Below, one piece after another: positions 1 through 41,569 of a DNA stretch of 41,569 nucleotides. Numbering within the stretch: position 1 is the first letter of the stretch; each line of letters begins with the position of its first letter. Origin of the DNA: an uncultured Mycoplasmatota bacterium (GTDB lineage Bacteria; Bacillota_I; Bacilli_A; RF39; UBA660); contig CAMFBT010000001.1 of the NCBI GenBank assembly GCA_945948625.1, positions 1-41,569 of the forward strand. The letters run 5' to 3'. The position numbers were made by a program, and so were the translations under genes. The notes below the pieces were generated by a model that was not told the DNA's origin, did not search any database, and saw nothing but the letters and a program-made list of their open reading frames with translations.

Positions 1-1311
1 ACAGAAAGGGATAGTAATGGCAATTATCTAGTGTCATTTGATGGAGGTGGACTTATTGCATTAGTAGTAGGAGTAGTTGTATTATATACTGTAATCATTT
101 TCACTATTCAAGTTGGAGTAAGATTGGTACAATTGGCATATTTGCAAATAATAGCACCAATACCAATAATAATGTATGTGACACCTAAAGGTGATGAATA
201 TTTAAAAAAATGGGGAACACAATGCTTAACTACATTCTTAGATTTCTTCCTTAGAACTGCAATAATATATTTTGCAATTGCAATTATTCAAAATATAATT
301 GAATCAGGAACTATAGGAAAAATATTAACTGGTGAATTGGACAACACTAGTGGATGGCAAACTGCCTATATTTTCGTAATTATGGTCATTGCAGTTTTGG
401 TTTTTGCAAAGAAAGTTCCTGCACTACTTAAAGAAATATTCCCATCACTTGGTGGTGCTGCAGGATTTGATTATGGTTTGAGTTTTAAGAAACAAGTTGT
501 TGAGCCATTAAAAACTGCATATAATTCACCTTTGGGATGGTTACCTAAACTAGCAAAAAAAGGAGTATTGGGTACAGTTTCTACAATTGATAGAAAAGTA
601 AATAATTTACCAAAACCAAGGAGTCCACTTCAACAAAAATTGGATAAACTTACACCTGGTCGTGCTGAAGTAATAAAAAATAGAGCAGAGCAAGAAGATA
701 GAAGAAATCTATATGAAGAAGGAAGACAAATTTATGATAGATATGGTGGAGAAATTAAATACGAAGATGGTGAAAATAAAGGAAAATTAAAACCAAAAGT
801 TTTTGCAAATGAAGCATTTATAAAAACATGGCAAGAAGTTGCAGATGCTAAAGCTCTACAGAAAAAATATGATGCTGAACTTACTCAAGCTCAAGCAAGA
901 TTAAATAGAGGTGAAATAACAATTGAGAGTCAGGAATGGAAAGATGCCGTTGGAAATGCAAAAGCTGCAAGTGGTCGTTTAGATGCAGCAAAGAAAGATC
1001 ATGAAAATAATAGAAAGATATATTCTAAAGATGCTAGAATTGAAGATGCATTTAATTACTATCATGATATGCAATTTGGAGAAAGTACAGATGCAAACCA
1101 ACAAGATATAGGTAGTGAAAGAACTGCAGGTATACAAAACAATAGCATAATTACTGAAGAACACGTTCAATCACATCCAAGACAAGACTCAACTTCTACT
1201 TCACCACAAGATGAATATTCAAGATTAGTAAGTCAATATAATGGTGAAACAGATCCATCGAAGAAAGCAGAATTAAGAAGACAAATTGAAGAGTTCGAAA
1301 GAAGACATTAA
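1..1311 (+). CDS. VirB6/TrbL-like polytopic T4SS membrane protein, 5' end outside the window
   Basis: The frame is open from nt 1, with no stop before the listed GTG at 31. It has several hydrophobic helices (GGLIALVVGVVVLYTVIIFTI, LQIIAPIPIIMYV, FFLRTAIIYFAIAII, AYIFVIMVIAVLVFA) followed by a long Lys/Glu/Gln-rich tail. It is the first gene of a PrgI-VirB4-hydrolase-T4CP string. Confidence 0.6.
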   Translation, partial: TERDSNGNYLVSFDGGGLIALVVGVVVLYTVIIFTIQVGVRLVQLAYLQIIAPIPIIMYVTPKGDEYLKKWGTQCLTTFLDFFLRTAIIYFAIAIIQNIIESGTIGKILTGELDNTSGWQTAYIFVIMVIAVLVFAKKVPALLKEIFPSLGGAAGFDYGLSFKKQVVEPLKTAYNSPLGWLPKLAKKGVLGTVSTIDRKVNNLPKPRSPLQQKLDKLTPGRAEVIKNRAEQEDRRNLYEEGRQIYDRYGGEIKYEDGENKGKLKPKVFANEAFIKTWQEVADAKALQKKYDAELTQAQARLNRGEITIESQEWKDAVGNAKAASGRLDAAKKDHENNRKIYSKDARIEDAFNYYHDMQFGESTDANQQDIGSERTAGIQNNSIITEEHVQSHPRQDSTSTSPQDEYSRLVSQYNGETDPSKKAELRRQIEEFERRH

Positions 1312-1332
1312 TAAAAAGGAGTGTGATACATA

Positions 1333-1662
1333 GTGAATGGTTATTTAGTACCCGCTAATGCAAAAAGAGGTACATTAATATTTAATATGTTTAGACCAAT
1401 AGACCTAATAATGTTTGGTACTGGTGCAGGATTGTCACTATTACTACTAGTAATAGTGCAGTCCGATGAAACACTATTAATTCTATTATCCTGCTTACCA
1501 GTAGGAATAACAGGATTATTAGTAGTACCAATACCAAATTACCATAATGTATTATGTGCAATTCAGAGTGTATTAAGGTTCTATAAAGAAAGAAGAAATT
1601 ATATATGGAAAGGTTGGTGTTTTTATGAACAACTTGCAATCGACGACAAAGATAAAAAATAA
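1333..1662 (+). CDS. PrgI/VirB3-like small T4SS membrane protein
   Basis: 109 aa with a GTG start about 11 nt after AAGGAG. The N-terminus (YLVPANAKRGTLIFNMFRPIDLIMFG) is followed by two hydrophobic helices. The gene lies immediately upstream of VirB4. Confidence 0.5.
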   Translation: MNGYLVPANAKRGTLIFNMFRPIDLIMFGTGAGLSLLLLVIVQSDETLLILLSCLPVGITGLLVVPIPNYHNVLCAIQSVLRFYKERRNYIWKGWCFYEQLAIDDKDKK

Positions 1663-2191
1663 TTCTAAATATACTGAAGATTGGATACCAATTAGAAATA
1701 TATCTAATGGTATGATTATATTAAATAATAAGAAAAAAGTAACTGGAGTTAAGATAAGACCTAGAAATATTTTTATTCTAGATCAAGGTAGTCAAGATAG
1801 TACATTAATAGCATTAAAAAACTTTTATAATATGATAGATTTTGAATTTTGGTTAATATCAGCAGATCGTCCAGTAGATTTAAATAATTACTTAGCAAGA
1901 TTACAACTATTGTATAATCAAACTTCTAATCCAGCAGTTAGAAAATTAATAAATCAAGATATAGATAAAGCAAATGATTTTACAAATAATAATATTACTG
2001 ATACTGAATATTATATTTTGTTTAAAGAAAAAAATGATGATCTAATTCAAAAAAGACTTAGAACATTAATAACTGGACTAGCTAGTGCTGGACTAGAGGC
2101 TACACAAGTATCAAATGATGATTTAAGAGTAATATTAGATAATTTCTTAAATAGTGGTATGACTACTAATTTTGGGACGGTGATTGCATAA
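1625..2191 (+). CDS. VirB4-type ATPase, N-terminal domain fragment (split gene)
   Basis: 188 aa. EDWIPIRNISNGMIILNNKKKVTGVKIRPRNIFIL and FEFWLISADRPVDLNNYL resemble the N-terminal domain of Gram-positive VirB4/TrsE/PrgJ ATPases. The ORF ends in an ATAATG overlap with the next ORF. Confidence 0.6.
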   Translation: MNNLQSTTKIKNNSKYTEDWIPIRNISNGMIILNNKKKVTGVKIRPRNIFILDQGSQDSTLIALKNFYNMIDFEFWLISADRPVDLNNYLARLQLLYNQTSNPAVRKLINQDIDKANDFTNNNITDTEYYILFKEKNDDLIQKRLRTLITGLASAGLEATQVSNDDLRVILDNFLNSGMTTNFGTVIA

Positions 2192-3975
2192 TGAAGTTAA
2201 AAAGTGAATTAGCTCCTAAAGGATTACAATTCAATCCTTCAGACTTTATAATAAGTGATAAATATGCAACAATACTTACAGTAATATCATATCCAAGATT
2301 TATTGGTCCTGGTTATCTATCTAATTTAACAAATATGTCAGGTGTAAAATTAGTAATAAAGCACATTCCAGTACCATTTTCAGTACTTGCTAAAATGTTA
2401 AATAAAGAAATATCTGATTTAAAAAGTAGATATCAACAAGAAAAAGATAGAACAATTCAAGAAAGAATAAGACAAGATGTAGATTCATTAGAATATTTCA
2501 TTCAACAATTTACAGCATCTCAAGCTAAAACTTTTGATTTTCAAATGCACATAATGGTAACAGCAAATACTAGAGAAGAATTAGAAATGAAAAAGGTAAG
2601 TCTTAAGAATTATATGGATGCAATGGAATTAAGAGCAGTACCATTAAGATTTGAACAAGAAAGAGTCTTAAAATCAATATTACCAATATTTGAAAAACAA
2701 CCAATTGAAGATAGAATAGGGACACCAATGCCTTCACCAACAATGGCCGCTATGTATCCATTTATTTTTGATAGTATTAAAGATGATGGATTATCAACAT
2801 TATTGGGAGTAGATTTTTCTGGAGGTGTTGTATTATTTAATCAATTCTTATATCAATTAAAAAAAGAAAGTAACAGAAATAACGCTAACATGATTATTTT
2901 AGGTACTTCTGGAAGTGGAAAATCAACAGCCGCTAAGTTAATACTTCGTAGTCACATCAGAAATGGTTACCAAATAGTAGCAGTAGATCCAGAAGGTGAA
3001 ATAAGTGAAATGACTAGAATGTATGGAGGCGATGTTATTGATTTAGGAAAAGGTGGAGAATATGGTATGGTAAATCCACTTGAAGTAATAATGGATGCTG
3101 ATGAAACAGAAATAAGAAATGGTTTAGGATATACAGTATTAAATAAGACATTACAATCATTAAAAGCATTTATGAAATATTATTCACCGGATATAGAAGA
3201 AGATGTACTAGCACTATTTAGTGGAGTAGTACAAGATACTTATGCAAGATTTGGAATAACTTTTACATCTGATTTTTCAAAGTTTACTTCAAAAGACTAT
3301 CCAATATTTAGTGATGTTTATGTTACAGTAACAAGTAAATTAACATCAATGACTGAAAAAACACACGAAAGAGATGTAATGGAAAGATTGGAATTAAAAC
3401 TAAGACCATTAGTAAGAGAATTACAATATTATTTTAATGGACATACATCAATAAATACAGATAGTTCTTTCCTAGTTTTTAACATAAAAGAACTTATGAA
3501 TTCTGATGCAAATATTAGAAATGCTTTATTATTCAATGTACTTAAGTTTGCTTGGGGATTATGTTTAAATCCAAATGTAAATACAGTTTTATCAGTAGAT
3601 GAGGCTCATGTGTTATTAGGAGCTAAAAATGAACTTGGAGCAGAATTTTTAGCACAAATGCAAAGAAGAGCAAGAAAATATAATACAGGAACAATAATCA
3701 TTACACAGCAACCATCAGATTTTGTAGCGGATGGTATCTTAATGCATGGAAAAGCAATATTTGATAATTCTTCTTATTACTTAGTAATGGGATTAAAAAA
3801 ACAAGCAGTTGAAGATTTATCAATGTTAATAGATTTAAATGATAATGAAAAAGAATCAATAAAAAGATTTAGTCAAGGTGAAGCCTTATTTGTATGTGGA
3901 AATAGAAGAATGCAAATAAATATAATAGTAACCGAAGACGAATTAGAGTCATTTGGCTCAGGTGGTGGTTTATAA
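2191..3975 (+). CDS. VirB4-type conjugal transfer ATPase, core and C-terminal part
   Basis: Walker A is ILGTSGSGKST and Walker B is LSVDEAH. APKGLQFNPSDFIISDKYATILTVISYPRFI is typical of the VirB4 linker region. The two ORFs together total 782 aa, about the length of a full VirB4. Confidence 0.85.
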   Translation: MKLKSELAPKGLQFNPSDFIISDKYATILTVISYPRFIGPGYLSNLTNMSGVKLVIKHIPVPFSVLAKMLNKEISDLKSRYQQEKDRTIQERIRQDVDSLEYFIQQFTASQAKTFDFQMHIMVTANTREELEMKKVSLKNYMDAMELRAVPLRFEQERVLKSILPIFEKQPIEDRIGTPMPSPTMAAMYPFIFDSIKDDGLSTLLGVDFSGGVVLFNQFLYQLKKESNRNNANMIILGTSGSGKSTAAKLILRSHIRNGYQIVAVDPEGEISEMTRMYGGDVIDLGKGGEYGMVNPLEVIMDADETEIRNGLGYTVLNKTLQSLKAFMKYYSPDIEEDVLALFSGVVQDTYARFGITFTSDFSKFTSKDYPIFSDVYVTVTSKLTSMTEKTHERDVMERLELKLRPLVRELQYYFNGHTSINTDSSFLVFNIKELMNSDANIRNALLFNVLKFAWGLCLNPNVNTVLSVDEAHVLLGAKNELGAEFLAQMQRRARKYNTGTIIITQQPSDFVADGILMHGKAIFDNSSYYLVMGLKKQAVEDLSMLIDLNDNEKESIKRFSQGEALFVCGNRRMQINIIVTEDELESFGSGGGL

Positions 3976-3999
3976 TCACTGTTAGGTGGTGAAAGTATT

Positions 4000-5202
4000 A
4001 TGAATGAAGAAGAAACAAATAACAGTAAAGCAAAAAAAACATGGAAAAAGTTACCATTAAAAGTAAAATTAACAATCATAGGAATCTGTATTGGTTTCTT
4101 TTTCATCGTAATATTTATAGTTGTAATGATAGCTCCACTTATGAGTATTGGAGTAATAGATATAGGGTTGGGAGGACCAACTGGAGATTTTTATCTAAAT
4201 TATTCTGATATAAATTCGTCAAATACTTATTGGTGGCCAATAGGTAGTAGTGAAACAGAATCCATTGATGGAATAACATTAGCAGCAGGAGATCCTGTTC
4301 CTACTACAATCACATCTGAGTTTGGTCCAAGAAAAGATCCATTTACTGGAAAAGATAAAGAACACAGTGGAATAGATATAGCTGCAAAAGATGGATCTTT
4401 AGGAACAATAAATATAATTGCAGCAAAAGGAGGAACAGTAATTTATCCATCAGAAAGCGATAATATAAATTGTTCATCAAGTGTAAACGATGAATCATGT
4501 GGAGGTGGTTATGGTAATTATGTAATGATAGAGCATAATGATGGAACAATAACACTATATGCACACCTATATGAGAACTCAATTACTGTAAGAGAAGGGG
4601 ATACAGTAATGCAAGGACAAGTTATTGGTAAAATGGGTAGCAGTGGTCGTTCAGATGGTTCTCACTTACACTTTGAAGTAAGAGTAAATGGTGATCCAGT
4701 AAATGGATTAAATTATGTATCACAAGAAAATCCAAGACCAATATCTATAGAAGAAAATGTAGTTGAAGGAAATTCTAATAAACAAACAGTATGTTTAACA
4801 CTATCTAATAGTAACTATTCTCAAAATGGAGTAATAGCACTAATGACAAATATAAATGCAGAAAGTTCATTTAATCCGAATTCAAATGGTGATTATGATA
4901 ATGGGGTAGCAACTAGTTATGGACTATGTCAGTGGCATAATGAAAGATGGGATAATTTAAAAAATACATATCCAGGTACATATAATACAATTGGAGGACA
5001 ATTAAGTTTTCTAACATATGAATTAAAAAATGGTTATAGTTCATTATATAATGATTTAATAAGTGGAAGCCTATCAGCAGAAGAATTAACATACAATTTT
5101 TGTAAAGATTTTGAAAAGCCTGATAAAACAGAAATTACATGTCAAGATAGAAAAAATAGTACAAGTAATTTTTCAAATTATGTAAAAAATGGATGTAATT
5201 AA
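4000..5202 (+). CDS. T4SS-associated cell-wall hydrolase: N-terminal TM helix, M23 metallopeptidase domain and lysozyme-like (phage tail lysozyme type) domain
   Basis: M23 motifs are present: HSGIDIAA, GNYVMIEHNDGTITLYAHL and GSSGRSDGSHLHFEV. The C-terminal ALMTNINAESSFNPNS...YGLCQWHNERW matches the pattern of lysozyme-like domains found in conjugation hydrolases. Confidence 0.8.
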   Translation: MNEEETNNSKAKKTWKKLPLKVKLTIIGICIGFFFIVIFIVVMIAPLMSIGVIDIGLGGPTGDFYLNYSDINSSNTYWWPIGSSETESIDGITLAAGDPVPTTITSEFGPRKDPFTGKDKEHSGIDIAAKDGSLGTINIIAAKGGTVIYPSESDNINCSSSVNDESCGGGYGNYVMIEHNDGTITLYAHLYENSITVREGDTVMQGQVIGKMGSSGRSDGSHLHFEVRVNGDPVNGLNYVSQENPRPISIEENVVEGNSNKQTVCLTLSNSNYSQNGVIALMTNINAESSFNPNSNGDYDNGVATSYGLCQWHNERWDNLKNTYPGTYNTIGGQLSFLTYELKNGYSSLYNDLISGSLSAEELTYNFCKDFEKPDKTEITCQDRKNSTSNFSNYVKNGCN

Positions 5203-5212
5203 GGGAGAAAAT

Positions 5213-6076
5213 ATGAAAAAAGATGATATAAGAACATTTATTACAATAATAATAATTTGTACTTTGATAGTGGGAATAGTATTAATATTAAATAGAAAAA
5301 GTAATAGTGAAAAATTAGAAGTAGTAAATGAATATAATACATTCTTTACAACTAGTAACTATGTTAATAATTATTTAAATTATTCATCTGATAGTAGTAA
5401 ATTGTATGATTTATTATATAGTGACTATATAGATAAAAATAATATAACTGTAGATAATATTCTAACTAATATAAAAAGTTATCCTAAAAACTCAACAATA
5501 AAAGTTACTGAGATGAAATATGTCAAAGTAAAAAAAGATTATATTTATTATATAAAAGGAAAAATATATCAAAATACATTTGATGGAAAAGAGTTAATAG
5601 ATGATAATTTCAATGTAGTAGCAGTATTAGATTTTGATACATTATCATATGCTATATATCCCATAGAAGATGATAATTATAAAGAAGTAATAGATAAAAT
5701 AAAAAAGATAGAAATAGAAAATAATAAATATAATAGTATAAAAAAATCAGAATTAATTACAAAAGAACAAATATGTGTAATCTATTTATCAGACTATATA
5801 GATAAAATTTATAATGATATAGATTTGTCTTATAAAATATTAAGTAAAAGTATGAAAGAAAAGTATACTACACTAGAAGAATATAAAAATTATATAAATA
5901 ATAATATAGATAAAATAACAACTGAAGCTGACAAATGTTCATTAGAAAAAATAAATAATAATAGATTATATACAGTAATAGACAAAAATAAGAATAAATA
6001 TATATTTAATGAAGAAAGTATCATGAATTATGAAGTAGATTTCTATTTATATGATAATAATACAGAAAATAAATAA
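5213..6076 (+). CDS. Membrane-anchored T4SS accessory protein of unknown function (VirB8/TcpC-like candidate by position only)
   Basis: Start moved to the ATG at 5213, which follows the RBS GGGAG by 6 nt. It has a single N-terminal TM helix (FITIIIICTLIVGIVLIL). It lies between the hydrolase and the coupling protein. No diagnostic motif was recognised. Confidence 0.5.
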   Translation: MKKDDIRTFITIIIICTLIVGIVLILNRKSNSEKLEVVNEYNTFFTTSNYVNNYLNYSSDSSKLYDLLYSDYIDKNNITVDNILTNIKSYPKNSTIKVTEMKYVKVKKDYIYYIKGKIYQNTFDGKELIDDNFNVVAVLDFDTLSYAIYPIEDDNYKEVIDKIKKIEIENNKYNSIKKSELITKEQICVIYLSDYIDKIYNDIDLSYKILSKSMKEKYTTLEEYKNYINNNIDKITTEADKCSLEKINNNRLYTVIDKNKNKYIFNEESIMNYEVDFYLYDNNTENK

Positions 6077-6120
6077 CCTTAAAATAGTTATTTATTTTTC
6101 TTTATTAAAAATAAAAAGCA

Positions 6121-6149
6121 TTTACAATTCAAACTATTAATGCTATAAT
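6121..6149 (+). promoter_or_regulatory. Sigma-A type promoter for the coupling-protein gene
   Basis: TTTACA, a 17-nt spacer, then TATAAT with an extended -10 TG (tgcTATAAT). It lies 31 nt upstream of the ATG at 6180, and the RBS GGAGG sits between them. Confidence 0.55.
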
Positions 6150-6179
6150 AATGTTAGATTTTTTGGAGGACGATTAAAT

Positions 6180-8303
6180 ATGAAAATTAAGGTAGAAAAG
6201 AAAGATTTAATCATATTCATAGCCTTTTGCATATTTTTATTATATTTATGTGCAATAGGTGTTTTAAATGCTTCAAGTATAGTTTCTGAAGGTAAATTTT
6301 ATGGCTTTTTACCATTTAGAGCATTTACACCTAAATATATAGGAATGACCTTTTTTCTATTTTTAGCAGCATTAATAGGAATTTTTATGGCTGTTAAATC
6401 CTATATTTTTGACCATGAAAAAGGTTTTGGATTTTCAGTTGGTGGAAAGAAAGAAAAAGGATATTCAAAATGGTCTACAGATAAAGAGTTTAAAAATGGA
6501 TTAGAAGTAGTAAATATACAAGATGAAAAAACAGAAGCAGCAGGAATACCATTATATAGTAAAAAAGGAAAAATGTGGGTTGATAATGGAGAAGATCATT
6601 ATTTAGTAATGGGTGCTACTGGTTCAGGAAAAACAGTAATAGTGGCAAAACCTATGATAAAGTTACTAGCTAAACATAATGAATCAATGATTCTAACAGA
6701 TCCCAAAGGCGAATTATATGAAGAAACAGCAGAATTATTAAAAGCAGAAGGATATAATATAATAACATTGAATTTTAGAGATCCACAACATGGTAATGCA
6801 TGGAATCCAATGAGCTTACCATATCAACTTTATAAAGAAGGAAACCAAGATAAAGCTATAGAATTATTAGATGACTTGGCACTAAATATATTATATGAAG
6901 AAAAAAATAGTGGTGATCCATTCTGGGAAAAAACAGCAGCAGATTATTTTACAGGGTTAGCACTAGGTTTATTTGAAGATGCAACTCCAGAACAAGTAAA
7001 CTTAAATAGTTTAAATTTAATGAGTAGTTTAGGAGAAGAAAGATTTGGAGGACCAAATAATAATTATATAAAAGAATATTTTAATGGAAAAGATCCATCA
7101 AAGCCTGCATACATTAATGCCTCTGGTACTGTATTTACAGCAGATGAAACAAAGCAAGGAATTATAGCGACATTTAAACAAAAAATAAAGTTATTCTCAT
7201 CAAGAGATAATCTATCAGAAATGCTATCTTATAGTGATTTTGATATGAGAAATATTGGAAGAAATAAAACAGCAGTCTTTCTAATAGTACAAGATGAGAA
7301 AAAAACATTGCATCCTCTTGCTACGATTTTTATTAAGCAATGTTATGAAACACTTATTGATGTTGCCCAAGAAAGTGGTGGAAAATTACCATATAGAACA
7401 AACTTTATACTAGATGAATTTGCTAATATGCCACCTTTAAAAGATGTAACAACAATGGTAACAGCAGCCAGAAGTAGATTAATAAGATTTACATTCATTA
7501 TTCAGAACTTTGCCCAACTTACCCAAGTATATGGTAAAGAAAATGGAGAAACTATTCGTGGTAACTGTAATTTAGTATATTTGATAAGTAGTGAAATAGC
7601 GGCACTTGAAGAAATAAGTAAAATGTGTGGAGAAGTAAAATCAAAAGAAAAAGAAAAGACAGCTTCAACACCACTTGTTACAGTAAGTGATTTACAAAGA
7701 CTAAGTAAATTTGAAATAATAGTAATAAGAAGAAGAATGTTTCCTTATAAAACAAGATTTCAAACTGATTTTGAAGTAGACTGGGGAAGAACTTACCCAA
7801 AAGCAGTACCTCCAGTAAGACAAAAGAAAGAAGTACAATTATTTGATATAAGAGAATATGTTAAAGCAAAGAAAAAAGAAAAAATGGAAGCAATGGCAGG
7901 AATGTCAACTGAAGGCCCAATGGGTAGTCCATTTGGAGGAGTAAATCCATTTATGCAAATGAATAATCCATTTGGAGGAGGATTACCACCATTTTTGAAA
8001 GATGATAATGAAACAAATGATAATGATAGCGGTAGTTTCAATATTGATGATTTAGTTAGAAAAATAGATGCTAAAATAGCGGAAATTGAAAAGGAAGAAA
8101 AAGAAACACAAGAACTACATGAGCACAAAAACATTCCATTTGAAGAATTAATTTCAAATAGTGATGAAGAACAAGAAAAATCAAAAGTTATTGATGTTAA
8201 TGTTGAAGAAAAACCAAAAGAAGTACAAGAATCACTTGCAAATATGTATGAAGATAATACAAATGATGATGACTTCTTTGATGATTTCTTTAGTGATGAT
8301 TAA
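6180..8303 (+). CDS. Type IV coupling protein (VirD4/TraG family)
   Basis: Two N-terminal TM helices, Walker A MGATGSGKT, Walker B ILDEFANMPP, and a long acidic C-terminal tail ending DDDFFDDFFSDD. Confidence 0.85.
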   Translation: MKIKVEKKDLIIFIAFCIFLLYLCAIGVLNASSIVSEGKFYGFLPFRAFTPKYIGMTFFLFLAALIGIFMAVKSYIFDHEKGFGFSVGGKKEKGYSKWSTDKEFKNGLEVVNIQDEKTEAAGIPLYSKKGKMWVDNGEDHYLVMGATGSGKTVIVAKPMIKLLAKHNESMILTDPKGELYEETAELLKAEGYNIITLNFRDPQHGNAWNPMSLPYQLYKEGNQDKAIELLDDLALNILYEEKNSGDPFWEKTAADYFTGLALGLFEDATPEQVNLNSLNLMSSLGEERFGGPNNNYIKEYFNGKDPSKPAYINASGTVFTADETKQGIIATFKQKIKLFSSRDNLSEMLSYSDFDMRNIGRNKTAVFLIVQDEKKTLHPLATIFIKQCYETLIDVAQESGGKLPYRTNFILDEFANMPPLKDVTTMVTAARSRLIRFTFIIQNFAQLTQVYGKENGETIRGNCNLVYLISSEIAALEEISKMCGEVKSKEKEKTASTPLVTVSDLQRLSKFEIIVIRRRMFPYKTRFQTDFEVDWGRTYPKAVPPVRQKKEVQLFDIREYVKAKKKEKMEAMAGMSTEGPMGSPFGGVNPFMQMNNPFGGGLPPFLKDDNETNDNDSGSFNIDDLVRKIDAKIAEIEKEEKETQELHEHKNIPFEELISNSDEEQEKSKVIDVNVEEKPKEVQESLANMYEDNTNDDDFFDDFFSDD

Positions 8304-8328
8304 AAGGGATAAAATACCCTTTTTTCTT
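8302..8328 (+). terminator. Rho-independent terminator after the coupling-protein gene
   Basis: The AAAAGGG (8302-8308) and CCCTTTT (8317-8323) stem has an 8-nt loop and is followed by a T run. Confidence 0.65.
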
Positions 8329-8352
8329 TACTCACAAAAGATTAAAAACTTC

Positions 8353-8381
8353 TTGACAACAAGAAAAATCTAAGATACAAT
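8353..8381 (+). promoter_or_regulatory. Sigma-A type promoter for rny
   Basis: TTGACA (8353-8358), a 17-nt spacer, then TACAAT (8376-8381). Confidence 0.55.
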
Positions 8382-8446
8382 TAATTTGTATAGTTTAAAT
8401 TAATAATTTTTTCTATAAATATATAATTAAGAATGGAGGTGTTCAT

Positions 8447-10000
8447 ATGAATGAAACAGTTTTCTCCATTTTACTATTTGTTCTTGGATTAATCTTAGGA
8501 TTAGTTAGCATATTAATAATAAACTTTTTAAAGAAAAAAAATGAAACAAAAGAAGCAGATTCAATAATAGAGAAGGCAAAGAAAGATGCTGATAAATTAA
8601 AAAGAGATTCTTTGTTTGAAGCAAAAGAAGAAATACATAAATTGAAAATAGAAGCAGATAAAGAAATAAAAGAAAAAAAAGGTGAAATAAAAGATCAAGA
8701 AGAAAGATTACTTCAAAGAGAAAATAATATAGATCGCCGTGATTTAGCAATGCAAAACAGAGAAACATCATTAGAAGAAAGAGAAAATAATTTATTAGAA
8801 AAACAACAAAAAATTCAAGAAGCAAAAGAAGAAATGGAAGCAATAAAGAAAAAGGAACTTGAGGAATTAGAAAAAATAAGTAAATATACAAAAGAGCAAG
8901 CAAGAGATGCTATTATGAAAATAGTTGAAGACAAAATGACTAAGGAAATAGCAACATATATTAAAGAAAGAGAAGCAGAGGCAAAACTAGAAGTAGATGA
9001 AAAAAGTAAAGAGTTACTAGTAGGTGCAATGCAGAAATATTCAGCAGATATAACAAGTGAACAAACAGTAACAGTAATTACTCTTCCAAACGATGAAATG
9101 AAGGGAAGATTAATTGGTAGAGAAGGAAGAAATATTAGAACAATAGAATCAGTAACAGGAGTTGATCTAATAATAGATGATACTCCAGAAGCTATTGTAA
9201 TATCTAGTTTTGATCCATTAAGAAGAGAAATAGCAAGGCTTACATTAGAAACATTAATAAAGGATGGAAGAATTCACCCTGCTAGAATAGAAGAATTATA
9301 TTCAAAAACTTGTGCCGATGTAAGGACTGCAATTAAAGAATATGGAAAAAATGCACTATATGAGTTAGGATTATCAAAGATGGATCCAGAACTTGTTGAA
9401 ATAGTTGGAAAATTACATTTTAGAAGCAGTTATGGACAAAATGCTCTAAAACATTCAATGGAAGTTGCAAACCTATCAGGAATATTAGCAGGAGAATTAG
9501 GCGAAAATGTAAACCTAGCTAAAAGAGCAGGCTTATTACATGATATTGGAAAGGCAATAGACTTTGAAATGGAAGGAAGCCATGTAAAGATAGGAATGGA
9601 TTTAGCTAAAAAATATGGTGAAGATGAAGTAGTAATAAATGCTATAGCATCCCATCATGGAGATGTAGCACCAACTAGTATTATTTCTACAATTGTTGCA
9701 ATAGCGGATTCTATATCAGCATCCCGTCCAGGAGCGAGAAATGATTCATCAGAAAATTATGTACAAAGATTAGAAGAATTAGAAGAAATAGGAAATAAAG
9801 TAGAAGGAGTAGAAAAAGCTTATGCTGTTCAAGCAGGCAGAGAACTTCGTGTAATGGTAAAACCAGAAGATGTAGATGATCTAACAGCTCATCAAATAGC
9901 AAGAGAAATAAAAGAAAAAATAGAAAGCAATCTTAAATATCCTGGTACTATTAAAGTTACAGTAATAAGAGAAACAAGGTGGACAGAAGAGGCTAAATAG
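8447..10000 (+). CDS. rny: Ribonuclease Y
   Basis: N-terminal TM helix, a long Lys/Glu coiled coil, a KH domain ([24 protein letters not shown]) and an HD domain ([17 protein letters not shown]). The RBS is GGAGGTG. Confidence 0.95.
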
Positions 10001-10032
10001 TCTTTTCTGTTTTTGGTAAGGAGTGTATTGAT

Positions 10033-11103
10033 ATGATAAGTAATCTTTCATTAGAAGAAAAAATTGGTCAAATGTTTATGTTTGGAATAAACAAAAATAA
10101 TACAGATGGTATAATAAAACTAATAAAAGAAAATAAAATAGGTGGAGTGATACTTTATAAAAAAAATTACACATCCTATGAAGAAATGCTTGATTTAATA
10201 AAAAAATTAAGAGAAGCAAATAAACAAAATAAAATTCCACTTTTAATAGCTATAGATGAAGAAGGAGGAAGGGTAAATCGTATGCCTCCAGAATTCAAAA
10301 ATCTAAAAAGCATTTATCGCTTTTCTGAATTAAAAGATATTAATATTATTAAAGAGTATGCTGATATTATATCAACAATATTATCACAAAGTGGAATTAA
10401 TATGAATTTTGCTCCAGTATTAGATATATATAATAATTCAAATAGTAATGTTTTAAAAGGAAGATGTTTTTCTTCTGATGTTAATATAGTATCAACATAT
10501 GGAGTAGCATATATAAATAAAATGAAAGATAATAATGTAGTAGCGGTATCAAAACATTTTCCAGGGCATGGTAGTACAAAAAAAGATACACATATTATTT
10601 TACCATATATAAAAAATTATAAAGAAATAGAAGAAAAGCATATTAAACCATTCGAAGTGGCCATAAAAAATGGATGTGATGCTATCATGGTAGGACACAT
10701 AATAATAAAAAAATTAACAAAATCATTACCAGCATCACTATCAAAAAAATTCATAAAAGAATATTTAAGAGAAAAAAACAATTATGAAGGCATAGTAATA
10801 ACAGATGATATTAGAATGAAATCAGTTGATATAATATATAAATTAATATCACTTAAAAAAGCCTTCTCATCTGAATCAGATATTATATTATTTAAATATA
10901 AAGATGGTGATGAAAAAGTAATAGCAAAAGTAGTAAAAATGGTAAAAGAGAATAAAATAGAAGAAGAAAAAATAAATAAATCTGTAATGAGAATTTTAAA
11001 AATAAAAGAAAAATATAATATTACAGATAATATAGATATATTAGGATGTAATATTGAAGAAATTAATGATAGAATAGAAAAATTAAATAGCAAATTAGAT
11101 TAA
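10033..11103 (+). CDS. nagZ: Glycoside hydrolase family 3 beta-N-acetylhexosaminidase
   Basis: GH3 N-terminal domain motifs are present: GGVILY, IAIDEEGGRVNRM, NFAPVLDI and KHFPGHGSTKKDTH. Confidence 0.75.
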   Translation: MISNLSLEEKIGQMFMFGINKNNTDGIIKLIKENKIGGVILYKKNYTSYEEMLDLIKKLREANKQNKIPLLIAIDEEGGRVNRMPPEFKNLKSIYRFSELKDINIIKEYADIISTILSQSGINMNFAPVLDIYNNSNSNVLKGRCFSSDVNIVSTYGVAYINKMKDNNVVAVSKHFPGHGSTKKDTHIILPYIKNYKEIEEKHIKPFEVAIKNGCDAIMVGHIIIKKLTKSLPASLSKKFIKEYLREKNNYEGIVITDDIRMKSVDIIYKLISLKKAFSSESDIILFKYKDGDEKVIAKVVKMVKENKIEEEKINKSVMRILKIKEKYNITDNIDILGCNIEEINDRIEKLNSKLD

Positions 11104-11135
11104 ATATCAAATAGAAGATATTTAATTTTTTTTAC

Positions 11136-11164
11136 TTTATTTTTATTACTAAAGATGTTATAAT
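11136..11164 (+). promoter_or_regulatory. Possible extended -10 promoter for ftsY
   Basis: tgtTATAAT at 11156-11164, with a weak -35 (TTTATT) 17 nt upstream. Confidence 0.35.
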
Positions 11165-11190
11165 AAATATAGATAGTTAGGGAGGTTAAT

Positions 11191-12153
11191 ATGGGCCTAT
11201 TTGATAAAATAAAAAATGTATTTTCAAAAGATAAAGAAGCAGTTAAATATGAAGAGGGGCTTACCAAAACAAGAAAAGAATTTTCTACAGAGTTATCTTC
11301 ACTATCCAAAAAGTATAAAAATATAGATGATAATTACTTTGAAGAATTAGAAAATATTCTAATTATGGCAGATATAGGTGTAAATACAGTTGTAAAGTTT
11401 GTAGATAAATTAAAGAAAAGAGTAAAAGAAGAAAATATAAAAGATTCAAATACTTTAAAAGAAATAATAATTGATGAATTATTAATAATGTATGTTGAGG
11501 GTGGAGTAATAAAAAGTAAAATAAACTATAGTAACGAAGGACCAACCGTAATTCTATTTATTGGAGTAAATGGTGTAGGAAAGACAACAAGTATTGGAAA
11601 AATAGCAAACAAATTAAAAAAAGAAGGAAAAAAAGTTCTTTTAGTAGCAGCAGATACATTTAGAGCAGGAGCTATAGAACAATTAGAAGAATGGGGAAAA
11701 AGAACTAATATAGATGTAGTAAGTACATCTTCTAAAGACCCATCCGCGGCAGTTTATGACGGAATAGATAAAGCAATAAAGGGAGAATATGATGTTGTAC
11801 TTATAGATACAGCAGGAAGATTACAAAATAAAGTAAATTTAATGAACGAATTATCAAAAATGAATTCAGTAATTAAAAAATTAATTCCAAATGCACCTCA
11901 TGAAACACTATTAGTAATAGATGCTACCGCAGGACAAAACGGAATAGCACAAGCTAAAGCATTTAATGAAGTAACAAATATAACAGGAATAGTATTAACA
12001 AAATTAGATGGAACTGCAAAAGGGGGAATAGTACTAGCTATAAAAGAAGAAGTAAATATTCCTGTAAAATTTGTAGGTCTTGGAGAAAAAGAAGATGACT
12101 TAGAAGCATTTGATATAGAAAAATATATATATGGATTATTTAAAGATTTATAG
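11191..12153 (+). CDS. ftsY: Signal recognition particle receptor FtsY
   Basis: SRP-GTPase NG domain motifs are present: GVNGVGKTTSIGK, DTAGRLQNK and TKLDGTAKGG. The RBS is GGGAGG. Confidence 0.95.
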   Translation: MGLFDKIKNVFSKDKEAVKYEEGLTKTRKEFSTELSSLSKKYKNIDDNYFEELENILIMADIGVNTVVKFVDKLKKRVKEENIKDSNTLKEIIIDELLIMYVEGGVIKSKINYSNEGPTVILFIGVNGVGKTTSIGKIANKLKKEGKKVLLVAADTFRAGAIEQLEEWGKRTNIDVVSTSSKDPSAAVYDGIDKAIKGEYDVVLIDTAGRLQNKVNLMNELSKMNSVIKKLIPNAPHETLLVIDATAGQNGIAQAKAFNEVTNITGIVLTKLDGTAKGGIVLAIKEEVNIPVKFVGLGEKEDDLEAFDIEKYIYGLFKDL

Positions 12154-12168
12154 AAAGGGTGAAAGAAA

Positions 12169-12480
12169 GTGAAAAAGGAAAAAATAAAATCAAAGAAAAA
12201 AGAAGAAAAATATAAATTAGTAGATACAAAAAAATTAAAAAAAGTAGAATTAATAATATCAATATTTGTAGGAGTAATTTTTTTAGTACTACTAGTACTT
12301 ACTATGACAAATGAAGTATTTATTCCTGCAACTCTAATATCATTTGCCTTATTTTTATTTTGCATTTGCTACTACTACATTGAAGACGAAAAAAAGAAAA
12401 AATTAGTATATACATTGTTTGGATTAGGAGTACTCTTAATAATAATTGAAGTAGTATATACTTTAGTAAAGATAAGTTAA
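12169..12480 (+). CDS. Small membrane protein (Lys-rich N-terminus, two or three TM helices)
   Basis: GTG start after AAAGGGTGA, with hydrophobic helices. Its stop overlaps the ylxM start (TAATG). Confidence 0.5.
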   Translation: MKKEKIKSKKKEEKYKLVDTKKLKKVELIISIFVGVIFLVLLVLTMTNEVFIPATLISFALFLFCICYYYIEDEKKKKLVYTLFGLGVLLIIIEVVYTLVKIS

Positions 12481-12773
12481 TGAAAGAAAGAGAATATTTA
12501 ATAATACTATATGATTTCTATAGTGAATTATTAAATGATAAACAAAGACAATATTTTGAAGACTATTATTTTAATAATTTATCACTAGGAGAAATAAGTG
12601 AAAATGAAAATGTAAGTAGAAATGCAATTCATAAAAATATAAAAGCAGTAGAAAACAAATTATACTTTTATGAAGAAAAATTAAAGCTATATCAAAAATC
12701 ACAAGAATTAACAAATATAGCAAATACCATAGAAGATAAGAACTTAAAAGAAAGAATAAAAAATATATTATAG
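12480..12773 (+). CDS. ylxM: UPF0122/YlxM family putative HTH protein
   Basis: LLNDKQRQYFEDYYFNNLSLGEISENENVSRNAIHKNIK is the YlxM sigma-70 region-4-like HTH. The position after ftsY is classical. Confidence 0.8.
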   Translation: MKEREYLIILYDFYSELLNDKQRQYFEDYYFNNLSLGEISENENVSRNAIHKNIKAVENKLYFYEEKLKLYQKSQELTNIANTIEDKNLKERIKNIL

Positions 12774-12784
12774 GGGAGATAATT

Positions 12785-12922
12785 ATGACAAGTAAGAAAT
12801 ATAAAATGTACTATGATTATCATAAAAGAACAAGTGGTGGTTTCCTAGATGCAATATTTTTATCTGGCATAATGTTAAGTGGCCTAATATTAATACTTCT
12901 TTCGTTAGTGGGAGGTAAATAA
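12785..12922 (+). CDS. 45-aa single-pass membrane peptide, translationally coupled to the AAA+ gene
   Basis: Not in the ORF track because it is under 60 aa. RBS GGGGAG lies 7 nt before the ATG. The product is MTSKKYKMYYDYHKRTSGGFLDAIFLSGIMLSGLILILLSLVGGK. Its stop overlaps the next start (TAATG). Confidence 0.4.
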   Translation: MTSKKYKMYYDYHKRTSGGFLDAIFLSGIMLSGLILILLSLVGGK

Positions 12923-13815
12923 TGGAATCAATACTAGAAAGATTTTCTGATAATTTAACAGAAACAAAATATATAACAAATCCCGCTATTGCTAGAGATG
13001 AAGAAATAAAAAAACTAATATTAGTACTTTTAACACCAGAGAAATCAGCAGTACTAGTAGGAAAACCAGGTATAGGAAAAACAGCAATAGTGGAAGGACT
13101 AGCTTATAGAATACAAAGAAATGAAGTACCAAAAGCACTTGAAGGATATACAATTTATAGAATAAATACAACATCATTATTGACAAATACTGGAGAAGAA
13201 AATAGAGTACTAAAATTAGTTGAAGAATTAAAACAAAAAGAAAGAGTAATATTGTTTATAGATGAAATACATACATTAATAGGAAGTGATACTGCTGGAG
13301 CTCTAGATTTAGCAAATATGTTTAAAGAAGGGTTAAGTAGAGGAACTATCAAGATGATTGGTGCAACAACAACATATGAATATGAAAAATATATATTAAG
13401 AGATAAAGCATTTTTAAGAAGATTTGAAAAAGTAGATGTATTAGAACCAACTGAAGAAATGACTGTAGAAATACTTTTAAAAACACTACCAAAATTAGAA
13501 TATCAAACAGGAGTAATATTACCATATACAGATTTTATTAAAGAAAAAATAATGAAGTTCATAGTAAATATGACAACAGAATTTAAAAGAGTATATGAAA
13601 TATCATCAAGATATCCTGATATAGCTTTAGTAATATTAAGACAATGCTTTTCAAATGCTATATATGAAAATAGAAAGACAATAGATTTTAAAAACATTTA
13701 TGATGCCATAAGAACAACAAAAGCAGTATATCCAGATGTTATAAAAAAAGAATTAATTAATTTTAAAGAAATATTTAAAGATGAATTAAAAGAAGAAAAT
13801 ATTGAAATAGAATAA
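12922..13815 (+). CDS. Stand-alone ClpA/ClpB/ClpC D1-type AAA+ module (no N-domain, M-domain or D2)
   Basis: NPAIARDEEIKKLILVLL, Walker A GKPGIGKTAIVEGLA, Walker B ILFIDEIHTLIGS, and the GATTTYEYEKYILRDKAFLRRFEKVDVLEPT sensor/Arg-finger block. The protein is only 297 aa. Confidence 0.75.
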   Translation: MESILERFSDNLTETKYITNPAIARDEEIKKLILVLLTPEKSAVLVGKPGIGKTAIVEGLAYRIQRNEVPKALEGYTIYRINTTSLLTNTGEENRVLKLVEELKQKERVILFIDEIHTLIGSDTAGALDLANMFKEGLSRGTIKMIGATTTYEYEKYILRDKAFLRRFEKVDVLEPTEEMTVEILLKTLPKLEYQTGVILPYTDFIKEKIMKFIVNMTTEFKRVYEISSRYPDIALVILRQCFSNAIYENRKTIDFKNIYDAIRTTKAVYPDVIKKELINFKEIFKDELKEENIEIE

Positions 13816-13846
13816 GATTTATTAAATAATAATTCTTATTCTTTTC

Positions 13847-13876
13847 TTTACATAAGACCAAAAAGTGTGATATACT
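13847..13876 (+). promoter_or_regulatory. Candidate promoter of fibre-locus module A
   Basis: TTTACA, an 18-nt spacer, then tgaTATACT (extended -10), 15 nt upstream of the ATG at 13892. Confidence 0.4.
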
Positions 13877-13891
13877 TATAATGGTGGTAGA

Positions 13892-14389
13892 ATGAAAAAA
13901 ATAGTAGTAAATGTTTTAATCATCTTGTATTTTCTAGTAGCAGTAGTAGTTACTTATGCATTATTATCTTATAATAAATACAACATAGTAGAAACAAAAG
14001 ATAAATATATCTTAACAATAAAAGAAGATAATCCAGATTTTAAAAAAAGTGATTTATTAGTAGTAAAAAAATCACAAGATTTAAAGGAAAAAGATTATGT
14101 ATTTTATTATGATACATATGCAACTAAAGTAACAGTAAAATATGCTAAAATAAAACAAATTAAAACAATCAATGAGGAAGAACAAGAGATTAACCTAGAA
14201 AATGATTTAGTATTATCAAGTGAGAATATTTTAGGAAGTAAAAAAAATACAATATCATATGCCATTATAGGCACAGTATTTAATGTATTAACATCAAAAT
14301 GGGGATACCTATTTATCATAATATTTCCAATGCTAATTGCTTTTATATATGAATTATATGCCATAGCAAAAGAAGTAAAGAGAAAATAA
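13892..14389 (+). CDS. Catalytically dead SipW-like signal peptidase paralogue (module A)
   Basis: Collinear with the SipW ORFs: an N-terminal TM helix, a PDFKKSDLLVVKK box, an ILG box and a C-terminal TM helix (WGYLFIIIFPMLIAFIYELYAI). The Ser box reads TIKEDNPD and the His box reads VKYAKIK. Confidence 0.65.
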   Translation: MKKIVVNVLIILYFLVAVVVTYALLSYNKYNIVETKDKYILTIKEDNPDFKKSDLLVVKKSQDLKEKDYVFYYDTYATKVTVKYAKIKQIKTINEEEQEINLENDLVLSSENILGSKKNTISYAIIGTVFNVLTSKWGYLFIIIFPMLIAFIYELYAIAKEVKRK

Positions 14390-14397
14390 TAAAACCT

Positions 14398-15390
14398 ATG
14401 AAAAAAAATATTACAAGGATAAAAAATTATCTATCAGAGTTAGAATTAAAAAAAGGATTATTAAAAATAAAGGCAAAACTTGATAAATATGGTAAAAAAG
14501 CTTATATCCTATTGGGAACATTATTAATATTGGTACTTACAACAATAACATATGGAAAATATATCTATAATGATATTAGAGATTTCTATTTAGCCAGTAA
14601 GAGTTTCTATTTTAATAGTGATAAACTAACAGTAAATAGAGCTATCTATCAAGTAGATAATTGGTCAGCAGTAGATCCATATACCATAACAATAAATCTA
14701 AACAATAGTAAAAATAATTTAATCCATGCAAGTAGTGATATAACTTATGAAATAAGTTATGTTTGTTCTAATAATGTTTTATGCAGTATAAATAGTGAAG
14801 GAGGAACACTTTATACTGAAGAAGGATCAAGCTATTTTAATGCTGTAATAACTCCAAATTCAACATTCGAAGTAGGAGATGAAGCTTTTATAGAAATAAC
14901 AGTAAAAAGTACATATCCTTATAAAAAAACACTAAGTGGAAGATTTATTTTAAAAGTAGGAAAAAGCGGATTAACATATACTATAGATGATAAAATAGGA
15001 AGACCATATTTGAATTTTAATATAACAAATACAATTGATTACTATCTAGTAAAAGAAGCATTTGATAGTTATCAAGTTGGGGATAGAATAGATAGATTAA
15101 CATATATAGAATTACCAGAAGAAAATAAAAGAAAATGTCTTTCTGCAGAAGTGACATTAACATTTGATCCAAATAAAGTTATATTAGATACTACAAATAC
15201 TATATTTTTAAAGAAAGAAAGTTATACAACAACAACTATTAATAATTATGATTATATAAATAGTATAACTTTTAGAATGGATTCAGAATCAAGTGAAGTA
15301 GTAAAGTTTTATAAAAGTGATACAAACATAGACTATACATATCCAATAACAAATGACATTTCAATAATTAATTTCAGTTATTCAGAATAG
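14398..15390 (+). CDS. Secreted TasA-like family protein, class-2 signal motif (TTITYGKYIY), long form
   Basis: Basic n-region, a hydrophobic helix, then TYGKY. SFYFNSDKLTVNRAIYQVDNWSAVDPYTITINLNN aligns with AFYILNADYYEKNIHLDNIVPSETPYVYTFKVSN of ORF 34462. The RBS is weak. Confidence 0.55.
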   Translation: MKKNITRIKNYLSELELKKGLLKIKAKLDKYGKKAYILLGTLLILVLTTITYGKYIYNDIRDFYLASKSFYFNSDKLTVNRAIYQVDNWSAVDPYTITINLNNSKNNLIHASSDITYEISYVCSNNVLCSINSEGGTLYTEEGSSYFNAVITPNSTFEVGDEAFIEITVKSTYPYKKTLSGRFILKVGKSGLTYTIDDKIGRPYLNFNITNTIDYYLVKEAFDSYQVGDRIDRLTYIELPEENKRKCLSAEVTLTFDPNKVILDTTNTIFLKKESYTTTTINNYDYINSITFRMDSESSEVVKFYKSDTNIDYTYPITNDISIINFSYSE

Positions 15391-15401
15391 GTGGTGATAT
15401 A

Positions 15402-16376
15402 ATGGCTAGTAATATAGTAAAAGAATATATTGATTTTTCAAAGAAAAATATAACAAAATACCTAAAAATAATTTTAGAACAAGATTATTCTAAAGAGATA
15501 ATAGAACCATTATTAGATACATATATAAATGTAAGATATTACAATAATTATGATATAAAATATAAAGTCTTTGAATCAAATATAAACTATTATATGAAGC
15601 AAAAAGCCATCAAAATAAATGAAGAAAAAGAAGAAGAATATATTTCTAAAGTAAAAAAAATCTTTTATTTATTTAAATATATATTGTATTTTGATAATGT
15701 TTTAGAATATGAATCACTAAAAAAAATAATATCAGAAATAGATGAATATCGAAATGAAGTACTAGGTTTAACTAGTGAAAATTTTATAGAAGAATTAAAT
15801 GACTTAGTAAAAGAAAATGAAAAAAGAAAAGAAACATTTATTGAAGAATTAAGTAGTGACCACTTTAATCTAGAAATAAAAAATACTAATAATAAAAATG
15901 TATTTAAAGTTAAATTAAATAATAATATAAAATTTAATAAAATATATAGTGATTACTCAATAAATAAAGTTTATAATGAAGGATTAGTAGATGAGCAAAA
16001 ACATTTTATATTATATTATTTAATAACTAGAGAAATATTAAAAAACATAATAAGAGGTGATTTCACTAAAGAGTATATAATTAGTTTTCCAAATAATATT
16101 TTTACAAAACAACAAAAAATAAATAGATTAATAGCCATAATAGATGATGAATCAATAAAAAATAATATTGTCATAGAATTTACCTATACAGATTATCTTT
16201 CTAATAAAGAAATAATAAATAGTTGGATAAAAAAAGGATTTCAAATAGCAATAAAAATAGATGAAAAATATAAATATGATAATAATAGTAAAATATGGCT
16301 AGATATATTTAAATATGTAATAGTAGATAAAGAAAAAAAGAATTTTTTTGATGAAGATCAATTAATAATTGAATAG
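15402..16376 (+). CDS. Cytoplasmic protein of unknown function
   Basis: RBS AGGTGGTGA. There is no TM helix or signal peptide. The composition is Lys/Glu/Asn/Ile-rich, and no secure motif was found. Confidence 0.6.
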   Translation: MASNIVKEYIDFSKKNITKYLKIILEQDYSKEIIEPLLDTYINVRYYNNYDIKYKVFESNINYYMKQKAIKINEEKEEEYISKVKKIFYLFKYILYFDNVLEYESLKKIISEIDEYRNEVLGLTSENFIEELNDLVKENEKRKETFIEELSSDHFNLEIKNTNNKNVFKVKLNNNIKFNKIYSDYSINKVYNEGLVDEQKHFILYYLITREILKNIIRGDFTKEYIISFPNNIFTKQQKINRLIAIIDDESIKNNIVIEFTYTDYLSNKEIINSWIKKGFQIAIKIDEKYKYDNNSKIWLDIFKYVIVDKEKKNFFDEDQLIIE

Positions 16377-16391
16377 TAAAGTAGGTGTAGT

Positions 16392-17915
16392 ATGGATACA
16401 TTTTTTAGATTTTTATATGAATTTCTTGAACAATTTTTTACCTCATTTATACTAATGTTTAAAGGAATAATAAATGGAGTAATAAATATGTTCAATATAA
16501 AAAAATATATAGCAATTATTAATTTCTATAAAGAAGACTTTACCATTCCAGAATGGGTATTAGTAGTACTTGCTATATTAATAGTTTTAACCATAATAGG
16601 AGGCATAGGATTTATAATATATTATCTAATCAGAAAATATTTAAGATTTAGAAAAACAATTGTAGAAGAAGAATCACTTCTTGAAGAAGTTGCCTCTTTA
16701 AATAATCAAGTATCAGATTTAATGGAAGAAAAAGAAAGTATATTAGCAATGAAAGTATCACAACTAGGATTGAAACCAGGTGAATCCCCTGAAGTAGAAG
16801 AAAATGATAAATCGGGTGAAGATGCAGATACTACCAAGAGTAGATTCCCTAAATTAACAGCAGTAGATATTGAATATTCAAAATATAAAGTAGTAAATTA
16901 TGCAAATAATTTTACTCTAGAGGAATTAGTAGAAACATTTCGTAATTTTGCAGCATCAAAACTAAAATTATATTATAAATCAGAAATGATAAGATTATTC
17001 ATTTCAGCACTAGCTTCAACTAAATTAGTAATATTACAAGGTATATCTGGTACCGGTAAAACCTCCTTAGCATATGCTTGGGGAAAATTCTTAAAGCACG
17101 ACTCATGTGTTGCTTCTGTTCAACCATCATGGAGGGATAGGACAGAATTATTTGGATACTTTAATGAATTCACTAAAAAGTTTAATGAGACAGAAGTGTT
17201 AAAAGAACTTTATGTAGCAGGTTATACAGATGACATATATACAGTAATTCTAGATGAAATGAATATTTCAAGAGTAGAGTATTATTTTGCTGAAATGTTA
17301 TCAATACTAGAAATGCCAAACAAAGATGAGTGGATAGTAGAATTAGTATCTAGTTCTTGGCCTGATGATCCTAAAAATATTGAAGATGGAAAATTAAAAA
17401 TACCTCCTAATGTATGGTATATCGGAACAATTAATAACGACGATTCAACATTTATGGTAACAGATAAAGTATATGATAGAGCAATGCCTTTAGACATAAA
17501 TGATAAAGGGCAAGTATTTGAACCAATAGATACAGATGCACAAGATATAAATTATACATATTTAGATAAATTATTTAGTGAAGCAATGAATAATAATCCA
17601 ATATCAGAAGATACACTAAATAAAATAAATGAGATGGATGATTATGTAATAAAGCATTTTAGAATAGCTTTTGGTAATCGTATTGTAGCACATATGAAGA
17701 AATTCGTTCCAGTTTATGTAGCTTGTGGAGGAAACGAAGTAGATGGTGTAGATTATTTTATAGCAAGAAAAATATTAAGAAAATTTGAGCAATTAAATAT
17801 ATCCTATATTAGAGATGAAATAGATGGTTATATTGAATTTCTAGATAAAACATTTGGAAAAGGAAAAATGAAAGAATGTGAAGAATATTTACTTAGATTA
17901 AAGAAATTAACATAG
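16392..17915 (+). CDS. Membrane-anchored McrB-like AAA+ GTPase
   Basis: Two N-terminal hydrophobic helices and a coiled coil. Walker A is LQGISGTGKTS, and the Walker B/McrB signature is ILDEMNISRVEYYFAEMLSILE. The NxxD box is NVWYIGTINNDDSTFMVTDKVYDRAMPLDI. Confidence 0.8.
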   Translation: MDTFFRFLYEFLEQFFTSFILMFKGIINGVINMFNIKKYIAIINFYKEDFTIPEWVLVVLAILIVLTIIGGIGFIIYYLIRKYLRFRKTIVEEESLLEEVASLNNQVSDLMEEKESILAMKVSQLGLKPGESPEVEENDKSGEDADTTKSRFPKLTAVDIEYSKYKVVNYANNFTLEELVETFRNFAASKLKLYYKSEMIRLFISALASTKLVILQGISGTGKTSLAYAWGKFLKHDSCVASVQPSWRDRTELFGYFNEFTKKFNETEVLKELYVAGYTDDIYTVILDEMNISRVEYYFAEMLSILEMPNKDEWIVELVSSSWPDDPKNIEDGKLKIPPNVWYIGTINNDDSTFMVTDKVYDRAMPLDINDKGQVFEPIDTDAQDINYTYLDKLFSEAMNNNPISEDTLNKINEMDDYVIKHFRIAFGNRIVAHMKKFVPVYVACGGNEVDGVDYFIARKILRKFEQLNISYIRDEIDGYIEFLDKTFGKGKMKECEEYLLRLKKLT

Positions 17916-17925
17916 GAGGTAAAAA

Positions 17926-19041
17926 ATGAATGAACTTGAAATAGTAAACTTATATGAAAAAACAAATCAAGATAGAAATAGCAGATTTTCAGAAAATATA
18001 AATTCAAGTCTTCGAGTAAAAACAGCCTATGATCGAGTAAATACAAGTTTTGAATGGCTTGAGATAATGGAAGAAACTATAAGATATTTAGATAATATAT
18101 TAAGAAACCCCAATAGATTTATAATAAATGAGGAAGATATTGTTAAAATAGAATTAGCCCGTCGAGTAACCGTAGAAAGCATAAAACATTTATCAAAAAA
18201 TACTAATTTAATTCAAGATTATAATAAAGAAACAGGAGATGTAAGACCAAGTAAAATATTAAATATAAATAAAGAAGAAAGTTTTGATACATATGAAAAT
18301 AGATTTATTTATAGTTTAATAAAAAATATGAAGTTTTTTATAGAAAGAAAAAAGAAAAATCTAATTACTGAGTCATATAGCAAAGATGATAAAACAATGG
18401 AATATACTGCTAAAAGTAGTATAGACAATGAAAATATAGATATATCAATGACTATAAATTCTAAGAAAGATGATAAAAAGAATATTAAAGATGAATCAGG
18501 TTTAACAATTCCCGAAAGAATAGAGAGGTTAGAAACCCAAATATCCGACTTAACATCATCTTCAGTATATCAAATAATTGATAAAAAACATATATCATTA
18601 GTAACATCTCCAATAAAAAAAACCAATGTAATATTAAAGAATGTAAACTTTCAATATGCTGTAAAACTATGGAATTATATGCAAAATCATATGGAAGATG
18701 ATACAAAAAAAGAAAAGAAAAATAATGATTATTATGATGATGGCAATATAAAAAAGTTAATAGATGAATCATTTCTATTAGACTATTTAGTTTTAGATAC
18801 AATAAATAGAGAAGAAGAAAAATATGATAAAAAAGCCTTATCAGAAAAAATTGTTGGTAACATGATAGAAAAAATGATAACAATTGACTCGACTATTGAT
18901 GAAAAAAAATTAAAAGAAATAATAGATAAACAATATAGTATAATAAAATATAAAACAGTAGTAAATGAAAAACAAATAGAAGAAGTCTATAAAAAATATA
19001 TGGATAAATATTTAGAAAAAATAAAAATGTTAGAAATATAG
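17926..19041 (+). CDS. McrC-like partner protein; nuclease motif not evident
   Basis: RBS AGGAGG, 10 nt after the McrB-like stop. FDTYENRFIYSLIKNM resembles the McrC/DUF2357 EDT-x-ANR-[IF]-I box. The C-terminal half is Lys/Glu-rich with no clear hydrophobic-strand D-x-K. Confidence 0.4.
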   Translation: MNELEIVNLYEKTNQDRNSRFSENINSSLRVKTAYDRVNTSFEWLEIMEETIRYLDNILRNPNRFIINEEDIVKIELARRVTVESIKHLSKNTNLIQDYNKETGDVRPSKILNINKEESFDTYENRFIYSLIKNMKFFIERKKKNLITESYSKDDKTMEYTAKSSIDNENIDISMTINSKKDDKKNIKDESGLTIPERIERLETQISDLTSSSVYQIIDKKHISLVTSPIKKTNVILKNVNFQYAVKLWNYMQNHMEDDTKKEKKNNDYYDDGNIKKLIDESFLLDYLVLDTINREEEKYDKKALSEKIVGNMIEKMITIDSTIDEKKLKEIIDKQYSIIKYKTVVNEKQIEEVYKKYMDKYLEKIKMLEI

Positions 19042-19052
19042 TGGTGATATGT

Positions 19053-19616
19053 ATGATAGAAAGAATAAAAAATAATAAAGCATTAAAAATAATATTAATG
19101 ATTTTAAAAGCAATAGTATCTTTATTTATAGTAATAGTAATTAGTATAATCTTTATTCAGAGAATATCTAATAATAAATTATCATTAGGTGGATATAGTA
19201 TATATACAATTATAACAGAAAGTATGGCACCAAAATATAAAGTATATGATATGGTAATAGCAAAAGAAACAGATTCTAATCAAATAAAAGTAAATGATGA
19301 TGTTGTATATTTAGGAAATAAAGATGATTTTGCAGATAAAATAGTAACACATAGAGTAATAAAAAAAGAAGTACTAGAAGGTAAAAATTATTTTCATACT
19401 AAAGGTATAGCTAACGATATAGAAGATCCCTTAGTTGGAGAAGAACAAATATTAGGAAAAGTAGTATATAAAAGTAGAGTATTAAGTATAATCAGTAAAA
19501 TAGTAAATAATCCTTATGGCTTTTATTTTGTAGTATTTGTTCCTTTTGCCATATTACTAGTAATGGAATTAATAGATATAATAGAAGAGAGAAAAGAAAA
19601 AAATCTAAGTAGGTGA
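19053..19616 (+). CDS. sipW: Signal peptidase I, SipW/archaeal-ER type (S26B), module A
   Basis: Start moved to the ATG at 19053, which follows GGTGA by 5 nt. The Ser box is IITESMAPKY and the His box is IVTHRVIK. It has both N-terminal and C-terminal TM helices. Confidence 0.8.
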   Translation: MIERIKNNKALKIILMILKAIVSLFIVIVISIIFIQRISNNKLSLGGYSIYTIITESMAPKYKVYDMVIAKETDSNQIKVNDDVVYLGNKDDFADKIVTHRVIKKEVLEGKNYFHTKGIANDIEDPLVGEEQILGKVVYKSRVLSIISKIVNNPYGFYFVVFVPFAILLVMELIDIIEERKEKNLSR

Positions 19617-20218
19617 TACTATTGAATGACCAAAAAAAGAAAAGAAAAAAAAGAAGGATTAGATTAAGAACAATATTTTTTCTTGCTATAACACTAGCCT
19701 CAAATAGTTTTGCTTGGTTTATATATTCGACAAAAGTATCAAATAATATTACTGCTAAAGTAAAAAGTTGGCATGTAAACTTTGAAATAGGAAATGGTGA
19801 AGAAATAGAAGAATACTTAGAAATAAATATAGATTCATTATATCCAGGAATGGAAACCTATCAAAAAACATTGAAAGCATCAAATAATGGTGAATCAGAT
19901 GCTTACATAAATTATGAAGTAGAAAAAGCAATTGTATTAGGAGAAAATCTTCTGACTTTAAATTTAACAGATAATCAAATAATAGATAAAATAAGAAATG
20001 ATTATCCATTTACTATTGACTTTAATGTTTCAAATAATATTATATCAAAAGCTGGTGGAGAAACTGAAATTACAATAAGTGTGAGTTGGCCATATGAAAA
20101 TGGTAATGATACAGAAGATACATACTGGGGAAACAAGTCATATGATTATCATCAAGAACATAGTGATCTGCCAAGTATTAGTTTAATAATTAAGATAACC
20201 GCAGTCCAAGTAGAATAG
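19613..20218 (+). CDS. Secreted TasA/camelysin-like protein, class-1 signal motif (SNSFAWFIYS), short form
   Basis: The KKKRKKRRIRLR n-region is followed by a hydrophobic helix and FAWF. IDSLYPGMETYQKTLKASNNGESDAYINYEV resembles the TasA/camelysin PG-x-x-x...N-x-G strand pair. The start is uncertain: GTG at 19613 or TTG at 19622. Confidence 0.6.
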   Translation: MILLNDQKKKRKKRRIRLRTIFFLAITLASNSFAWFIYSTKVSNNITAKVKSWHVNFEIGNGEEIEEYLEINIDSLYPGMETYQKTLKASNNGESDAYINYEVEKAIVLGENLLTLNLTDNQIIDKIRNDYPFTIDFNVSNNIISKAGGETEITISVSWPYENGNDTEDTYWGNKSYDYHQEHSDLPSISLIIKITAVQVE

Positions 20219-20237
20219 AAGAATATTCTTCTTTTTT
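20217..20237 (+). terminator. Rho-independent terminator
   Basis: AGAAGA-atat-TCTTCT hairpin overlapping the TAG stop, followed by T5. Confidence 0.5.
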
Positions 20238-20288
20238 AATACCCTCGTGCCTATAGTCACTCTGGGTTTTAAATGCCTAAAGTCATTT

Positions 20289-20317
20289 AAAAAAGTTTTG
20301 AGCTAAAATCTCAAAAC
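20289..20317 (-). terminator. Rho-independent terminator for the minus-strand gene
   Basis: GTTTTGAG/CTCAAAAC stem (20295-20302 and 20310-20317) with a 7-nt loop. The A6 on the + strand gives T6 downstream on the - strand. Confidence 0.5.
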
Positions 20318-20325
20318 TATAATAA

Positions 20326-20910
20326 TTATTTTAATTGAGTAAAAGACAAATTAACATCCATTTTAGCAGTATTATTATTCTTAGTAGCTTCTGTATCAGC
20401 AGTATTATCCATAGTAGCATTTTCTCCATCATCCCATAAAACATAAACCCTAATATTAATAGGATTAGTATTATTAACTTGTAATACTTGATTAGAAATA
20501 GATTGATTATCTCTATCTAAATAAATAAATTCCCCATTATTAATACTATATTTAGTAGCTATTAAATCAGTAACAGAACTATTATTATTAACCGAAAAAT
20601 TAATACTATATTTAAAAGAAACATCAGCTTCTGTAGCATCTATAACAAGATCAAAATATCCTTCACTAGTAGGAGCAATAATACCATTTGCTATATGTTC
20701 ATTTCCTTCAAATACTGGAGTAATAATAGCATTAGTAGTACTCCCTTCTCTAATATCCTTATTATTAACAAGAATTCTCCATCTAGCTACATTCATTGTA
20801 GCATTTTCACTAGTAGCAGTTAAATACTTAGCATAAGATTCCTGTATAAAAAAAATACATAGTATAAAAGACAAGAAAGCCATAATAAAAATAAAATGTT
20901 TCTTCTCCAT
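20326..20910 (-). CDS. Secreted TasA-like family protein, class-2 signal motif (QESYAKYL); the only minus-strand gene in the window
   Basis: RBS AGGTGAT. It is a paralogue of ORF 33273: VARWRILVNNKDIREG aligns with VAKWNVLINGTDIKSG, IAPTSEGYFDLVIDATEADVSFKYSINF with IAPGTKGYFDIVINPTDTETSILYSITF, and NIRVYVLWDDGEN with TIRVYIKWNNIEEN. Confidence 0.6.
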   Translation of the reverse strand: MEKKHFIFIMAFLSFILCIFFIQESYAKYLTATSENATMNVARWRILVNNKDIREGSTTNAIITPVFEGNEHIANGIIAPTSEGYFDLVIDATEADVSFKYSINFSVNNNSSVTDLIATKYSINNGEFIYLDRDNQSISNQVLQVNNTNPINIRVYVLWDDGENATMDNTADTEATKNNNTAKMDVNLSFTQLK

Positions 20911-21239
20911 AATTACATCACCTATTATACAAAAATTATAACATAATAATAACTAATAATCAATAACAAAAGAATAAAATATAATGTCTAGTATTATGTA
21001 AAGTCGATTATGGTTAATTGAAAAAAGCATTTACTTTTATTAAAACATATGGTACCATTAGTGTAGTTATAGCATAATTATTTTATTATATTTTCACTAT
21101 AATTAATCAAGGAAAGTAAATGTTAATATGAAACATATTTATATATTAAGGGAAAAAAACCAATAATGGTATTAGATGGTTTTAATTTGGTGAGATTAAC
21201 TAAAAGAAATAAAAAAATAAAAAAGTAAGGGAGTAAATT

Positions 21240-21953
21240 ATGGCAAAAGATGTAGTGGTAACAGCAGAAAAAGTCTATGGAAGAAAAAAGAAATATAGTA
21301 GTATAAAACTAATATTATCTATAGTTCTTATAATATTAACATTAACATTTATCATTTTAGGAGTAATATATAAAGGAGGAAAGTTTACAATAACTCTAGA
21401 CAATAGATTATCATCAGAAAGTGGAATAGTAATATATGAAGATTCAGAGATAAAAGAAACAAAAAGAAAATTGTCTGCTAGAGACATAGAATTCATGGAT
21501 AATATATCAATAAATTGGATTCCTCAAAATATAGATACCGAAAGTGATGGTTCTCATAACGGAGAAAACTATATAGCATATACATTCTATATAGAAAACG
21601 AAGGAGAAAAAACAGTAAATTATTGGTATACAATAATAATTGATGATGTCATAAAAAAAGTTGATGAAGCTGCTAGAGTTATGATATATTTAAATGGTAA
21701 TAAAAAAGTATATGCTAAAATAAATTCATTTACTAGTGAACCAGAAAAAGATACAATTCCATTTTATAGTGAAAAAGAAGCAGTATTAGAACAAAGAAAA
21801 GATTTCAAACCAAATGATATAGATAAGTTTACAATAGTAATATGGTTAGAAGGTGATGACCCAGATTGTATAGACAACATATTAGGTGGAGAAATAAAAA
21901 TGCATATGGAAATAAGAGAAGAACATAAGGAAGAGAGCGTAAAGAATGATTAA
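21240..21953 (+). CDS. Membrane-anchored member of the class-1 subunit family (no YAWF motif)
   Basis: RBS AAGGGAG and one TM helix (IKLILSIVLIILTLTFIILGVI). The C-terminal FTIVIWLEGDDPDCIDNILGGEIKMHMEI matches the YMW[IV]EGQDVDCENN box of ORFs 21946 and 35175. Confidence 0.55.
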   Translation: MAKDVVVTAEKVYGRKKKYSSIKLILSIVLIILTLTFIILGVIYKGGKFTITLDNRLSSESGIVIYEDSEIKETKRKLSARDIEFMDNISINWIPQNIDTESDGSHNGENYIAYTFYIENEGEKTVNYWYTIIIDDVIKKVDEAARVMIYLNGNKKVYAKINSFTSEPEKDTIPFYSEKEAVLEQRKDFKPNDIDKFTIVIWLEGDDPDCIDNILGGEIKMHMEIREEHKEESVKND

Positions 21954-22950
21954 TAATAAAAAGAAAAACAAAAAAAGAAAATATAGATTATTTTATTTAT
22001 TATTGCTATTATTAGTAACAACATTATCTTTATCAGTATCATCATATGCTTGGTTTACCACTAATAGATTAGTAAGAGTAGATTTATTAAATGTAAATGT
22101 CAGGGCACAAGGAGGAATAGAAATATCCGTAGATGGAACAAATTGGAAATCATCAGTATCAGTAGAAGATATAATAAATGCAAAAGATACCTATCAGACA
22201 AATACCAATCAAATACCAACAACCATAGAAGCAGTTTCAACGGCAGGTAAAATAAATAATGGTAAAATAGAAATATATCATGGTAATGCAGTAAATAATG
22301 CAGTAGGAGATTATATTCTTGAAACAACAAGAAGTGTTGAAATACAATCAGCAGAGGGTAGTCAAGGAAAGTTTATAACATTTGATTTATTTTTAAAGAC
22401 AAATAAAAATACAGCATTATATTTAACACCAGAATCAAATGCAACCTATAGTGGTGATAAATCAGTTGGAATAGAAAATGCTGTTCGGTTTGCCTTTATA
22501 GAAGAAGGAACAACATTTGTAGGATCTTCATTAAATACCATCCAGTCAATGACCACAAATGATCAGAGTAAAGTTCATATATGGGAACCAAATTATGATA
22601 CACATACAGAGTATGGAATAGAAAATGCCAAAGATATATATAACATAAATATAACAAATCCATCAGAATCATTAAATTATGATGGTGTGATAAGCGAAAT
22701 ATCAAAAACAGCTGGAGTAACAACAAGTACTGCTAATGAGGCAACATACCCAGAATATTTTGCGAGAGTAAAAGTAGATTATTACACAAAGAATAACTTT
22801 GACAACAATATTGAAATATTTACTATTAATAGCGGAATAACAAAAATAAAAGTATATATGTGGATTGAAGGACAAGATGTAGATTGTGAGAATAATGCTG
22901 CTGTTGGTAATATTGCTCTAAATCTAAACTTTAGTACAAACCCATCTTAA
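21946..22950 (+). CDS. Secreted TasA-like large subunit, class-1 signal motif (SSYAWFTT), module A
   Basis: KKKNKKRKYR n-region, a hydrophobic helix, then SYAWFT. It is a full-length paralogue of ORF 35175 (IWEPNYDTHTEYG aligns with IWEPNYDIHTAAG, and YMWIEGQDVDCENNAAVGNI with YMWVEGQDVDCENNASGGNI). Confidence 0.65.
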   Translation: MINNKKKNKKRKYRLFYLLLLLLVTTLSLSVSSYAWFTTNRLVRVDLLNVNVRAQGGIEISVDGTNWKSSVSVEDIINAKDTYQTNTNQIPTTIEAVSTAGKINNGKIEIYHGNAVNNAVGDYILETTRSVEIQSAEGSQGKFITFDLFLKTNKNTALYLTPESNATYSGDKSVGIENAVRFAFIEEGTTFVGSSLNTIQSMTTNDQSKVHIWEPNYDTHTEYGIENAKDIYNINITNPSESLNYDGVISEISKTAGVTTSTANEATYPEYFARVKVDYYTKNNFDNNIEIFTINSGITKIKVYMWIEGQDVDCENNAAVGNIALNLNFSTNPS

Positions 22951-22964
22951 ATAAGATGGGTTTT
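22941..22964 (+). terminator. Rho-independent terminator
   Basis: CCCATCTT-aaat-AAGATGGG hairpin overlapping the stop codon, followed by TTTT. Confidence 0.6.
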
Positions 22965-22966
22965 AA

Positions 22967-22995
22967 TTTACTTATTCTTAATAATATGTTATACT
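22967..22995 (+). promoter_or_regulatory. Candidate promoter of the giant gene
   Basis: TTTACT, a 17-nt spacer, then tgtTATACT (extended -10). Confidence 0.4.
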
Positions 22996-23024
22996 TAATA
23001 TGATATAGATGGTAGGTGGTAGAA

Positions 23025-26000
23025 GTGCAGAAATTAAAAAGAAAAATAAAAGCATTAAAAAATAATACAAAGTTTAAAGTTCGTCTTCTAGTAGGAACAT
23101 CTTCTTTACTACTTTTGATAATAGGAATAACCACATACTTTACTACCTACAGTGATTTAATATTAGAATTCAGTGAAGATCCAGATTATATTGAAAGTTC
23201 TATAAAGAATAATAAAGTAATAGTAAATGATTTAGAGAATGATTATAATTACTATCAAGGACAAAACTATCTAGACAATGATGGAACTCTACCTACAACT
23301 GATAACAAAAATATTTATAATGATAGCACACTAGTTCAAGCCAAGATAACTTACTATAGTGATGATGATAATAATCATAAAGGGTATGTATCTTCTAGTG
23401 AAAGACAGGATACATACATCTATTTCAAAACTTTTTATGTGAATAATAATGGCACTGATGATACTACTGATGACTATGTACTTATTGAATTAATCGATAA
23501 TCCATTTACTGATAGGCCTACTGATAAAGCCTTTAATGGATGGTTTACTGATTACAATGGAGCTACACTAAGTTTTAATAAAGATTATTATGAAAGATAT
23601 GCAAAAGTGCCGGTAACTTATACTGATAATAAACCTAATAAGATAGAAATAACTTTTAGAGCTAGCTGGGTAGGAGCCAAAATAACTACAATAACAAGTT
23701 CTAATAGTTGGAATAGTACGATTGAAAGTTTAAATACTCCTGAAATGCACAAGTTAGAGACTATAATTAATATTTATGAAGATGTCGACATGACAGGATA
23801 TTATCACCAAGTAAGTGTAAGATTTTTTGATAGTTGTACAGGCTACTATAATAATAGAGGTCAAAGACAAAACAACTGTACCTGCTATTCTTTTGGTGGT
23901 TGTACTTACTATGACTTAATCAATGGTGAAAACTTTAATGAAAATGCAACATATTATGAATTACAAAATAATAATATGCAGTTAGTGGATAATAGTACTA
24001 TCAATAGACCACTTATTGAAACAATTGAAGACACAAGTTATGAAAATGGTATTATGTCATCATTTTATCGTAAAATTTTAGTACCTAGAGGAAGTAGTAT
24101 TATTGGCTATTATGATAGCACTGGAAATATTATGACTAGTGGTAGTTGTACGACAGATGGTGGTTGCACTTATTATGAATTAATTAATTATTATAAAAGC
24201 AATAGTACTCCCGAAATATATGATGAAAATGAAGAGTATTATTATTTGACGACTAGGGATACTAATATTATTGTCATGGGCTCTAATATAGAGGGAACTT
24301 GGTCAACTACAGAGGATATTCCTTTTACTGTAACAGCTTTAAATAATGGTACACAAAATAATGTAACATGGAATGCTAATTCCGCTATTAACTGTTATAG
24401 TGATGTTCGAATAGAGAATATTACTTTATATTATGATAGTGTTATAACAGAAATATATGATCCACCATCTAATACAATGGCATCAGGTGTTTTGTATGGG
24501 CGATATAATAATGTAAAATTAGGTAGAGGTCTAACTCAAAATGGCAGTTATCCAACACTTAGAGCAGTAATAGGAGGAAGTAACTCATCTATTGGTAGTA
24601 ATAATTCACCGGCTAAATATAAACTAGTTATAGAAAGTGGTATTTATAATTCTATATCACTAACTAATGGTGCTACCCGGTATGGTGGTTCCACTATATA
24701 TGTTAAAAACAAGGGTGTTTATGGTAATGACTATGATCGTGTAATAAAAGATAATGATAGTCTAGATGTATACTATTGTGCTTCGGGTAGTTGGAGTGGT
24801 ACCGTATATGCGAGTACTAATTCTGCTACTTCTAGCGATATAGCTTTAGATTTAGTTGTCAAAAATGGTAGCTTTGGTAGCAGTAAATATGATCTATCTA
24901 CAGGAATATATGTCGGAGGTAGATATGCCGGTACTCACAATGCCGCTCGAAGAGCTAAAATTGAAGGTGGTTATATCTACAATTTAATTGGAGGACCTCT
25001 TACTAGTAGTAGGAGGAGTAGTGTCAACGATACCTATATTAATATGACAGGCGGGGAAGTAGATATTATAATTGGTGGTGCAGGAACGACCGCTACTTAC
25101 GGAAACCGAATCATATCTGTAACTGGTGGTACAGTTAATTATAGTGTCTTTGGAGGTTCCAATGGTGCAAAAGGTAATGAAGGAGATGGTACTCTAAATG
25201 GAACGCCTTATATCTATATTGGTGGAACTGCTACAATTGGTAATGATACTAATATAAGTAATAATAATAAATTATTTGGGGCAGAATCGGGAAGTGTTTT
25301 TGGAATTGGAAATGGAAAAGAAAATTCTTCTACTATTGGTTCAGCAGATAATTCAATCATCATAATAGATGGTAATTCTAATATTAAAAGAAATATTTAT
25401 GGTGGTGGAAATTATGGTGCTACAGGAGTAAGTAGCAGTTTAAGTAGTACTTATTCAACTATAATAATTAATGATGGCTTCATTGATGGTGATGTCTATG
25501 GTGGCGGTAATAACAATGGAAGTGGTTCTGAGAGTAAAACATCAACAGTTAGCATTACCATGAATGGTGGTAATGTTGTTGGATCAATTTATGGTGGTAG
25601 TAATGAACTTGGTACAATATATGGCTCTACCAATGTAAACATTTTTGGTGGTGAAGTATCAAATAATGTTTATGGAGGAGGACGAGGTGGTTATATTAGT
25701 GATAGTGCTATAGGAACCTTTGTAGTCAGCGATGTCAACATTGTTATAGGTGATTCGAATAGCACTTATACACCAATAATTGATGGAAGTGTCTATGGTG
25801 GTAGTGCTTTTGGTTCTGTAAATGGTAGTGAAAATACAAACACTGTCAGTTCTAGCAAAACAAATGTCACCATAAATAAAGGTATAATAAATAATGTCTT
25901 TGGTGGTGGTCAAGGAAATAATACATATACACCTTATGTACTAGGAAATATTGAAGTAACAGTAAATAATGGAACAATTACTAATGTGTATGGAGGAAAT

Positions 26001-29000
26001 GACCTAAAAGGAAAACCAAATGGAAATATAACAGTAACAATAAATAATGGCACAATTGAAAATACTTATGGTGGAGGAAACGAAACATCCGCTAATGAAA
26101 CAAATGTGTATTTAAATGGAGGCACATCAACTAAATTATTTGGAGGTTCAAATAAAAATGGAGATGTTGTAATTAGTAATGTCACAGCAACAGGTGGAAC
26201 TTGTGAAACTTTATATGGAGGAAATAATGCTGGTGGCACCACCGGAACAACAAATGTTTTAATAAATGGTGGAACTATAAATACAGTATATGGAGGTGGT
26301 GATAAAACCTCAGTAACTACAAGTACAAATGTAGTAGTAAATAATAAAGTAGATACTATTTTTGGTGGCTCAAACCTATCAGGAAACATACCTCTATCAA
26401 ATATTGAAGTAAATAATGCAATAATAAATGCCGTGTATGGTGGTAATAATCAAGGTGGAAAAGTAGAAACAACTAATGTAAACATAAATGGTAATTTTAT
26501 CGATTCTGTATATGGTGGAGGATTAAAAGCTGAAACTACAACTACAAATCTAAATTTAAATTATGGATTAATAAAGAATGTTTATGGTGGAGGAAACGAA
26601 GCTGGAGCTAATGAAACAAATGTTAATTTAGGAGGAGCGGACATAATTAATCTGTTTGGAGGCTCAAATAAAAGCGGAGATGTACAAAATACATATATAA
26701 AAAATATAGAAGATTTCGTAGTTAGCGATTTATCAGCAGAATTTACTATTAGTCAGTCCAATATAAATCAAATTGGAGCTACAGATATTTCTGGAAGTGA
26801 AACTATTACCGTAGAGATAAATAATAATACAGGAGTAACTTTATCAGAATGGGATTTATATATATTAACAAGTGAAAGTATATTTGATTCAAACTGGAGT
26901 TCATCAGAAGTAGAATTTGATAGTATTAATAATATATATCATATAGATGAAACAAATCAGTGGTACGGTACAAATAGTTTAAATAATGGAACACCATTTA
27001 CTTTTGAATTTAATATTCACTCATATGATACATATGAAAACTTTAAAATATATAGTTATATGCTAATAGGATATGATACTAATGGTAATCAATATACAAG
27101 CAAGTTAACCGTAGATAAAATGTATGGTGGAAATAATTTAGGTGGAATTACTAATAATGCTCAAATAGATTTAACCGCAGGTAGTATTAATGTCTTATTT
27201 GGAGGAGGAAATAAAGCAAGTGTAACAAATTCTAGCACAAATATTGATAATGTAGTTATAAATGAAGAAATCTATGGAGGAGGAAATGAAGCTGATGTTT
27301 CATCAGTAATTTTAAATATAAACAATTCTGAAGTAGGAAATATAACAAAAAAAGGAGTAGTTTATGGCGGAGGAAATGCTGCTAAGGTAACAAATAGTTT
27401 AGAACTAAATATAAATTCTTCAGAAATAAATGGTAATATTTATGGTGGAGGAAATAAAGGAAAAGTAGAAACAAAAGCTAAAACTACTATTACTACAAGT
27501 CATATAACAGATAATATCTATGGCGGAGGAAATGAAGCTGAAGTTCAAACCACAGAAGTAAATATAAAACAAAATACTAACATAGATAAGAATATTTATG
27601 GTGGAGGAAATCTAGGTACTGTATTAGGAGAAGCAAATACTGTAATAGAAAACTCAAATATAACAAATAGTGTTTTTGGTGGAGGAAATGCTGCTGAAGT
27701 ACAAGGGAATGCTAATGTAACCATTCATAATAGTATAATTGATGAGGCTATTTATGGTGGAGGAAATGGCGAATATTCAATTGTACCAGGAGATGAAATA
27801 GGAGATCAAAATCCAGCAAAAGTATTAGGAAATACGAACTTATTAGTAGATGAAAATACCAAAGTCAAAACCATTTACGGTGGAGGAAATCTAGGAAAAG
27901 TAAATAAAGATACTAAAATAGAAATAAAAAATATAACAGTTACTGATTCAATTTATGGTGGAGGAAATGCTGCCATTGTAGGAGAAAATACTAATTTATA
28001 TGTATCAAATGTAAATGTAACAAATAGTATATATGCTGGAGGAAATGGTTTATTAGCAGTAGTATATGGAAATACAAACCTAGATATCGATAATAATACA
28101 GTAGTAGGAAAACATGTTTTTGGTGGAGGAAATGCTGCTGCCACTGGTACTGAAGAAAACAATAATTCTAAAGGAATAGTAAACATAGTAGGAGCAACAA
28201 TAAATGGCAATGTTTATGGAGGAGCTAATACCTCACAACTATATGGTGATACTACAGTAAATATAGGAAACTTAACAAGTAGTAACCAAAACCTAATAAA
28301 ATCTGATATTGTAATAGAAGGAACGGTATTCGGTGGAGGAGAAGCAAATGCTAGTGGTAGTGAAGAATATGATTATTCCTTCATAAGTGTAACAGTAGGA
28401 ATAAAAATTAATATTAACGGTTCTGGACATGATACATTTACAATAAAAGGATCAATATTTGGAAGTGGTAATGCTTCTTCAACTACAGGATATAGTTATA
28501 TAGATATCAAAAACTATGGAACAAAAGAAGATATAAAGAGAAATATATCAATTCAGAGGGCAAATATTGTAACATTAGATAATTCATATATTGAATTAAA
28601 AGGTGCAACAGATAGAACAAATGAGTATTCAACAGTATTGTTCTCTTTGAGTAGAATAGATGAATTAAAACTAATAAATAATACATCATTATATCTTCAA
28701 AATGGAGGTAACTTAGTCAAAAAATTATCTAGTTTAACTATAGAAAATAATATTGAAACAAAAGCACAAGTAACTATAGATACTGAAACAAATACTTTTA
28801 CTAGAAATACTAATAATAGAATATATATGTTAGAAGGAAAAAATCTAAATATAGCTACAAATGAAAATATAACATCATTTGGTGAAGTATCTGGAATGAC
28901 TTTCTTTGGTATGTATTTAAATAGTATAAATGGTGATATAGTAACAGCATTATATAATGATTATGATCCATCAGCATCTGTATCATCAGGAGATATTTAT

Positions 29001-31076
29001 TACTTTACAAAAGGTAGTTATGTACTTGGAATGCATAAAACAAATCATGACATAACTGAAGATGGGTTCTATACCAATTATGGAAATGAAGAAGGAAATG
29101 GCATAATAATAAACTATATTGAACCAACTCCAGATAATTCAGATTTCTATATGTGGTCAGTAGGAGAAAAAGTAGATTCATATGAATTAACACTTACAGC
29201 ATCAAAATATTCAACACTTGGTACATATGAATTATCACTATTAAATCATGCAACTGCTAACACAAAATTCTCTATATTAGGTTTTAACTATTCAGCATTA
29301 GATCAAAATATAGTATTAACAGATTATAGAAATATACCTAGAATAGCAGCAACCGAAGAAGATGCAAATACCATTTTTGGATTAAATATGAAATCAGGAC
29401 AAAATGGTTGGATAACAAAAGGAAGTACTAATTTTATAACTGGAGAAAATACAAATGTACAAGGAACAATAGATTATCAAAGAGAAAACTTAGAAGGGGC
29501 TCCTAGTTTAGTATTTTACTTCTACCATTCTAAAAATTTAACTGAAACCCAAAATCTTGGTAGTGTAACAATTTCATTAGTGGCTATAACACCAATAGAT
29601 GATTTAAATAATGAAGTAAAAAGAATAAATATAAATGTAAACTTAAATACAGCATTATATAATACCAATGATTATGAAGGAACTATAACACCAGGAAAAA
29701 AATATGAAATGTTTGCAACTAGTCCTGTAGATATAACAACAAAGAGTAGTTTCAGTGCTTACTATTCATTATATATGGAAAGCGAAACAACACCATATAA
29801 AACTGGATACCATCGTAGTTTAGTATCAACATATTTATTACCAGTAAATACAGAATTAACGATGATTGATTTCCATGTTGAAGATAAACCTGTATACTAT
29901 TATTATACAGTAACAGAAGATGACTATACTTCTTTAGAAGAAGAATATAATCTATATGGAGAAGTATCATATCCATTATCTAAATTTATAAAAATGGGTA
30001 GTACAAGTCCTAATAATAATTATGATGATGCAACCGCTAATACAATATATTATAAAGATGAAAAAGCAATTGAAGAATTTATCTTTATGGTTGACTTTAA
30101 AGATACTAATATTGAGACAGACATCCTAGATAAATCACTATTAATTGAATTAAGAAATAATGATAATCAAACACTAATAAGTGTATTAGGAATAGAACAG
30201 TCCACTATGAAATACAATCTATATAATAATAGAGAAGGAATAATCGAATTATCAGGAAACTTATCTCAAAATACTATTTATCGAGGTAAGAGTACTAACT
30301 TAACATTAGATACAAACTTTATTCAAGATAAAATATCTACAAATACAATCTTTGATACTAACTTTGATGAGCAAAAATTAGGTATAAAGATAACAATTCT
30401 AGATAGTAGAGGAACTCCTCTTACAAGTTCAAGTTTAATGGGAATAAATTATACCTTCAATGGTAATACATATTATCCAAGATATGATGGTACGGTAAGA
30501 ATAAATATTACTGAAAAAGTTGCAAATGCAAGATCAAAGATAATAATTAATACTGAAAATAGTAATCTTTCAAGTGGTGAATATACCCTTCTAATAGAAT
30601 CATTTGGTTCAGCAGATGGAATATATTATGGATTAAATTCATCAGATCAGTTAGAAATAACATTTAATATAGTTGATAATATTTATGGTTTAAAAGTAAC
30701 CACGGATGATAAAATGCTATTTATAAATAAAGATACCGGTTTCACATTAAATGGTAATAATAGTTATGTATATAAGGTAGAATATACATCTGGATTATCT
30801 AATCCAAATACTAGATTAAAATTATTAAGAAGAGATTATACTTCAATATATACAAATGTTTATAACGAAGTAGATTTAAAAGATTATGTAACAAATACAT
30901 TAGAAATAACTTCTAATGACAAAGAATACTATCTGTCTAAAACACCAGTAAATGAAACAACATATTTCTTATACTTTAAAGAAAATTTACCAAATGGGAC
31001 CTATAAATTAGTAGTATCACTATATGATGATAATAACTATATAGGAGAAACATACCAATACATAATAATAAAATAG
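23025..31076 (+). CDS. Giant (about 2,680 aa) secreted beta-solenoid protein with a SipW-type-like N-terminal signal; putative fibre-borne adhesin
   Basis: One uninterrupted ORF. I prefer the GTG at 23025, 5 nt after AGGTGG, over the track start at 23016. The N-terminus is a KLKRKIKALK n-region, then LLVGTSSLLLLIIGI, then TTYFTTYSD. It contains dozens of [VI][YF]GG[GSN]N repeats and has no C-terminal LPXTG or TM anchor. Confidence 0.85.
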   Translation: MQKLKRKIKALKNNTKFKVRLLVGTSSLLLLIIGITTYFTTYSDLILEFSEDPDYIESSIKNNKVIVNDLENDYNYYQGQNYLDNDGTLPTTDNKNIYNDSTLVQAKITYYSDDDNNHKGYVSSSERQDTYIYFKTFYVNNNGTDDTTDDYVLIELIDNPFTDRPTDKAFNGWFTDYNGATLSFNKDYYERYAKVPVTYTDNKPNKIEITFRASWVGAKITTITSSNSWNSTIESLNTPEMHKLETIINIYEDVDMTGYYHQVSVRFFDSCTGYYNNRGQRQNNCTCYSFGGCTYYDLINGENFNENATYYELQNNNMQLVDNSTINRPLIETIEDTSYENGIMSSFYRKILVPRGSSIIGYYDSTGNIMTSGSCTTDGGCTYYELINYYKSNSTPEIYDENEEYYYLTTRDTNIIVMGSNIEGTWSTTEDIPFTVTALNNGTQNNVTWNANSAINCYSDVRIENITLYYDSVITEIYDPPSNTMASGVLYGRYNNVKLGRGLTQNGSYPTLRAVIGGSNSSIGSNNSPAKYKLVIESGIYNSISLTNGATRYGGSTIYVKNKGVYGNDYDRVIKDNDSLDVYYCASGSWSGTVYASTNSATSSDIALDLVVKNGSFGSSKYDLSTGIYVGGRYAGTHNAARRAKIEGGYIYNLIGGPLTSSRRSSVNDTYINMTGGEVDIIIGGAGTTATYGNRIISVTGGTVNYSVFGGSNGAKGNEGDGTLNGTPYIYIGGTATIGNDTNISNNNKLFGAESGSVFGIGNGKENSSTIGSADNSIIIIDGNSNIKRNIYGGGNYGATGVSSSLSSTYSTIIINDGFIDGDVYGGGNNNGSGSESKTSTVSITMNGGNVVGSIYGGSNELGTIYGSTNVNIFGGEVSNNVYGGGRGGYISDSAIGTFVVSDVNIVIGDSNSTYTPIIDGSVYGGSAFGSVNGSENTNTVSSSKTNVTINKGIINNVFGGGQGNNTYTPYVLGNIEVTVNNGTITNVYGGNDLKGKPNGNITVTINNGTIENTYGGGNETSANETNVYLNGGTSTKLFGGSNKNGDVVISNVTATGGTCETLYGGNNAGGTTGTTNVLINGGTINTVYGGGDKTSVTTSTNVVVNNKVDTIFGGSNLSGNIPLSNIEVNNAIINAVYGGNNQGGKVETTNVNINGNFIDSVYGGGLKAETTTTNLNLNYGLIKNVYGGGNEAGANETNVNLGGADIINLFGGSNKSGDVQNTYIKNIEDFVVSDLSAEFTISQSNINQIGATDISGSETITVEINNNTGVTLSEWDLYILTSESIFDSNWSSSEVEFDSINNIYHIDETNQWYGTNSLNNGTPFTFEFNIHSYDTYENFKIYSYMLIGYDTNGNQYTSKLTVDKMYGGNNLGGITNNAQIDLTAGSINVLFGGGNKASVTNSSTNIDNVVINEEIYGGGNEADVSSVILNINNSEVGNITKKGVVYGGGNAAKVTNSLELNINSSEINGNIYGGGNKGKVETKAKTTITTSHITDNIYGGGNEAEVQTTEVNIKQNTNIDKNIYGGGNLGTVLGEANTVIENSNITNSVFGGGNAAEVQGNANVTIHNSIIDEAIYGGGNGEYSIVPGDEIGDQNPAKVLGNTNLLVDENTKVKTIYGGGNLGKVNKDTKIEIKNITVTDSIYGGGNAAIVGENTNLYVSNVNVTNSIYAGGNGLLAVVYGNTNLDIDNNTVVGKHVFGGGNAAATGTEENNNSKGIVNIVGATINGNVYGGANTSQLYGDTTVNIGNLTSSNQNLIKSDIVIEGTVFGGGEANASGSEEYDYSFISVTVGIKININGSGHDTFTIKGSIFGSGNASSTTGYSYIDIKNYGTKEDIKRNISIQRANIVTLDNSYIELKGATDRTNEYSTVLFSLSRIDELKLINNTSLYLQNGGNLVKKLSSLTIENNIETKAQVTIDTETNTFTRNTNNRIYMLEGKNLNIATNENITSFGEVSGMTFFGMYLNSINGDIVTALYNDYDPSASVSSGDIYYFTKGSYVLGMHKTNHDITEDGFYTNYGNEEGNGIIINYIEPTPDNSDFYMWSVGEKVDSYELTLTASKYSTLGTYELSLLNHATANTKFSILGFNYSALDQNIVLTDYRNIPRIAATEEDANTIFGLNMKSGQNGWITKGSTNFITGENTNVQGTIDYQRENLEGAPSLVFYFYHSKNLTETQNLGSVTISLVAITPIDDLNNEVKRININVNLNTALYNTNDYEGTITPGKKYEMFATSPVDITTKSSFSAYYSLYMESETTPYKTGYHRSLVSTYLLPVNTELTMIDFHVEDKPVYYYYTVTEDDYTSLEEEYNLYGEVSYPLSKFIKMGSTSPNNNYDDATANTIYYKDEKAIEEFIFMVDFKDTNIETDILDKSLLIELRNNDNQTLISVLGIEQSTMKYNLYNNREGIIELSGNLSQNTIYRGKSTNLTLDTNFIQDKISTNTIFDTNFDEQKLGIKITILDSRGTPLTSSSLMGINYTFNGNTYYPRYDGTVRINITEKVANARSKIIINTENSNLSSGEYTLLIESFGSADGIYYGLNSSDQLEITFNIVDNIYGLKVTTDDKMLFINKDTGFTLNGNNSYVYKVEYTSGLSNPNTRLKLLRRDYTSIYTNVYNEVDLKDYVTNTLEITSNDKEYYLSKTPVNETTYFLYFKENLPNGTYKLVVSLYDDNNYIGETYQYIIIK
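24960..26697 (+). repeat. Coding repeat array 1 of the giant gene (about 24-26-aa GG-containing solenoid units); approximate bounds
   Basis: Successive units such as YGGGNETSANETNVYLNGGTSTKL, FGGSNKNGDVVISNVTATGGTCETL, YGGNNAGGTTGTTNVLINGGTINTV and YGGGDKTSVTTSTNVVVNNKVDTI. Confidence 0.7.
27120..28500 (+). repeat. Coding repeat array 2 of the giant gene (26-aa IYGGGN-x-A-x-V units); approximate bounds
   Basis: Five consecutive units of exactly 78 nt start at 27360, 27438, 27516, 27594 and 27672. There are at least six exact copies of TATGGTGGAGGAAA plus one-mismatch variants. Confidence 0.8.
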
Positions 31077-31084
31077 GAGGATTT

Positions 31085-31204
31085 ATGTCGAGAAAAGATA
31101 TCGAAGAATTAAGCGATGCAGATATAGTAGAATTATATAAAGAAATAAAAGATTTCATAGTTTTTCTTGAAAAAGAAATAATAGGTGATAATAATGCTAA
31201 ATGA
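31085..31204 (+). CDS. 39-aa acidic peptide, possible small ORF
   Basis: Not in the ORF track. A strong RBS (AGGAGGA) lies 4 nt before the ATG. The product is MSRKDIEELSDADIVELYKEIKDFIVFLEKEIIGDNNAK. It overlaps the next gene by 11 nt. Confidence 0.4.
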   Translation: MSRKDIEELSDADIVELYKEIKDFIVFLEKEIIGDNNAK

Positions 31205-32681
31205 ATATAAAAATAAAATTGAAGTTCAAAAAGAAGTATTATTATCACTTCCAAGAAATAATAATAAAAATGAAAAAGTATATCAAGCCAAAATAGGAGA
31301 GTTATTAGAAGAACTACAAAAAGAAAAAGAAGTAGTAGCAAGTGAAATCAGAAAAAGAAGAGATAGATATTTATCTTTAGAACATGACAAAAGTATAGAT
31401 TTACTTACAAAAGAAATAGACTTGCTACTACCATCTATCCATCTATTAAATAATTATAATTCTTCATATGAAAAAAGTAGTTTAGATATAATATTATATG
31501 AATTAGGACATTTCTATAAAACTGACTTAGAAAAAGTAAATAAAGATATAATAAAAGTATTAACAATCTTTTCTACAGTAGGAGTTACTTTAACGGAAGA
31601 AGACTTTAATTATAGTTATTATAGTGATAAATATATGAGAAAGATTCTATTACAAAGTACAAGTGAAGAAGAATTAAAAAACCATTTTGAAGAAATATAT
31701 TGGAAATGTCCTAATATAATAACACATATAACATTAAATCTAAAATATTTATACTATAAAAATAAAAAGAAATTTGATTTATATTATGAAAATAAAGTAA
31801 AAGAATTAGAAGATAGAAATATTATTGAAGCATATAAAGAATTATATATTGAAAGAGAACAAAAAGTAAAAAATGATGCTTATCTATTACAAGGTAGTTT
31901 TTTAGAAGGAAAACTAAATATAGGTGACTATACATTAGATAAAATAAATAAAGCATATAAATCAGTAATAGAGGACCTTCCATCAGAAAAAATAAATAGC
32001 GATATATTAAAGTTATATCATTCATTAATAGAATATAAAAATTACTTAGAATTTAATTATATAATAAATGATATAAAAGAACTATATAAAGAAAGAGATA
32101 AATATAAAAATATTTATAACAATAAGAAAAAAGAAATAGATAAGCTAGAAAGAGCACTTTCAAAGACTAATAAAAAAGTTTTAAAATTAATCTCCAAAGG
32201 AAAACAAGATAAAATAGATGTATTAAATAGTAAAATAAATATTAATATAAATAATTTAAAAAACCTATATGAAGAATTAGAAAAAAATTATTTTCTAGAA
32301 AAAATATCATTACTTGAAGATAGTACAACAATATATGATATTTTGTTATTAGCAATTTCTAATTATAATTACTTAATAGAATTACTAAAGAAAAATGAAA
32401 AAGACTTAGAAGAAATAAATAAATTAAATAATTTTATCAATAATCCTCATAACAGTATTTTAAATAACATTTTAATAGAAGAAGAAAAAGATTTAAGTAT
32501 GTTAATAATGGATAGATATAATTTATTTGGCTTTAATTTAACAAAAGAAAAACTAGAAAAAGATAATATTGAAAATTTAATAAAAGACTTAGAAATAATA
32601 TTAAATAGTATGGCAATGAATAGAGAAGGAATAACTGAAAATAGAATAAAGTTTATTAAAGAAACACAATATTTAGAATAA
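31194..32681 (+). CDS. Cytoplasmic helical, coiled-coil-rich protein of unknown function
   Basis: Start moved to the ATG at 31194, 5 nt after AGGTGA. It has no TM helix or signal peptide and shows Lys/Glu/Asn/Leu heptad-like stretches. Confidence 0.55.
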   Translation: MLNEYKNKIEVQKEVLLSLPRNNNKNEKVYQAKIGELLEELQKEKEVVASEIRKRRDRYLSLEHDKSIDLLTKEIDLLLPSIHLLNNYNSSYEKSSLDIILYELGHFYKTDLEKVNKDIIKVLTIFSTVGVTLTEEDFNYSYYSDKYMRKILLQSTSEEELKNHFEEIYWKCPNIITHITLNLKYLYYKNKKKFDLYYENKVKELEDRNIIEAYKELYIEREQKVKNDAYLLQGSFLEGKLNIGDYTLDKINKAYKSVIEDLPSEKINSDILKLYHSLIEYKNYLEFNYIINDIKELYKERDKYKNIYNNKKKEIDKLERALSKTNKKVLKLISKGKQDKIDVLNSKINININNLKNLYEELEKNYFLEKISLLEDSTTIYDILLLAISNYNYLIELLKKNEKDLEEINKLNNFINNPHNSILNNILIEEEKDLSMLIMDRYNLFGFNLTKEKLEKDNIENLIKDLEIILNSMAMNREGITENRIKFIKETQYLE

Positions 32682-32701
32682 ATATTTTACAAACAAATAC
32701 C

Positions 32702-32730
32702 TTGCATAAGAAAAAGTTATATGCTATACT
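32702..32730 (+). promoter_or_regulatory. Promoter of fibre-locus module B
   Basis: TTGCAT, a 17-nt spacer, then tgcTATACT (extended -10), 19 nt upstream of the ATG at 32750. Confidence 0.55.
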
Positions 32731-32749
32731 TAAAGTGTGGTGATAAATA

Positions 32750-33283
32750 ATGAAAAAAGTTTTAAAAATAATAGGAATAATACTAATAGTCATATATGCA
32801 GTAGTGGCTATAACACTTACAATATTTCTACTAAATTACAATAAATATAATATAACAGAAATAAATGATAAGTCATTAATAATTGTAAGAGATGAAGAAT
32901 TAAAACCAGATTTTCAAAAGGGAGATTTAGTAATAGTAAAGAAAAATCAAAATAAAGATATAAAAGTAGGAGATAAAATATTCTTTTATGACAATTATAA
33001 AGATATAGTTTCTGTTAATTTAGGAACAGTATTAGAAAAAGAATCAATAACAAAAGAGGAAACTACATATATTATGGATGGAGATTATGCTGTATCTAGT
33101 GAATATGTAATAGGAACTGCTAAAACAAGTAAATCTTATAGCAATTTAGGAACAATATTAGGAGTACTAGAATCAAGATTCGGTTTCCTATTTATGATAA
33201 TATTTCCTATACTTGTATTATTTATATATGAGATATATGCAGTAATAAGAGAATTAAAGAGTTCAAAAGAAGATGAAGAATAA
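32750..33283 (+). CDS. Catalytically dead SipW-like signal peptidase paralogue (module B)
   Basis: Paralogue of ORF 13892. IVRDEELKPDFQKGDLVIVKK aligns with IVSGSMEPTLNIKDLIVVKN of the active enzyme, so the nucleophile Ser is lost. The His box reads VNLGTVL. The C-terminal TM helix RFGFLFMIIFPILVLFIYEIYAV is conserved. Confidence 0.65.
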   Translation: MKKVLKIIGIILIVIYAVVAITLTIFLLNYNKYNITEINDKSLIIVRDEELKPDFQKGDLVIVKKNQNKDIKVGDKIFFYDNYKDIVSVNLGTVLEKESITKEETTYIMDGDYAVSSEYVIGTAKTSKSYSNLGTILGVLESRFGFLFMIIFPILVLFIYEIYAVIRELKSSKEDEE

Positions 33284-33872
33284 GAGAATATTAATAATAC
33301 TATCCATAATTTTAGTTTTTATAACAATATATATTATAAGAGATACTTATGGATTGTTTGAAAGTAAAAATACAATGATTATGGATAGCGGTGTAGCAAA
33401 GTGGAATGTATTAATAAATGGAACAGATATAAAAAGTGGTGATAATTTTATTGTAGATACTGTAAATATTGATAGTTCAGATAATGTTTTAGGTGGAAAA
33501 ATAGCTCCTGGAACTAAAGGATATTTTGATATAGTTATAAATCCAACAGATACAGAAACATCAATATTATATAGTATAACTTTTGATTTTAGCCAAGTAG
33601 TAGGTAGTATTACTATTGATAAAATAGAAGAACTTACAAGTGGTAATTTAATAAGAACAGGAGAAAATACTTATTCAAAAATAATAACATTAGAAGAAAT
33701 AGAAAATAAAGTAATAAACACAATTCGTGTTTACATAAAATGGAATAATATTGAGGAAAATAATGAAGAAGACAGTAAAATTGGAACAATAAAGGATAAT
33801 TTTATTAGTATTCCAGTATCAGTTTCAGTTATTCAATATTTAGGTGAACCAGTGGAAGAATATCAAAATTAA
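33273..33872 (+). CDS. Secreted TasA-like family protein, class-2 signal motif (RDTYGLFES)
   Basis: MKNKR n-region, a hydrophobic helix, then TYGLF. It is a paralogue of the minus-strand ORF 20326-20910. Confidence 0.6.
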   Translation: MKNKRILIILSIILVFITIYIIRDTYGLFESKNTMIMDSGVAKWNVLINGTDIKSGDNFIVDTVNIDSSDNVLGGKIAPGTKGYFDIVINPTDTETSILYSITFDFSQVVGSITIDKIEELTSGNLIRTGENTYSKIITLEEIENKVINTIRVYIKWNNIEENNEEDSKIGTIKDNFISIPVSVSVIQYLGEPVEEYQN

Positions 33873-33891
33873 TAATAAAGCGGTGATGTAA

Positions 33892-34452
33892 ATGGTAAAG
33901 TATATGAACAAAACATTTCAAGTTTTTCTTGATATCTTAGTATTTATAATCACCGTTTTAATTTTTTTTTCATTATATAATTTTATATCAATAAAACTAT
34001 TACATAAAGAATATCCCAATATATTAGGCTTTACAGCATTTGAAATAGTAAGTGGAAGTATGGAACCAACATTAAATATCAAAGATCTAATAGTAGTTAA
34101 AAATACCACAGATATAAAAAAAAATGATATCATAACCTATATAGATAATAAAGATTTTATAACACACAGAGTAATAAAAATTGAAGGCAACACATTAACA
34201 ACTAAAGGGGATTCAAATAACAGTAATGACGTCAGAATAGATAAAACAAAAATAATAGGGAAAGTAGTATTAATAATACCAAAAGGAGGATTAATAAGAG
34301 AAGTATTTACCACTCCTAAAGTAGTAATATCAATAGTAGTAACACTAATATTAATAAGTTTAAGTGTTTCTTATATACCCAAAAATAAAAGAAAACATAA
34401 AACAACACTAGATGATAAATTCGAGGATCCAAGTTGTATATTTAAGAAGTAG
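33892..34452 (+). CDS. sipW: Signal peptidase I, SipW/archaeal-ER type (S26B), module B
   Basis: The Ser box is EIVSGSMEPT (Ser codon at 34057-34059), followed by KDLIVVKN, the His box FITHRVIKI and TKGDSN. It has both N-terminal and C-terminal TM helices. Confidence 0.85.
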   Translation: MVKYMNKTFQVFLDILVFIITVLIFFSLYNFISIKLLHKEYPNILGFTAFEIVSGSMEPTLNIKDLIVVKNTTDIKKNDIITYIDNKDFITHRVIKIEGNTLTTKGDSNNSNDVRIDKTKIIGKVVLIIPKGGLIREVFTTPKVVISIVVTLILISLSVSYIPKNKRKHKTTLDDKFEDPSCIFKK

Positions 34453-34461
34453 GTGAGTAAT

Positions 34462-35049
34462 ATGTTTGATAGAAGAAAACTATTAAGATCAAATAAACTA
34501 ACAATAGCCATAATATTACTAGCAGTAATATTAACATTAATACCAATTGCATATTCAAAATTATTTTCTGAAAATGATTCAGATGCAAAAATAGAAACAG
34601 CATTCTATATCTTAAATGCCGACTATTACGAAAAAAACATTCATTTAGATAATATAGTGCCTTCAGAAACACCTTATGTATATACCTTCAAAGTATCAAA
34701 TAATGATGGAACAAATAGAGTAGAAACAAAATTAGAATACACTTTGAAAATAGTTACCACTACTAATTTACCATTATCATATAAATTATATATGAATGAA
34801 GATTATAATAATGAAAATAGTACTAATATAATAATAAATGATACAATTGCTAAAACTAGTGAAGATGGAGCTTACTTTAAAACTATGGAAACAAACAAAC
34901 AAACATTTGGCTTTACTACTGATGAAGAAAATATTTATCATTTAGTAATAACATTTCCTAAAGAATATGATAGTTTTGAATACCAAGATATAGTAGAAGG
35001 AATAACAATAAATATTGAATCAAAGCAAATAATAGAAGAAAATGCATAA
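34462..35049 (+). CDS. Secreted TasA-like family protein, class-2 signal motif (PIAYSKLFSE)
   Basis: Start moved to the ATG at 34462, 5 nt after AGGTGA. It has a basic n-region, a hydrophobic helix, then AYSKLF. The N-terminal domain is paralogous to ORF 14398. Confidence 0.55.
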   Translation: MFDRRKLLRSNKLTIAIILLAVILTLIPIAYSKLFSENDSDAKIETAFYILNADYYEKNIHLDNIVPSETPYVYTFKVSNNDGTNRVETKLEYTLKIVTTTNLPLSYKLYMNEDYNNENSTNIIINDTIAKTSEDGAYFKTMETNKQTFGFTTDEENIYHLVITFPKEYDSFEYQDIVEGITINIESKQIIEENA

Positions 35050-35085
35050 AATAAAAAACTTATGCAAAAAATGTCGAATTTTTAC

Positions 35086-35114
35086 TTGCAAATAAAAAAA
35101 AAGTGTGTTATACT
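35086..35114 (+). promoter_or_regulatory. Strong sigma-A type promoter of the module-B large subunit gene
   Basis: TTGCAA (35086-35091), a 17-nt spacer containing A9 (35094-35102), then tgtTATACT (35106-35114). It is followed by a roughly 60-nt leader and the RBS AAAGGAG. Confidence 0.65.
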
Positions 35115-35174
35115 AAAATAGTAATAGTAGGAGAGAAAGTAATTCTCAAATTCTTAATAAAAAGGAGTGTTAAA

Positions 35175-36254
35175 ATGGAAGAAAAAGTTCTTACTAAAGA
35201 AGAAAAAGAAAAACTAAAAAAAGAAAGAAACAAAAGAAGAAAATATAGATTGTTGATACTATTACTTTTAATGCTAGGAACTGGAACTATGCTTGCTACA
35301 TCAACCTACGCATGGTTTACATCAAATAAAAATGTTTCAGTAGAATCATTAAAAGTAAATATTGAAGCTAAAAATGGTATTCAAATATCTGCTGATGGAA
35401 CAAAATGGAAATCAATAGTTCAAAAAGCAGATTTAGTTGGAGCACGTAAAGGCAATTATGTTGCTGCTGTTAACCAGATACCAGAATCATTAGAACCAGT
35501 ATCAACAGCAGGAGTACCAGATACAAATGGATATTTACCAATGTATTATGGAGTAGTAGAAACATCAACTTCTAGTGCTAATAATGGTGAATACATTTTA
35601 ACTGCTACTAAGACTACTGAAATAGATAATAATATTAGAACTGGTGCTGAAGCAGATACGGCAAAGTTTATTGCATTTGATTTATTCTTTAAAGTTAATG
35701 CAGATACAAAAGTATACTTACAAGCTGGGTCTGGAGTATTAAATGATGATGCAGCAGATAATGGAATTAAGAATGCTTCAAGAATAGCTTTTGTAAATCT
35801 TGGAAATACAGCAGATGGTTCAGAATTGTCTTCAATTCAAGGATTAAATGCTGGAACAAGTTCTACAGTTACAATATGGGAACCAAACTATGATATTCAT
35901 ACAGCAGCAGGTGTAGCAAATGCTAACGACGTTTATGGTATTCCTACAACACAGGCAAATGGAGAATTAATACCATATTCTGGAATAATAGCTCCAGTAG
36001 CAGCAAGTGACGATATTTTATTAGGAGAGGCAACACAGACAAAAGATTCTACTAAATTTAAAACCGTAACACCAGGAAAGGCAACAACAGCAGCTTTTGA
36101 TACAAATGTTGAGCTATTTACATTAAGTAAAGGAATTACAAAAATAAGAATATATATGTGGGTTGAAGGACAAGATGTTGACTGTGAAAACAATGCTTCA
36201 GGTGGAAATATTTCATTTGACCTAAAGATTAGCACAACAGCTCCAGGTGCATAA
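35175..36254 (+). CDS. Secreted TasA-like large subunit, class-1 signal motif (TSTYAWFTS); probable major subunit
   Basis: Start moved to the ATG at 35175; the track's GTG at 35103 lies inside the promoter. It has its own promoter and terminator. The composition is Ala/Thr/Gly-rich, unlike its neighbours. The C-terminal box is IRIYMWVEGQDVDCENNASGGNI. Confidence 0.7.
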   Translation: MEEKVLTKEEKEKLKKERNKRRKYRLLILLLLMLGTGTMLATSTYAWFTSNKNVSVESLKVNIEAKNGIQISADGTKWKSIVQKADLVGARKGNYVAAVNQIPESLEPVSTAGVPDTNGYLPMYYGVVETSTSSANNGEYILTATKTTEIDNNIRTGAEADTAKFIAFDLFFKVNADTKVYLQAGSGVLNDDAADNGIKNASRIAFVNLGNTADGSELSSIQGLNAGTSSTVTIWEPNYDIHTAAGVANANDVYGIPTTQANGELIPYSGIIAPVAASDDILLGEATQTKDSTKFKTVTPGKATTAAFDTNVELFTLSKGITKIRIYMWVEGQDVDCENNASGGNISFDLKISTTAPGA

Positions 36255-36275
36255 ATAAAATAGACAAATACATAT

Positions 36276-36302
36276 AAGGAAGTTAAATAACTTCCTTTTA
36301 AT
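36276..36302 (+). terminator. Rho-independent terminator
   Basis: AAGGAAGTT-aaat-AACTTCCTT is a 9-bp perfect stem, followed by a T-rich tail. Confidence 0.7.
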
Positions 36303-36363
36303 TTGCTTAAATATCTTTTAAAAAACCAAAAAAAGTAATATAATAAAGTAAAGAGGTGAAAAA

Positions 36364-37821
36364 GTGAAATTAAAAAAAATATTAAATAATATTGAATATG
36401 AATTAATAAAAGGAAGTTTAGATATAAATATAACGGATTTATGTTATGATTCAAGAAAAGTTACAAAAGACTGTGCTTTCATATGTTTAGAGGGTACTCA
36501 AGTAGATGGACATGACTTTATAGATACCGCTATCAAAAAAGGAGCAAGCACTATCTTTATTGAAAAAGATATTGAAGTATCACAGCCAGTTACAGTAATA
36601 AAATTATCAAATACTAGAAAGGATTTATCATTACTTTCAATAAACTATTTTGATAATCCCGCTAGTAAATTAACAATGATTGGAATAACAGGAACAAAAG
36701 GAAAAACAACTACATCATGGATGATAAAAAACATTTTAGAAGAAGAAGGAAAAAAAGTTGGAGTAATAGGAACAATGGGGGTATTTATTGGAAATAATCA
36801 TTACGAAACAATAAATACAACACCAGAGAGTTATGAAATACAAAAATATCTAAAAGAAATGTTAAAACAAAAAGTAGAATATGCCATAATGGAAGTATCA
36901 TCGCAAGCACTAAAAGTAGGAAGAGTAGAAGGTATGACTTTTGATTATGGAATATTTACCAATTTAACAAAAGACCATATAGGTGAAGGCGAACATGAAA
37001 ATATGGAAGATTATATTTATAGTAAGAGCCTATTATTTCAAAAGAGTAAACACGGAATATTAAATATAGATGATAAACACTATCAAGATATGACAAAAAA
37101 TAATACTTGTGATATACATACATTTGGAAAAAACAAAGAAGCAGATTTAATAATAAATAATATAAAACTATTAAGAAAAGAACACTTCATAGGATTAGAA
37201 CTACATACAAAAGGTTTAATTGAAGATACATTCCTAGTAAATACACCAGGAGAATTCTCAGCATACAATGCAATTAGTGCTATTTTAACAACAAAATTAA
37301 TAGGATGTAAATTAGAAAGCATAAAAAAAGCCCTATCCAAAGTAGCAGTAAAAGGAAGAGTAGAAATAATACCAGTATCAAGTAAATATAGTGTTATCAT
37401 AGATTATGCCCACAATGGTATATCAATGACAAATATTTTAAATACGATGAGAGAATATCATCCAAAAAGAATAGTAAGCCTATTTGGATGTGGGGGAAAT
37501 AGAAGTAAAACTCGTCGATATGACATGGGAGAAATATCTGGAAGACTATCAGATTTTACAATAATAACTGAAGATAATTCTAGATATGAAGACATAAATG
37601 ATATAATGAATGATATAGAGATAGGACTAAAAAAAGCAAATGGAAAATACATTAAAATAGAAGATAGAAAAGAAGCAATAAAATATGCAATAGAAAATGC
37701 CAAAGAAGGAGACATAATACTTTTACTTGGAAAAGGACATGAAACATATAGAGAAAAAAATGGAGTAAGAGAACATTTTGATGAAAGAGAAGTAATAAAA
37801 GAAATAATAAATAACAGATAA
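36364..37821 (+). CDS. murE: UDP-N-acetylmuramoyl-L-alanyl-D-glutamate--diamino acid ligase (MurE)
   Basis: GTG start after AGAGGTGA. Motifs GITGTKGKTTT, DYAHN, GCGGNRSKTRR and LLGKGHE are present. The specificity box reads EDNSR, so the choice between DAP and Lys is not decidable by eye. Confidence 0.9.
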   Translation: MKLKKILNNIEYELIKGSLDINITDLCYDSRKVTKDCAFICLEGTQVDGHDFIDTAIKKGASTIFIEKDIEVSQPVTVIKLSNTRKDLSLLSINYFDNPASKLTMIGITGTKGKTTTSWMIKNILEEEGKKVGVIGTMGVFIGNNHYETINTTPESYEIQKYLKEMLKQKVEYAIMEVSSQALKVGRVEGMTFDYGIFTNLTKDHIGEGEHENMEDYIYSKSLLFQKSKHGILNIDDKHYQDMTKNNTCDIHTFGKNKEADLIINNIKLLRKEHFIGLELHTKGLIEDTFLVNTPGEFSAYNAISAILTTKLIGCKLESIKKALSKVAVKGRVEIIPVSSKYSVIIDYAHNGISMTNILNTMREYHPKRIVSLFGCGGNRSKTRRYDMGEISGRLSDFTIITEDNSRYEDINDIMNDIEIGLKKANGKYIKIEDRKEAIKYAIENAKEGDIILLLGKGHETYREKNGVREHFDEREVIKEIINNR

Positions 37822-37879
37822 ATATTTACAATTAAAATAATATCTGCTAATATATAAATAAAGAAAAGGAGAGATAAAA

Positions 37880-39136
37880 ATGTTACCATTTAAAAGAGCA
37901 AACATCTTATTACCAAAAGATGTAGACATGACCAAATGGTCAGTAGTAGCTTGTGATCAATACACAAGCGAGCCAGAATATTGGAAGGAAGTAGAAAATA
38001 TTGTTGAAGATAATCCATCAACATTAAATTTAATCTTACCAGAATTATATCTTGAAGAAGAAAATGTTGAAGAAAGAATTAAAAAGATAAATGAGACAAT
38101 GAAAGAATATTTAGAAAAAGATGTATTTGAAGAATATCCAAATACAATGATTTATCTAGAAAGAAAACAAAGTAATGGAAAAATAAGAGAAGGACTAATA
38201 GGTATGGTGGACTTAGAGGACTACTCATATGAAAAAGGATCACAAACATTAATAAGAGCAACAGAAAAAACAGTAATAGAAAGAATACCACCTAGATTAA
38301 AAGTAAGAGAAAATGCTATATTAGAATTACCTCATATAATGATTCTAATAGATGATGAAAAAAAGAAAGTAATAGAAAGTCTAAAGAATAAAGTAGAAGA
38401 AAAAGACATAGTTTATGACTTTGACCTAATGGAAAATGGAGGACATATTAAAGGGTATAAACTAAGTGATAAAACAATAGATGAAGTAGAAGAAGGACTA
38501 ATATCTTTAATGGATAAAGATTATTTTGAAAAGAAATATAATGTAAAAGATAAGGGAATTCTATTATTTGCTATGGGAGATGGAAATCATTCATTAGCTA
38601 CTGCTAAAGCTAATTATGAAAACCTAAAAAAGACAATGACTGAAGAAGAATACTTAAATAATCCAGCAAGATATGCATTAGTAGAAATAGTAAACTTACA
38701 TAGTGAAGCATTAGAATTTGAACCAATTCATCGTGTAATATTTAATACAGATGTTAATAAATTAGTAGAAGAGTTATATAAATATTATGATATAAATGAG
38801 GAAGGAAATGGAGAATATTTTGAATTAGTAACAAAAGATATAGATAAAAAATTATATATATCAAATCCAAAATCAAACATTTCTGTAGGATCAATTCAAA
38901 TATTCCTAGATGAATATTTGAAAGAAAATCAAGGAAAAATAGACTATATCCATGGAGATGAAACAGCAAGAGGAATGGGAAAAGAAGAAAATAATGTTGC
39001 AATATTATTTGAGGCAATGCCAAAAGAAGAATTGTTTAGAACAGTAATATTAGATGGGGCATTACCAAGAAAAACATTTTCAATGGGACATAGCTATGAT
39101 AAAAGATTTTACTTAGAATCAAGAAAAATAAAATAA
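37880..39136 (+). CDS. DUF1015 family protein
   Basis: RBS AAAGGAGAG. WSVVACDQYTSEPEYW and FAMGDGNHSLATAK resemble the conserved DUF1015 blocks. Confidence 0.75.
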   Translation: MLPFKRANILLPKDVDMTKWSVVACDQYTSEPEYWKEVENIVEDNPSTLNLILPELYLEEENVEERIKKINETMKEYLEKDVFEEYPNTMIYLERKQSNGKIREGLIGMVDLEDYSYEKGSQTLIRATEKTVIERIPPRLKVRENAILELPHIMILIDDEKKKVIESLKNKVEEKDIVYDFDLMENGGHIKGYKLSDKTIDEVEEGLISLMDKDYFEKKYNVKDKGILLFAMGDGNHSLATAKANYENLKKTMTEEEYLNNPARYALVEIVNLHSEALEFEPIHRVIFNTDVNKLVEELYKYYDINEEGNGEYFELVTKDIDKKLYISNPKSNISVGSIQIFLDEYLKENQGKIDYIHGDETARGMGKEENNVAILFEAMPKEELFRTVILDGALPRKTFSMGHSYDKRFYLESRKIK

Positions 39137-39225
39137 AATTAACCAAAATAGAAAATGTTATATAATAATTAACTATTTAGTTTTTCATATAATAGGAACT
39201 TAACTTTTAATGATTATATAACCCT

Positions 39226-39255
39226 AAAAGCGAAACTACAATTTCGCTTTTAAAA
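39226..39255 (+). terminator. Rho-independent terminator (potentially bidirectional)
   Basis: AAAAGCGAAA-ctacaa-TTTCGCTTTT is a 10-bp stem, flanked by A and T runs. Confidence 0.6.
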
Positions 39256-39415
39256 TTGTCTAATTAATTATTTTTCTTCTTTATAAATAAGGTAAATTAT
39301 AATTTATTTGAGCATAATTGAAATTACATTTTGAACAAACAATATATGGTAGATTACATTCGTATACTTATTCAACTAAAGTTTTATAATAATCATTATT
39401 AGTATCTTCAATATA

Positions 39416-39475
39416 ATAGAAATAGCAATTATCTCTACATTTTTATATTGATTTTAATATTTTCACTAAGATTAA
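39416..39475. repeat. 60-bp direct repeat, copy 1
   Basis: atagaaatagcaattatctctacatttttatattgattttaatattttcactaagattaa matches 40210-40269 at 57 of 60 positions. Confidence 0.8.
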
Positions 39476-39747
39476 TATTTATAATAATTCTTTGACTTAA
39501 GTTCAAGTGTTTCCACATTTTAAAAATATTTTTTCAGTTAAGGGTAAAACGGCAATATATATTATATAACTTTTCTATTGCTTTGCAAGTTTGCTGATTG
39601 AAATGTAAATTCTACTGGTGCATTTAAAAAATATTCGAATGCAAAAAAATGTCGGAATTTAAAAATAGACTTTTATTGTTAAAAATGATAAAATTAAATT
39701 ACGAAAAAAGTCCGCAAACGGAAAAAAATCGGAATGGAGGAATTTAT

Positions 39748-40191
39748 ATGGAAATAAAAAGAGATTATTATTTAAATAAACTCATTAGTAAACAAAATAA
39801 TGGTTTAATTAAAATTGTAACTGGAATTAGAAGATGTGGGAAGTCGTATTTACTTGATCCTATGTTTAAAAATTATTTATTGTCTAATGGAGTAAAAGAA
39901 GATCACATTATTAAAATAGATTTAGATATAAGAGAAAAAGATGATAAGAAAAAATTAGAAATAGATTTTATTGTTAATAAAAGGTATGATAGATATTATA
40001 TTTAATCAGCTTTAAATATAGATAGCGATGATAAAAAAATACAAGAATTACGACCTTTGTTAAATGTAAATGATTTTTTCAAAAAAATAATTGTCGTAAA
40101 TAGGGATATACCAAAGTACAAAAATGAAAATGGAATATTAATAATTGGTATATATGACTTTTTATTAAATAAAGATAGTTTAGAATATTAA
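39748..40191 (+). pseudogene. Decayed AAA_14/DUF4143-type ATPase gene (internal deletion plus in-frame TAA)
   Basis: RBS GGAGGA followed by ATG at 39748. MEIKRDYYLNKLISKQNNGLIKIVTGIRRCGKSYLL is the family N-terminus with its Walker A. It then jumps to the family C-terminus (LEIDFIVNK...YYI, a TAA stop at 40003-40005, then SALNIDSDDKKIQELRPLLNVNDFFKKIIV...GILIIGIYDFLL in the same frame). The total is about 147 codons, against roughly 400 expected from my recollection of the family. Confidence 0.65.
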
Positions 40192-40209
40192 AATAACAAG
40201 TAAGCTAAG

Positions 40210-40269
40210 ATAGAAATAGCAATTATCACTACATTTTTATATTGACTTTAATATTTTAACTAAGATTAA
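40210..40269. repeat. 60-bp direct repeat, copy 2
   Basis: Matches copy 1 at 57 of 60 positions. It contains TTGACT (TTGATT in copy 1) and lies about 75 nt upstream of the ATG at 40345. Confidence 0.8.
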
Positions 40270-40344
40270 ATTTTAAATAAAAAATTAACAAAATATGTTA
40301 ATTTTTTATAATTATATGCTATACTTATATTAGGAGATGAAAAA

Positions 40345-41061
40345 ATGAAAAAAATAAATACTATAGGGGTAATAATAGGAATAATAGCTTTTTTAATCGC
40401 AGGTTATATAGTAGCAGATAAAATACTTCAAAAAGAAAAACCAAAGACAATAAATAAAGAAGAAGAATTACAAGAAATAAATAGCAAATTAAAAGAAGTA
40501 GGTTCTCCATTAGGATGGCTTATTATTAAAGAAGGAATAGAAAATCAAACAGAAGATGGAAAATATACAATAAAATATAATGAAGACTATTTAGAAAAAT
40601 ATGAAAATAGACAATTGTTTACAATGGAATATATCTTAAGTTATAATGATAATCAAGATAAGTTTATAGTATTATCAGCAGGAGATAATAGTAAAGTAGA
40701 AGATTTACCAACTAGTGACTTTACATTAGCATACTTAGACTATAAAACATTTAATAAATATTATAAAGAATTATTTGGTGAAGATTTTAATATAGATAAA
40801 TCAAAAAAAGGAAATACAAAATATGATAAAGAATATGTCTACTACGACAATAGAAAACCAGGTAGTAATGGAATATATGTATCTATGATAACAAGTGATT
40901 CAGTTGAATATAAAGATAAATATTTAGTAGCAGATATAAAGATAACATATAGTACTAGATTAGCGGATATATTAGGAGTAGAAACTAGTACAGGTATAAT
41001 AAAATATACTAAAGATAGTAATAATAATATAATATTAAAATCATTTATAATAGAGAAGTAA
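40345..41061 (+). CDS. Exported or membrane-anchored protein of unknown function
   Basis: RBS AGGAGATG and an N-terminal hydrophobic helix (IGVIIGIIAFLIAGYIV). No recognisable motif. Confidence 0.5.
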   Translation: MKKINTIGVIIGIIAFLIAGYIVADKILQKEKPKTINKEEELQEINSKLKEVGSPLGWLIIKEGIENQTEDGKYTIKYNEDYLEKYENRQLFTMEYILSYNDNQDKFIVLSAGDNSKVEDLPTSDFTLAYLDYKTFNKYYKELFGEDFNIDKSKKGNTKYDKEYVYYDNRKPGSNGIYVSMITSDSVEYKDKYLVADIKITYSTRLADILGVETSTGIIKYTKDSNNNIILKSFIIEK

Positions 41062-41073
41062 TTCTCTTTTTTC
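41052..41073 (+). terminator. Weak rho-independent terminator
   Basis: AGAGAA-gtaa-TTCTCT hairpin overlapping the stop codon, followed by a T run. Confidence 0.4.
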
Positions 41074-41418
41074 TTTTGTCCTTACATACTATAGTTTTTC
41101 TGTAGTATTATAATAAGTTAGTTATTTGACCTTTATACTAAAGAACAACAAAGAAGTGTAAAAATATATAATAGAAATCAAGTTTTTAGATTTAAAAGAA
41201 AGTATAAAACAAGTAATCTAGGTGGACTTAATTATAGATTTATACCACTTCCTAAATCAACTTCATAAAAATAGTTAATAAAAAGCAGTTATAAATGTTA
41301 TAATAGTATTGGATGTAATAGTTATGAATTAAATGGAATTTTAAGTAGAGATAATTACTATCTCCTCCTATTAATTAATACAAAAGTAAAGGACAGTGAA
41401 TAAATAAAAGTAAATAAA

Positions 41419-41569
41419 TTGCAAACAATTACTAATCTTTTTGAGGGTAACGAAATAAGAAGTATATGGGATAGTGAAAAAGAAGATTATTTCTTTAGTG
41501 TAGTAGATGTTATTGGTGCATTAACAGATAATGACTATTAAAAAGCGAGAAACTATTGGAAATGGTTAA
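41419..41569 (+). pseudogene. BRO-N-like (phage antirepressor/Bro family) N-terminal fragment with an in-frame stop, running off the window
   Basis: The frame reads (L)QTITNLFEGNEIRSIWDSEKEDYFFSVVDVIGALTDNDY, then TAA (41539-41541), then KARNYWKWL. FEG-x-x-IR...W[FY]FSVVDV is the BRO-N pattern. The only start candidate is TTG at 41419, and it has no nearby RBS. Confidence 0.35.

Follow-up and report, generated by a model that had tools for sequence, protein, structure and literature searches.

The biofilm fibres of Bacillus subtilis and Bacillus cereus are encoded by the operons tapA-sipW-tasA and sipW-tasA-calY, respectively. In Clostridium perfringens, the cytoplasmic ATPases of type IV pili are needed for secretion of the TasA-like protein BsaA, and efficient release of the polymer requires these ATPases of another machine (PMC11580942). 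SipA, a dead signal peptidase of Streptococcus pyogenes, is essential for pilus polymerisation and has been proposed to bind subunits via its retained cleft (PMC4049620). AbpA, of archaeal bundling pili, and CanA, of cannulae, are beta-sandwich subunits related to TasA that use donor-strand complementation (PMC9245690). The locus described here spans positions 13892-36254 of the window, the whole 41,569-nucleotide stretch of DNA that was analysed. On balance, with somewhat more confidence than doubt, we read it as a dedicated machine of uncultured low-GC gut Bacilli for the export, processing and assembly of a proteinaceous surface structure, most likely a heteropolymeric fibre with a giant adhesin. 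Its features are as follows.

12922-13815: Clp-D1-like AAA gene (297 aa) between ylxM and the locus, not conserved with it
13847..13876, plus: promoter-like site, TTTACA-18-TATACT with upstream TG, preceding the first operon
13892..14389, plus: pseudo-SipW1, ER/archaeal-type signal-peptidase paralogue without catalytic Ser/His (NF046067, hhalign)
14398..15390, plus: exported protein, 330 aa, post-helix motif ITYG[RK]YIYN (from orthologues)
15402..16376, plus: cytoplasmic protein, 324 aa, without TM helix, always between 14398 and the AAA+ gene
16392..17915, plus: membrane-anchored McrB-family AAA+ NTPase (PDB and PADLOC matches, motifs)
17926..19041, plus: McrC-N-terminal-like (DUF2357) partner without nuclease domain (PF09823)
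19041..19616, probable start 19053, plus: SipW1, active ER/archaeal-type signal peptidase I (TIGR02228, catalytic Ser/His)
19613..20218, plus: small exported subunit, 201 aa, SNSFAWFIY (hhalign to 33273 90%, 151 columns)
20318-20294: terminator-like hairpin beside 20326-20910
20326..20910, minus: class-2 exported subunit, 194 aa, ETYAKYLT (hhalign to 33273 99.9%)
21240..21953, plus: TM-anchored exported protein, 237 aa, IIYxGGKFTITLD, with a class-1-like C-terminal W-EG-D-DC motif
21946..22950, plus: class-1 large subunit paralogue, 334 aa, SSYAWFT (hhalign to 35175-36254 100%)
22938-22963: terminator-like hairpin at the end of 21946-22950
23016..31076, plus: giant exported protein, 2686 aa (N-terminal helix with TYSD motif, repeats)
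31085..31204, plus: acidic, helical ORF of 39 aa, conserved, 3' of the giant gene and 5' of the coiled-coil gene
31194..32681, plus: cytoplasmic coiled-coil-rich protein, 495 aa, always 3' of the giant gene
32750..33283, plus: pseudo-SipW2, 177 aa (hhalign to SipW1 98%; TIGR02228 below cutoff)
33273..33872, plus: class-2 exported subunit, 199 aa, STYGLFES (AF2 model, motif)
33892..34452, plus: SipW2, active ER/archaeal-type signal peptidase I (TIGR02228, SEC11C match, Ser/His)
34453..35049, plus: class-2-related exported subunit, 198 aa (hhalign to 20326c 95%)
35086..35114, plus: promoter-like site serving 35175, the last gene, alone (TTGCAA-17-TATACT, TGTG extension)
35175..36254, plus: class-1 large subunit, 359 aa, TSTYAWFT (start as called in loci L080 and L081)
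36278..36304, plus: terminator-like hairpin GGAAGTTAAATAACTTCC then TTTT, 3' of the class-1 gene, read from sequence

The locus comprises 18 genes. All ORFs of the sequence-only reading are real and present at their coordinates; it overlooked the 18th, the 39-aa ORF at 31085-31204, which is a gene call in loci L079-L081 and has same-position homologues in 23 further loci. Its left boundary, ftsY-ylxM, has to be amended for the Clp-D1-like gene. Nine or ten of the encoded proteins are exported, each with an N-terminal hydrophobic helix, and three are small or coiled-coil cytoplasmic proteins. Genes within sub-operons are tightly spaced or overlapping, and 20326-20910 is the sole minus-strand cluster gene in the window and in nearly all loci examined. 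The cluster search returned 397 matching loci in all, and 78 species-level loci were inspected. In dozens of these the whole gene set was found in nearly fixed adjacency, including the series pSipW, class-2, SipW (53 loci), AAA+, DUF2357, SipW1, 19613 (28 loci) and giant, coiled-coil gene (41 loci). Blocks of genes were always contiguous across species, their order being permuted. In the related locus L025, the cluster contains an additional gene, for a pilin-like protein of 879 aa. The sequence-only reading had taken the region for one coherent secretion-related set and had named a lack of co-occurrence in related genomes as grounds for rejecting it; since the full set co-occurs in dozens of species, those grounds fall away. 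Its observation is thus confirmed as real, and is stronger than first stated. The recurrence of one gene order in two modules, which it also described, is an approximate correspondence, with 14398 pairing best with 34453 and 19613 with 33273 in hhalign.

Two active signal peptidases and two dead paralogues had been proposed, and both proposals held. SipW1 and SipW2 scored 58.7 and 78.2 bits against TIGR02228, above the cutoff of 51.85. All SipW1 orthologues (30/30) have both the catalytic Ser and the catalytic His, and 47-48 of the 49 SipW2 orthologues retain them. The best PDB match of SipW2 was human SEC11C/A (SEC11C, E 1.5e-3), in an alignment that spans SGSMEP and HRV. Pseudo-SipW1, which has TM helices at its N- and C-terminus, matched NF046067 (E 2e-5), and pseudo-SipW2 reached 31 bits with TIGR02228, under the cutoff. 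Profile comparisons by hhalign related the pseudo-enzymes to the SipWs with 94-98% probability (97% for pseudo-SipW1 with SipW1) and to each other with 100%, and the pSipW profile matched SEC11A/C alone in the PDB, at a non-significant E of 0.06. Among the pSipW orthologues scanned, His is missing from all (62/62 for pSipW2) and Ser from most.

The exported proteins begin with a basic n-region and a hydrophobic helix, followed by a conserved [ST]-[YF]-[AGS]-x-[YFL] motif. At least eight such SipW-type N-termini had been counted in the sequence-only reading. Within residues 1-80, eight locus proteins of the window do contain the motif; a strict post-helix filter passed seven of these, 19613-20218 being too low in hydrophobicity for its threshold. 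TYALL, a ninth match, sits within the TM helix of pSipW1 itself, and outside the locus the motif occurred in one of the 17 genes of the window. The variants TSTYAWFT, SNSFAWFIY, ITYG[RK]YIYN, ETYAKYLT, STYGLFES and ITYSKYES are strongly conserved across orthologues, the last being the consensus for 34453, which reads AYSKLF in the window. Orthologues of the giant protein share TY[GSA][DE][FYL]. In 21240 and the giant protein, the -3/-1 residues are less canonical. The mature start of TasA, checked against 8AUR, places its cleavage at TWA↓AFND, and at this site both subunit profiles are in register with the TasA family in their top hhalign alignments. These N-termini are not ordinary AXA or lipobox signals. 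LPXTG-type sorting signals were absent from all real ORFs of the window, as the sequence-only reading had noted.

The label "TasA-like" fits the subunits in this signal motif but not in their mature domains. Pfam PF12389 matched none of the window proteins, 40 class-2 members or 54 diverse class-1 members, and hhalign against a 45-member TasA-family alignment gave 1-2% probability. Homology of the subunits to TasA or camelysin is thus unsupported. The class-2 AF2 model of 33273 (pLDDT 75) is a beta-sandwich with weak Foldseek similarity to the TasA fibre (E 4.6e-3, prob 0.51) among many weak generic matches, such as AbpA, CanA, FimG and sortase pilins. The class-1 subunit 35175-36254, whose family comprises 2917 clusters at 50% identity, is confidently modelled as a 310-residue jelly-roll-like beta protein (AF2, pLDDT 83, pTM 0.80) with no Foldseek match at E<=0.001 in PDB or BFVD, so the term "donor-strand fibre" is an analogy. 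In both models the post-motif segment has low confidence, unlike the core, which is the appearance expected of a strand donated to a neighbour.

The 35175-36254 gene has an AAGGAG ribosome-binding site, its own promoter-like site and its own terminator, and its product is the putative major structural protein. An exact 13-base core, AAGTGTGnTATACT, is common to this promoter-like site and the one at 13847..13876. The paralogue 21946-22950 lies always directly 5' of the giant gene. Protein 21240 aligned with the class-1 C-terminus by hhalign (86%) and may be an uncleaved base or anchor subunit. Orthologues of 14398 occur in 31-33 loci, with 15402 next in every case, and 14398-15390 had no match in Pfam or NCBIfam. 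The giant protein has orthologues in 48 loci and no match in Pfam, NCBIfam or PDB. Its earlier description as a beta-solenoid has 25 [YF]GG[GS]N repeats, mostly spaced 24-26 residues apart, and not a structure as its basis. We regard it as a putative adhesin.

Within McrBC, DUF2357 is the N-terminal domain of McrC, where it acts as a plug of the hexamer and a stimulator of GTPase activity. The AAA+ protein of the locus has a TM helix at residues ~48-81, followed by RKYLRFRK, a coiled coil and the AAA+ domain. Its best PDB match was E. coli McrB (E 2.4e-4) and it matched PADLOC PDC-M26A (3e-34). Walker A, Walker B and NxxD are present, with GISGTGKTS, ILDEMN and NNDD invariant. It had been called a membrane AAA+ GTPase; the membrane anchor and the AAA+ domain stand, the family is that of McrB, and we name it an NTPase. 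Across the same 25 species its median identity is 75%, compared to 32-52% for its neighbours, and judged by this measure it is under much stronger constraint than any of them. The gene of its DUF2357 partner follows directly in 28/30 loci. This partner matched PF09823 over residues 24-153 (2.2e-13), and no acidic or Lys residue is invariant past residue 249. To our knowledge, no known SipW/TasA-type system includes a McrB-like NTPase.

Pre-proteins would be inserted by Sec/SRP and, by extrapolation from TasA, which SipW cuts at TWA↓AF, SipW1 and SipW2 would cut directly C-terminal to the small motif residue, exposing the conserved N-termini WFTxN..., KY... and LF.... By analogy with SipA in streptococcal pili, the dead paralogues may still have the cleft that binds subunits and keep these ready to polymerise in order. 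The monocistronic 35175-36254 product would be the major subunit, its smaller paralogues minor or adaptor subunits, 21240 possibly an uncleaved membrane anchor and the giant repeat protein a distal adhesin. The McrB-like/DUF2357 pair, 15402, the 39-aa protein and the coiled-coil protein could form a cytoplasmic NTP-driven module. We guess that such a module would drive or gate either assembly or transit across the wall.

Own promoters and terminators are typical of abundant envelope proteins, and the 35175 gene, for a jelly-roll-like putative major subunit, has a promoter-like site and a terminator to itself. This would suit a two-dimensional product in place of discrete pili, be it a coat, a sheath or a biofilm matrix in the manner of an S-layer or of the TasA matrix, exported by the same logic and with the giant protein displayed independently as an adhesin. 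Capsid jelly rolls are the top, non-significant Foldseek hits of class-1, TasA and BsaA serve as matrix material, and SLH, CWB2 and LPXTG anchoring domains were not found in cluster proteins. Nevertheless, the ordered assembly of a filament would account better than a self-assembling lattice for paralogous minor subunits, candidate dead-peptidase chaperones and an NTPase module, and we hold such a coat to be possible but rather unlikely.

The matches to the PADLOC defence candidate PDC-M26A and to McrB, and a partner with the DUF2357 typical of McrC-like proteins, could alternatively mark 16392-19041 as an anti-phage or restriction module inside a SipW-dependent secretion cluster to which it is unrelated. 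Genes for defence usually evolve fast and have a patchy distribution, whereas this pair is found at one fixed place, after 15402 and before SipW1, in 28-30 species and includes the most conserved protein of the cluster. Moreover, the AAA+ protein is membrane-anchored, its partner lacks conserved PD-(D/E)xK residues and the stop of 17926-19041 overlaps the SipW1 start; two separate systems are highly improbable. Little probability also attaches to the SipW-type enzymes being general housekeeping signal peptidases of reduced genomes amid assorted surface proteins with no joint assembly. The lineages have small genomes, judging from MAG labels, and the cluster adjoins the SRP genes ftsY-ylxM(-ffh) in the window as well as at no fewer than six further loci. 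However, only cluster proteins have the motif in the window, the substrates belong to paralogous families always found with the peptidases, and two conserved dead paralogues would be hard to account for. At least one cluster-bearing genome (locus L031) also encodes a LepB/SipS-type peptidase ~4 kb from the cluster (E 3.9e-26), so the SipWs are not its sole signal peptidases. Conserved across hundreds of species of uncultured gut Bacilli, the cluster most probably makes a fibre or coat of the cell surface that is as yet undescribed. Our best reading is a SipW-dependent, motor-assisted surface polymer with a giant adhesin, the assembly part of which we infer. As the sequence-only reading suspected, no description of this system was found in Pfam, NCBIfam, PDB or the literature searched.

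Like tapA-sipW-tasA, the cluster encodes a dedicated ER/archaeal-type signal peptidase next to its substrates, and the signal ends share a small-aromatic-small↓x-aromatic pattern (TWA↓AF in TasA; TYA↓WF, TYG↓KY and TYG↓LF in the cluster). In both, the mature N-terminus is the most conserved segment, and a major subunit is accompanied by accessory ones. The cluster differs in having 18 genes instead of three and subunits with no detectable PF12389 homology, and it adds a second peptidase, two dead paralogues, the McrB-like NTPase module, the giant repeat protein and three cytoplasmic proteins. The sipW-bsaA-bsaB-bsaC system of C. perfringens likewise brings together SipW and several exported proteins of a matrix or fibre, and its ATPase dependence sets a precedent for a SipW system with a coupled motor. 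However, that motor is borrowed and of the PilB family, whereas the cluster encodes its own McrB-family AAA+, and BsaA is remotely TasA-like, unlike the cluster subunits. No vWA protein was detected in the cluster. AbpA and CanA showed non-significant similarity to the class-2 model (E 1.5e-2 to 2.3e-2, TM 0.3-0.4), and we know of no motor or dead peptidases described for them.

Like the pSipWs, SipA/LepA is a signal-peptidase paralogue that has lost its catalytic residues; its gene lies in a pilus gene cluster. SipA has the bacterial LepB-type (Ser/Lys) fold and works with sortases and LPXTG pilins, whereas the pseudo-enzymes of the cluster are of the SEC11/SipW type (Ser/His), with two TM helices and without a sortase or LPXTG signal. 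With McrBC, the cluster shares McrB-like Walker A, Walker B and NxxD motifs and an adjoining partner with the McrC N-terminal domain. However, an N-terminal membrane anchor takes the place of a DNA-binding domain, the partner lacks the PD-(D/E)xK nuclease, and the pair sits inside a secretion cluster with which it is co-conserved. Profile searches of the window revealed no PilB/PilC/PilD homologue or G↓FTLxE motif, in line with the sequence-only reading. Cleavage in the cluster would occur at the outer end of the helix by a Ser/His peptidase, so that the helix is removed, not kept as in type IV pili. Nevertheless, type IV pili and Com pseudopili have the overall logic proposed for the cluster: conserved N-terminal processing motifs on a major subunit inserted in the membrane and on several minor ones, a peptidase dedicated to them, a hexameric NTPase in the cytoplasm and a large adhesin at the tip.

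Four members of the signal peptidase family are encoded in the 18-gene locus (13892-36254). SipW1 (19041-19616) and SipW2 (33892-34452) were retrieved with the NCBIfam archaeal-type signal peptidase I model TIGR02228 at 58.7 and 78.2 bits, respectively, above its curated cutoff of 51.85. The best PDB relatives of SipW2 are human SEC11C and SEC11A, in an alignment that spans SGSMEP (Ser) and HRV (His). The catalytic Ser and His are kept in 30/30 SipW1 and 47-48/49 SipW2 orthologues from related genomes, and these S26B (ER/archaeal-type) signal peptidases are encoded beside their candidate substrates. The two paralogues pSipW1 (13892-14389) and pSipW2 (32750-33283) aligned with the active enzymes at 94-98% hhalign probability and with each other at 100%, and SEC11A/C were the sole PDB matches of the pSipW profile, at a non-significant E of 0.06. 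Among the orthologue alignments, the His occurs in 0 of ~75 dead paralogues and the Ser is missing in most. Catalysis was thus lost long ago and its loss has been maintained, as opposed to a recent decay. All four proteins have a hydrophobic helix at both the N- and the C-terminus. The two active and two dead signal peptidases proposed by the sequence-only reading were thus recovered by model score, profile comparison and residue census.

Nine exported proteins share a basic n-region and a single hydrophobic helix, followed directly by a motif that ranks among the best-conserved segments in each exported family. The family motifs of the orthologues are as follows.

21946-22950 and 35175-36254, large class-1 proteins: TSTYAWFT
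19613-20218, small exported protein: SNSFAWFIY
gene starting at 14398, exported protein: ITYG[RK]YIYN
20326-20910, minus strand (20326c), class-2 protein: ETYAKYLT
33273-33872, class-2 protein: STYGLFES
34453-35049, relative of class-2: ITYSKYES
23016-31076, giant protein: TY[GSA][DE][FYL]

A SipW-kind aromatic motif after the helix had been claimed for at least eight proteins, and it was found in these nine as [ST][YF][AGS]x[YFL]. In the first 80 residues, this pattern is present in eight locus proteins and in 1/17 proteins outside the locus in the window; a strict post-helix filter was passed by seven of the eight, 19613-20218 being below the hydrophobicity threshold. No SipW-cognate or SipW-exported family model in NCBIfam matched the locus proteins at E ≤ 0.1. 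The product of the gene starting at 21240 is a tenth exported protein, with a helix and a conserved IIYxGGKFTITLD segment.

Judging from profile comparisons, the exported families are in part paralogous. In hhalign, 20326c matched 33273 at 99.9% and 34453 at 95%, 33273 matched 19613 at 90%, and 21240 matched class-1 at 86% over a common C-terminal W-EG-D-DC-N-GG motif. Residues 327-344 of the class-1 protein 35175-36254 form an invariant acidic loop with one invariant Cys (Y-MW-EGQDVDCENN-SGG), which is also found in 21240 and, in a weaker version (W-x-D/N-x-E-x-N-x-x-D-x-x-x-G), in class-2. The Cys-containing loop of class-1 may be a metal (Ca2+) site. PDB profile searches with class-1 (narrow and broad profiles) and class-2 gave no significant match; across the PDB profile searches of the cluster proteins, the Afp tailocin fibre came up repeatedly with weak scores (E 0.075-0.36), which we regard as noise. 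The AlphaFold model of class-1 is confident (pLDDT 83, pTM 0.80), yet Foldseek found nothing at E ≤ 0.001 for it in either the PDB or BFVD; matches to picornavirus VP1 (prob <0.1) were not taken as evidence beyond a jelly-roll-like topology. Class-2 was modelled as a beta-sandwich (pLDDT 75). In both monomer models, the first segment after the motif has low pLDDT against a confident core, which is compatible with, and may faintly hint at, a donated strand. Between the homologues of 19613 and 20326c, one related locus (L025, 17782-20421) encodes an 879-aa protein with a type IV pilin-like N-terminus (KKAFTLIELLAVIIILG), and in two others (L052 and L057) the slot is occupied by a 640-aa multi-TM protein.

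In the protein encoded at 16392-17915, a strongly hydrophobic helix (~48-81) is followed by the sequence RKYLRFRK, a coiled coil and an AAA+ domain whose closest PDB relative is E. coli McrB (6hz4; E 2.4e-4, motifs aligned). The Walker A, Walker B and NxxD motifs of this domain (GISGTGKTS, DEMN and NNDD, respectively) are invariant, in agreement with the membrane AAA+ protein suggested earlier. In its partner (17926-19041), DUF2357, the N-terminal domain of McrC-like proteins, was the sole domain detected (2.2e-13, residues 24-153), and a PDB profile search gave no significant match. Since no D, E or K is invariant beyond residue 249 in 22 orthologues, the partner lacks a nuclease. Across 25 species, orthologues share 75% identity with the AAA+ protein of the window, against 32-52% for its neighbours in the same set.

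The giant protein (2686 aa) contains 25 [YF]GG[GS]N repeats, mostly spaced by 24-26 residues, and had no Pfam, NCBIfam or PDB-profile match. Three further proteins, encoded at 15402-16376, 31194-32681 (coiled-coil gene) and 31085-31204, contain no hydrophobic helix and no family recognisable in Pfam/NCBIfam scans. A PDB profile search with 15402 gave no significant match, and a degenerate EAL/c-di-GMP domain suspected there by eye was supported by neither Pfam, NCBIfam nor the PDB profile. The ORF at 31085-31204 encodes 39 aa, is acidic and helical (MSRKDIEELSDADIVELYKEIKDFIVFLEKEIIGDNNAK) and overlaps the beginning of the coiled-coil gene; at least 23 further loci/species have it in this position, with the motif EELsDxELiElYKxixxFixyLE. 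Altogether, SipW1, SipW2 and the McrB-like/DUF2357 pair are the only cluster proteins recognised by Pfam (2025), NCBIfam (June 2026), PADLOC or the PDB.

To assess conservation, two class-1 peptide patterns were run against a single genome per species; they matched 397 loci, of which 78 were retrieved. All related genomes are MAGs, whose record titles point to guts of humans (Hadza included), ruminants and chickens, and they are labelled Bacilli bacterium, Firmicutes CAG:321/CAG:884, Clostridium sp. CAG:628/914/609 or 'Tenericutes'; such taxon labels are unreliable, with a few implausible bin labels. Synteny was assessed by phmmer searches of the window proteins against all ORFs of the retrieved loci. 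The order pSipW, class-2, SipW was found in 53 loci, continuing to class-2 and class-1 in 46. The order 14398, 15402, AAA+, DUF2357, SipW1, 19613 was found in 28-30 loci, the order 19613, 20326c (minus strand), 21240, class-1, giant in 10-15, and the giant gene followed by the coiled-coil gene in 41. The order of these blocks is permuted across lineages, each block being contiguous. The same genes therefore do co-occur in related genomes in the same order within blocks, as had been anticipated from the window, and the parts list, catalytic-residue pattern and motif are co-conserved. A search for further conserved cluster genes in other species yielded lineage-specific insertions only. At 50% identity, the class-1 family breaks down into 2917 clusters with E ≤ 1e-3, of which 403 reach E ≤ 1e-30. 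Of the 240 class-1 and class-2 relatives among the matches listed, none carries a Pfam domain or is informatively named. The class-2 protein of the window is identical in 282 blocks of the assembly collection.

The window has ~25% G+C and contains, from left to right, the following genes.

31-8303, conjugative-element genes
rny, a GH3 gene, ftsY and ylxM
12922-13815, Clp-D1-like AAA gene
13892-36254, the locus
murE

Several related loci likewise adjoin ftsY-ylxM-ffh or murE. The SRP genes ftsY-ylxM(-ffh) adjoin the cluster in the window (11191-12773) and in six related loci (L016, L025, L028, L035, L041 and L054); in the window, ffh is not adjacent to ylxM. The genes at 31-8303, directly upstream of rny, were assigned by eye from their translations to part of a Gram-positive conjugative element, three of them being read as follows.

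2191-3975, VirB4-like ATPase
4000-5202, cell-wall hydrolase with an M23-type motif
6180-8303, VirD4/TcpA-like coupling protein

The gene at 12922-13815 encodes a stand-alone AAA+ protein of 297 aa, equivalent to the first nucleotide-binding domain of ClpA/ClpB/ClpV; it matched TIGR02639 at 5.6e-50, yet far under the cutoff, with weak PADLOC matches to IetA and TRIP13. It was set aside as a member of the system because none of the 78 loci has a cluster-adjacent orthologue. Downstream of a DUF1015 gene (37880-39136), a 118-aa ORF (39649-40005) has a start resembling AAA_14/DUF4143 ATPases. The strain variant L081 has a 413-aa gene with AAA_14/DUF4143 domains at the matching site, and L079 and L080 differ there; this looks like a variable or decayed spot.

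Within sub-operons, the gaps between genes range from -11 to +19 bases, and larger gaps are found solely before 20326c, 21240, the giant gene, 31185/31194, 32750 and 35175. The sequence AAGTGTGnTATACT occurs exactly twice, at 13863-13876 ahead of the first transcription unit of the cluster and at 35101-35114 ahead of the last. Extended -10-like boxes (TGnTATACT) precede four cluster units (also at positions 22987 and 32722). Since the same box precedes an unrelated gene at 40317, a locus-specific promoter motif was ruled out, and TGnTATACT is probably the general extended -10 promoter of the organism. A generic promoter scan, uninformative in AT-rich DNA, found 100 instances against 91 expected. 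Hairpin terminators are predicted after 21946-22950 and 35175-36254. These promoter and terminator assignments, which are consensus matches, suggest six transcription units, with 35175-36254 monocistronic. An Rfam scan of the window detected no RNA family.

From these parts we infer, as the most likely mechanism, cleavage, surface localisation, polymerisation and a motor role as follows. The pre-proteins would be inserted by Sec/SRP and cut by SipW1 and SipW2 behind the small residue of the motif. The dead paralogues would bind subunits for ordered polymerisation, for which SipA of S. pyogenes is a precedent. In the polymer, the separately transcribed class-1 protein would be the major subunit and the small paralogues minor subunits; the giant repeat protein is a putative adhesin, and 21240 may serve as an uncleaved anchor. 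Together with the three cytoplasmic proteins, the McrB-like/DUF2357 pair may form an NTP-driven or gating module, with BsaA of C. perfringens as a precedent.

Other explanations must be weighed against such a polymer. The SipWs might be housekeeping signal peptidases. This is unlikely, as in the window the motif is confined to cluster proteins except for the single outside match, and at least one cluster-bearing genome (L031) also encodes a LepB/SipS-type signal peptidase I (14987-15523, E 3.9e-26 to B. subtilis SipS). This gene lies ~4 kb downstream of the cluster, and the organism thus has both peptidase types. The AAA+/DUF2357 pair could also be a hitch-hiking McrBC-like defence module, and a PADLOC defence-candidate model does match 16392-17915; however, the fixed position, the membrane anchor, the missing nuclease and the extreme conservation of the pair make this unlikely. 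Finally, the exported proteins could build a coat or matrix instead of discrete filaments; the present data fit both readings, and we give the coat or matrix the lower probability.

We also propose tentatively, as a possibility that is less likely than not, a new class of prokaryotic surface nanomachine, widespread in uncultured reduced-genome gut Bacilli. In it, an anchored McrB-family AAA+ NTPase, a nuclease-less McrC-like activator and pairs of SEC11-type peptidases and pseudopeptidases would build a filament of new-fold subunits with a giant beta-helical adhesin at its tip, an analogue of type IV pili unrelated to known pilus systems. The sequence-only reading did not recognise the architecture as described, and the full-text literature searched (SipW/McrB, TasA-like systems in Mollicutes-like Bacilli, RF39/RFN20 pili) likewise contains no account of the cluster. 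Its processing logic is known, being that of SipW-dependent export of surface or matrix proteins; what is new is its subunits, its pairing of SEC11-type pseudo-peptidases, the McrB-type motor built into it and its scale.

About 22 kb is devoted to the cluster in apparently small genomes. Among uncultured gut Bacilli of humans and animals it is conserved in several hundred species-level genomes, and hundreds of metagenome contigs encode its proteins. If it makes an adhesive appendage, this is probably a main route by which these abundant but uncultivated organisms attach to host mucus, food particles or partner cells. If the proposal is true, dead signal peptidases would act as assembly factors in a second case, now with a eukaryote/archaea-type fold, and the cluster would contribute the first non-defence role of a McrBC-type motor as well as two large new families of exported beta-proteins. 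Metaproteomics, antibody-based enrichment and cultivation of these lineages could target the conserved WFTxN N-termini and the giant adhesin.

Comparison with TasA divides the "TasA-like" label given to the subunits: the processing motif is in register with TasA, and the mature domains show no detectable sequence homology to it. PF12389 (TasA/camelysin, Peptidase_M73) matched no window protein at E ≤ 0.01, 0/40 class-2 members at E ≤ 5 and 0/54 diverse class-1 members at E ≤ 1, and is present in 120/120 TasA relatives among the matches listed. In hhalign, class-2 and class-1 reached 1.3% and 2.4% probability against a 45-member TasA-family alignment and <1% against a single TasA sequence; by these comparisons, homology of the mature domains to TasA was ruled out, and the subunits fall outside the TasA family at the sequence level. 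Foldseek matches of the class-2 model were weak (E 1.7e-3 to 3e-2) and mixed carbohydrate-binding modules, Ig-like domains and fibre subunits (including BcpA, FimG, EbpB, RrgB, CanA and AbpA); the TasA fibre 8AUR (8aur_A) ranked eighth (E 4.6e-3, prob 0.51, TM ~0.2) amid generic beta-sandwiches. TasA is absent from the best 50 PDB matches of the class-1 model. In both hhalign runs, the best local alignment placed TYAxF/TYAWF over GTWAAFND of the TasA family, in which mature TasA starts at the second Ala, as verified against 8AUR. Cluster signal peptides end in small-aromatic-small before the predicted cut and continue with x-aromatic, as TWA/AF does in TasA; according to PMC10269814, the aromatic P2' residue makes TasA a substrate of SipW rather than LepB. 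The resemblance to TasA lies in the processing signal, and a TasA-like mode of action is still compatible with these data.

Both hallmarks of sortase-assembled Gram-positive pili are missing, as previously asserted: LPXTG/NPXTG was found near the C-terminus of no real ORF, and Pfam/NCBIfam scans of the locus proteins detected no sortase family. The same scans retrieved no class III signal peptide, PilD-type prepilin peptidase or PilB/PilC, in line with the stated lack of a type IV pilus ATPase and prepilin peptidase, and the cluster motifs sit C-terminal to the hydrophobic helix, unlike the class III signals (G|F/M-T-L-x-E) of type IV filaments, which lie N-terminal to it. In C. perfringens, release of polymers of BsaA, a SipW-processed TasA-like protein, depends on type IV pilus ATPases (PMC11580942). 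The cluster AAA+ protein shares the McrB-type core (Walker A, Walker B and NxxD) with McrBC; however, its N-terminus is a TM helix and coiled coil instead of the DNA-binding domain of McrB, and its partner is without the PD-(D/E)xK nuclease domain of McrC. SipA of S. pyogenes is a dead signal peptidase that retains its peptide cleft and is essential for pilus polymerisation (PMC4049620). The pSipWs resemble this SipA/LepA type as signal-peptidase homologues without the catalytic dyad in a candidate surface-fibre cluster, but they belong to the SEC11/SipW-type fold class, whereas SipA is LepB-type.

Follow-up and report, generated by a model that had tools for sequence, protein, structure and literature searches.

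The window, that is, the whole stretch of 41,569 nucleotides that was analysed, carries two genes, deadA and deadB, whose products resemble the signal peptidase SipW but are non-catalytic. deadA (13892–14389, + strand) encodes a protein of 165 amino acids with an N-terminal transmembrane (TM) helix, an extracytoplasmic β domain and a C-terminal TM helix. deadB (32750–33283, + strand) encodes a protein of 177 residues. The initial annotation had described the two as catalytically dead SipW paralogues; both ORFs are present at the positions it gave, and every string it quoted from them was found. The two proteins are 43% identical over 155 residues (E = 4e-44). When dead copies were compared with the active copies of the window, one comparison gave 24% identity at E = 3e-6 and the other an E value of 0.009. 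Thus, the dead copies are indeed closer to each other than either is to an enzyme, as had been proposed. Profile scores point the same way: deadA scores 185 bits on an HMM of the dead family versus 21.6 bits on an HMM of active SipWs. Orthologues of deadA include P0150, which is 71% identical and lies in the same gene context at another locus, L039. For deadB, 190 close homologues were found.

The surroundings of deadA are as follows. An extended −10-like site lies upstream, at 13847–13876; counts of promoter-like sites in this AT-rich DNA are no better than those in shuffled sequence. The next gene (14398–15390, + strand) starts 8 nt past the deadA stop codon and encodes a 330-residue protein with a SipW-type signal peptide (..TITYG/KYIY..), followed by the sequence FYFNSDKL. 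The same gene follows the deadA-type copies of L026 and L039, where its counterparts encode 326 and 318 residues, respectively. SipW-A (19041–19616, + strand), an active ER-type signal peptidase I with ESMAP and THRV motifs that scores 58.7 bits on TIGR02228, is located 4.6 kb and four genes downstream of deadA. SipW-A is the only one of the window's two active peptidases to score on the dead-family HMM (42.7 bits), and its C-terminal TM helix resembles that of the dead family. Downstream of SipW-A are genes for a 201-residue secreted protein (19613–20218, + strand; signal motif NSFAWF), a 194-residue paralogue (20326–20910, − strand; 27% identity) of the TasA-like 199-residue protein discussed below, and a 334-residue paralogue (21946–22950, + strand; SSYAWFTTN) of the protein encoded at 35175–36254.

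deadB is part of a compact five-gene cassette. The gene that follows it (33273–33872, + strand) encodes a candidate TasA-like fibre subunit of 199 residues, with a SipW-type signal peptide (..DTYG/LFES..). The start of this gene overlaps the deadB stop by 11 nt, and the overlap is conserved, which suggests translational coupling in the deadB subfamily. The third gene (33892–34452, + strand) encodes SipW-B, an active ER-type signal peptidase I with GSMEP, THRV and KGDSNNSND motifs, which scores 78 bits on TIGR02228, above the cut-off of 51.85. In SipW-B orthologues S56, M57 and R93 are invariant (the nucleophile S56 across 23 active orthologues), with few exceptions at H92 and in the GD motif. 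The fourth gene (34453–35049, + strand) encodes a 198-residue secreted protein with a SipW-type signal peptide (..PIAYS/KLFS..); nearly all loci have a gene of ~190 codons here, with the N-terminal signal motif kept in the 11 loci that were read. The fifth gene (35175–36254, + strand) encodes a secreted protein of ~359 residues with the signal motif TSTYAWFTSN and a faint match to TIGR04088 (cognate_SipW). The listed ORF begins at 35103, and the start used in orthologues is the MEEK.. methionine. A terminator-like hairpin at 36276–36297 follows the fifth gene and ends this second module.

Where the module begins is a different matter. Directly upstream of deadB is a gene for a 498-residue protein (31185–32681, + strand), and before it one for a 2686-residue, repeat-rich (..YGGGN..) surface protein (23016–31076, + strand); neither product has a Pfam match. 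Loci L001–L003 have a 479-residue protein in place of the 498-residue one upstream of the dead gene. Orthologues of the giant protein, 2650–2750 residues long, are encoded upstream of the dead gene in other genomes, and a giant protein is likewise found there in L004 and L005. The initial annotation had each module open with the dead gene, which is uncertain: same-strand, syntenic genes precede it in the window and in L001–L003, and promoter-like sites are, as noted above, no better than in shuffled sequence.

The arrangement downstream of the dead gene is strongly conserved. Cassette loci span 33 GTDB species, and 30 loci are informative, i.e., downstream DNA is present. In 30/30 of these the order is dead gene, TasA-like gene of ~200 residues, active SipW, gene of ~190 residues and gene of ~350 residues. 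A check for co-occurrence of dead and live copies, suggested along with the initial annotation, accordingly finds both on the same strand at every informative locus; at L033 the active SipW is present and partly masked by N. The signal motifs of the cassette, [ST]-[YF]-[AGS] and then x-[FY], are conserved as well. No sortase domain was detected in the neighbouring proteins scanned, and none of the neighbouring proteins has a TasA or camelysin match in Pfam or NCBIfam. The TasA-like designation comes from structure comparison. The AF2 model of the 199-residue protein has a pLDDT of 77.8 and is of low confidence in part of the N-terminal region (residues 27–40); its top Foldseek match is the TasA fibre (8aur_A), a weak match (E = 1.2e-3, TM about 0.3) that is followed by cannulae/CanA, the ABP pilin 7ueg and FimG. 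In both the deadA and deadB subfamilies, the gene that constantly adjoins the dead gene encodes a pre-protein bearing a SipW-type signal rather than a peptidase.

The deadA and deadB proteins are full-length homologues of ER-type (SipW/Sec11/archaeal) signal peptidase I. Both give full-length, collinear NCBIfam matches to sigpep_I_arch and SipW at E values from 2e-7 to 2e-5 (2e-5 for deadA with SipW), at scores below the curated cut-offs: deadB reaches 31.0 bits on TIGR02228 (cut-off 51.85), and deadA 24.2 bits on NF046067 (cut-off 190). Comparison with the neighbouring active SipWs by hhalign yields a probability of 98.65% (E = 4.6e-16) over 149 aligned columns that run from TM1 to TM2. SEC11A and SEC11C are the only PDB entries matched by sequence profile. 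The AF2 model of deadB (pLDDT 86.4) consists of a helix at residues 2–28, a β domain and a helix at residues 143–174; the top three Foldseek matches of this model are SEC11A, SEC11C and, third, Streptococcus pyogenes SipA (4n31_A). Thus, the SipW architecture is kept: the Lys-rich N-terminus is cytoplasmic, and TM1 leads into an extracytoplasmic β domain of the S26 type, after which come a short amphipathic helix and the C-terminal TM helix. The box P-x-[FY]-K-x-x-D, which the initial annotation considered common to the dead and active proteins, is present in deadA and SipW-A but not in deadB (PDFQKGD) or SipW-B (PTLNIKD). Judged by sequence, the dead proteins do not descend from the P-type (Ser/Lys, S26A) signal peptidases of bacteria: they give no match to the bacterial-type family TIGR02227, and their best families are TIGR02228 (archaeal/ER-type), SipW and SEC11. 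Recognition of the dead proteins depends on NCBIfam and profile methods rather than on Pfam alone, as Pfam returns only faint Peptidase_S24 matches (E = 0.03–0.08).

Both proteins have lost the nucleophilic Ser, the general-base His and the loop of the second Asp. In deadB, the SEC11A and hhalign alignments agree in placing E50 at the position of the nucleophile. In deadA, this position falls in a two-residue deletion, and the box reads TIKED--NPD. The column that matches the general base is ambiguous, being V89 in the SEC11A alignment and K97 in that of hhalign; neither is a His. Indeed, there are zero histidines in either protein, so that a Ser/His dyad is impossible. These observations confirm that both are SipW homologues without the dyad. 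deadB retains G111-D112, whereas the NNxxD loop after it is deleted.

The same columns were tallied family-wide in 129 representatives below 50% mutual identity. At the nucleophile column there is in the main a gap, N, E or D. The residue at the His column is I or V in the SEC11A alignment, and I, K or V in the hhalign alignment. The column of the GD-motif Asp is mixed (D37/N31/G29/E14), and 61 of the 129 representatives have no His in the ectodomain. A cryptic alternative dyad was considered and rejected, as no consistent base accompanies the Ser where it occurs at or near the nucleophile column.

A related proposal is that the proteins are still peptidases that use unconventional residues, e.g., an acidic residue or another Ser together with a Lys. 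In the deadB subfamily, K97 is conserved, and one of the two alignments pairs it with the His; S142 is 94% conserved, and 9/129 representatives do have Ser at the nucleophile column. However, that column is a gap in 34 of the 129 and is otherwise occupied by N, E, D, S, T, V or K, and its Ser-containing members lack a matching base. No extracytoplasmic Lys or His is conserved across the family, the K97 column being I36/K28/V28. S142 is located at the membrane interface, aligned with a non-catalytic Thr of the enzymes, and the catalytic boxes are the least conserved segments of all. Furthermore, SipA and SpsA, which have comparable substitutions, have no peptidase activity (PMC4049620, PMC12414704). 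Unconventional catalysis is therefore very improbable.

The dead family is large. At 50% identity (E ≤ 1e-10), 606 clusters were obtained, whose members are unannotated proteins from uncultured gut Bacilli: every named member is called "hypothetical protein", and ten distant representatives are nameless. The loss of catalytic residues and this lack of annotated function are what might be expected of decaying pseudogenes, or of chance ORFs, left behind by a sipW duplication. That explanation is refuted by the data. The ORF is intact and full-length in the loci from all 33 GTDB species recovered, the top-scoring members that were inspected are mostly intact and full-length, and most of the clusters listed are similar in length. 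For the dead gene, dN/dS is 0.12–0.25 at dS 0.37–0.6, equal to that of the adjacent active SipW. Between more distant loci, it is frequently the dead copy that is better conserved of the two, e.g., 72% identity versus 53% for the enzyme between the window and L009. Many positions are near-invariant even though identity is below 50%, with N31, G122, G134, S142 and P153 near-universal in the family. Synteny and the gene overlap are conserved, and the predicted fold of deadB is confident. The orthologue and dN/dS checks proposed with the initial annotation thus come out in favour of its view that the genes have been retained rather than left to decay. deadA and deadB descend from ER-type signal peptidase I and, though non-catalytic, are intact and maintained by selection.

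The distribution of conservation along the protein is informative. The most conserved segments are the junction following TM1 (2.63 bits), the helix preceding TM2 (2.53 bits) and TM2 itself (2.34 bits); the least conserved are the nucleophile box (1.31 bits) and the His strand (1.37 bits). Conservation is thus inverted relative to the enzymes, high in the TM helices and the junctions at the outer face and low in the catalytic boxes. The signal-peptide h-region is held in SEC11A by TM1 and the C-terminal helix and is gated by residues W36 and T153 (PMC13385932). Two residues of the dead family can be related to enzyme residues through sequence alignment only: Y30 aligns with W36 of SEC11A, and S142 aligns, by hhalign, with the conserved Thr of the "TP" motif of the active enzymes. 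In SEC11A, the counterparts of the elements conserved in the dead family clamp the signal-peptide h-region and gate its entry into the binding groove. The extracytoplasmic groove itself is poorly conserved across the family, and the nucleophile box has two-residue deletions, e.g., in deadA. Thus, c-region binding in the manner of SEC11 or SipA may be missing in some members. The strong conservation of the TM helices also fits an interaction with active SipW or with another membrane partner.

What might the dead proteins do? Because of the conservation pattern, the tight coupling to the TasA-like gene and the precedent of SipA, we infer that the likeliest role, with a probability of about one half, is that of a non-cleaving factor that binds pre-pilins, or their signal peptides, during assembly of a SipW-dependent, TasA-like fibre. 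Within the membrane, such a factor would bind the signal peptide or the N-terminal donor-strand region of its cognate pre-subunit and would not cleave it, thereby serving as a dedicated holdase or assembly factor. The role suggested in the initial annotation, a chaperone, docking or polymerisation platform that binds substrates, is in this sense plausible. Two variants are conceivable. The dead protein might present the subunit, in an assembly-competent state, to active SipW, or it might hold the subunit back next to the membrane, where this would start or anchor a TasA-like fibre built by donor-strand exchange. In either case, its role would be the ER-type counterpart of that of SipA in the sortase pili of S. 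pyogenes.

A rival explanation, about half as probable, makes the dead protein a regulator or non-catalytic subunit of the active SipW encoded two genes downstream, with which it would form a membrane heterodimer so as to tune specificity, timing or stability. The dead and active genes do lie in one same-strand string at all of the informative loci, and the TM helices and membrane-proximal segments, being the most conserved parts, could form a helix-helix interface. In Staphylococcus aureus, SpsA likewise adjoins the active SpsB (PMC12414704). Accessory subunits of the eukaryotic signal peptidase complex and pseudoprotease–protease pairs are comparable. This explanation sits poorly with the deadA-type copies, which are not beside an active peptidase: SipW-A is separated from deadA by the distance given above, and in L026 and L039 it is the 326- and 318-residue genes that come next. 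The invariant direct neighbour of both subfamilies is the substrate-like pre-protein.

This same tight coupling to one specific pre-protein, together with retention of the elements that hold signal peptides, would also be expected if the dead protein were an anti-peptidase, or protector of a signal anchor. By occupying the signal peptide of the adjacent protein it would block cleavage by SipW, so that this subunit stays anchored as the base of the fibre. In B. subtilis, anchoring and nucleation are the task of a separate protein, TapA, which is absent here (PMC9245690; PMC10151520). The adjacent protein, however, has an ordinary motif with small −3/−1 residues ([ST]-Y-[GAS] and then [LIK]-[FY]), like the other cassette substrates, and bears no mark of uncleavability. 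Protection of this kind, a purely inferential idea, is thus unlikely.

Returning to the binding factor, a bolder and more tentative version may be considered. The dead SipW could serve a sortase-independent, TasA-like fibre of monoderms, built by donor-strand exchange, as its dedicated assembly platform in the membrane, catching the signal peptide and the nascent donor strand of the first subunit and so nucleating or anchoring polymerisation at the membrane. If so, it would fill the place taken elsewhere by ushers, TapA or SipA, and pseudo-signal-peptidases would be a recurrent solution to fibre assembly, at which the P-type and ER-type lineages arrived independently.

Several implications follow. 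The ~600 clusters, all labelled hypothetical, define a large "dark" family that, in abundant, uncultured gut Bacilli, forms a fixed part of a conserved five-gene cassette together with active SipW and TasA-like subunits. In keeping the membrane elements that hold the signal peptide in SEC11A and discarding catalysis, the family would amount to a Sec11-type enzyme turned by nature into a "substrate trap". Should the dead protein be an assembly factor, the way in which organisms without TapA start or anchor their TasA-like fibres would be explained. The five-gene cassette, being heterologously expressible, would then provide a handle on the surface-fibre biology of unculturable gut bacteria.

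The dead proteins can be compared with several known systems. The best sequence and structure matches are B. subtilis SipW and SEC11A/C (PDB 7p2p, 7p2q; PMC13385932), which share the fold and topology of the dead family. They are active and carry the catalytic Ser, His and Asp, whereas the dead family lacks these residues and scores below the curated cut-offs. The operon logic of B. subtilis, in which sipW accompanies tasA-like genes, is common to the dead-gene cassette. SipW reportedly also contributes to the formation of surface-adhered biofilms independently of its peptidase activity, an effect said by Terra et al. (2012, J Bacteriol) to need its C-terminal region. B. subtilis TapA and B. 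cereus CapP/BC1280 offer a possible functional analogy only: each is an accessory factor that is encoded with TasA-like subunits and SipW and promotes or anchors polymerisation (PMC10151520; bioRxiv 10.1101/2024.02.27.582368). Neither is related to the dead proteins in sequence or fold, as both are secreted substrates of SipW and not peptidase homologues. The likeness to iRhom and derlin of the rhomboid superfamily is conceptual. These are membrane pseudoproteases that keep recognition of client TM segments without catalysis, but their fold and catalytic class are unrelated and their biology is eukaryotic.

The initial annotation, to which no described pseudo-SipW was known, implied that the find was without precedent. 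As stated, this is not supported, as the dead signal-peptidase homologues SipA/LepA (PMC4049620) and SpsA (PMC12414704) were already known, both of the bacterial P-type. A dead paralogue of the ER or SipW type was not found in the searchable literature. The present family represents a second, independent origin of dead signal peptidases, in the ER-type (SipW/Sec11) lineage, where previous cases came only from the bacterial Ser/Lys lineage. S. aureus SpsA is an inactive signal peptidase I paralogue beside the active SpsB; peptidase activity is absent, and retention of peptide binding is suspected (PMC12414704). SpsA differs from the dead proteins in being P-type and in having no link to a fibre operon; its function is essentially unknown, and it was long viewed as a possible pseudogene (PMC12414704).

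SipA/LepA, encoded in the FCT pilus loci of S. pyogenes (PDB 4n31), is a P-type (Ser/Lys, S26A) protein with a single N-terminal TM helix and works with sortase-catalysed, covalent pili. The dead proteins, in contrast, belong to the ER-type (Ser/His) lineage, have a conserved second, C-terminal TM helix and are encoded next to active SipW and TasA-like proteins, with no sortase among the neighbours examined. The similarities are as follows. Both are membrane proteins of the signal-peptidase fold without both catalytic residues; in SipA, Ser is replaced by Asp and Lys by Gly, with the peptide cleft preserved (PMC4049620), and in deadB an acidic residue, E50, likewise takes the place of the nucleophile. 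SipA is encoded within a surface-fibre gene cluster, and the dead proteins within a putative one. SipA is essential for pilus polymerisation (PMC4049620); that is, what it is needed for is building the fibre, not cleavage.

Two SipW-like proteins that lack the Ser/His catalytic dyad, here called dead, are encoded on the forward strand of the window: deadA (13892–14389, 165 aa) and deadB (32750–33283, 177 aa). On the same strand lie two active ER-type signal peptidases, SipW-A (19041–19616), with ESMAP and THRV motifs, and SipW-B (33892–34452), with GSMEP, THRV and KGDSNNSND. SipW-A and SipW-B score 58.7 and 78.2 bits on NCBIfam TIGR02228, both above the curated threshold of 51.85. The initial annotation had placed both dead ORFs correctly, and every sequence string that it cited is present. 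Its main observation, a pair of dead SipW paralogues, is confirmed as a real, conserved feature.

In deadB, the nucleophile Ser, the Met and the Pro of the G-S-M-x-P box correspond to E50, L51 and P53, on which the SEC11A alignment and hhalign agree. In deadA, the box carries a 2-residue deletion (TIKED--NPD). The deadB column facing the general-base His is V89 in the SEC11A alignment and K97 in hhalign, an ambiguity that is moot because neither deadA nor deadB has any histidine. The second-Asp loop of the enzymes, GDxNNxxD, is cut down to GD. The earlier claim that the catalytic residues are lost holds for both proteins. A residue census of 129 near-full-length representatives of the dead family, i.e., the homologues of deadA and deadB, with mutual identity below 50%, gave a gap in 34 at the nucleophile column, N in 23, E in 20, D in 12, and S in 9. 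At the V89 column the residue is I or V; across the 129 no column is rich in His, and the ectodomain of 61 of them is without His. The few members with a Ser close to the nucleophile position lack a base to match it. That the dead proteins are enzymes using unconventional residues is very unlikely from these alignments, as the nucleophile column is variable or deleted and a conserved base is absent. Three defining features of S26B membership (Ser, His, and the Asp loop) are missing, and the curated score thresholds are also missed. The dead proteins should be described as non-peptidase homologues.

deadA and deadB share 43% identity across their full length (E 4e-44), whereas pairwise BLAST against the active enzymes is marginal (24% identity with E 3e-6, or E 0.009); the two copies are closer to each other than to the enzymes, as had been proposed. 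Pfam finds nothing in them beyond faint S24 matches. The NCBIfam sigpep_I_arch and SipW models match both end to end (E 2e-7 to 2e-5), with scores below cut-off. hhalign of a 65-sequence dead-family profile against a 23-sequence profile of the neighbouring active SipWs gave a probability of 98.65% (E 4.6e-16) over 149 columns, from the first to the last TM helix. Searched against all PDB sequences, the dead-family profile matches SEC11A and SEC11C only. deadB as modelled by AlphaFold2 (mean pLDDT 86.4) consists of an N-terminal helix (residues 2–28), a beta domain, a short helix (133–141) and a C-terminal helix (143–174), and the best three PDB structure matches of the model are human SEC11A, SEC11C and S. 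pyogenes SipA. deadA and deadB are true signal-peptidase homologues, and the family derives from the ER-type lineage. SipW-A has the C-terminal TM signature of the dead family, PYGFYFVVFVPF..ME. It also matches the dead-family HMM at 42.7 bits, whereas SipW-B gives no score there, which suggests a SipW-A-like ancestor for the family. A third kind of SipW paralogue, of 188 aa, is found in a ‘Clostridia bacterium’ MAG (L004:5972–6538, equal to L005:4832–5398), flanked by an active SipW and the dead-family gene. In this paralogue the nucleophile box is preserved (DSMSP), the general-base His is replaced by Ser (YIISRITKI), KGD reads KAD, and the HMM scores are 172.6 (active) and 42.5 (dead). It could represent an intermediate, or a case in which catalysis was lost independently.

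Active orthologues never vary at S56, M57 or R93, and hardly at H92 and the GD motif. The aligned dead-family columns read as the inverse of this pattern. Conservation is lowest in the nucleophile box, at 1.31 bits per column, and in the ‘His’ strand (1.37); it is highest in the post-TM1 junction (2.63), followed by the pre-TM2 helix (2.53) and TM2 (2.34). Near-universal residues are G134 (99%), N31 (98%), G122 (97%), S142 (94%) and P153 (93%). In the 2026 structure of the human SPC with a signal peptide, TM1 and the C-terminal helix of SEC11A form a ‘helical gear’ holding the h-region, with W36 (directly following TM1) and T153 (directly preceding the C-terminal helix) gating it; contacts to the c-region are chiefly backbone beta-sheet hydrogen bonds (PMC13385932). 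By sequence alignment, dead-family Y30 corresponds to W36, and the SEC11A S1 pocket residues V52, M57 and F61 are V46, L51 and F55 in the deadB subfamily. By hhalign, S142 aligns to the conserved Thr of the ‘TP’ motif preceding the last TM of the active enzymes.

A scan of one genome per GTDB species yielded 33 loci, all from uncultured gut Bacilli by the depositors' labels (‘Tenericutes’, ‘Firmicutes CAG:321’, ‘Clostridium sp. CAG:628/CAG:914’, ‘Erysipelotrichaceae’, ‘Bacilli bacterium’). L010, L027, L029 and L031 are deposited as ‘uncultured Muribaculaceae’ (Bacteroidota) despite a Firmicutes-type cassette, and such MAGs are likely mislabelled bins or source-record contamination. All 30 loci with sufficient downstream DNA have the order dead gene, ~200-aa gene, active SipW, ~190-aa gene, usually followed by a fifth gene of ~350 aa. 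Dead and active copies, the co-occurrence of which the initial annotation wished to see checked, are thus found together in every one. The ~200-aa proteins are homologous to the 199-aa product of 33273–33872, the start of which overlaps the deadB stop by 11 nt (GAAGATGAAGAATAA); the overlap recurs in most loci. Most of the active SipWs have S-M-x-P and T-H-R-[VI]; the peptidase of L033 is present, masked by N. The window's 383-aa ORF from 35103 has a GTG start 24 codons 5′ of the MEEK.. methionine of its orthologues (L001, L006), and its true start is probably 35175. Upstream of the dead gene is a syntenic giant repeat protein (2650–2750 aa in L001–L005), additionally with a syntenic ~480-aa protein in L001–L003. 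The window's version (23016–31076, 2686 aa) carries a TM/signal segment at its N-terminus and dozens of ‘..YGGGN..’ repeats, and matches nothing in Pfam; its presumed role in the locus is that of a surface adhesin or fibre component.

The deadA-type context differs and is also conserved: in the window, L039 and L026 the order is AAA ATPase, deadA, a ~320–330-aa protein with a SipW-type signal and an FYFNSDKL motif (in the window 14398–15390, 330 aa), and a ~320-aa protein. In both contexts, then, the gene next downstream of the dead gene always encodes a pre-protein carrying a SipW-type signal peptide rather than a peptidase. A dead protein acting as a non-catalytic subunit or regulator of the active SipW fits the universal co-occurrence of the two and the TM conservation; it fits deadA-type copies less well, as their fixed neighbour is substrate-like. 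The AAA ATPase (12922–13815, 297 aa; PF00004, E 1e-12) lies directly upstream of deadA and may belong to its module, since a 295-aa homologue stands at this place in L039 as well. The interval from the deadA genes to SipW-A encodes a 507-aa P-loop protein (16392–17915; GISGTGKT motif, faint nSTAND3/AAA-like match) and a 371-aa DUF2357 protein (17926–19041), which look like a McrBC-type pair. In L039, genes accompany deadA at least as far as the beginning of the 507-aa homologue; the pair may be a defence module that was inserted, or may belong to the fibre system. Also inside this deadA-containing module is a membrane-anchored 237-aa protein (21240–21953), the stop of which overlaps the start of the next gene (21946). 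It has no family match and lacks the neighbours' signal motif, [ST]-[YF]-[AGS] then x-[FY].

The deadB search returned 190 close homologues; the 120 listed are mostly 154–223 aa, with a few shorter or longer outliers. An exhaustive profile search gave 606 clusters (50% identity) at E<=1e-10 and 2328 at E<=1e-3; some of the weaker matches are probably true peptidases. deadA orthologues also exist, e.g., P0150 (71% identity). Approximate Nei–Gojobori (NG86) dN/dS values in these very AT-rich genes are 0.12–0.25 for deadB orthologue pairs at dS 0.37–0.6, and 0.12–0.20 for the active SipW two genes 3′ in the same pairs. In more distant pairs, conservation is often higher in the dead protein than in the enzyme (window versus L009, 72% versus 53% identity). 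The function of the dead genes is retained, as the initial annotation had suggested over random decay. A pseudogene reading is refuted by homologue lengths and number, cluster count, dN/dS, residue conservation and synteny. All named members are ‘hypothetical protein’ in their source records, and ten distant representatives are nameless; the dead proteins define a sizeable unannotated family. Long C-terminal, cytoplasmic-side extensions follow TM2 in P0241 (681 aa), P0187 (438 aa), P0126 (394 aa), and P0238, P0261 and P0265 (360–373 aa); close deadB relatives have short Lys/Glu-rich tails, e.g., P0003 (209 aa).

Within the cassette, made up of deadB and the next four genes, proteins carry conserved N-terminal signals of SipW-cognate style, such as ..[ST]-Y-[GAS] then [LIK]-[FY]-[ED]-[ST], ..[YF]-S then [KR]-[LFY], and ..TSTYAWFT... 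The predicted structure of the 199-aa protein (37-sequence alignment) is a beta-sandwich (pLDDT 77.8) in which the N-terminal segment directly behind the presumed cleavage site is of low confidence. The top PDB hit of this protein, the TasA fibre subunit 8aur_A (E 1.2e-3, TM about 0.3), is a weak match that makes it a tentative TasA-like candidate; archaeal cannulae/CanA, the Pyrobaculum ABP pilin 7ueg and FimG are lower in the list. This match agrees with the established association between SipW and donor-strand-exchange fibres of the TasA family (PMC9674648, PMC9245690).

From the TM-centred conservation and the SEC11A gate and pocket alignments, we infer that the dead family keeps the capture of signal peptides in the membrane without cleaving them. 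Its client would be the pre-protein encoded immediately downstream, and the dead protein would serve fibre assembly as a holdase, presenter or anchor. The proposal of a substrate-binding pseudo-enzyme in the initial annotation is, on this sequence evidence, a reasonable hypothesis. In a variant, the dead protein would be a protector, leaving its client uncleaved as a membrane anchor; the client's cleavage motif, however, looks ordinary.

The closest experimental precedent for the dead family is S. pyogenes SipA, which has a signal-peptidase fold with Ser replaced by Asp and Lys by Gly, preserves the peptide cleft, has no activity, and is essential for pilus polymerisation (PMC4049620). Our search of the literature, incomplete in coverage, found no description of a dead SipW paralogue. 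The earlier statement on the lack of a precedent needs to be qualified, as the pseudo-signal-peptidases SipA and S. aureus SpsA are already known. The dead protein would work like SipA without being a member of its family: SipA and SpsA belong to the P-type Ser/Lys lineage (PMC4049620, PMC12414704), whereas the dead family is ER-type, has kept a second TM helix, and is encoded in a SipW/TasA-like cassette that has no sortase. It adds an ER-type variant to the known pseudo-signal-peptidases.

Follow-up and report, generated by a model that had tools for sequence, protein, structure and literature searches.

McrBC is the textbook DNA-translocating restriction motor, in which McrC, through its DUF2357 domain, attaches to the McrB ring and activates it. 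In Escherichia coli (PDB codes 6hz4 and 6ut6) the two genes form an operon in a restriction-modification context, with the activator gene immediately downstream; McrB combines a methylcytosine-reading N-domain with an AAA+ core carrying an NxxD signature, and McrC has a PD-(D/E)xK nuclease. In the tapA-sipW-tasA biofilm fibre operon of Bacillus subtilis, a SipW-type signal peptidase gene adjoins the genes for its secreted substrates, and no NTPase is encoded. CoCoPALM is a class named by Bell et al. (eLife 2024; PMC11090510) in one paragraph without gene lists, and composed of a TM/coiled-coil NxD McrB, a McrC homologue and signal peptidases. The CoCoPALM GTPase is described as fused to an FtsB-homologous TM and coiled-coil domain, with coiled coils “usually” in both homologues (PMC11090510). 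The sister CoCoNuT systems (CnuB/CnuC) are predicted defence systems that share the NxD McrB branch, coiled coils and McrC homologues often without active nuclease, but they are soluble and paired with RNA-binding domains and with HEPN or other nucleases, which always adjoin those CoCoNuTs that lack the McrC nuclease (PMC11090510). No follow-up paper on CoCoPALM, or experiment on any such system, was found in the literature.

The window, i.e., the whole stretch of 41,569 nt that was analysed (contig CAMFBT010000001.1, assembly GCA_945948625.1), comes from an uncultured Mycoplasmatota bacterium and contains a McrB-like gene followed by a DUF2357 gene. Both ORFs were borne out, and both have good ribosome-binding sites in front of them. 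The pair and the surrounding cluster comprise the following features.

13892–14389 (+): dead SipW paralogue in which the catalytic Ser and His are missing
14398–15390 (+): ORF 14398, conserved single-pass membrane protein (TM 34–53) with a beta-rich extracytoplasmic domain, found in 49 loci
15402–16376 (+): ORF 15402, conserved cytoplasmic protein that matches no family, just upstream of the ATPase gene
16392–17915 (+): ORF 16392, McrB-family (NxD-branch) AAA+ GTPase-like protein of 507 aa, with hydrophobic segment, TM helix, heptad/acidic linker and AAA+ core
16551–16631 (+): strong TM helix of ORF 16392, residues 54–80, Kyte-Doolittle 3.06
16644–16961 (+): linker of ORF 16392, residues 85–190, a heptad-like helix of ~40 residues followed by an acidic low-complexity stretch
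16965–17735 (+): AAA+ core of ORF 16392, aligned by hhalign to E. coli McrB residues 176–415
17926–19041 (+): ORF 17926, DUF2357 (McrC N-terminal domain; PF09823) protein of 371 aa without nuclease domain
19041–19616 (+): SipW-type (archaeal/ER-type) signal peptidase, TIGR02228 with E 6e-16, Ser (ESM) and His (THR) intact
19613–20218 (+): small secreted beta-rich protein with basic N-terminal tail, TM segment and S-F-A-W-F motif
20326–20910 (-): small secreted protein, the sole minus-strand gene of the cluster
21240–21953 and 21946–22950 (+): two membrane-anchored or secreted proteins
23016–31076 (+): presumed surface protein of giant size (2686 aa), unmatched in Pfam, with a TM/signal segment at the N-terminus
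32750–36254 (+): second block with the same gene set, namely a dead SipW paralogue (32750–33283), a secreted protein (33273–33872), an active SipW (33892–34452), a secreted protein (34453–35049) and a subunit of 360–383 aa with a YAWFT motif (35103/35172–36254)

The McrB-type core that a preliminary description had recognised in ORF 16392 is well supported, with all four of its alignment blocks reproduced by a HMMER alignment to E. coli McrB. Among PDB sequences, ORF 16392 matches only E. coli McrB chains (6hz4, 6ut6, and 7vsr), with an E-value of 1e-3 for the single sequence and 4.7e-5 for the family profile, and an hhalign comparison of the family profile with E. coli K-12 McrB gives 96.7% probability and E 3.7e-10 over 228 columns. 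Pfam AAA_5 matches 22 of 23 family members, the window protein alone giving no match at E ≤ 1. As for E. coli McrB, the core contains Walker A (G217-x-S-G-T-G-K-T), Walker B (L-D288-E-M-N) and a Nx(x)D signature at the sensor-1 position (T-I-N348-N-D350-D-S-T), but the signature is of the NxD variant, T-[AI]-N-x-D-[DE]-S-T, as in the CoCoPALM GTPases (PMC11090510), and not NxxD. Asn348 and Asp350 are invariant in 134/134 diverse relatives, as are G-x-S-G-T-G-K-[ST] and the Asp-Glu of Walker B, and position 351 is Asp in 98 and Glu in 32 of these sequences. Judged from its sequence, ORF 16392 is an AAA+ NTPase that belongs to the NxD branch of the McrB family, and GTPase activity is predicted for it.

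ORF 16392 differs from E. coli McrB in its N-terminal region. The DNA-reading domain was proposed to be replaced by a membrane anchor, and this agrees with the TM helix found here and with the first 190 residues, which match no DNA-binding family and include no domain for recognition of modified bases. Two N-terminal hydrophobic helices had been suggested; the one at residues 54–80 is strong, but the first (residues ~15–34) is borderline, with Kyte-Doolittle values of only 1.46–1.59. Among more distant homologues, two strong TM helices are found. Because the basic stretch RKYLRFRK follows the TM helix, the ATPase domain is predicted by the positive-inside rule to face the cytoplasm. The linker, first described as coiled-coil/acidic, has the heptad-like stretch and 22 Asp/Glu against 15 Lys/Arg in residues 82–190. 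The Pfam family DivIC, to which FtsB and DivIC belong, matches one of 23 relatives, and weakly (E 0.012). In some relatives, an extracellular domain is joined to the NTPase by one TM helix. A fusion to SipW or dead SipW in the longer N-termini of the relatives P0248, P0251, and P0253 was rejected on testing; two of the three carry a signal peptide and an unrelated extracellular domain. Soluble relatives of 700–870 aa probably belong to CoCoNuT.

In the partner, ORF 17926, Pfam DUF2357 is matched at residues 24–153 with E 2.2e-13 and a score of 50.4 bits (cut-off 23.3). The FDTYENRFIYSLI box, on which the McrC-like assignment of the preliminary description was partly based, lies inside this match, and its residues Thr122, Tyr123, Glu124, and Asn125 are invariant. 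The second part of that assignment fails: the ENIDISMTINSKK / METDITIRSSEK correspondence to the nuclease region of E. coli McrC was rejected, as Asp172 is swapped for Asn, Ser, Lys or Glu in homologues, and no strand with DxK follows ENIDISMTINSKK. The PD-(D/E)xK nuclease, which had likewise not been found on first inspection, has no counterpart in the form of a nuclease Pfam match in the partner or its longer relatives, or of a conserved D…(D/E)xK triad across the partner and its homologues. Nearly all of the 120 homologues listed are ~370 aa long, and all carry PF09823 only in precomputed annotation; the domain is also present in the partners of a related polytopic class. Relatives of 580–875 aa contain coiled-coil inserts, whereas the window partner has brief helical heptad stretches only.

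Neither hhalign (probability 0.3%) nor blastp (E ≥ 0.33) detected a similarity between the partner and E. coli McrC, and the profile of the partner found nothing among PDB sequences. The AlphaFold2 model is of moderate confidence (pLDDT 69), with low pLDDT in the conserved region 66–117, a hairpin at 149–186 and a mainly helical C-terminal half, and therefore provides a weak fold test; a Foldseek search of the PDB with this model gave no significant match, no nuclease, and no McrC among the top matches, which were TolC and capping protein at a meaningless TM score of ~0.15. Since neither fold nor profile returned McrC, the link to McrC stands on the Pfam DUF2357 match, and the partner may be called McrC-like through its N-terminal domain alone.

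The surroundings of the pair were compared in 83 loci from 80 species genomes (Bacilli and Clostridia MAGs, some of them labelled Acutalibacteraceae/Oscillospiraceae or Erysipelotrichaceae), plus metagenome contigs. The DUF2357 gene comes next after the McrB-like gene in 81 of the 83 loci, the two exceptions being cut by contig ends, with ATPase identities across loci of 54–86%. SipW-like genes occur in 66/83 loci and secreted-protein genes in ~50–57, and both flank the pair in essentially all loci that are long enough to show them. The metagenome contigs follow the same gene-order pattern. The outer flanks vary between loci, and contain housekeeping genes in the window. The pair is a fixed part of a signal-peptidase/secreted-protein cluster in many gut Firmicutes. 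The preliminary description had left the choice between co-option for fibre assembly and a stray McrBC-derived defence cassette; by the comparison suggested there (SipW/fibre genes or defence islands as neighbours), the presence of SipW and secreted-protein genes around the pair favours the former, and a gene order kept over 80 species between variable outer flanks is unlike that of the latter. No integrase, transposase or restriction-modification gene was found among the scanned window ORFs, which had a length of 90 aa or more.

The start of the downstream SipW gene overlaps the stop of the partner gene. ORF 15402 has no match in Pfam, NCBIfam or PADLOC, and its family profile is likewise blank against the PDB, but in five other genomes the gene directly before the McrB-like one encodes a SipW-type peptidase whose C-terminus is fused to an ORF 15402 homologue. 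The idea that ORF 15402 is a hidden nuclease was dropped because only Tyr, Phe and Lys residues are invariant. No nuclease family was matched in the partner, ORF 15402 or ORF 14398. Homologues of the minus-strand gene 20326–20910 lie on the minus strand in all 49 loci that have them, i.e., its orientation is conserved. The AAA+ gene at 12922–13815 was excluded from the system, since none of the 83 other loci contains it. A link to T4SS-like genes at 31–8303 was also rejected, with housekeeping genes intervening between them and the cluster; T4SS-like genes are not beside the cluster in two other loci with annotated neighbours.

Compared with the tapA-sipW-tasA operon, the cluster has the same adjacency of a SipW-type peptidase gene and secreted-protein genes, but differs in having an NTPase, multiple copies of SipW, some of them dead, and the giant protein. 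The secreted proteins have no match in Pfam or NCBIfam, and a profile search against the PDB for TasA-like proteins among them was negative. The AlphaFold2 model of 35172–36254 (pLDDT 83) is beta-rich, and its top Foldseek matches are jelly-rolls, all weak, with none at E < 1e-3 and none being TasA. The searches gave no match to TasA, which has a Peptidase_M73-like jelly-roll fold, in either sequence or fold. The T-Y-A-W-F-T motif resembles the TasA cleavage region (T-W-A|A-F-N-D). The 21946–22950 protein has the related S-Y-A-W-F-T motif together with a C-terminal EGQDVDCENNA box.

Based on its architecture, the pair matches the CoCoPALM class; as the published description consists of one paragraph without gene lists, the equivalence is drawn from this architecture and not from shared accessions. 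Common to both are the NxD-branch McrB-like GTPase, a TM and coiled-coil-like segment in place of the DNA-binding domain, an adjacent DUF2357 McrC homologue, and associated signal-peptidase genes, here directly downstream of the pair and, as SipW fusions, upstream. As for the FtsB-type domain of CoCoPALM, the window ATPase has a clear TM helix and the heptad-like stretch of ~40 residues, and FtsB homology is indicated weakly, by the single DivIC match in the family; the McrC homologue is minimal, without the long coiled coil of its relatives. With this architecture, the pair would belong to a named kind of system, rather than being a defence cassette that landed in the locus. Unlike E. coli McrBC, it has a membrane anchor instead of the methylcytosine-reading domain, a partner without nuclease, and a context of secretion and fibre genes, although the order of the two genes is the same. 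Unlike CoCoNuTs, it features TM anchors and signal peptidases, and no nuclease.

We consider it likely that the pair derives from McrBC by loss of both DNA recognition and the nuclease, and that it serves a CoCoPALM-type system as its cytoplasmic NTPase module; we infer that it functions in fibre biogenesis or secretion. The NTPase would form a membrane-tethered hexamer and the DUF2357 protein would put its stalk into the ring and stimulate GTP hydrolysis, as in McrBC, but rather than pulling DNA to a nuclease, the nucleotide cycle would be coupled to the signal-peptidase step. The coiled coil and the TM segment might provide this coupling, together with ORF 15402 and with SipW or its dead paralogues. 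In this manner, the NTPase may gate or drive processing, membrane release and polymerisation of the secreted subunits, whose cytoplasmic tails, basic and unusually long, are candidates for the handle; the pair would not be an anti-phage restriction module. A more ambitious reading, which we put forward tentatively and regard as somewhat doubtful, is that the GTPase ring, DUF2357 stalk, ORF 15402, and active and dead SipW make up the core that transduces energy in a Gram-positive machine, so far uncharacterised, for fibre assembly or secretion, with a function that could be analogous to that of the type IV pilus core (PilB, PilC and prepilin peptidase).

The SipW/TasA fibres of B. subtilis are not known to involve an NTPase of this kind in their assembly, and the need for a motor is therefore not obvious. 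It is conceivable, albeit unlikely, that the NTPase is instead a nucleotide-dependent switch or chaperone like MoxR/AAA_5 proteins, which times SipW action or clears stuck precursors or signal-peptide remnants while the fibres polymerise spontaneously outside. Fibres of the donor-strand type, TasA among them, form without an external energy source, and the AAA_5 clade includes chaperone-like MoxR proteins; in addition, the dead SipW paralogues and the SipW–ORF 15402 fusions point to regulation at the peptidase, and the relatives with an extracellular domain, TM helix and NTPase resemble a signalling architecture. However, the invariant catalytic motifs suit a motor equally well, and no substrate-binding or regulatory domain was identified. 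The best PADLOC match of the ATPase is PDC-M26A (E 3e-34), a candidate defence protein for which the literature search found no paper mentioning PDC-M26, and this match and the ancestrally defensive nature of the whole superfamily speak against a role in fibre assembly. It is nevertheless very improbable that the pair is a McrBC-derived defence module (for instance for abortive infection or for immunity linked to the surface) that adjoins the fibre genes by chance, senses phage at the envelope and acts via some effector: McrBC is a Type IV restriction system, its CoCoNuT sisters are predicted to be defensive, and surface fibres are common phage receptors, but the PADLOC match is limited to core residues 191–315, the partner, ORF 15402 and ORF 14398 contain no recognisable effector, none of the nucleases expected beside a nuclease-less CoCoNuT was seen at this cluster, and the strict gene order is unlike that of a mobile cassette.

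The idea of co-option is in itself not new, since CoCoPALM already appears in Bell et al. (eLife 2024). What is added here is that the gene order is strictly conserved in at least 80 gut Bacillota species, that dead SipW paralogues and the SipW-fusible cytoplasmic protein ORF 15402 are further core parts, that no nuclease was found anywhere in the conserved gene set, and that sister NTPase architectures occur in a polytopic-membrane form and an extracellular-domain form. These are concrete, testable components for abundant uncultured gut lineages. A membrane-bound, nuclease-free McrBC lineage in a secretion/fibre operon would show that an AAA+ immune motor has been exapted for envelope biogenesis. 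If the pair does belong to an energy-transducing core, such a machine would occur widely among the uncultured Bacilli and Clostridia of gut and rumen, and would represent a restriction-enzyme motor repurposed to move protein instead of DNA.

The window has a G+C content of about 25%, and its long ORFs lie almost all on the plus strand. Both ORFs of the proposed McrB-like pair were confirmed; each has a good ribosome-binding site upstream, they are separated by a 10-base gap, and the partner gene overlaps, at its stop codon, with the start of the gene for a SipW-type signal peptidase. The cluster is flanked upstream by RNase Y, GH3 hydrolase, FtsY, YlxM and a Clp-like AAA+ fragment, and downstream by a Mur ligase and a DUF1015 gene.

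Genes of the cluster and its upstream border
12922–13815, Clp-like AAA+ (PF00004), 297 aa, between ylxM and the cluster
13892–14389, SipW paralogue without Ser and His
15402–16376, plus strand, cytoplasmic protein (ORF 15402)
16392–17915, plus strand, McrB-like ATPase, 507 aa
17926–19041, plus strand, DUF2357 partner, 371 aa
from 19041, SipW-type peptidase, catalytically intact
19613–20218, secreted protein
20326–20910, minus strand, secreted protein
21946–22950, secreted protein
31185–32681, Lys/Glu-rich protein, 498 aa
32750–33283, SipW paralogue without Ser and His
33273–33872, secreted protein
33892–34452, SipW-type peptidase, catalytically intact
34453–35049, secreted protein
35103–36254, secreted protein
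giant protein, 2686 aa

The Clp-like gene was rejected as a part of the system, being present in none of 83 related loci. At the 5' end, positions 31–8303 hold type IV secretion-like genes (TrbL-like, a VirB4/TraG P-loop ATPase, an M23 peptidase plus lysozyme, and a VirD4-type coupling protein), which may be a portion of an integrated conjugative element and are separated from the fibre cluster by RNase Y, GH3, FtsY and YlxM.

Against all PDB sequences, the ATPase matched E. coli McrB chains only (6hz4, 6ut6 and 7vsr; E ~1e-3), and the search alignment recovered the four McrB blocks quoted in the preliminary description. A family profile of 23 diverse relatives strengthened this match to E 4.7e-5, and in hhalign it aligned with E. 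coli K-12 McrB (from NC_000913.3) over 228 columns with a probability of 96.7% (E 3.7e-10), pairing ATPase residues 192–448 with McrB residues 176–415. Pfam AAA_5, the family containing McrB, was matched by 22 of the 23 relatives, and gave no match to the window ATPase alone. Among 134 representatives of 50%-identity clusters, Walker A (G-x-S-G-T-G-K-[ST]), Walker B (L-D-E-M-N) and the signature T-[AI]-N-x-D-[DE]-S-T are essentially invariant; Asn348 and Asp350 occur in all 134, and position 351 is Asp in 98 and Glu in 32. In their survey of ~34,000 McrBC systems, Bell, Makarova, Wolf and Koonin (eLife 2024, PMC11090510) define a major McrB GTPase branch by an NxD variant in which E or a second D usually comes next, and the ATPase signature reads as this variant.

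No DNA-binding domain was found in the N-terminal region, and a membrane anchor stands in its place, as had been proposed. Only one of the two hydrophobic helices originally described is strong (residues 54–80, Kyte–Doolittle 3.06, followed by RKYLRFRK); residues 15–34 are borderline (1.46–1.59), and more distant relatives have two strong TM helices. Residues 88–127 show a heptad-like pattern, and the remainder of the linker is acidic. Judged by its sequence, the NTPase is intact, strongly conserved and membrane-anchored.

Other N-terminal arrangements occur among relatives. P0251 and P0253 combine a signal peptide, a ~230-aa extracellular domain, a Pro/Thr-rich linker and one TM helix with the same NTPase core (~52–53% identity), a layout resembling a transmembrane receptor. 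Sister NxD McrB-like NTPases at loci L085–L118 have a polytopic membrane domain of 3–5 TM helices and are ~600 aa long, up to 852 (e.g., L104:7350–9176, L106:7335–9164). They often follow a SipW-like gene and precede a DUF2357 protein with a tail that resembles a zinc ribbon or, in a single case, with a GNAT acetyltransferase (examples of these partners, L106:9193–10551 and L086:10215–13586); further on come an ATPase of the ABC type and a pair of large ORFs. We found no description of this class in the available text of Bell et al.

Pfam DUF2357 covers partner residues 24–153 (E 2.2e-13, well over the gathering score) and is the only domain in all 120 homologues listed (54–100% identity), nearly all of 367–383 aa. 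Bell et al. (PMC11090510) describe DUF2357 as the McrC N-terminal domain, which binds and activates the McrB ring. The T-Y-E-N box noted earlier lies inside the best-conserved stretch of the homologue alignment (residues 44–135); a second spans residues 222–251. The suspected lack of a nuclease is well supported, since Pfam nuclease families do not match and the family has no conserved D...(D/E)xK. Asp172 of 'ENIDIS' was rejected as a nuclease residue because homologues have N, S, K or E, and no strand equivalent to METD244ITIRSSEKILIVD257AK259 of E. coli McrC is present, so the motif match once drawn to this McrC region does not hold. An AF2 model (pLDDT 69) has a helical bundle, long β-hairpins and a helical C-terminal half. 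Because similarity to E. coli McrC itself is not detectable, and neither Foldseek nor a profile search of the PDB returned a significant match, the label 'McrC-like' derives from DUF2357. The partner is predicted with confidence to carry an activator-type domain and no nuclease. Partners on metagenome contigs have lengths of 347–875 aa; the longer ones contain coiled-coil inserts and again have no match to nuclease families.

ORF 15402 matched neither protein families nor the PDB, and since invariant residues in it are limited to Y, F and K, an enzymatic role is unlikely. In five species genomes, a single 646–751 aa ORF directly upstream of the ATPase gene fuses SipW with an ORF 15402-type protein.

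SipW–ORF 15402 fusions (plus strand)
L050:3–1976
L060:7875–9998
L066:7938–9998
L069:7749–10004
L071:8057–9997

The N-terminal part is an intact SipW (TM, G-S-M, T-H-R, TM), and the C-terminal part is homologous to ORF 15402 (28–34% identity over residues 33–311, E down to 5e-30); the window counterparts are 33892–34452 and 15402–16376. The fusion represents a Rosetta-stone link from the cytoplasmic genes to the SipW peptidase, and indicates that the neighbour of the pair can be covalently joined to SipW.

At loci with homologues of ~55% identity the gene order is unchanged and the outer flanks differ. A scan of species-representative genomes gave at least 547 stretches encoding ATPase relatives, the best 80 of which (54–86% identical) belong to MAGs of gut and rumen origin that bear the labels Bacilli, 'Tenericutes', Erysipelotrichaceae, Clostridia, Acutalibacteraceae and Oscillospiraceae. 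The DUF2357 gene follows the ATPase gene in 81 of 83 loci, and the remaining two are cut off by the end of a contig. Of the 83 loci, 66 have SipW-like genes and ~50–57 have the secreted-protein families, and metagenome contigs have the same gene pattern. The ATPase and partner genes are a constant part of an operon with SipW and secreted-protein genes. Eight loci (L009, L017, L021, L027, L036, L043, L052 and L058) are in MAGs labelled Muribaculaceae, Bacteroidales or Acidaminococcus; their gene cluster is typical of low-GC Bacillota, and these are probably mislabelled or contaminated bins, not true cross-phylum occurrence.

About eight small cluster proteins each combine a basic tail, a TM segment and a β-rich domain. 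The Lys/Arg-rich cytoplasmic tails are unusually long, and several of the proteins have a conserved S-x-Y-A-W-F-T motif after the TM segment; the two largest secreted proteins have a C-terminal box in common, M-W-[IV]-E-G-Q-D-V-D-C-E-N-N-A. For the 360-aa subunit (35172–36254), a confident AF2 model is β-rich (pLDDT 83, pTM 0.80), with weak jelly-roll-like PDB matches only, no significant neighbour and no TasA match. The SipW link makes TasA-type fibres plausible, as does the N-terminal motif, which we take to resemble that of TasA. The SipW paralogues without Ser and His keep the TM, β-domain, TM layout and lack the GD-x-N...D segment; the McrB-like gene of Clostridia-type loci has such a paralogue immediately upstream. 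The product of 31185–32681, also found beside the giant protein in 20 related loci, has no TM segment or Pfam match and is probably a coiled-coil protein.

With neither a DNA-binding domain nor a nuclease, the pair is not canonical McrBC; as no nuclease is adjacent, it is not CoCoNuT either. By architecture we file it under CoCoPALM, a class that Bell et al. (PMC11090510) named with analysis deferred to a later publication; in the literature searched we found no later paper using the name. It shares the NxD GTPase, TM anchor, DUF2357 partner and signal-peptidase association, and FtsB homology of the N-domain is weakly indicated. Coiled coils are usually in both CoCoPALM homologues, whereas the window partner, a short form, lacks a long one. 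Since both the architecture and the idea of a role in pilus assembly have been published under the name CoCoPALM, what is new is a well-documented member with added detail.

Co-occurrence with SipW and secreted-protein genes, the check named in the preliminary description, favours its co-option reading. That the pair acts as a switch or chaperone and not as a motor seems unlikely, and the present data fit both alike. A defence role, suggested by McrBC-family ancestry and an ATPase match to PADLOC PDC-M26A, is very unlikely given the synteny with SipW and secreted-protein genes and the lack of any effector found. As a motor co-opted for fibre assembly, the NTPase would form a membrane-tethered hexamer activated by the DUF2357 stalk, and its nucleotide cycle would be coupled to the processing of the secreted subunits by signal peptidase and to their release and polymerisation.

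Follow-up and report, generated by a model that had tools for sequence, protein, structure and literature searches.

A giant beta-solenoid protein without a recognisable wall anchor, encoded beside SipW-type signal peptidases in uncultured Bacilli

How could a bacterium retain at its surface a 2683-residue protein that carries no recognisable wall anchor, and what would such a protein do there? The question is raised by one gene in a 41,569-nucleotide stretch of contig CAMFBT010000001.1 from an uncultured Mycoplasmatota bacterium (hereafter the window). The initial annotation described a single 8-kb ORF, which is borne out by full-length orthologues and by an identical metagenome contig, where genes called independently include the same product from a GTG start at 23025. 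The terminator proposed before the gene corresponds to a terminator-like hairpin (Table 1). A hairpin between g10 and the giant gene is not universal, and in one orthologous locus (L001) the two genes are 19 bp apart. A promoter belonging to the giant gene itself was not borne out: the 148 sigma-70-like sites are at chance level (shuffles give 137.7 ± 11.8), and the 74-bp intergenic gap upstream contains none of those listed.

Table 1 Features of the giant gene and its cluster in the window (arrows mark the putative signal cleavage site; res, residues of the giant protein).
Feature	Coordinates	Strand	Description
g01, g02, g03	13892..16376	+	g01, catalytically dead SipW homologue; g02, secreted, T-Y-G↓R-Y motif; g03, cytoplasmic
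g04, g05	16392..19041	+	g04, membrane-anchored McrB-like AAA+ P-loop protein, 507 aa; g05, DUF2357 protein, 371 aa
g06	19041..19616	+	SipW-type (ER/archaeal-type) signal peptidase I, copy 1; TIGR02228 58.7 bits
g07	19613..20218	+	class-1-like small secreted protein, N-S-F-A↓W-F
g08	20326..20910	-	class-1 small secreted protein, E-S-Y-A↓K-Y
g09	21240..21953	+	237-aa membrane-anchored protein; YKGGKFT after TM, C-terminal W.EGDDPDC
g10	21946..22950	+	class-2 small secreted protein; S-S-Y-A↓W-F signal, C-terminal W.EGQDVDCENN
Terminator-like hairpin	22938..22963	+	3' of class-2 gene g10; 11-bp stem, 4 GC pairs, T-rich tail
Giant gene	23025..31076	+	ORF open 23016/23025-31076; 2683 aa; mature form about 2640 aa, 286 kDa, pI 4.5
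Signal peptide, res 1-43	23025..23153	+	basic n-region, 15-aa h-region, c-region TTYFTTYS; predicted cleavage T41-Y42-S43↓D44
N-terminal cap, res 44-480	23154..24464	+	F-N-G-W module (res ~167-215) and two homologous C-x5-C modules
Beta-solenoid part 1, res 481-1214	24465..26666	+	degenerate rungs, then 24-25-aa rungs, three-rung super-repeat
CBM2-like beta-sandwich insert, res 1215-1362	26667..27110	+	148 aa; PF00553 matches in orthologous inserts
Beta-solenoid part 2, res 1363-1830	27111..28514	+	26-aa IYGGGN rungs
Constant C-terminal module, res 1831-2683	28515..31073	+	chain of beta-sandwich (Ig/MG/FnIII-like) domains, end ...YQYIIIK
Micro-ORF	31085..31204	+	39-aa, acidic, helical; directly 3' of giant gene; in 62/68 loci
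g12	31185..32681	+	~498-aa Lys/Glu-rich protein, no signal peptide, no family match
Second module, g13-g17	32750..36254	+	g13, dead SipW homologue; g14, class 1, T-Y-G↓L-F; g15, SipW copy 2, TIGR02228 78.2 bits; g16, class 1, A-Y-S↓K-L; g17, class 2, T-Y-A↓W-F

Relatives of the giant protein occur in 312 GTDB species, all uncultured low-GC Bacilli of gut and rumen, and the protein is conserved at full length in more than 300 GTDB species. It forms the conserved centrepiece of a strongly syntenic cluster of 17-18 genes whose flanks are not conserved. A class-2 small gene lies upstream of the giant gene in 65 of 68 loci, and g12 adjoins it downstream in 67 of 72. The annotation tied the protein to SipW-type neighbours; a SipW gene is present in 57 of 65 orthologous loci, and the link is broken only in rare, unlinked copies, of which L024 is one. 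One closed genome with the cluster measures 1.26 Mb, so that the roughly 22-kb cluster takes up close to 2% of the chromosome. Such an investment by small genomes marks the giant protein as central to the way of life of these abundant, uncultured carriers, and attachment to dietary fibre, mucus or other cells is its most probable role. The host looks monoderm and has peptidoglycan genes (MurE).

The giant family is without a Pfam or NCBIfam model, a named relative or a solved relative. Searches with the window protein against Pfam (whole and in ten segments), NCBIfam and PDB sequences gave no match, and we found no description of the family or the cluster in the literature. The protein contains 32 motifs of the form [VILAFM][YFW][GA][GS][GSNA], as against 0.8 ± 0.9 in 2000 shuffles, and the autocorrelation of Gly peaks at 25 residues in the first array and 26 residues in the second. 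The two [VI][YF]GG solenoid arrays split by an inserted domain, as originally described, are thus confirmed, with 32 rungs and an insert of 148 aa. In AF2 models, which were built on 17-sequence alignments, short strands recur every ~25-30 residues within res 44-900 (pTM 0.85). Foldseek returned weak beta-helix neighbours for the N-terminal half (E 0.24-3), and the parallel beta-helix Pfam repeats (PbH1, Beta_helix, autotransporter passenger) gave no match in the protein. The gene has no DNA-level tandem repeats, so the rungs must be old and diverged, and length variation by slipped strands is unlikely. Across orthologues, the first array ranges from 447 to 909 aa, and the first half of the second from 46 to 899 aa, while its second half is constant.

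The insert sits in phase between rungs of the types 'LFGGSN.SG' and 'YGGNN.GG'. PF00553 (CBM_2) matches 13 of 35 orthologous inserts at E<=1, with a best E of 2.2e-4; the window's own insert is below detection alone. Other Pfam matches among the orthologous inserts were CBM49 (two inserts, best 2.7e-5) and CHB_HEX. Compared with CBM2 chains in the PDB, the insert profile gave marginal scores (EngD 3ndy_E, E 0.0055; Cex, E 0.3; a third chain, E 0.33). In the alignment with Cex, 'SNWSS' of the insert corresponds to 'QAWSS', and at the second site the window has W where the consensus has Y; the first Trp could not be located. The insert is missing in about 40% of orthologues, and glycan binding is therefore not a universal function of the family.

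The N-terminal cap is modelled together with the first rungs as a confident single body (res 44-900; pLDDT 87.5, pTM 0.85). Foldseek of this model against PDB and BFVD found no fold match at E<0.001, and Pfam gave no match to 57 orthologous N-terminal regions; the family thereby contributes a confidently modelled region of about 850 residues without a fold neighbour. The two Cys-containing modules proposed earlier are confirmed: in 25 orthologues, no exception was seen at C287, C293, C375 or C381. The Listeria/Bacteroides-type repeat assigned to the same region was not upheld: PF09479 (Flg_new) matches neither the window nor any of the 57 orthologous N-terminal regions at E<=1, and the window segment has no match at E<=5. 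The likeness to the Listeria-Bacteroides repeat is limited to an F-x-G-W...A-S-W motif.

The last ~850 aa are non-repetitive and beta-rich as annotated, and the AF2 model of the C-terminal module is all-beta (pLDDT 75). Its best Foldseek match is to the Ig-like domains of PrgB (4e-15), with others to alpha-2-macroglobulin, RbmA, large adhesion protein repeats and an archaeal S-layer protein. The length of the module varies by about ±5 aa among orthologues, and its terminus, ...YxYIIIK, is conserved. A profile search placed the module at the C-terminus in 713 cluster representatives, the results being saturated by the family itself, which hid any remote relatives. The annotation noted neither an LPXTG motif nor a hydrophobic tail, and no choline-binding or SLH-like repeats, and the sequence scan and Pfam agree. 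There is no LP.TG motif anywhere in the protein and no hydrophobic run besides res 21-43; SLH, CWB2, LysM, choline-binding, SH3b and GW Pfam domains are missing from the window protein, and none of the Pfam wall-binding domains matches the 17 orthologous C-terminal regions at E<=1. With repeats far above chance and negative anchor searches, a giant beta-solenoid protein without a recognisable wall anchor, the core of the initial annotation, is supported. A toxin or polymorphic-toxin reading was rejected as there is no C-terminal toxin domain, and so was a phage tail-fibre reading, as the cluster has no phage genes and the folds no viral match.

We propose that the giant protein is a SipW-processed, non-covalently retained, sortase-independent fibrillar glycan adhesin of a new multi-protein surface appendage, a reading to which we give a probability of roughly 0.45. 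The protein would be exported by Sec as a rod-like surface protein, one component of the structure built by the cluster, and its signal peptide would be removed at T-Y-S↓D by one of the two cluster SipW-type peptidases. Outside the membrane, the mature chain would fold into a rigid cap, a long solenoid whose number of rungs varies between species, and a chain of about six modelled beta-sandwiches that stays constant; the variable arrays and near-constant C-terminus resemble the length variation of a stalk. The CBM2-like module may loop from the side of the solenoid and, judging from its family resemblance, bind an insoluble or polymeric glycan, for which plant fibre, chitin and the surface polysaccharide of another cell are candidates. 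Because there is no covalent wall anchor, the rod would be held on the cell by protein-protein association, presumably with the seven small secreted proteins of the same signal class. Contact may be made through the class-1-like N-terminal segment or the invariant C-terminal module, and either end may be cell-proximal.

At the N-terminus, the basic stretch, the 15-aa hydrophobic core and TTYFTTYSD are all present as first described. A motif [ST][YFW][GASC] directly follows the h-region in 70 of 73 giant orthologues, with the consensus T-Y-[G/S]↓[D/E]-[L/F]. The column frequencies are T85/S14 at -3, Y78/F21 at -2 and G57/S35/A5 at -1, followed by D/E/A and then L/F/Y, and T41 is nearly invariant. 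The pattern of T/S at -3, an aromatic residue at -2, a small one at -1 and a hydrophobic or aromatic one at +2 mirrors the TasA signal T-W-A↓A-F. The seven co-encoded small secreted proteins have the post-signal motif in common with the giant protein (g08, 64/66; g10, 65/65; g14, 53/56; g17, 55/58; g07, 38/48; g02, 33/48), and it is near-absent in the other membrane proteins of the cluster (g04, 0/52; g06, 0/50; g09, 4/70). The annotated SipW-type signal is plausible on this pattern, but its formal identification failed: the TIGR04088 cognate_SipW HMM does not match the giant N-terminus at E<=10, and its only match in the cluster, g17 (10.7 bits, E 0.48), is below the curated cutoff of 19 bits. 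In hhalign, the giant and class-1 N-termini match with a probability of 88.5% (E 2.7e-6), T-Y-G being aligned to T-Y-A; a transmembrane-only control comes within about 20-fold of this value (E 5.5e-5). Cleavage at T-Y-S↓D is a prediction that we infer from the motif, and the c-region of 8-9 residues, long for a cleaved signal peptide, counts against it.

The long spacing between h-region and putative site, the silence of TIGR04088 and the score of the transmembrane-only control would also suit an uncleaved signal-anchor. The giant protein would then be a type II membrane protein with the solenoid spanning the wall and the Ig-like chain directed outward, and the T-Y-[S/G] motif would serve packing or recognition instead of cleavage. 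Its only hydrophobic stretch would solve retention without an extra partner, and g09 in this cluster resembles an anchor of that kind. We nevertheless consider this arrangement somewhat unlikely. In 70 of 73 orthologues, position -1 still holds a small residue (G/S/A/C) and position -3 T or S, while the h-region is free to vary, and this class of site recurs in seven small neighbours beside two active SipW genes. Moreover, h-regions of 15-17 aa are short for a stable transmembrane helix.

The peptidases themselves are well defined. Both g06 and g15 exceed the TIGR02228 cutoff (51.85), and Ser/His/Asp are invariant in the two paralogues. The TasA-like identity of the small neighbours, which the annotation had implied, could not be demonstrated by HMM or profile-profile comparison. 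PF12389 (TasA/camelysin) matched 0 of 58 class-1 members, profile searches of both small-protein classes against PDB gave 0 matches, and the class-2 alignment, used as query in a protein search, retrieved unnamed family members and nothing else. In hhalign, comparison of the small-protein profiles with a TasA alignment of 39 sequences gave non-significant E values of 0.022 (C-terminal strands only) and 0.27, and the comparison with TasA alone was not significant either. Since the neighbours are not demonstrably of the TasA family, 'fibre' is an assumption here. The cap region of the giant protein had no hhalign match to the class-2 proteins. A C-terminal W.EG... motif is common to g09 and g10. 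The most conserved cluster protein is g04, with a median identity of 77%.

A purely structural part in the envelope, as an S-layer-like coat or a spore-surface or exosporium appendage protein encoded in an envelope or spore morphogenesis module, is distinctly improbable. One orthologue bears the NCBI name 'S-layer family protein', the archaeal S-layer match of the C-terminal fold points the same way, and TasA entered the literature as a component of spores dependent on SipW ('spore coat-associated protein N'). Some loci adjoin spoIVA and spoVIF; however, the cluster flanks are not conserved, so this neighbourhood is not systematic. That the protein is so highly conserved and found almost throughout the clade suggests a housekeeping structure, but S-layer anchoring domains, SLH and CWB2 among them, were not found, and for the CBM2-like insert and the variable stalk length an adhesin is a better fit than a lattice protein. 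Release after cleavage, as an extracellular matrix scaffold or glycan-tethering protein unattached to its producer, is very doubtful: it would agree with the absence of an anchor of any kind, the SipW matrix operons of Bacillus and Clostridium (PMC11580942) and the Vibrio matrix scaffold RbmA among the fold matches, but the invariant C-terminal module and tight co-inheritance with the membrane components g04, g09 and the SipW homologues indirectly suggest an assembled, cell-associated structure.

The adhesin reading can be carried further, to the whole 13.9-36.3 kb cluster, although we hold this extension to be unlikely. The cluster would then encode a system, not described before, by which monoderm bacteria assemble surface appendages. 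In it, the membrane-anchored McrB-family AAA+ ATPase and its DUF2357 partner, two active SipW peptidases and two dead SipW homologues would build a heteropolymeric fibre of seven small subunits from two new families, with the giant protein as terminal glycan-binding adhesin joined via its class-1-like N-terminal strand. The logic would be analogous to that of tip adhesins of type IV pili and chaperone-usher systems, but with a type I (ER-type) signal peptidase. If true, such a system could be the organelle tying reduced-genome gut Bacilli to fibre particles or partner cells.

Among known systems, tapA-sipW-tasA of B. subtilis and sipW-tasA/calY of B. cereus also place a dedicated ER/archaeal-type signal peptidase beside several secreted proteins, with signal peptides ending in T-aromatic-small↓x-aromatic and no sortase anchor. 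TapA is likewise a larger accessory protein with the N-terminal logic of a fibre subunit; its counterpart here is ten times the size and a beta-solenoid. The present cluster differs further in that HMM and profile-profile comparisons connect neither the giant protein nor its small neighbours to Peptidase_M73/TasA, and in its 17-18 genes, among them one for a membrane AAA+ ATPase and two for dead SipW homologues. The SipW-operon paradigm would thereby come to include an accessory protein of giant size and a cluster with an ATPase. The SipW operon of C. perfringens combines TasA-like subunits with a larger accessory protein, and its fibre is on the membrane and not on peptidoglycan (PMC11580942). 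Its sipW-bsaA-bsaB-bsaC genes (PMC7395162, PMC11580942) resemble our cluster in having divergent small paralogues, a large accessory secreted protein and a family too divergent for BLAST. However, BsaC is a 70-kDa vWA protein whose export needs type IV pilus genes, and neither a vWA domain nor such genes were found here.

The solenoid and its insert point to other relatives in form. FHA, Hap/IgA1 protease passengers and chlamydial Pmp repeats have Gly-rich rungs of ~25 aa and an extended beta-helix geometry as well. Apart from these diderm beta-helical adhesins, whose matches are weak and all non-significant (E>0.2), the N-terminal half has no fold neighbours. In contrast to them, the giant protein has no autotransporter barrel, TPS domain or Pmp Pfam match, and its host looks monoderm. 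The insert aligns with the CBM2 modules of Cex and EngD over ~75 residues, retaining 'V.V.N....W.L', 'W-S-S' and the second aromatic position; in cellulases and xylanases, CBM2 is appended to an enzyme, whereas here a module with marginal scores is inserted in a solenoid loop. PrgB, SasG/Aap and Rib-type LPXTG fibrillar adhesins are likewise long rods in which Ig-like domains form a chain and the stalk varies in length. The giant protein differs from these in lacking an LPXTG/sortase signal and in the composition of the rod: its stalk is a beta-solenoid instead of tandem Ig repeats, and its Ig-like chain is constant where theirs varies.

The giant gene was found on the + strand as one 8-kb ORF, as the initial annotation had described it, and an independent gene call on the identical metagenome contig returned the same 2683-aa product from GTG 23025, with AGGTGG 9 nt 5′ of this start. 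The predicted mature protein has 2640 aa (286 kDa, pI 4.5). A terminator-like hairpin at 22938–22963, directly 3′ of the upstream gene, agrees with the terminator proposed to precede the ORF. The promoter also assigned to the gene found no support: in this AT-rich window (GC 21–33%), sigma-70-like sites are no denser than expected by chance (148 vs. 137.7 ± 11.8), and none is listed within the 74-bp gap before the gene. This gap shrinks to as little as 19 bp in other species.

Searches of Pfam, NCBIfam, and PDB sequences gave no match for the whole protein or any of ten segments. The [VI][YF]GG solenoid arrays noted earlier stand well above expectation, with 32 motifs (0.8 ± 0.9 in shuffled sequences); the period is 25 residues in array 1, where the rungs are organised as a three-rung super-repeat, and 26 in array 2. 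No DNA-level tandem repeats occur in the gene, which argues that the rungs are old and diverged. The 148-aa insert falls exactly where rung type 1 gives way to rung type 2 and is therefore an in-phase excursion from one continuous solenoid. Judged by its sequence, the insert is CBM2-like and a likely member of CBM2. Pfam CBM_2 is matched by 13 of 35 orthologous inserts (best E 2.2e-4), and CBM49 and CHB_HEX by two each; the window's own copy alone is below CBM2 detection, and the insert is missing from about 40% of orthologues. The insert profile aligns with the CBM2 of C. cellulovorans EngD at E 0.0055 and that of Cex at E 0.3, and its alignment with CBM2 chains includes the 'W-S-S' segment and a second aromatic position.

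The AlphaFold2 model of residues 44–900 with 17 orthologues (pLDDT 87.5, pTM 0.85) indicates a single rigid body whose N-terminal modules would cap the solenoid and run into it. Foldseek with this model found no PDB entry at E<0.2 and nothing convincing in BFVD; its weak neighbours are beta-helical (IgA1 protease, Hap, tailspikes, ice-binding proteins, and FHA). The two proposed Cys modules are homologous units (G.Y..G.....TC....GCTYY) with invariant C287/C293 and C375/C381. Neither the window nor 57 orthologues gave a PF09479 (Flg_new) match for the supposed Listeria/Bacteroides repeat-like module. The C-terminal ~850 aa had been called beta-rich, and the model of residues 1760–2683 is almost all-beta (pLDDT 75, pTM 0.47). 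Its best fold matches are multi-Ig-like stalks, led by the PrgB Ig-like domains (4e-15); alpha-2-macroglobulin MG domains, RbmA, large adhesion protein repeats, and an archaeal S-layer protein are also among the top matches. As stated before, LPXTG and a hydrophobic tail are absent. The giant has no second hydrophobic stretch, and no Pfam wall-binding domain was found at the C-terminus across 17 orthologues. The protein falls outside the LPXTG, SLH/CWB, Flg_new, and TIGR04088 (curated SipW-substrate signal) groups.

A protein search returned 572 relatives, none with a Pfam domain, of which more than 100 are full length (43–75% identity); the names given at source are limited to 'hypothetical', 'beta strand repeat-containing', or 'S-layer family protein'. 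Relatives are present in 312 species-representative genomes of GTDB. Among the 80 loci listed, titles name uncultured Bacilli, Tenericutes, or 'Clostridium/Mycoplasma sp. CAG' bins, with a few bins labelled as unrelated taxa (e.g., Muribaculaceae, Lachnospiraceae, and Vescimonas coprocola); titled habitats are human gut, rumen, and other animal gut, and one genome is closed (1.26 Mb). With a profile of the C-terminal 924 aa, 713 representatives of 50%-identity clusters were matched, 329 with E below 1e-30. The listed full-length proteins with this module range from about 1600 to 7511 aa, and in nearly all of them it lies at or within ~100 residues of the C-terminus; one, P0314, has ~230 residues beyond it. 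Conservation among orthologues is highest in the C-terminal 850 aa and at the end of the solenoid, which are also length-invariant (~ ±5 aa); variation in length falls in array 1 (447–909 aa) and in the initial half of array 2 (46–899 aa).

The giant gene belongs to a 17–18-gene cluster (13892–36254). Distant species share its gene order, and the genes on either side of it (FtsY, a Clp-like AAA protein, MurE, and DUF1015) are not conserved. The gene next upstream of the giant is a class-2 small gene in 65 of 68 loci, and the cluster gene g12 lies downstream in 67 of 72. The expected company of SipW largely held, with a SipW gene inside the captured locus in 57 of 65 cases; in locus L024 the giant stands alone, among unrelated genes including a MurE-like gene. 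The giant genes of L014 and L024 (CAKOSZ010000006.1) are 98% identical, and in L014 the gene is just downstream of cluster genes, with one unrelated ~850-aa ORF between; the contrast points to recent relocation or mis-assembly.

Features of the cluster and loci carrying the signal motif
Feature	Position	Strand	Motif (loci)	Remarks
Giant	23016/23025–31076	+	70/73	
Dead SipW homologues (two)	13892–14389 and 32750–33283	+		paralogous membrane proteins, 165–177 aa; SipW homology over full length, hhalign E 9.5e-10
McrB-like AAA+ P-loop protein (g04; 507 aa, membrane-anchored), then DUF2357 protein	16392–19041	+	0/52 (g04, control)	
Acidic micro-ORF, 39 aa (MSRKDIEELSDADIVELYKEIKDFIVFLEKEI...)	31085–31204	+		probably helical; directly 3′ of giant; own AGGAGG
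g10 (class 2)			65/65	
g08 (class 1)			64/66	
g17 (class 2)			55/58	
g14 (class 1)			53/56	
g06 (SipW-type peptidase)			0/50	control
g09 (transmembrane-only partner)			4/70	control

Two SipW-type peptidases of the cluster exceed the TIGR02228 cutoff, with invariant Ser/His/Asp. The dead homologues lack the catalytic Ser (SGSM.P replaced by V.Dd.L.P) and His, look like pseudo-peptidases from their sequences, and each head one cluster half. The regions 13892–22950 and 32750–36254 look like two duplicated modules flanking the giant gene, in the order dead SipW, class-1, SipW, class-1, and class-2 protein. The McrB-like protein is the best conserved in the cluster (median 77% identity), and the DUF2357 protein is McrC N-terminal-like without a nuclease domain; the pair appears to have been recruited to a secretion/surface cluster, not to restriction. 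Three cluster proteins have neither signal peptide nor family match, among them the micro-ORF, which has an equivalent in 62 of 68 orthologous loci and was also called by the independent gene caller. Seven small secreted proteins form two families, and a C-terminal W.EG[DQ]D.DC.[DN]N motif with invariant Cys is common to g09, g10, and g17. The class-1-like g07 (19613–20218) has a weak Pfam CBM_2 match (E 0.061), so CBM2-like folds may not be limited to the giant's insert and may occur in small subunits too.

Elsewhere in the window, conjugative-element genes at 31–8303 (+) encode a TrbL-like protein, a VirB4/TraG-type ATPase, a VirD4/TraG coupling protein, and a cell-wall hydrolase (M23 peptidase plus lysozyme); RNase Y, a GH3 NagZ-like enzyme, and FtsY follow immediately downstream. 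A 297-aa AAA+ ORF with a Clp-like N-terminal half lies at 12922–13815 (+); it may be a truncated form, because the two matching ORFs in other loci have 293 and 816 aa.

Immediately past the h-region, the giant and all seven small proteins carry [ST]-[YF]-[GAS] and then x-[FYL]. This site is consistent with the -3/-1 rule and with T-W-A|A-F of TasA, for which PMC10269814 places Phe at P2′. Profile–profile comparison of the giant N-terminus with class 1 gave a probability of 88.5% (E 2.7e-6), in register (T-Y-G on T-Y-A, VYVNDL on ILVNN.D), and class 1 aligned with class 2 at E 1.9e-6. Against this, the controls g09 (E 5.5e-5) and SipW (E 3.5e-4) temper the profile match, and TIGR04088 gave none. 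The SipW class of the signal is thus well supported by motif and context, short of proof. An uncleaved N-terminal membrane anchor, to which the g09 control and the lack of a TIGR04088 match lend some weight, is the leading alternative, albeit an unlikely one.

The TasA query, checked against PDB 8AUR (E 5e-151), was used for a 39-member alignment, against which hhalign was not significant for class 1 (E 0.022, last two strands) or class 2 (E 0.27, signal region); Pfam and PDB profile searches with the small neighbours gave no TasA match. TasA likeness is not demonstrable here from sequence. PMC11580942 notes that the TasA family has diverged too far for ordinary searches and that its operons frequently contain large surface proteins besides several paralogues.

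We propose, with a probability of roughly 0.45, that the giant is a sortase-independent fibrillar adhesin. It would be exported by Sec and then cleaved by SipW, be retained on the cell through contacts with the small proteins encoded beside it, and bind polysaccharide through its lateral CBM2-like module; either its N-terminal segment or its C-terminal module would be the cell-proximal end. The architecture, conservation, synteny, and common signal motif are what the analysis shows directly. A structural role, S-layer-like or on the spore surface, is less probable than the anchor. In one lineage (L001–L003, about 22600–24100), spoIVA follows the cluster and spoVIF lies upstream, suggesting that at least some hosts form spores; other loci do not conserve this linkage. 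Release as a matrix scaffold is the least probable reading. The whole cluster, with its AAA+ ATPase and dead peptidases, may be more novel than the giant gene itself, though the probability is low. As a SipW-processed adhesin, the giant would, on the sequences and models, resemble Gram-positive fibrillar adhesins in how it works, as well as TapA and BsaC, the accessory proteins of SipW operons.
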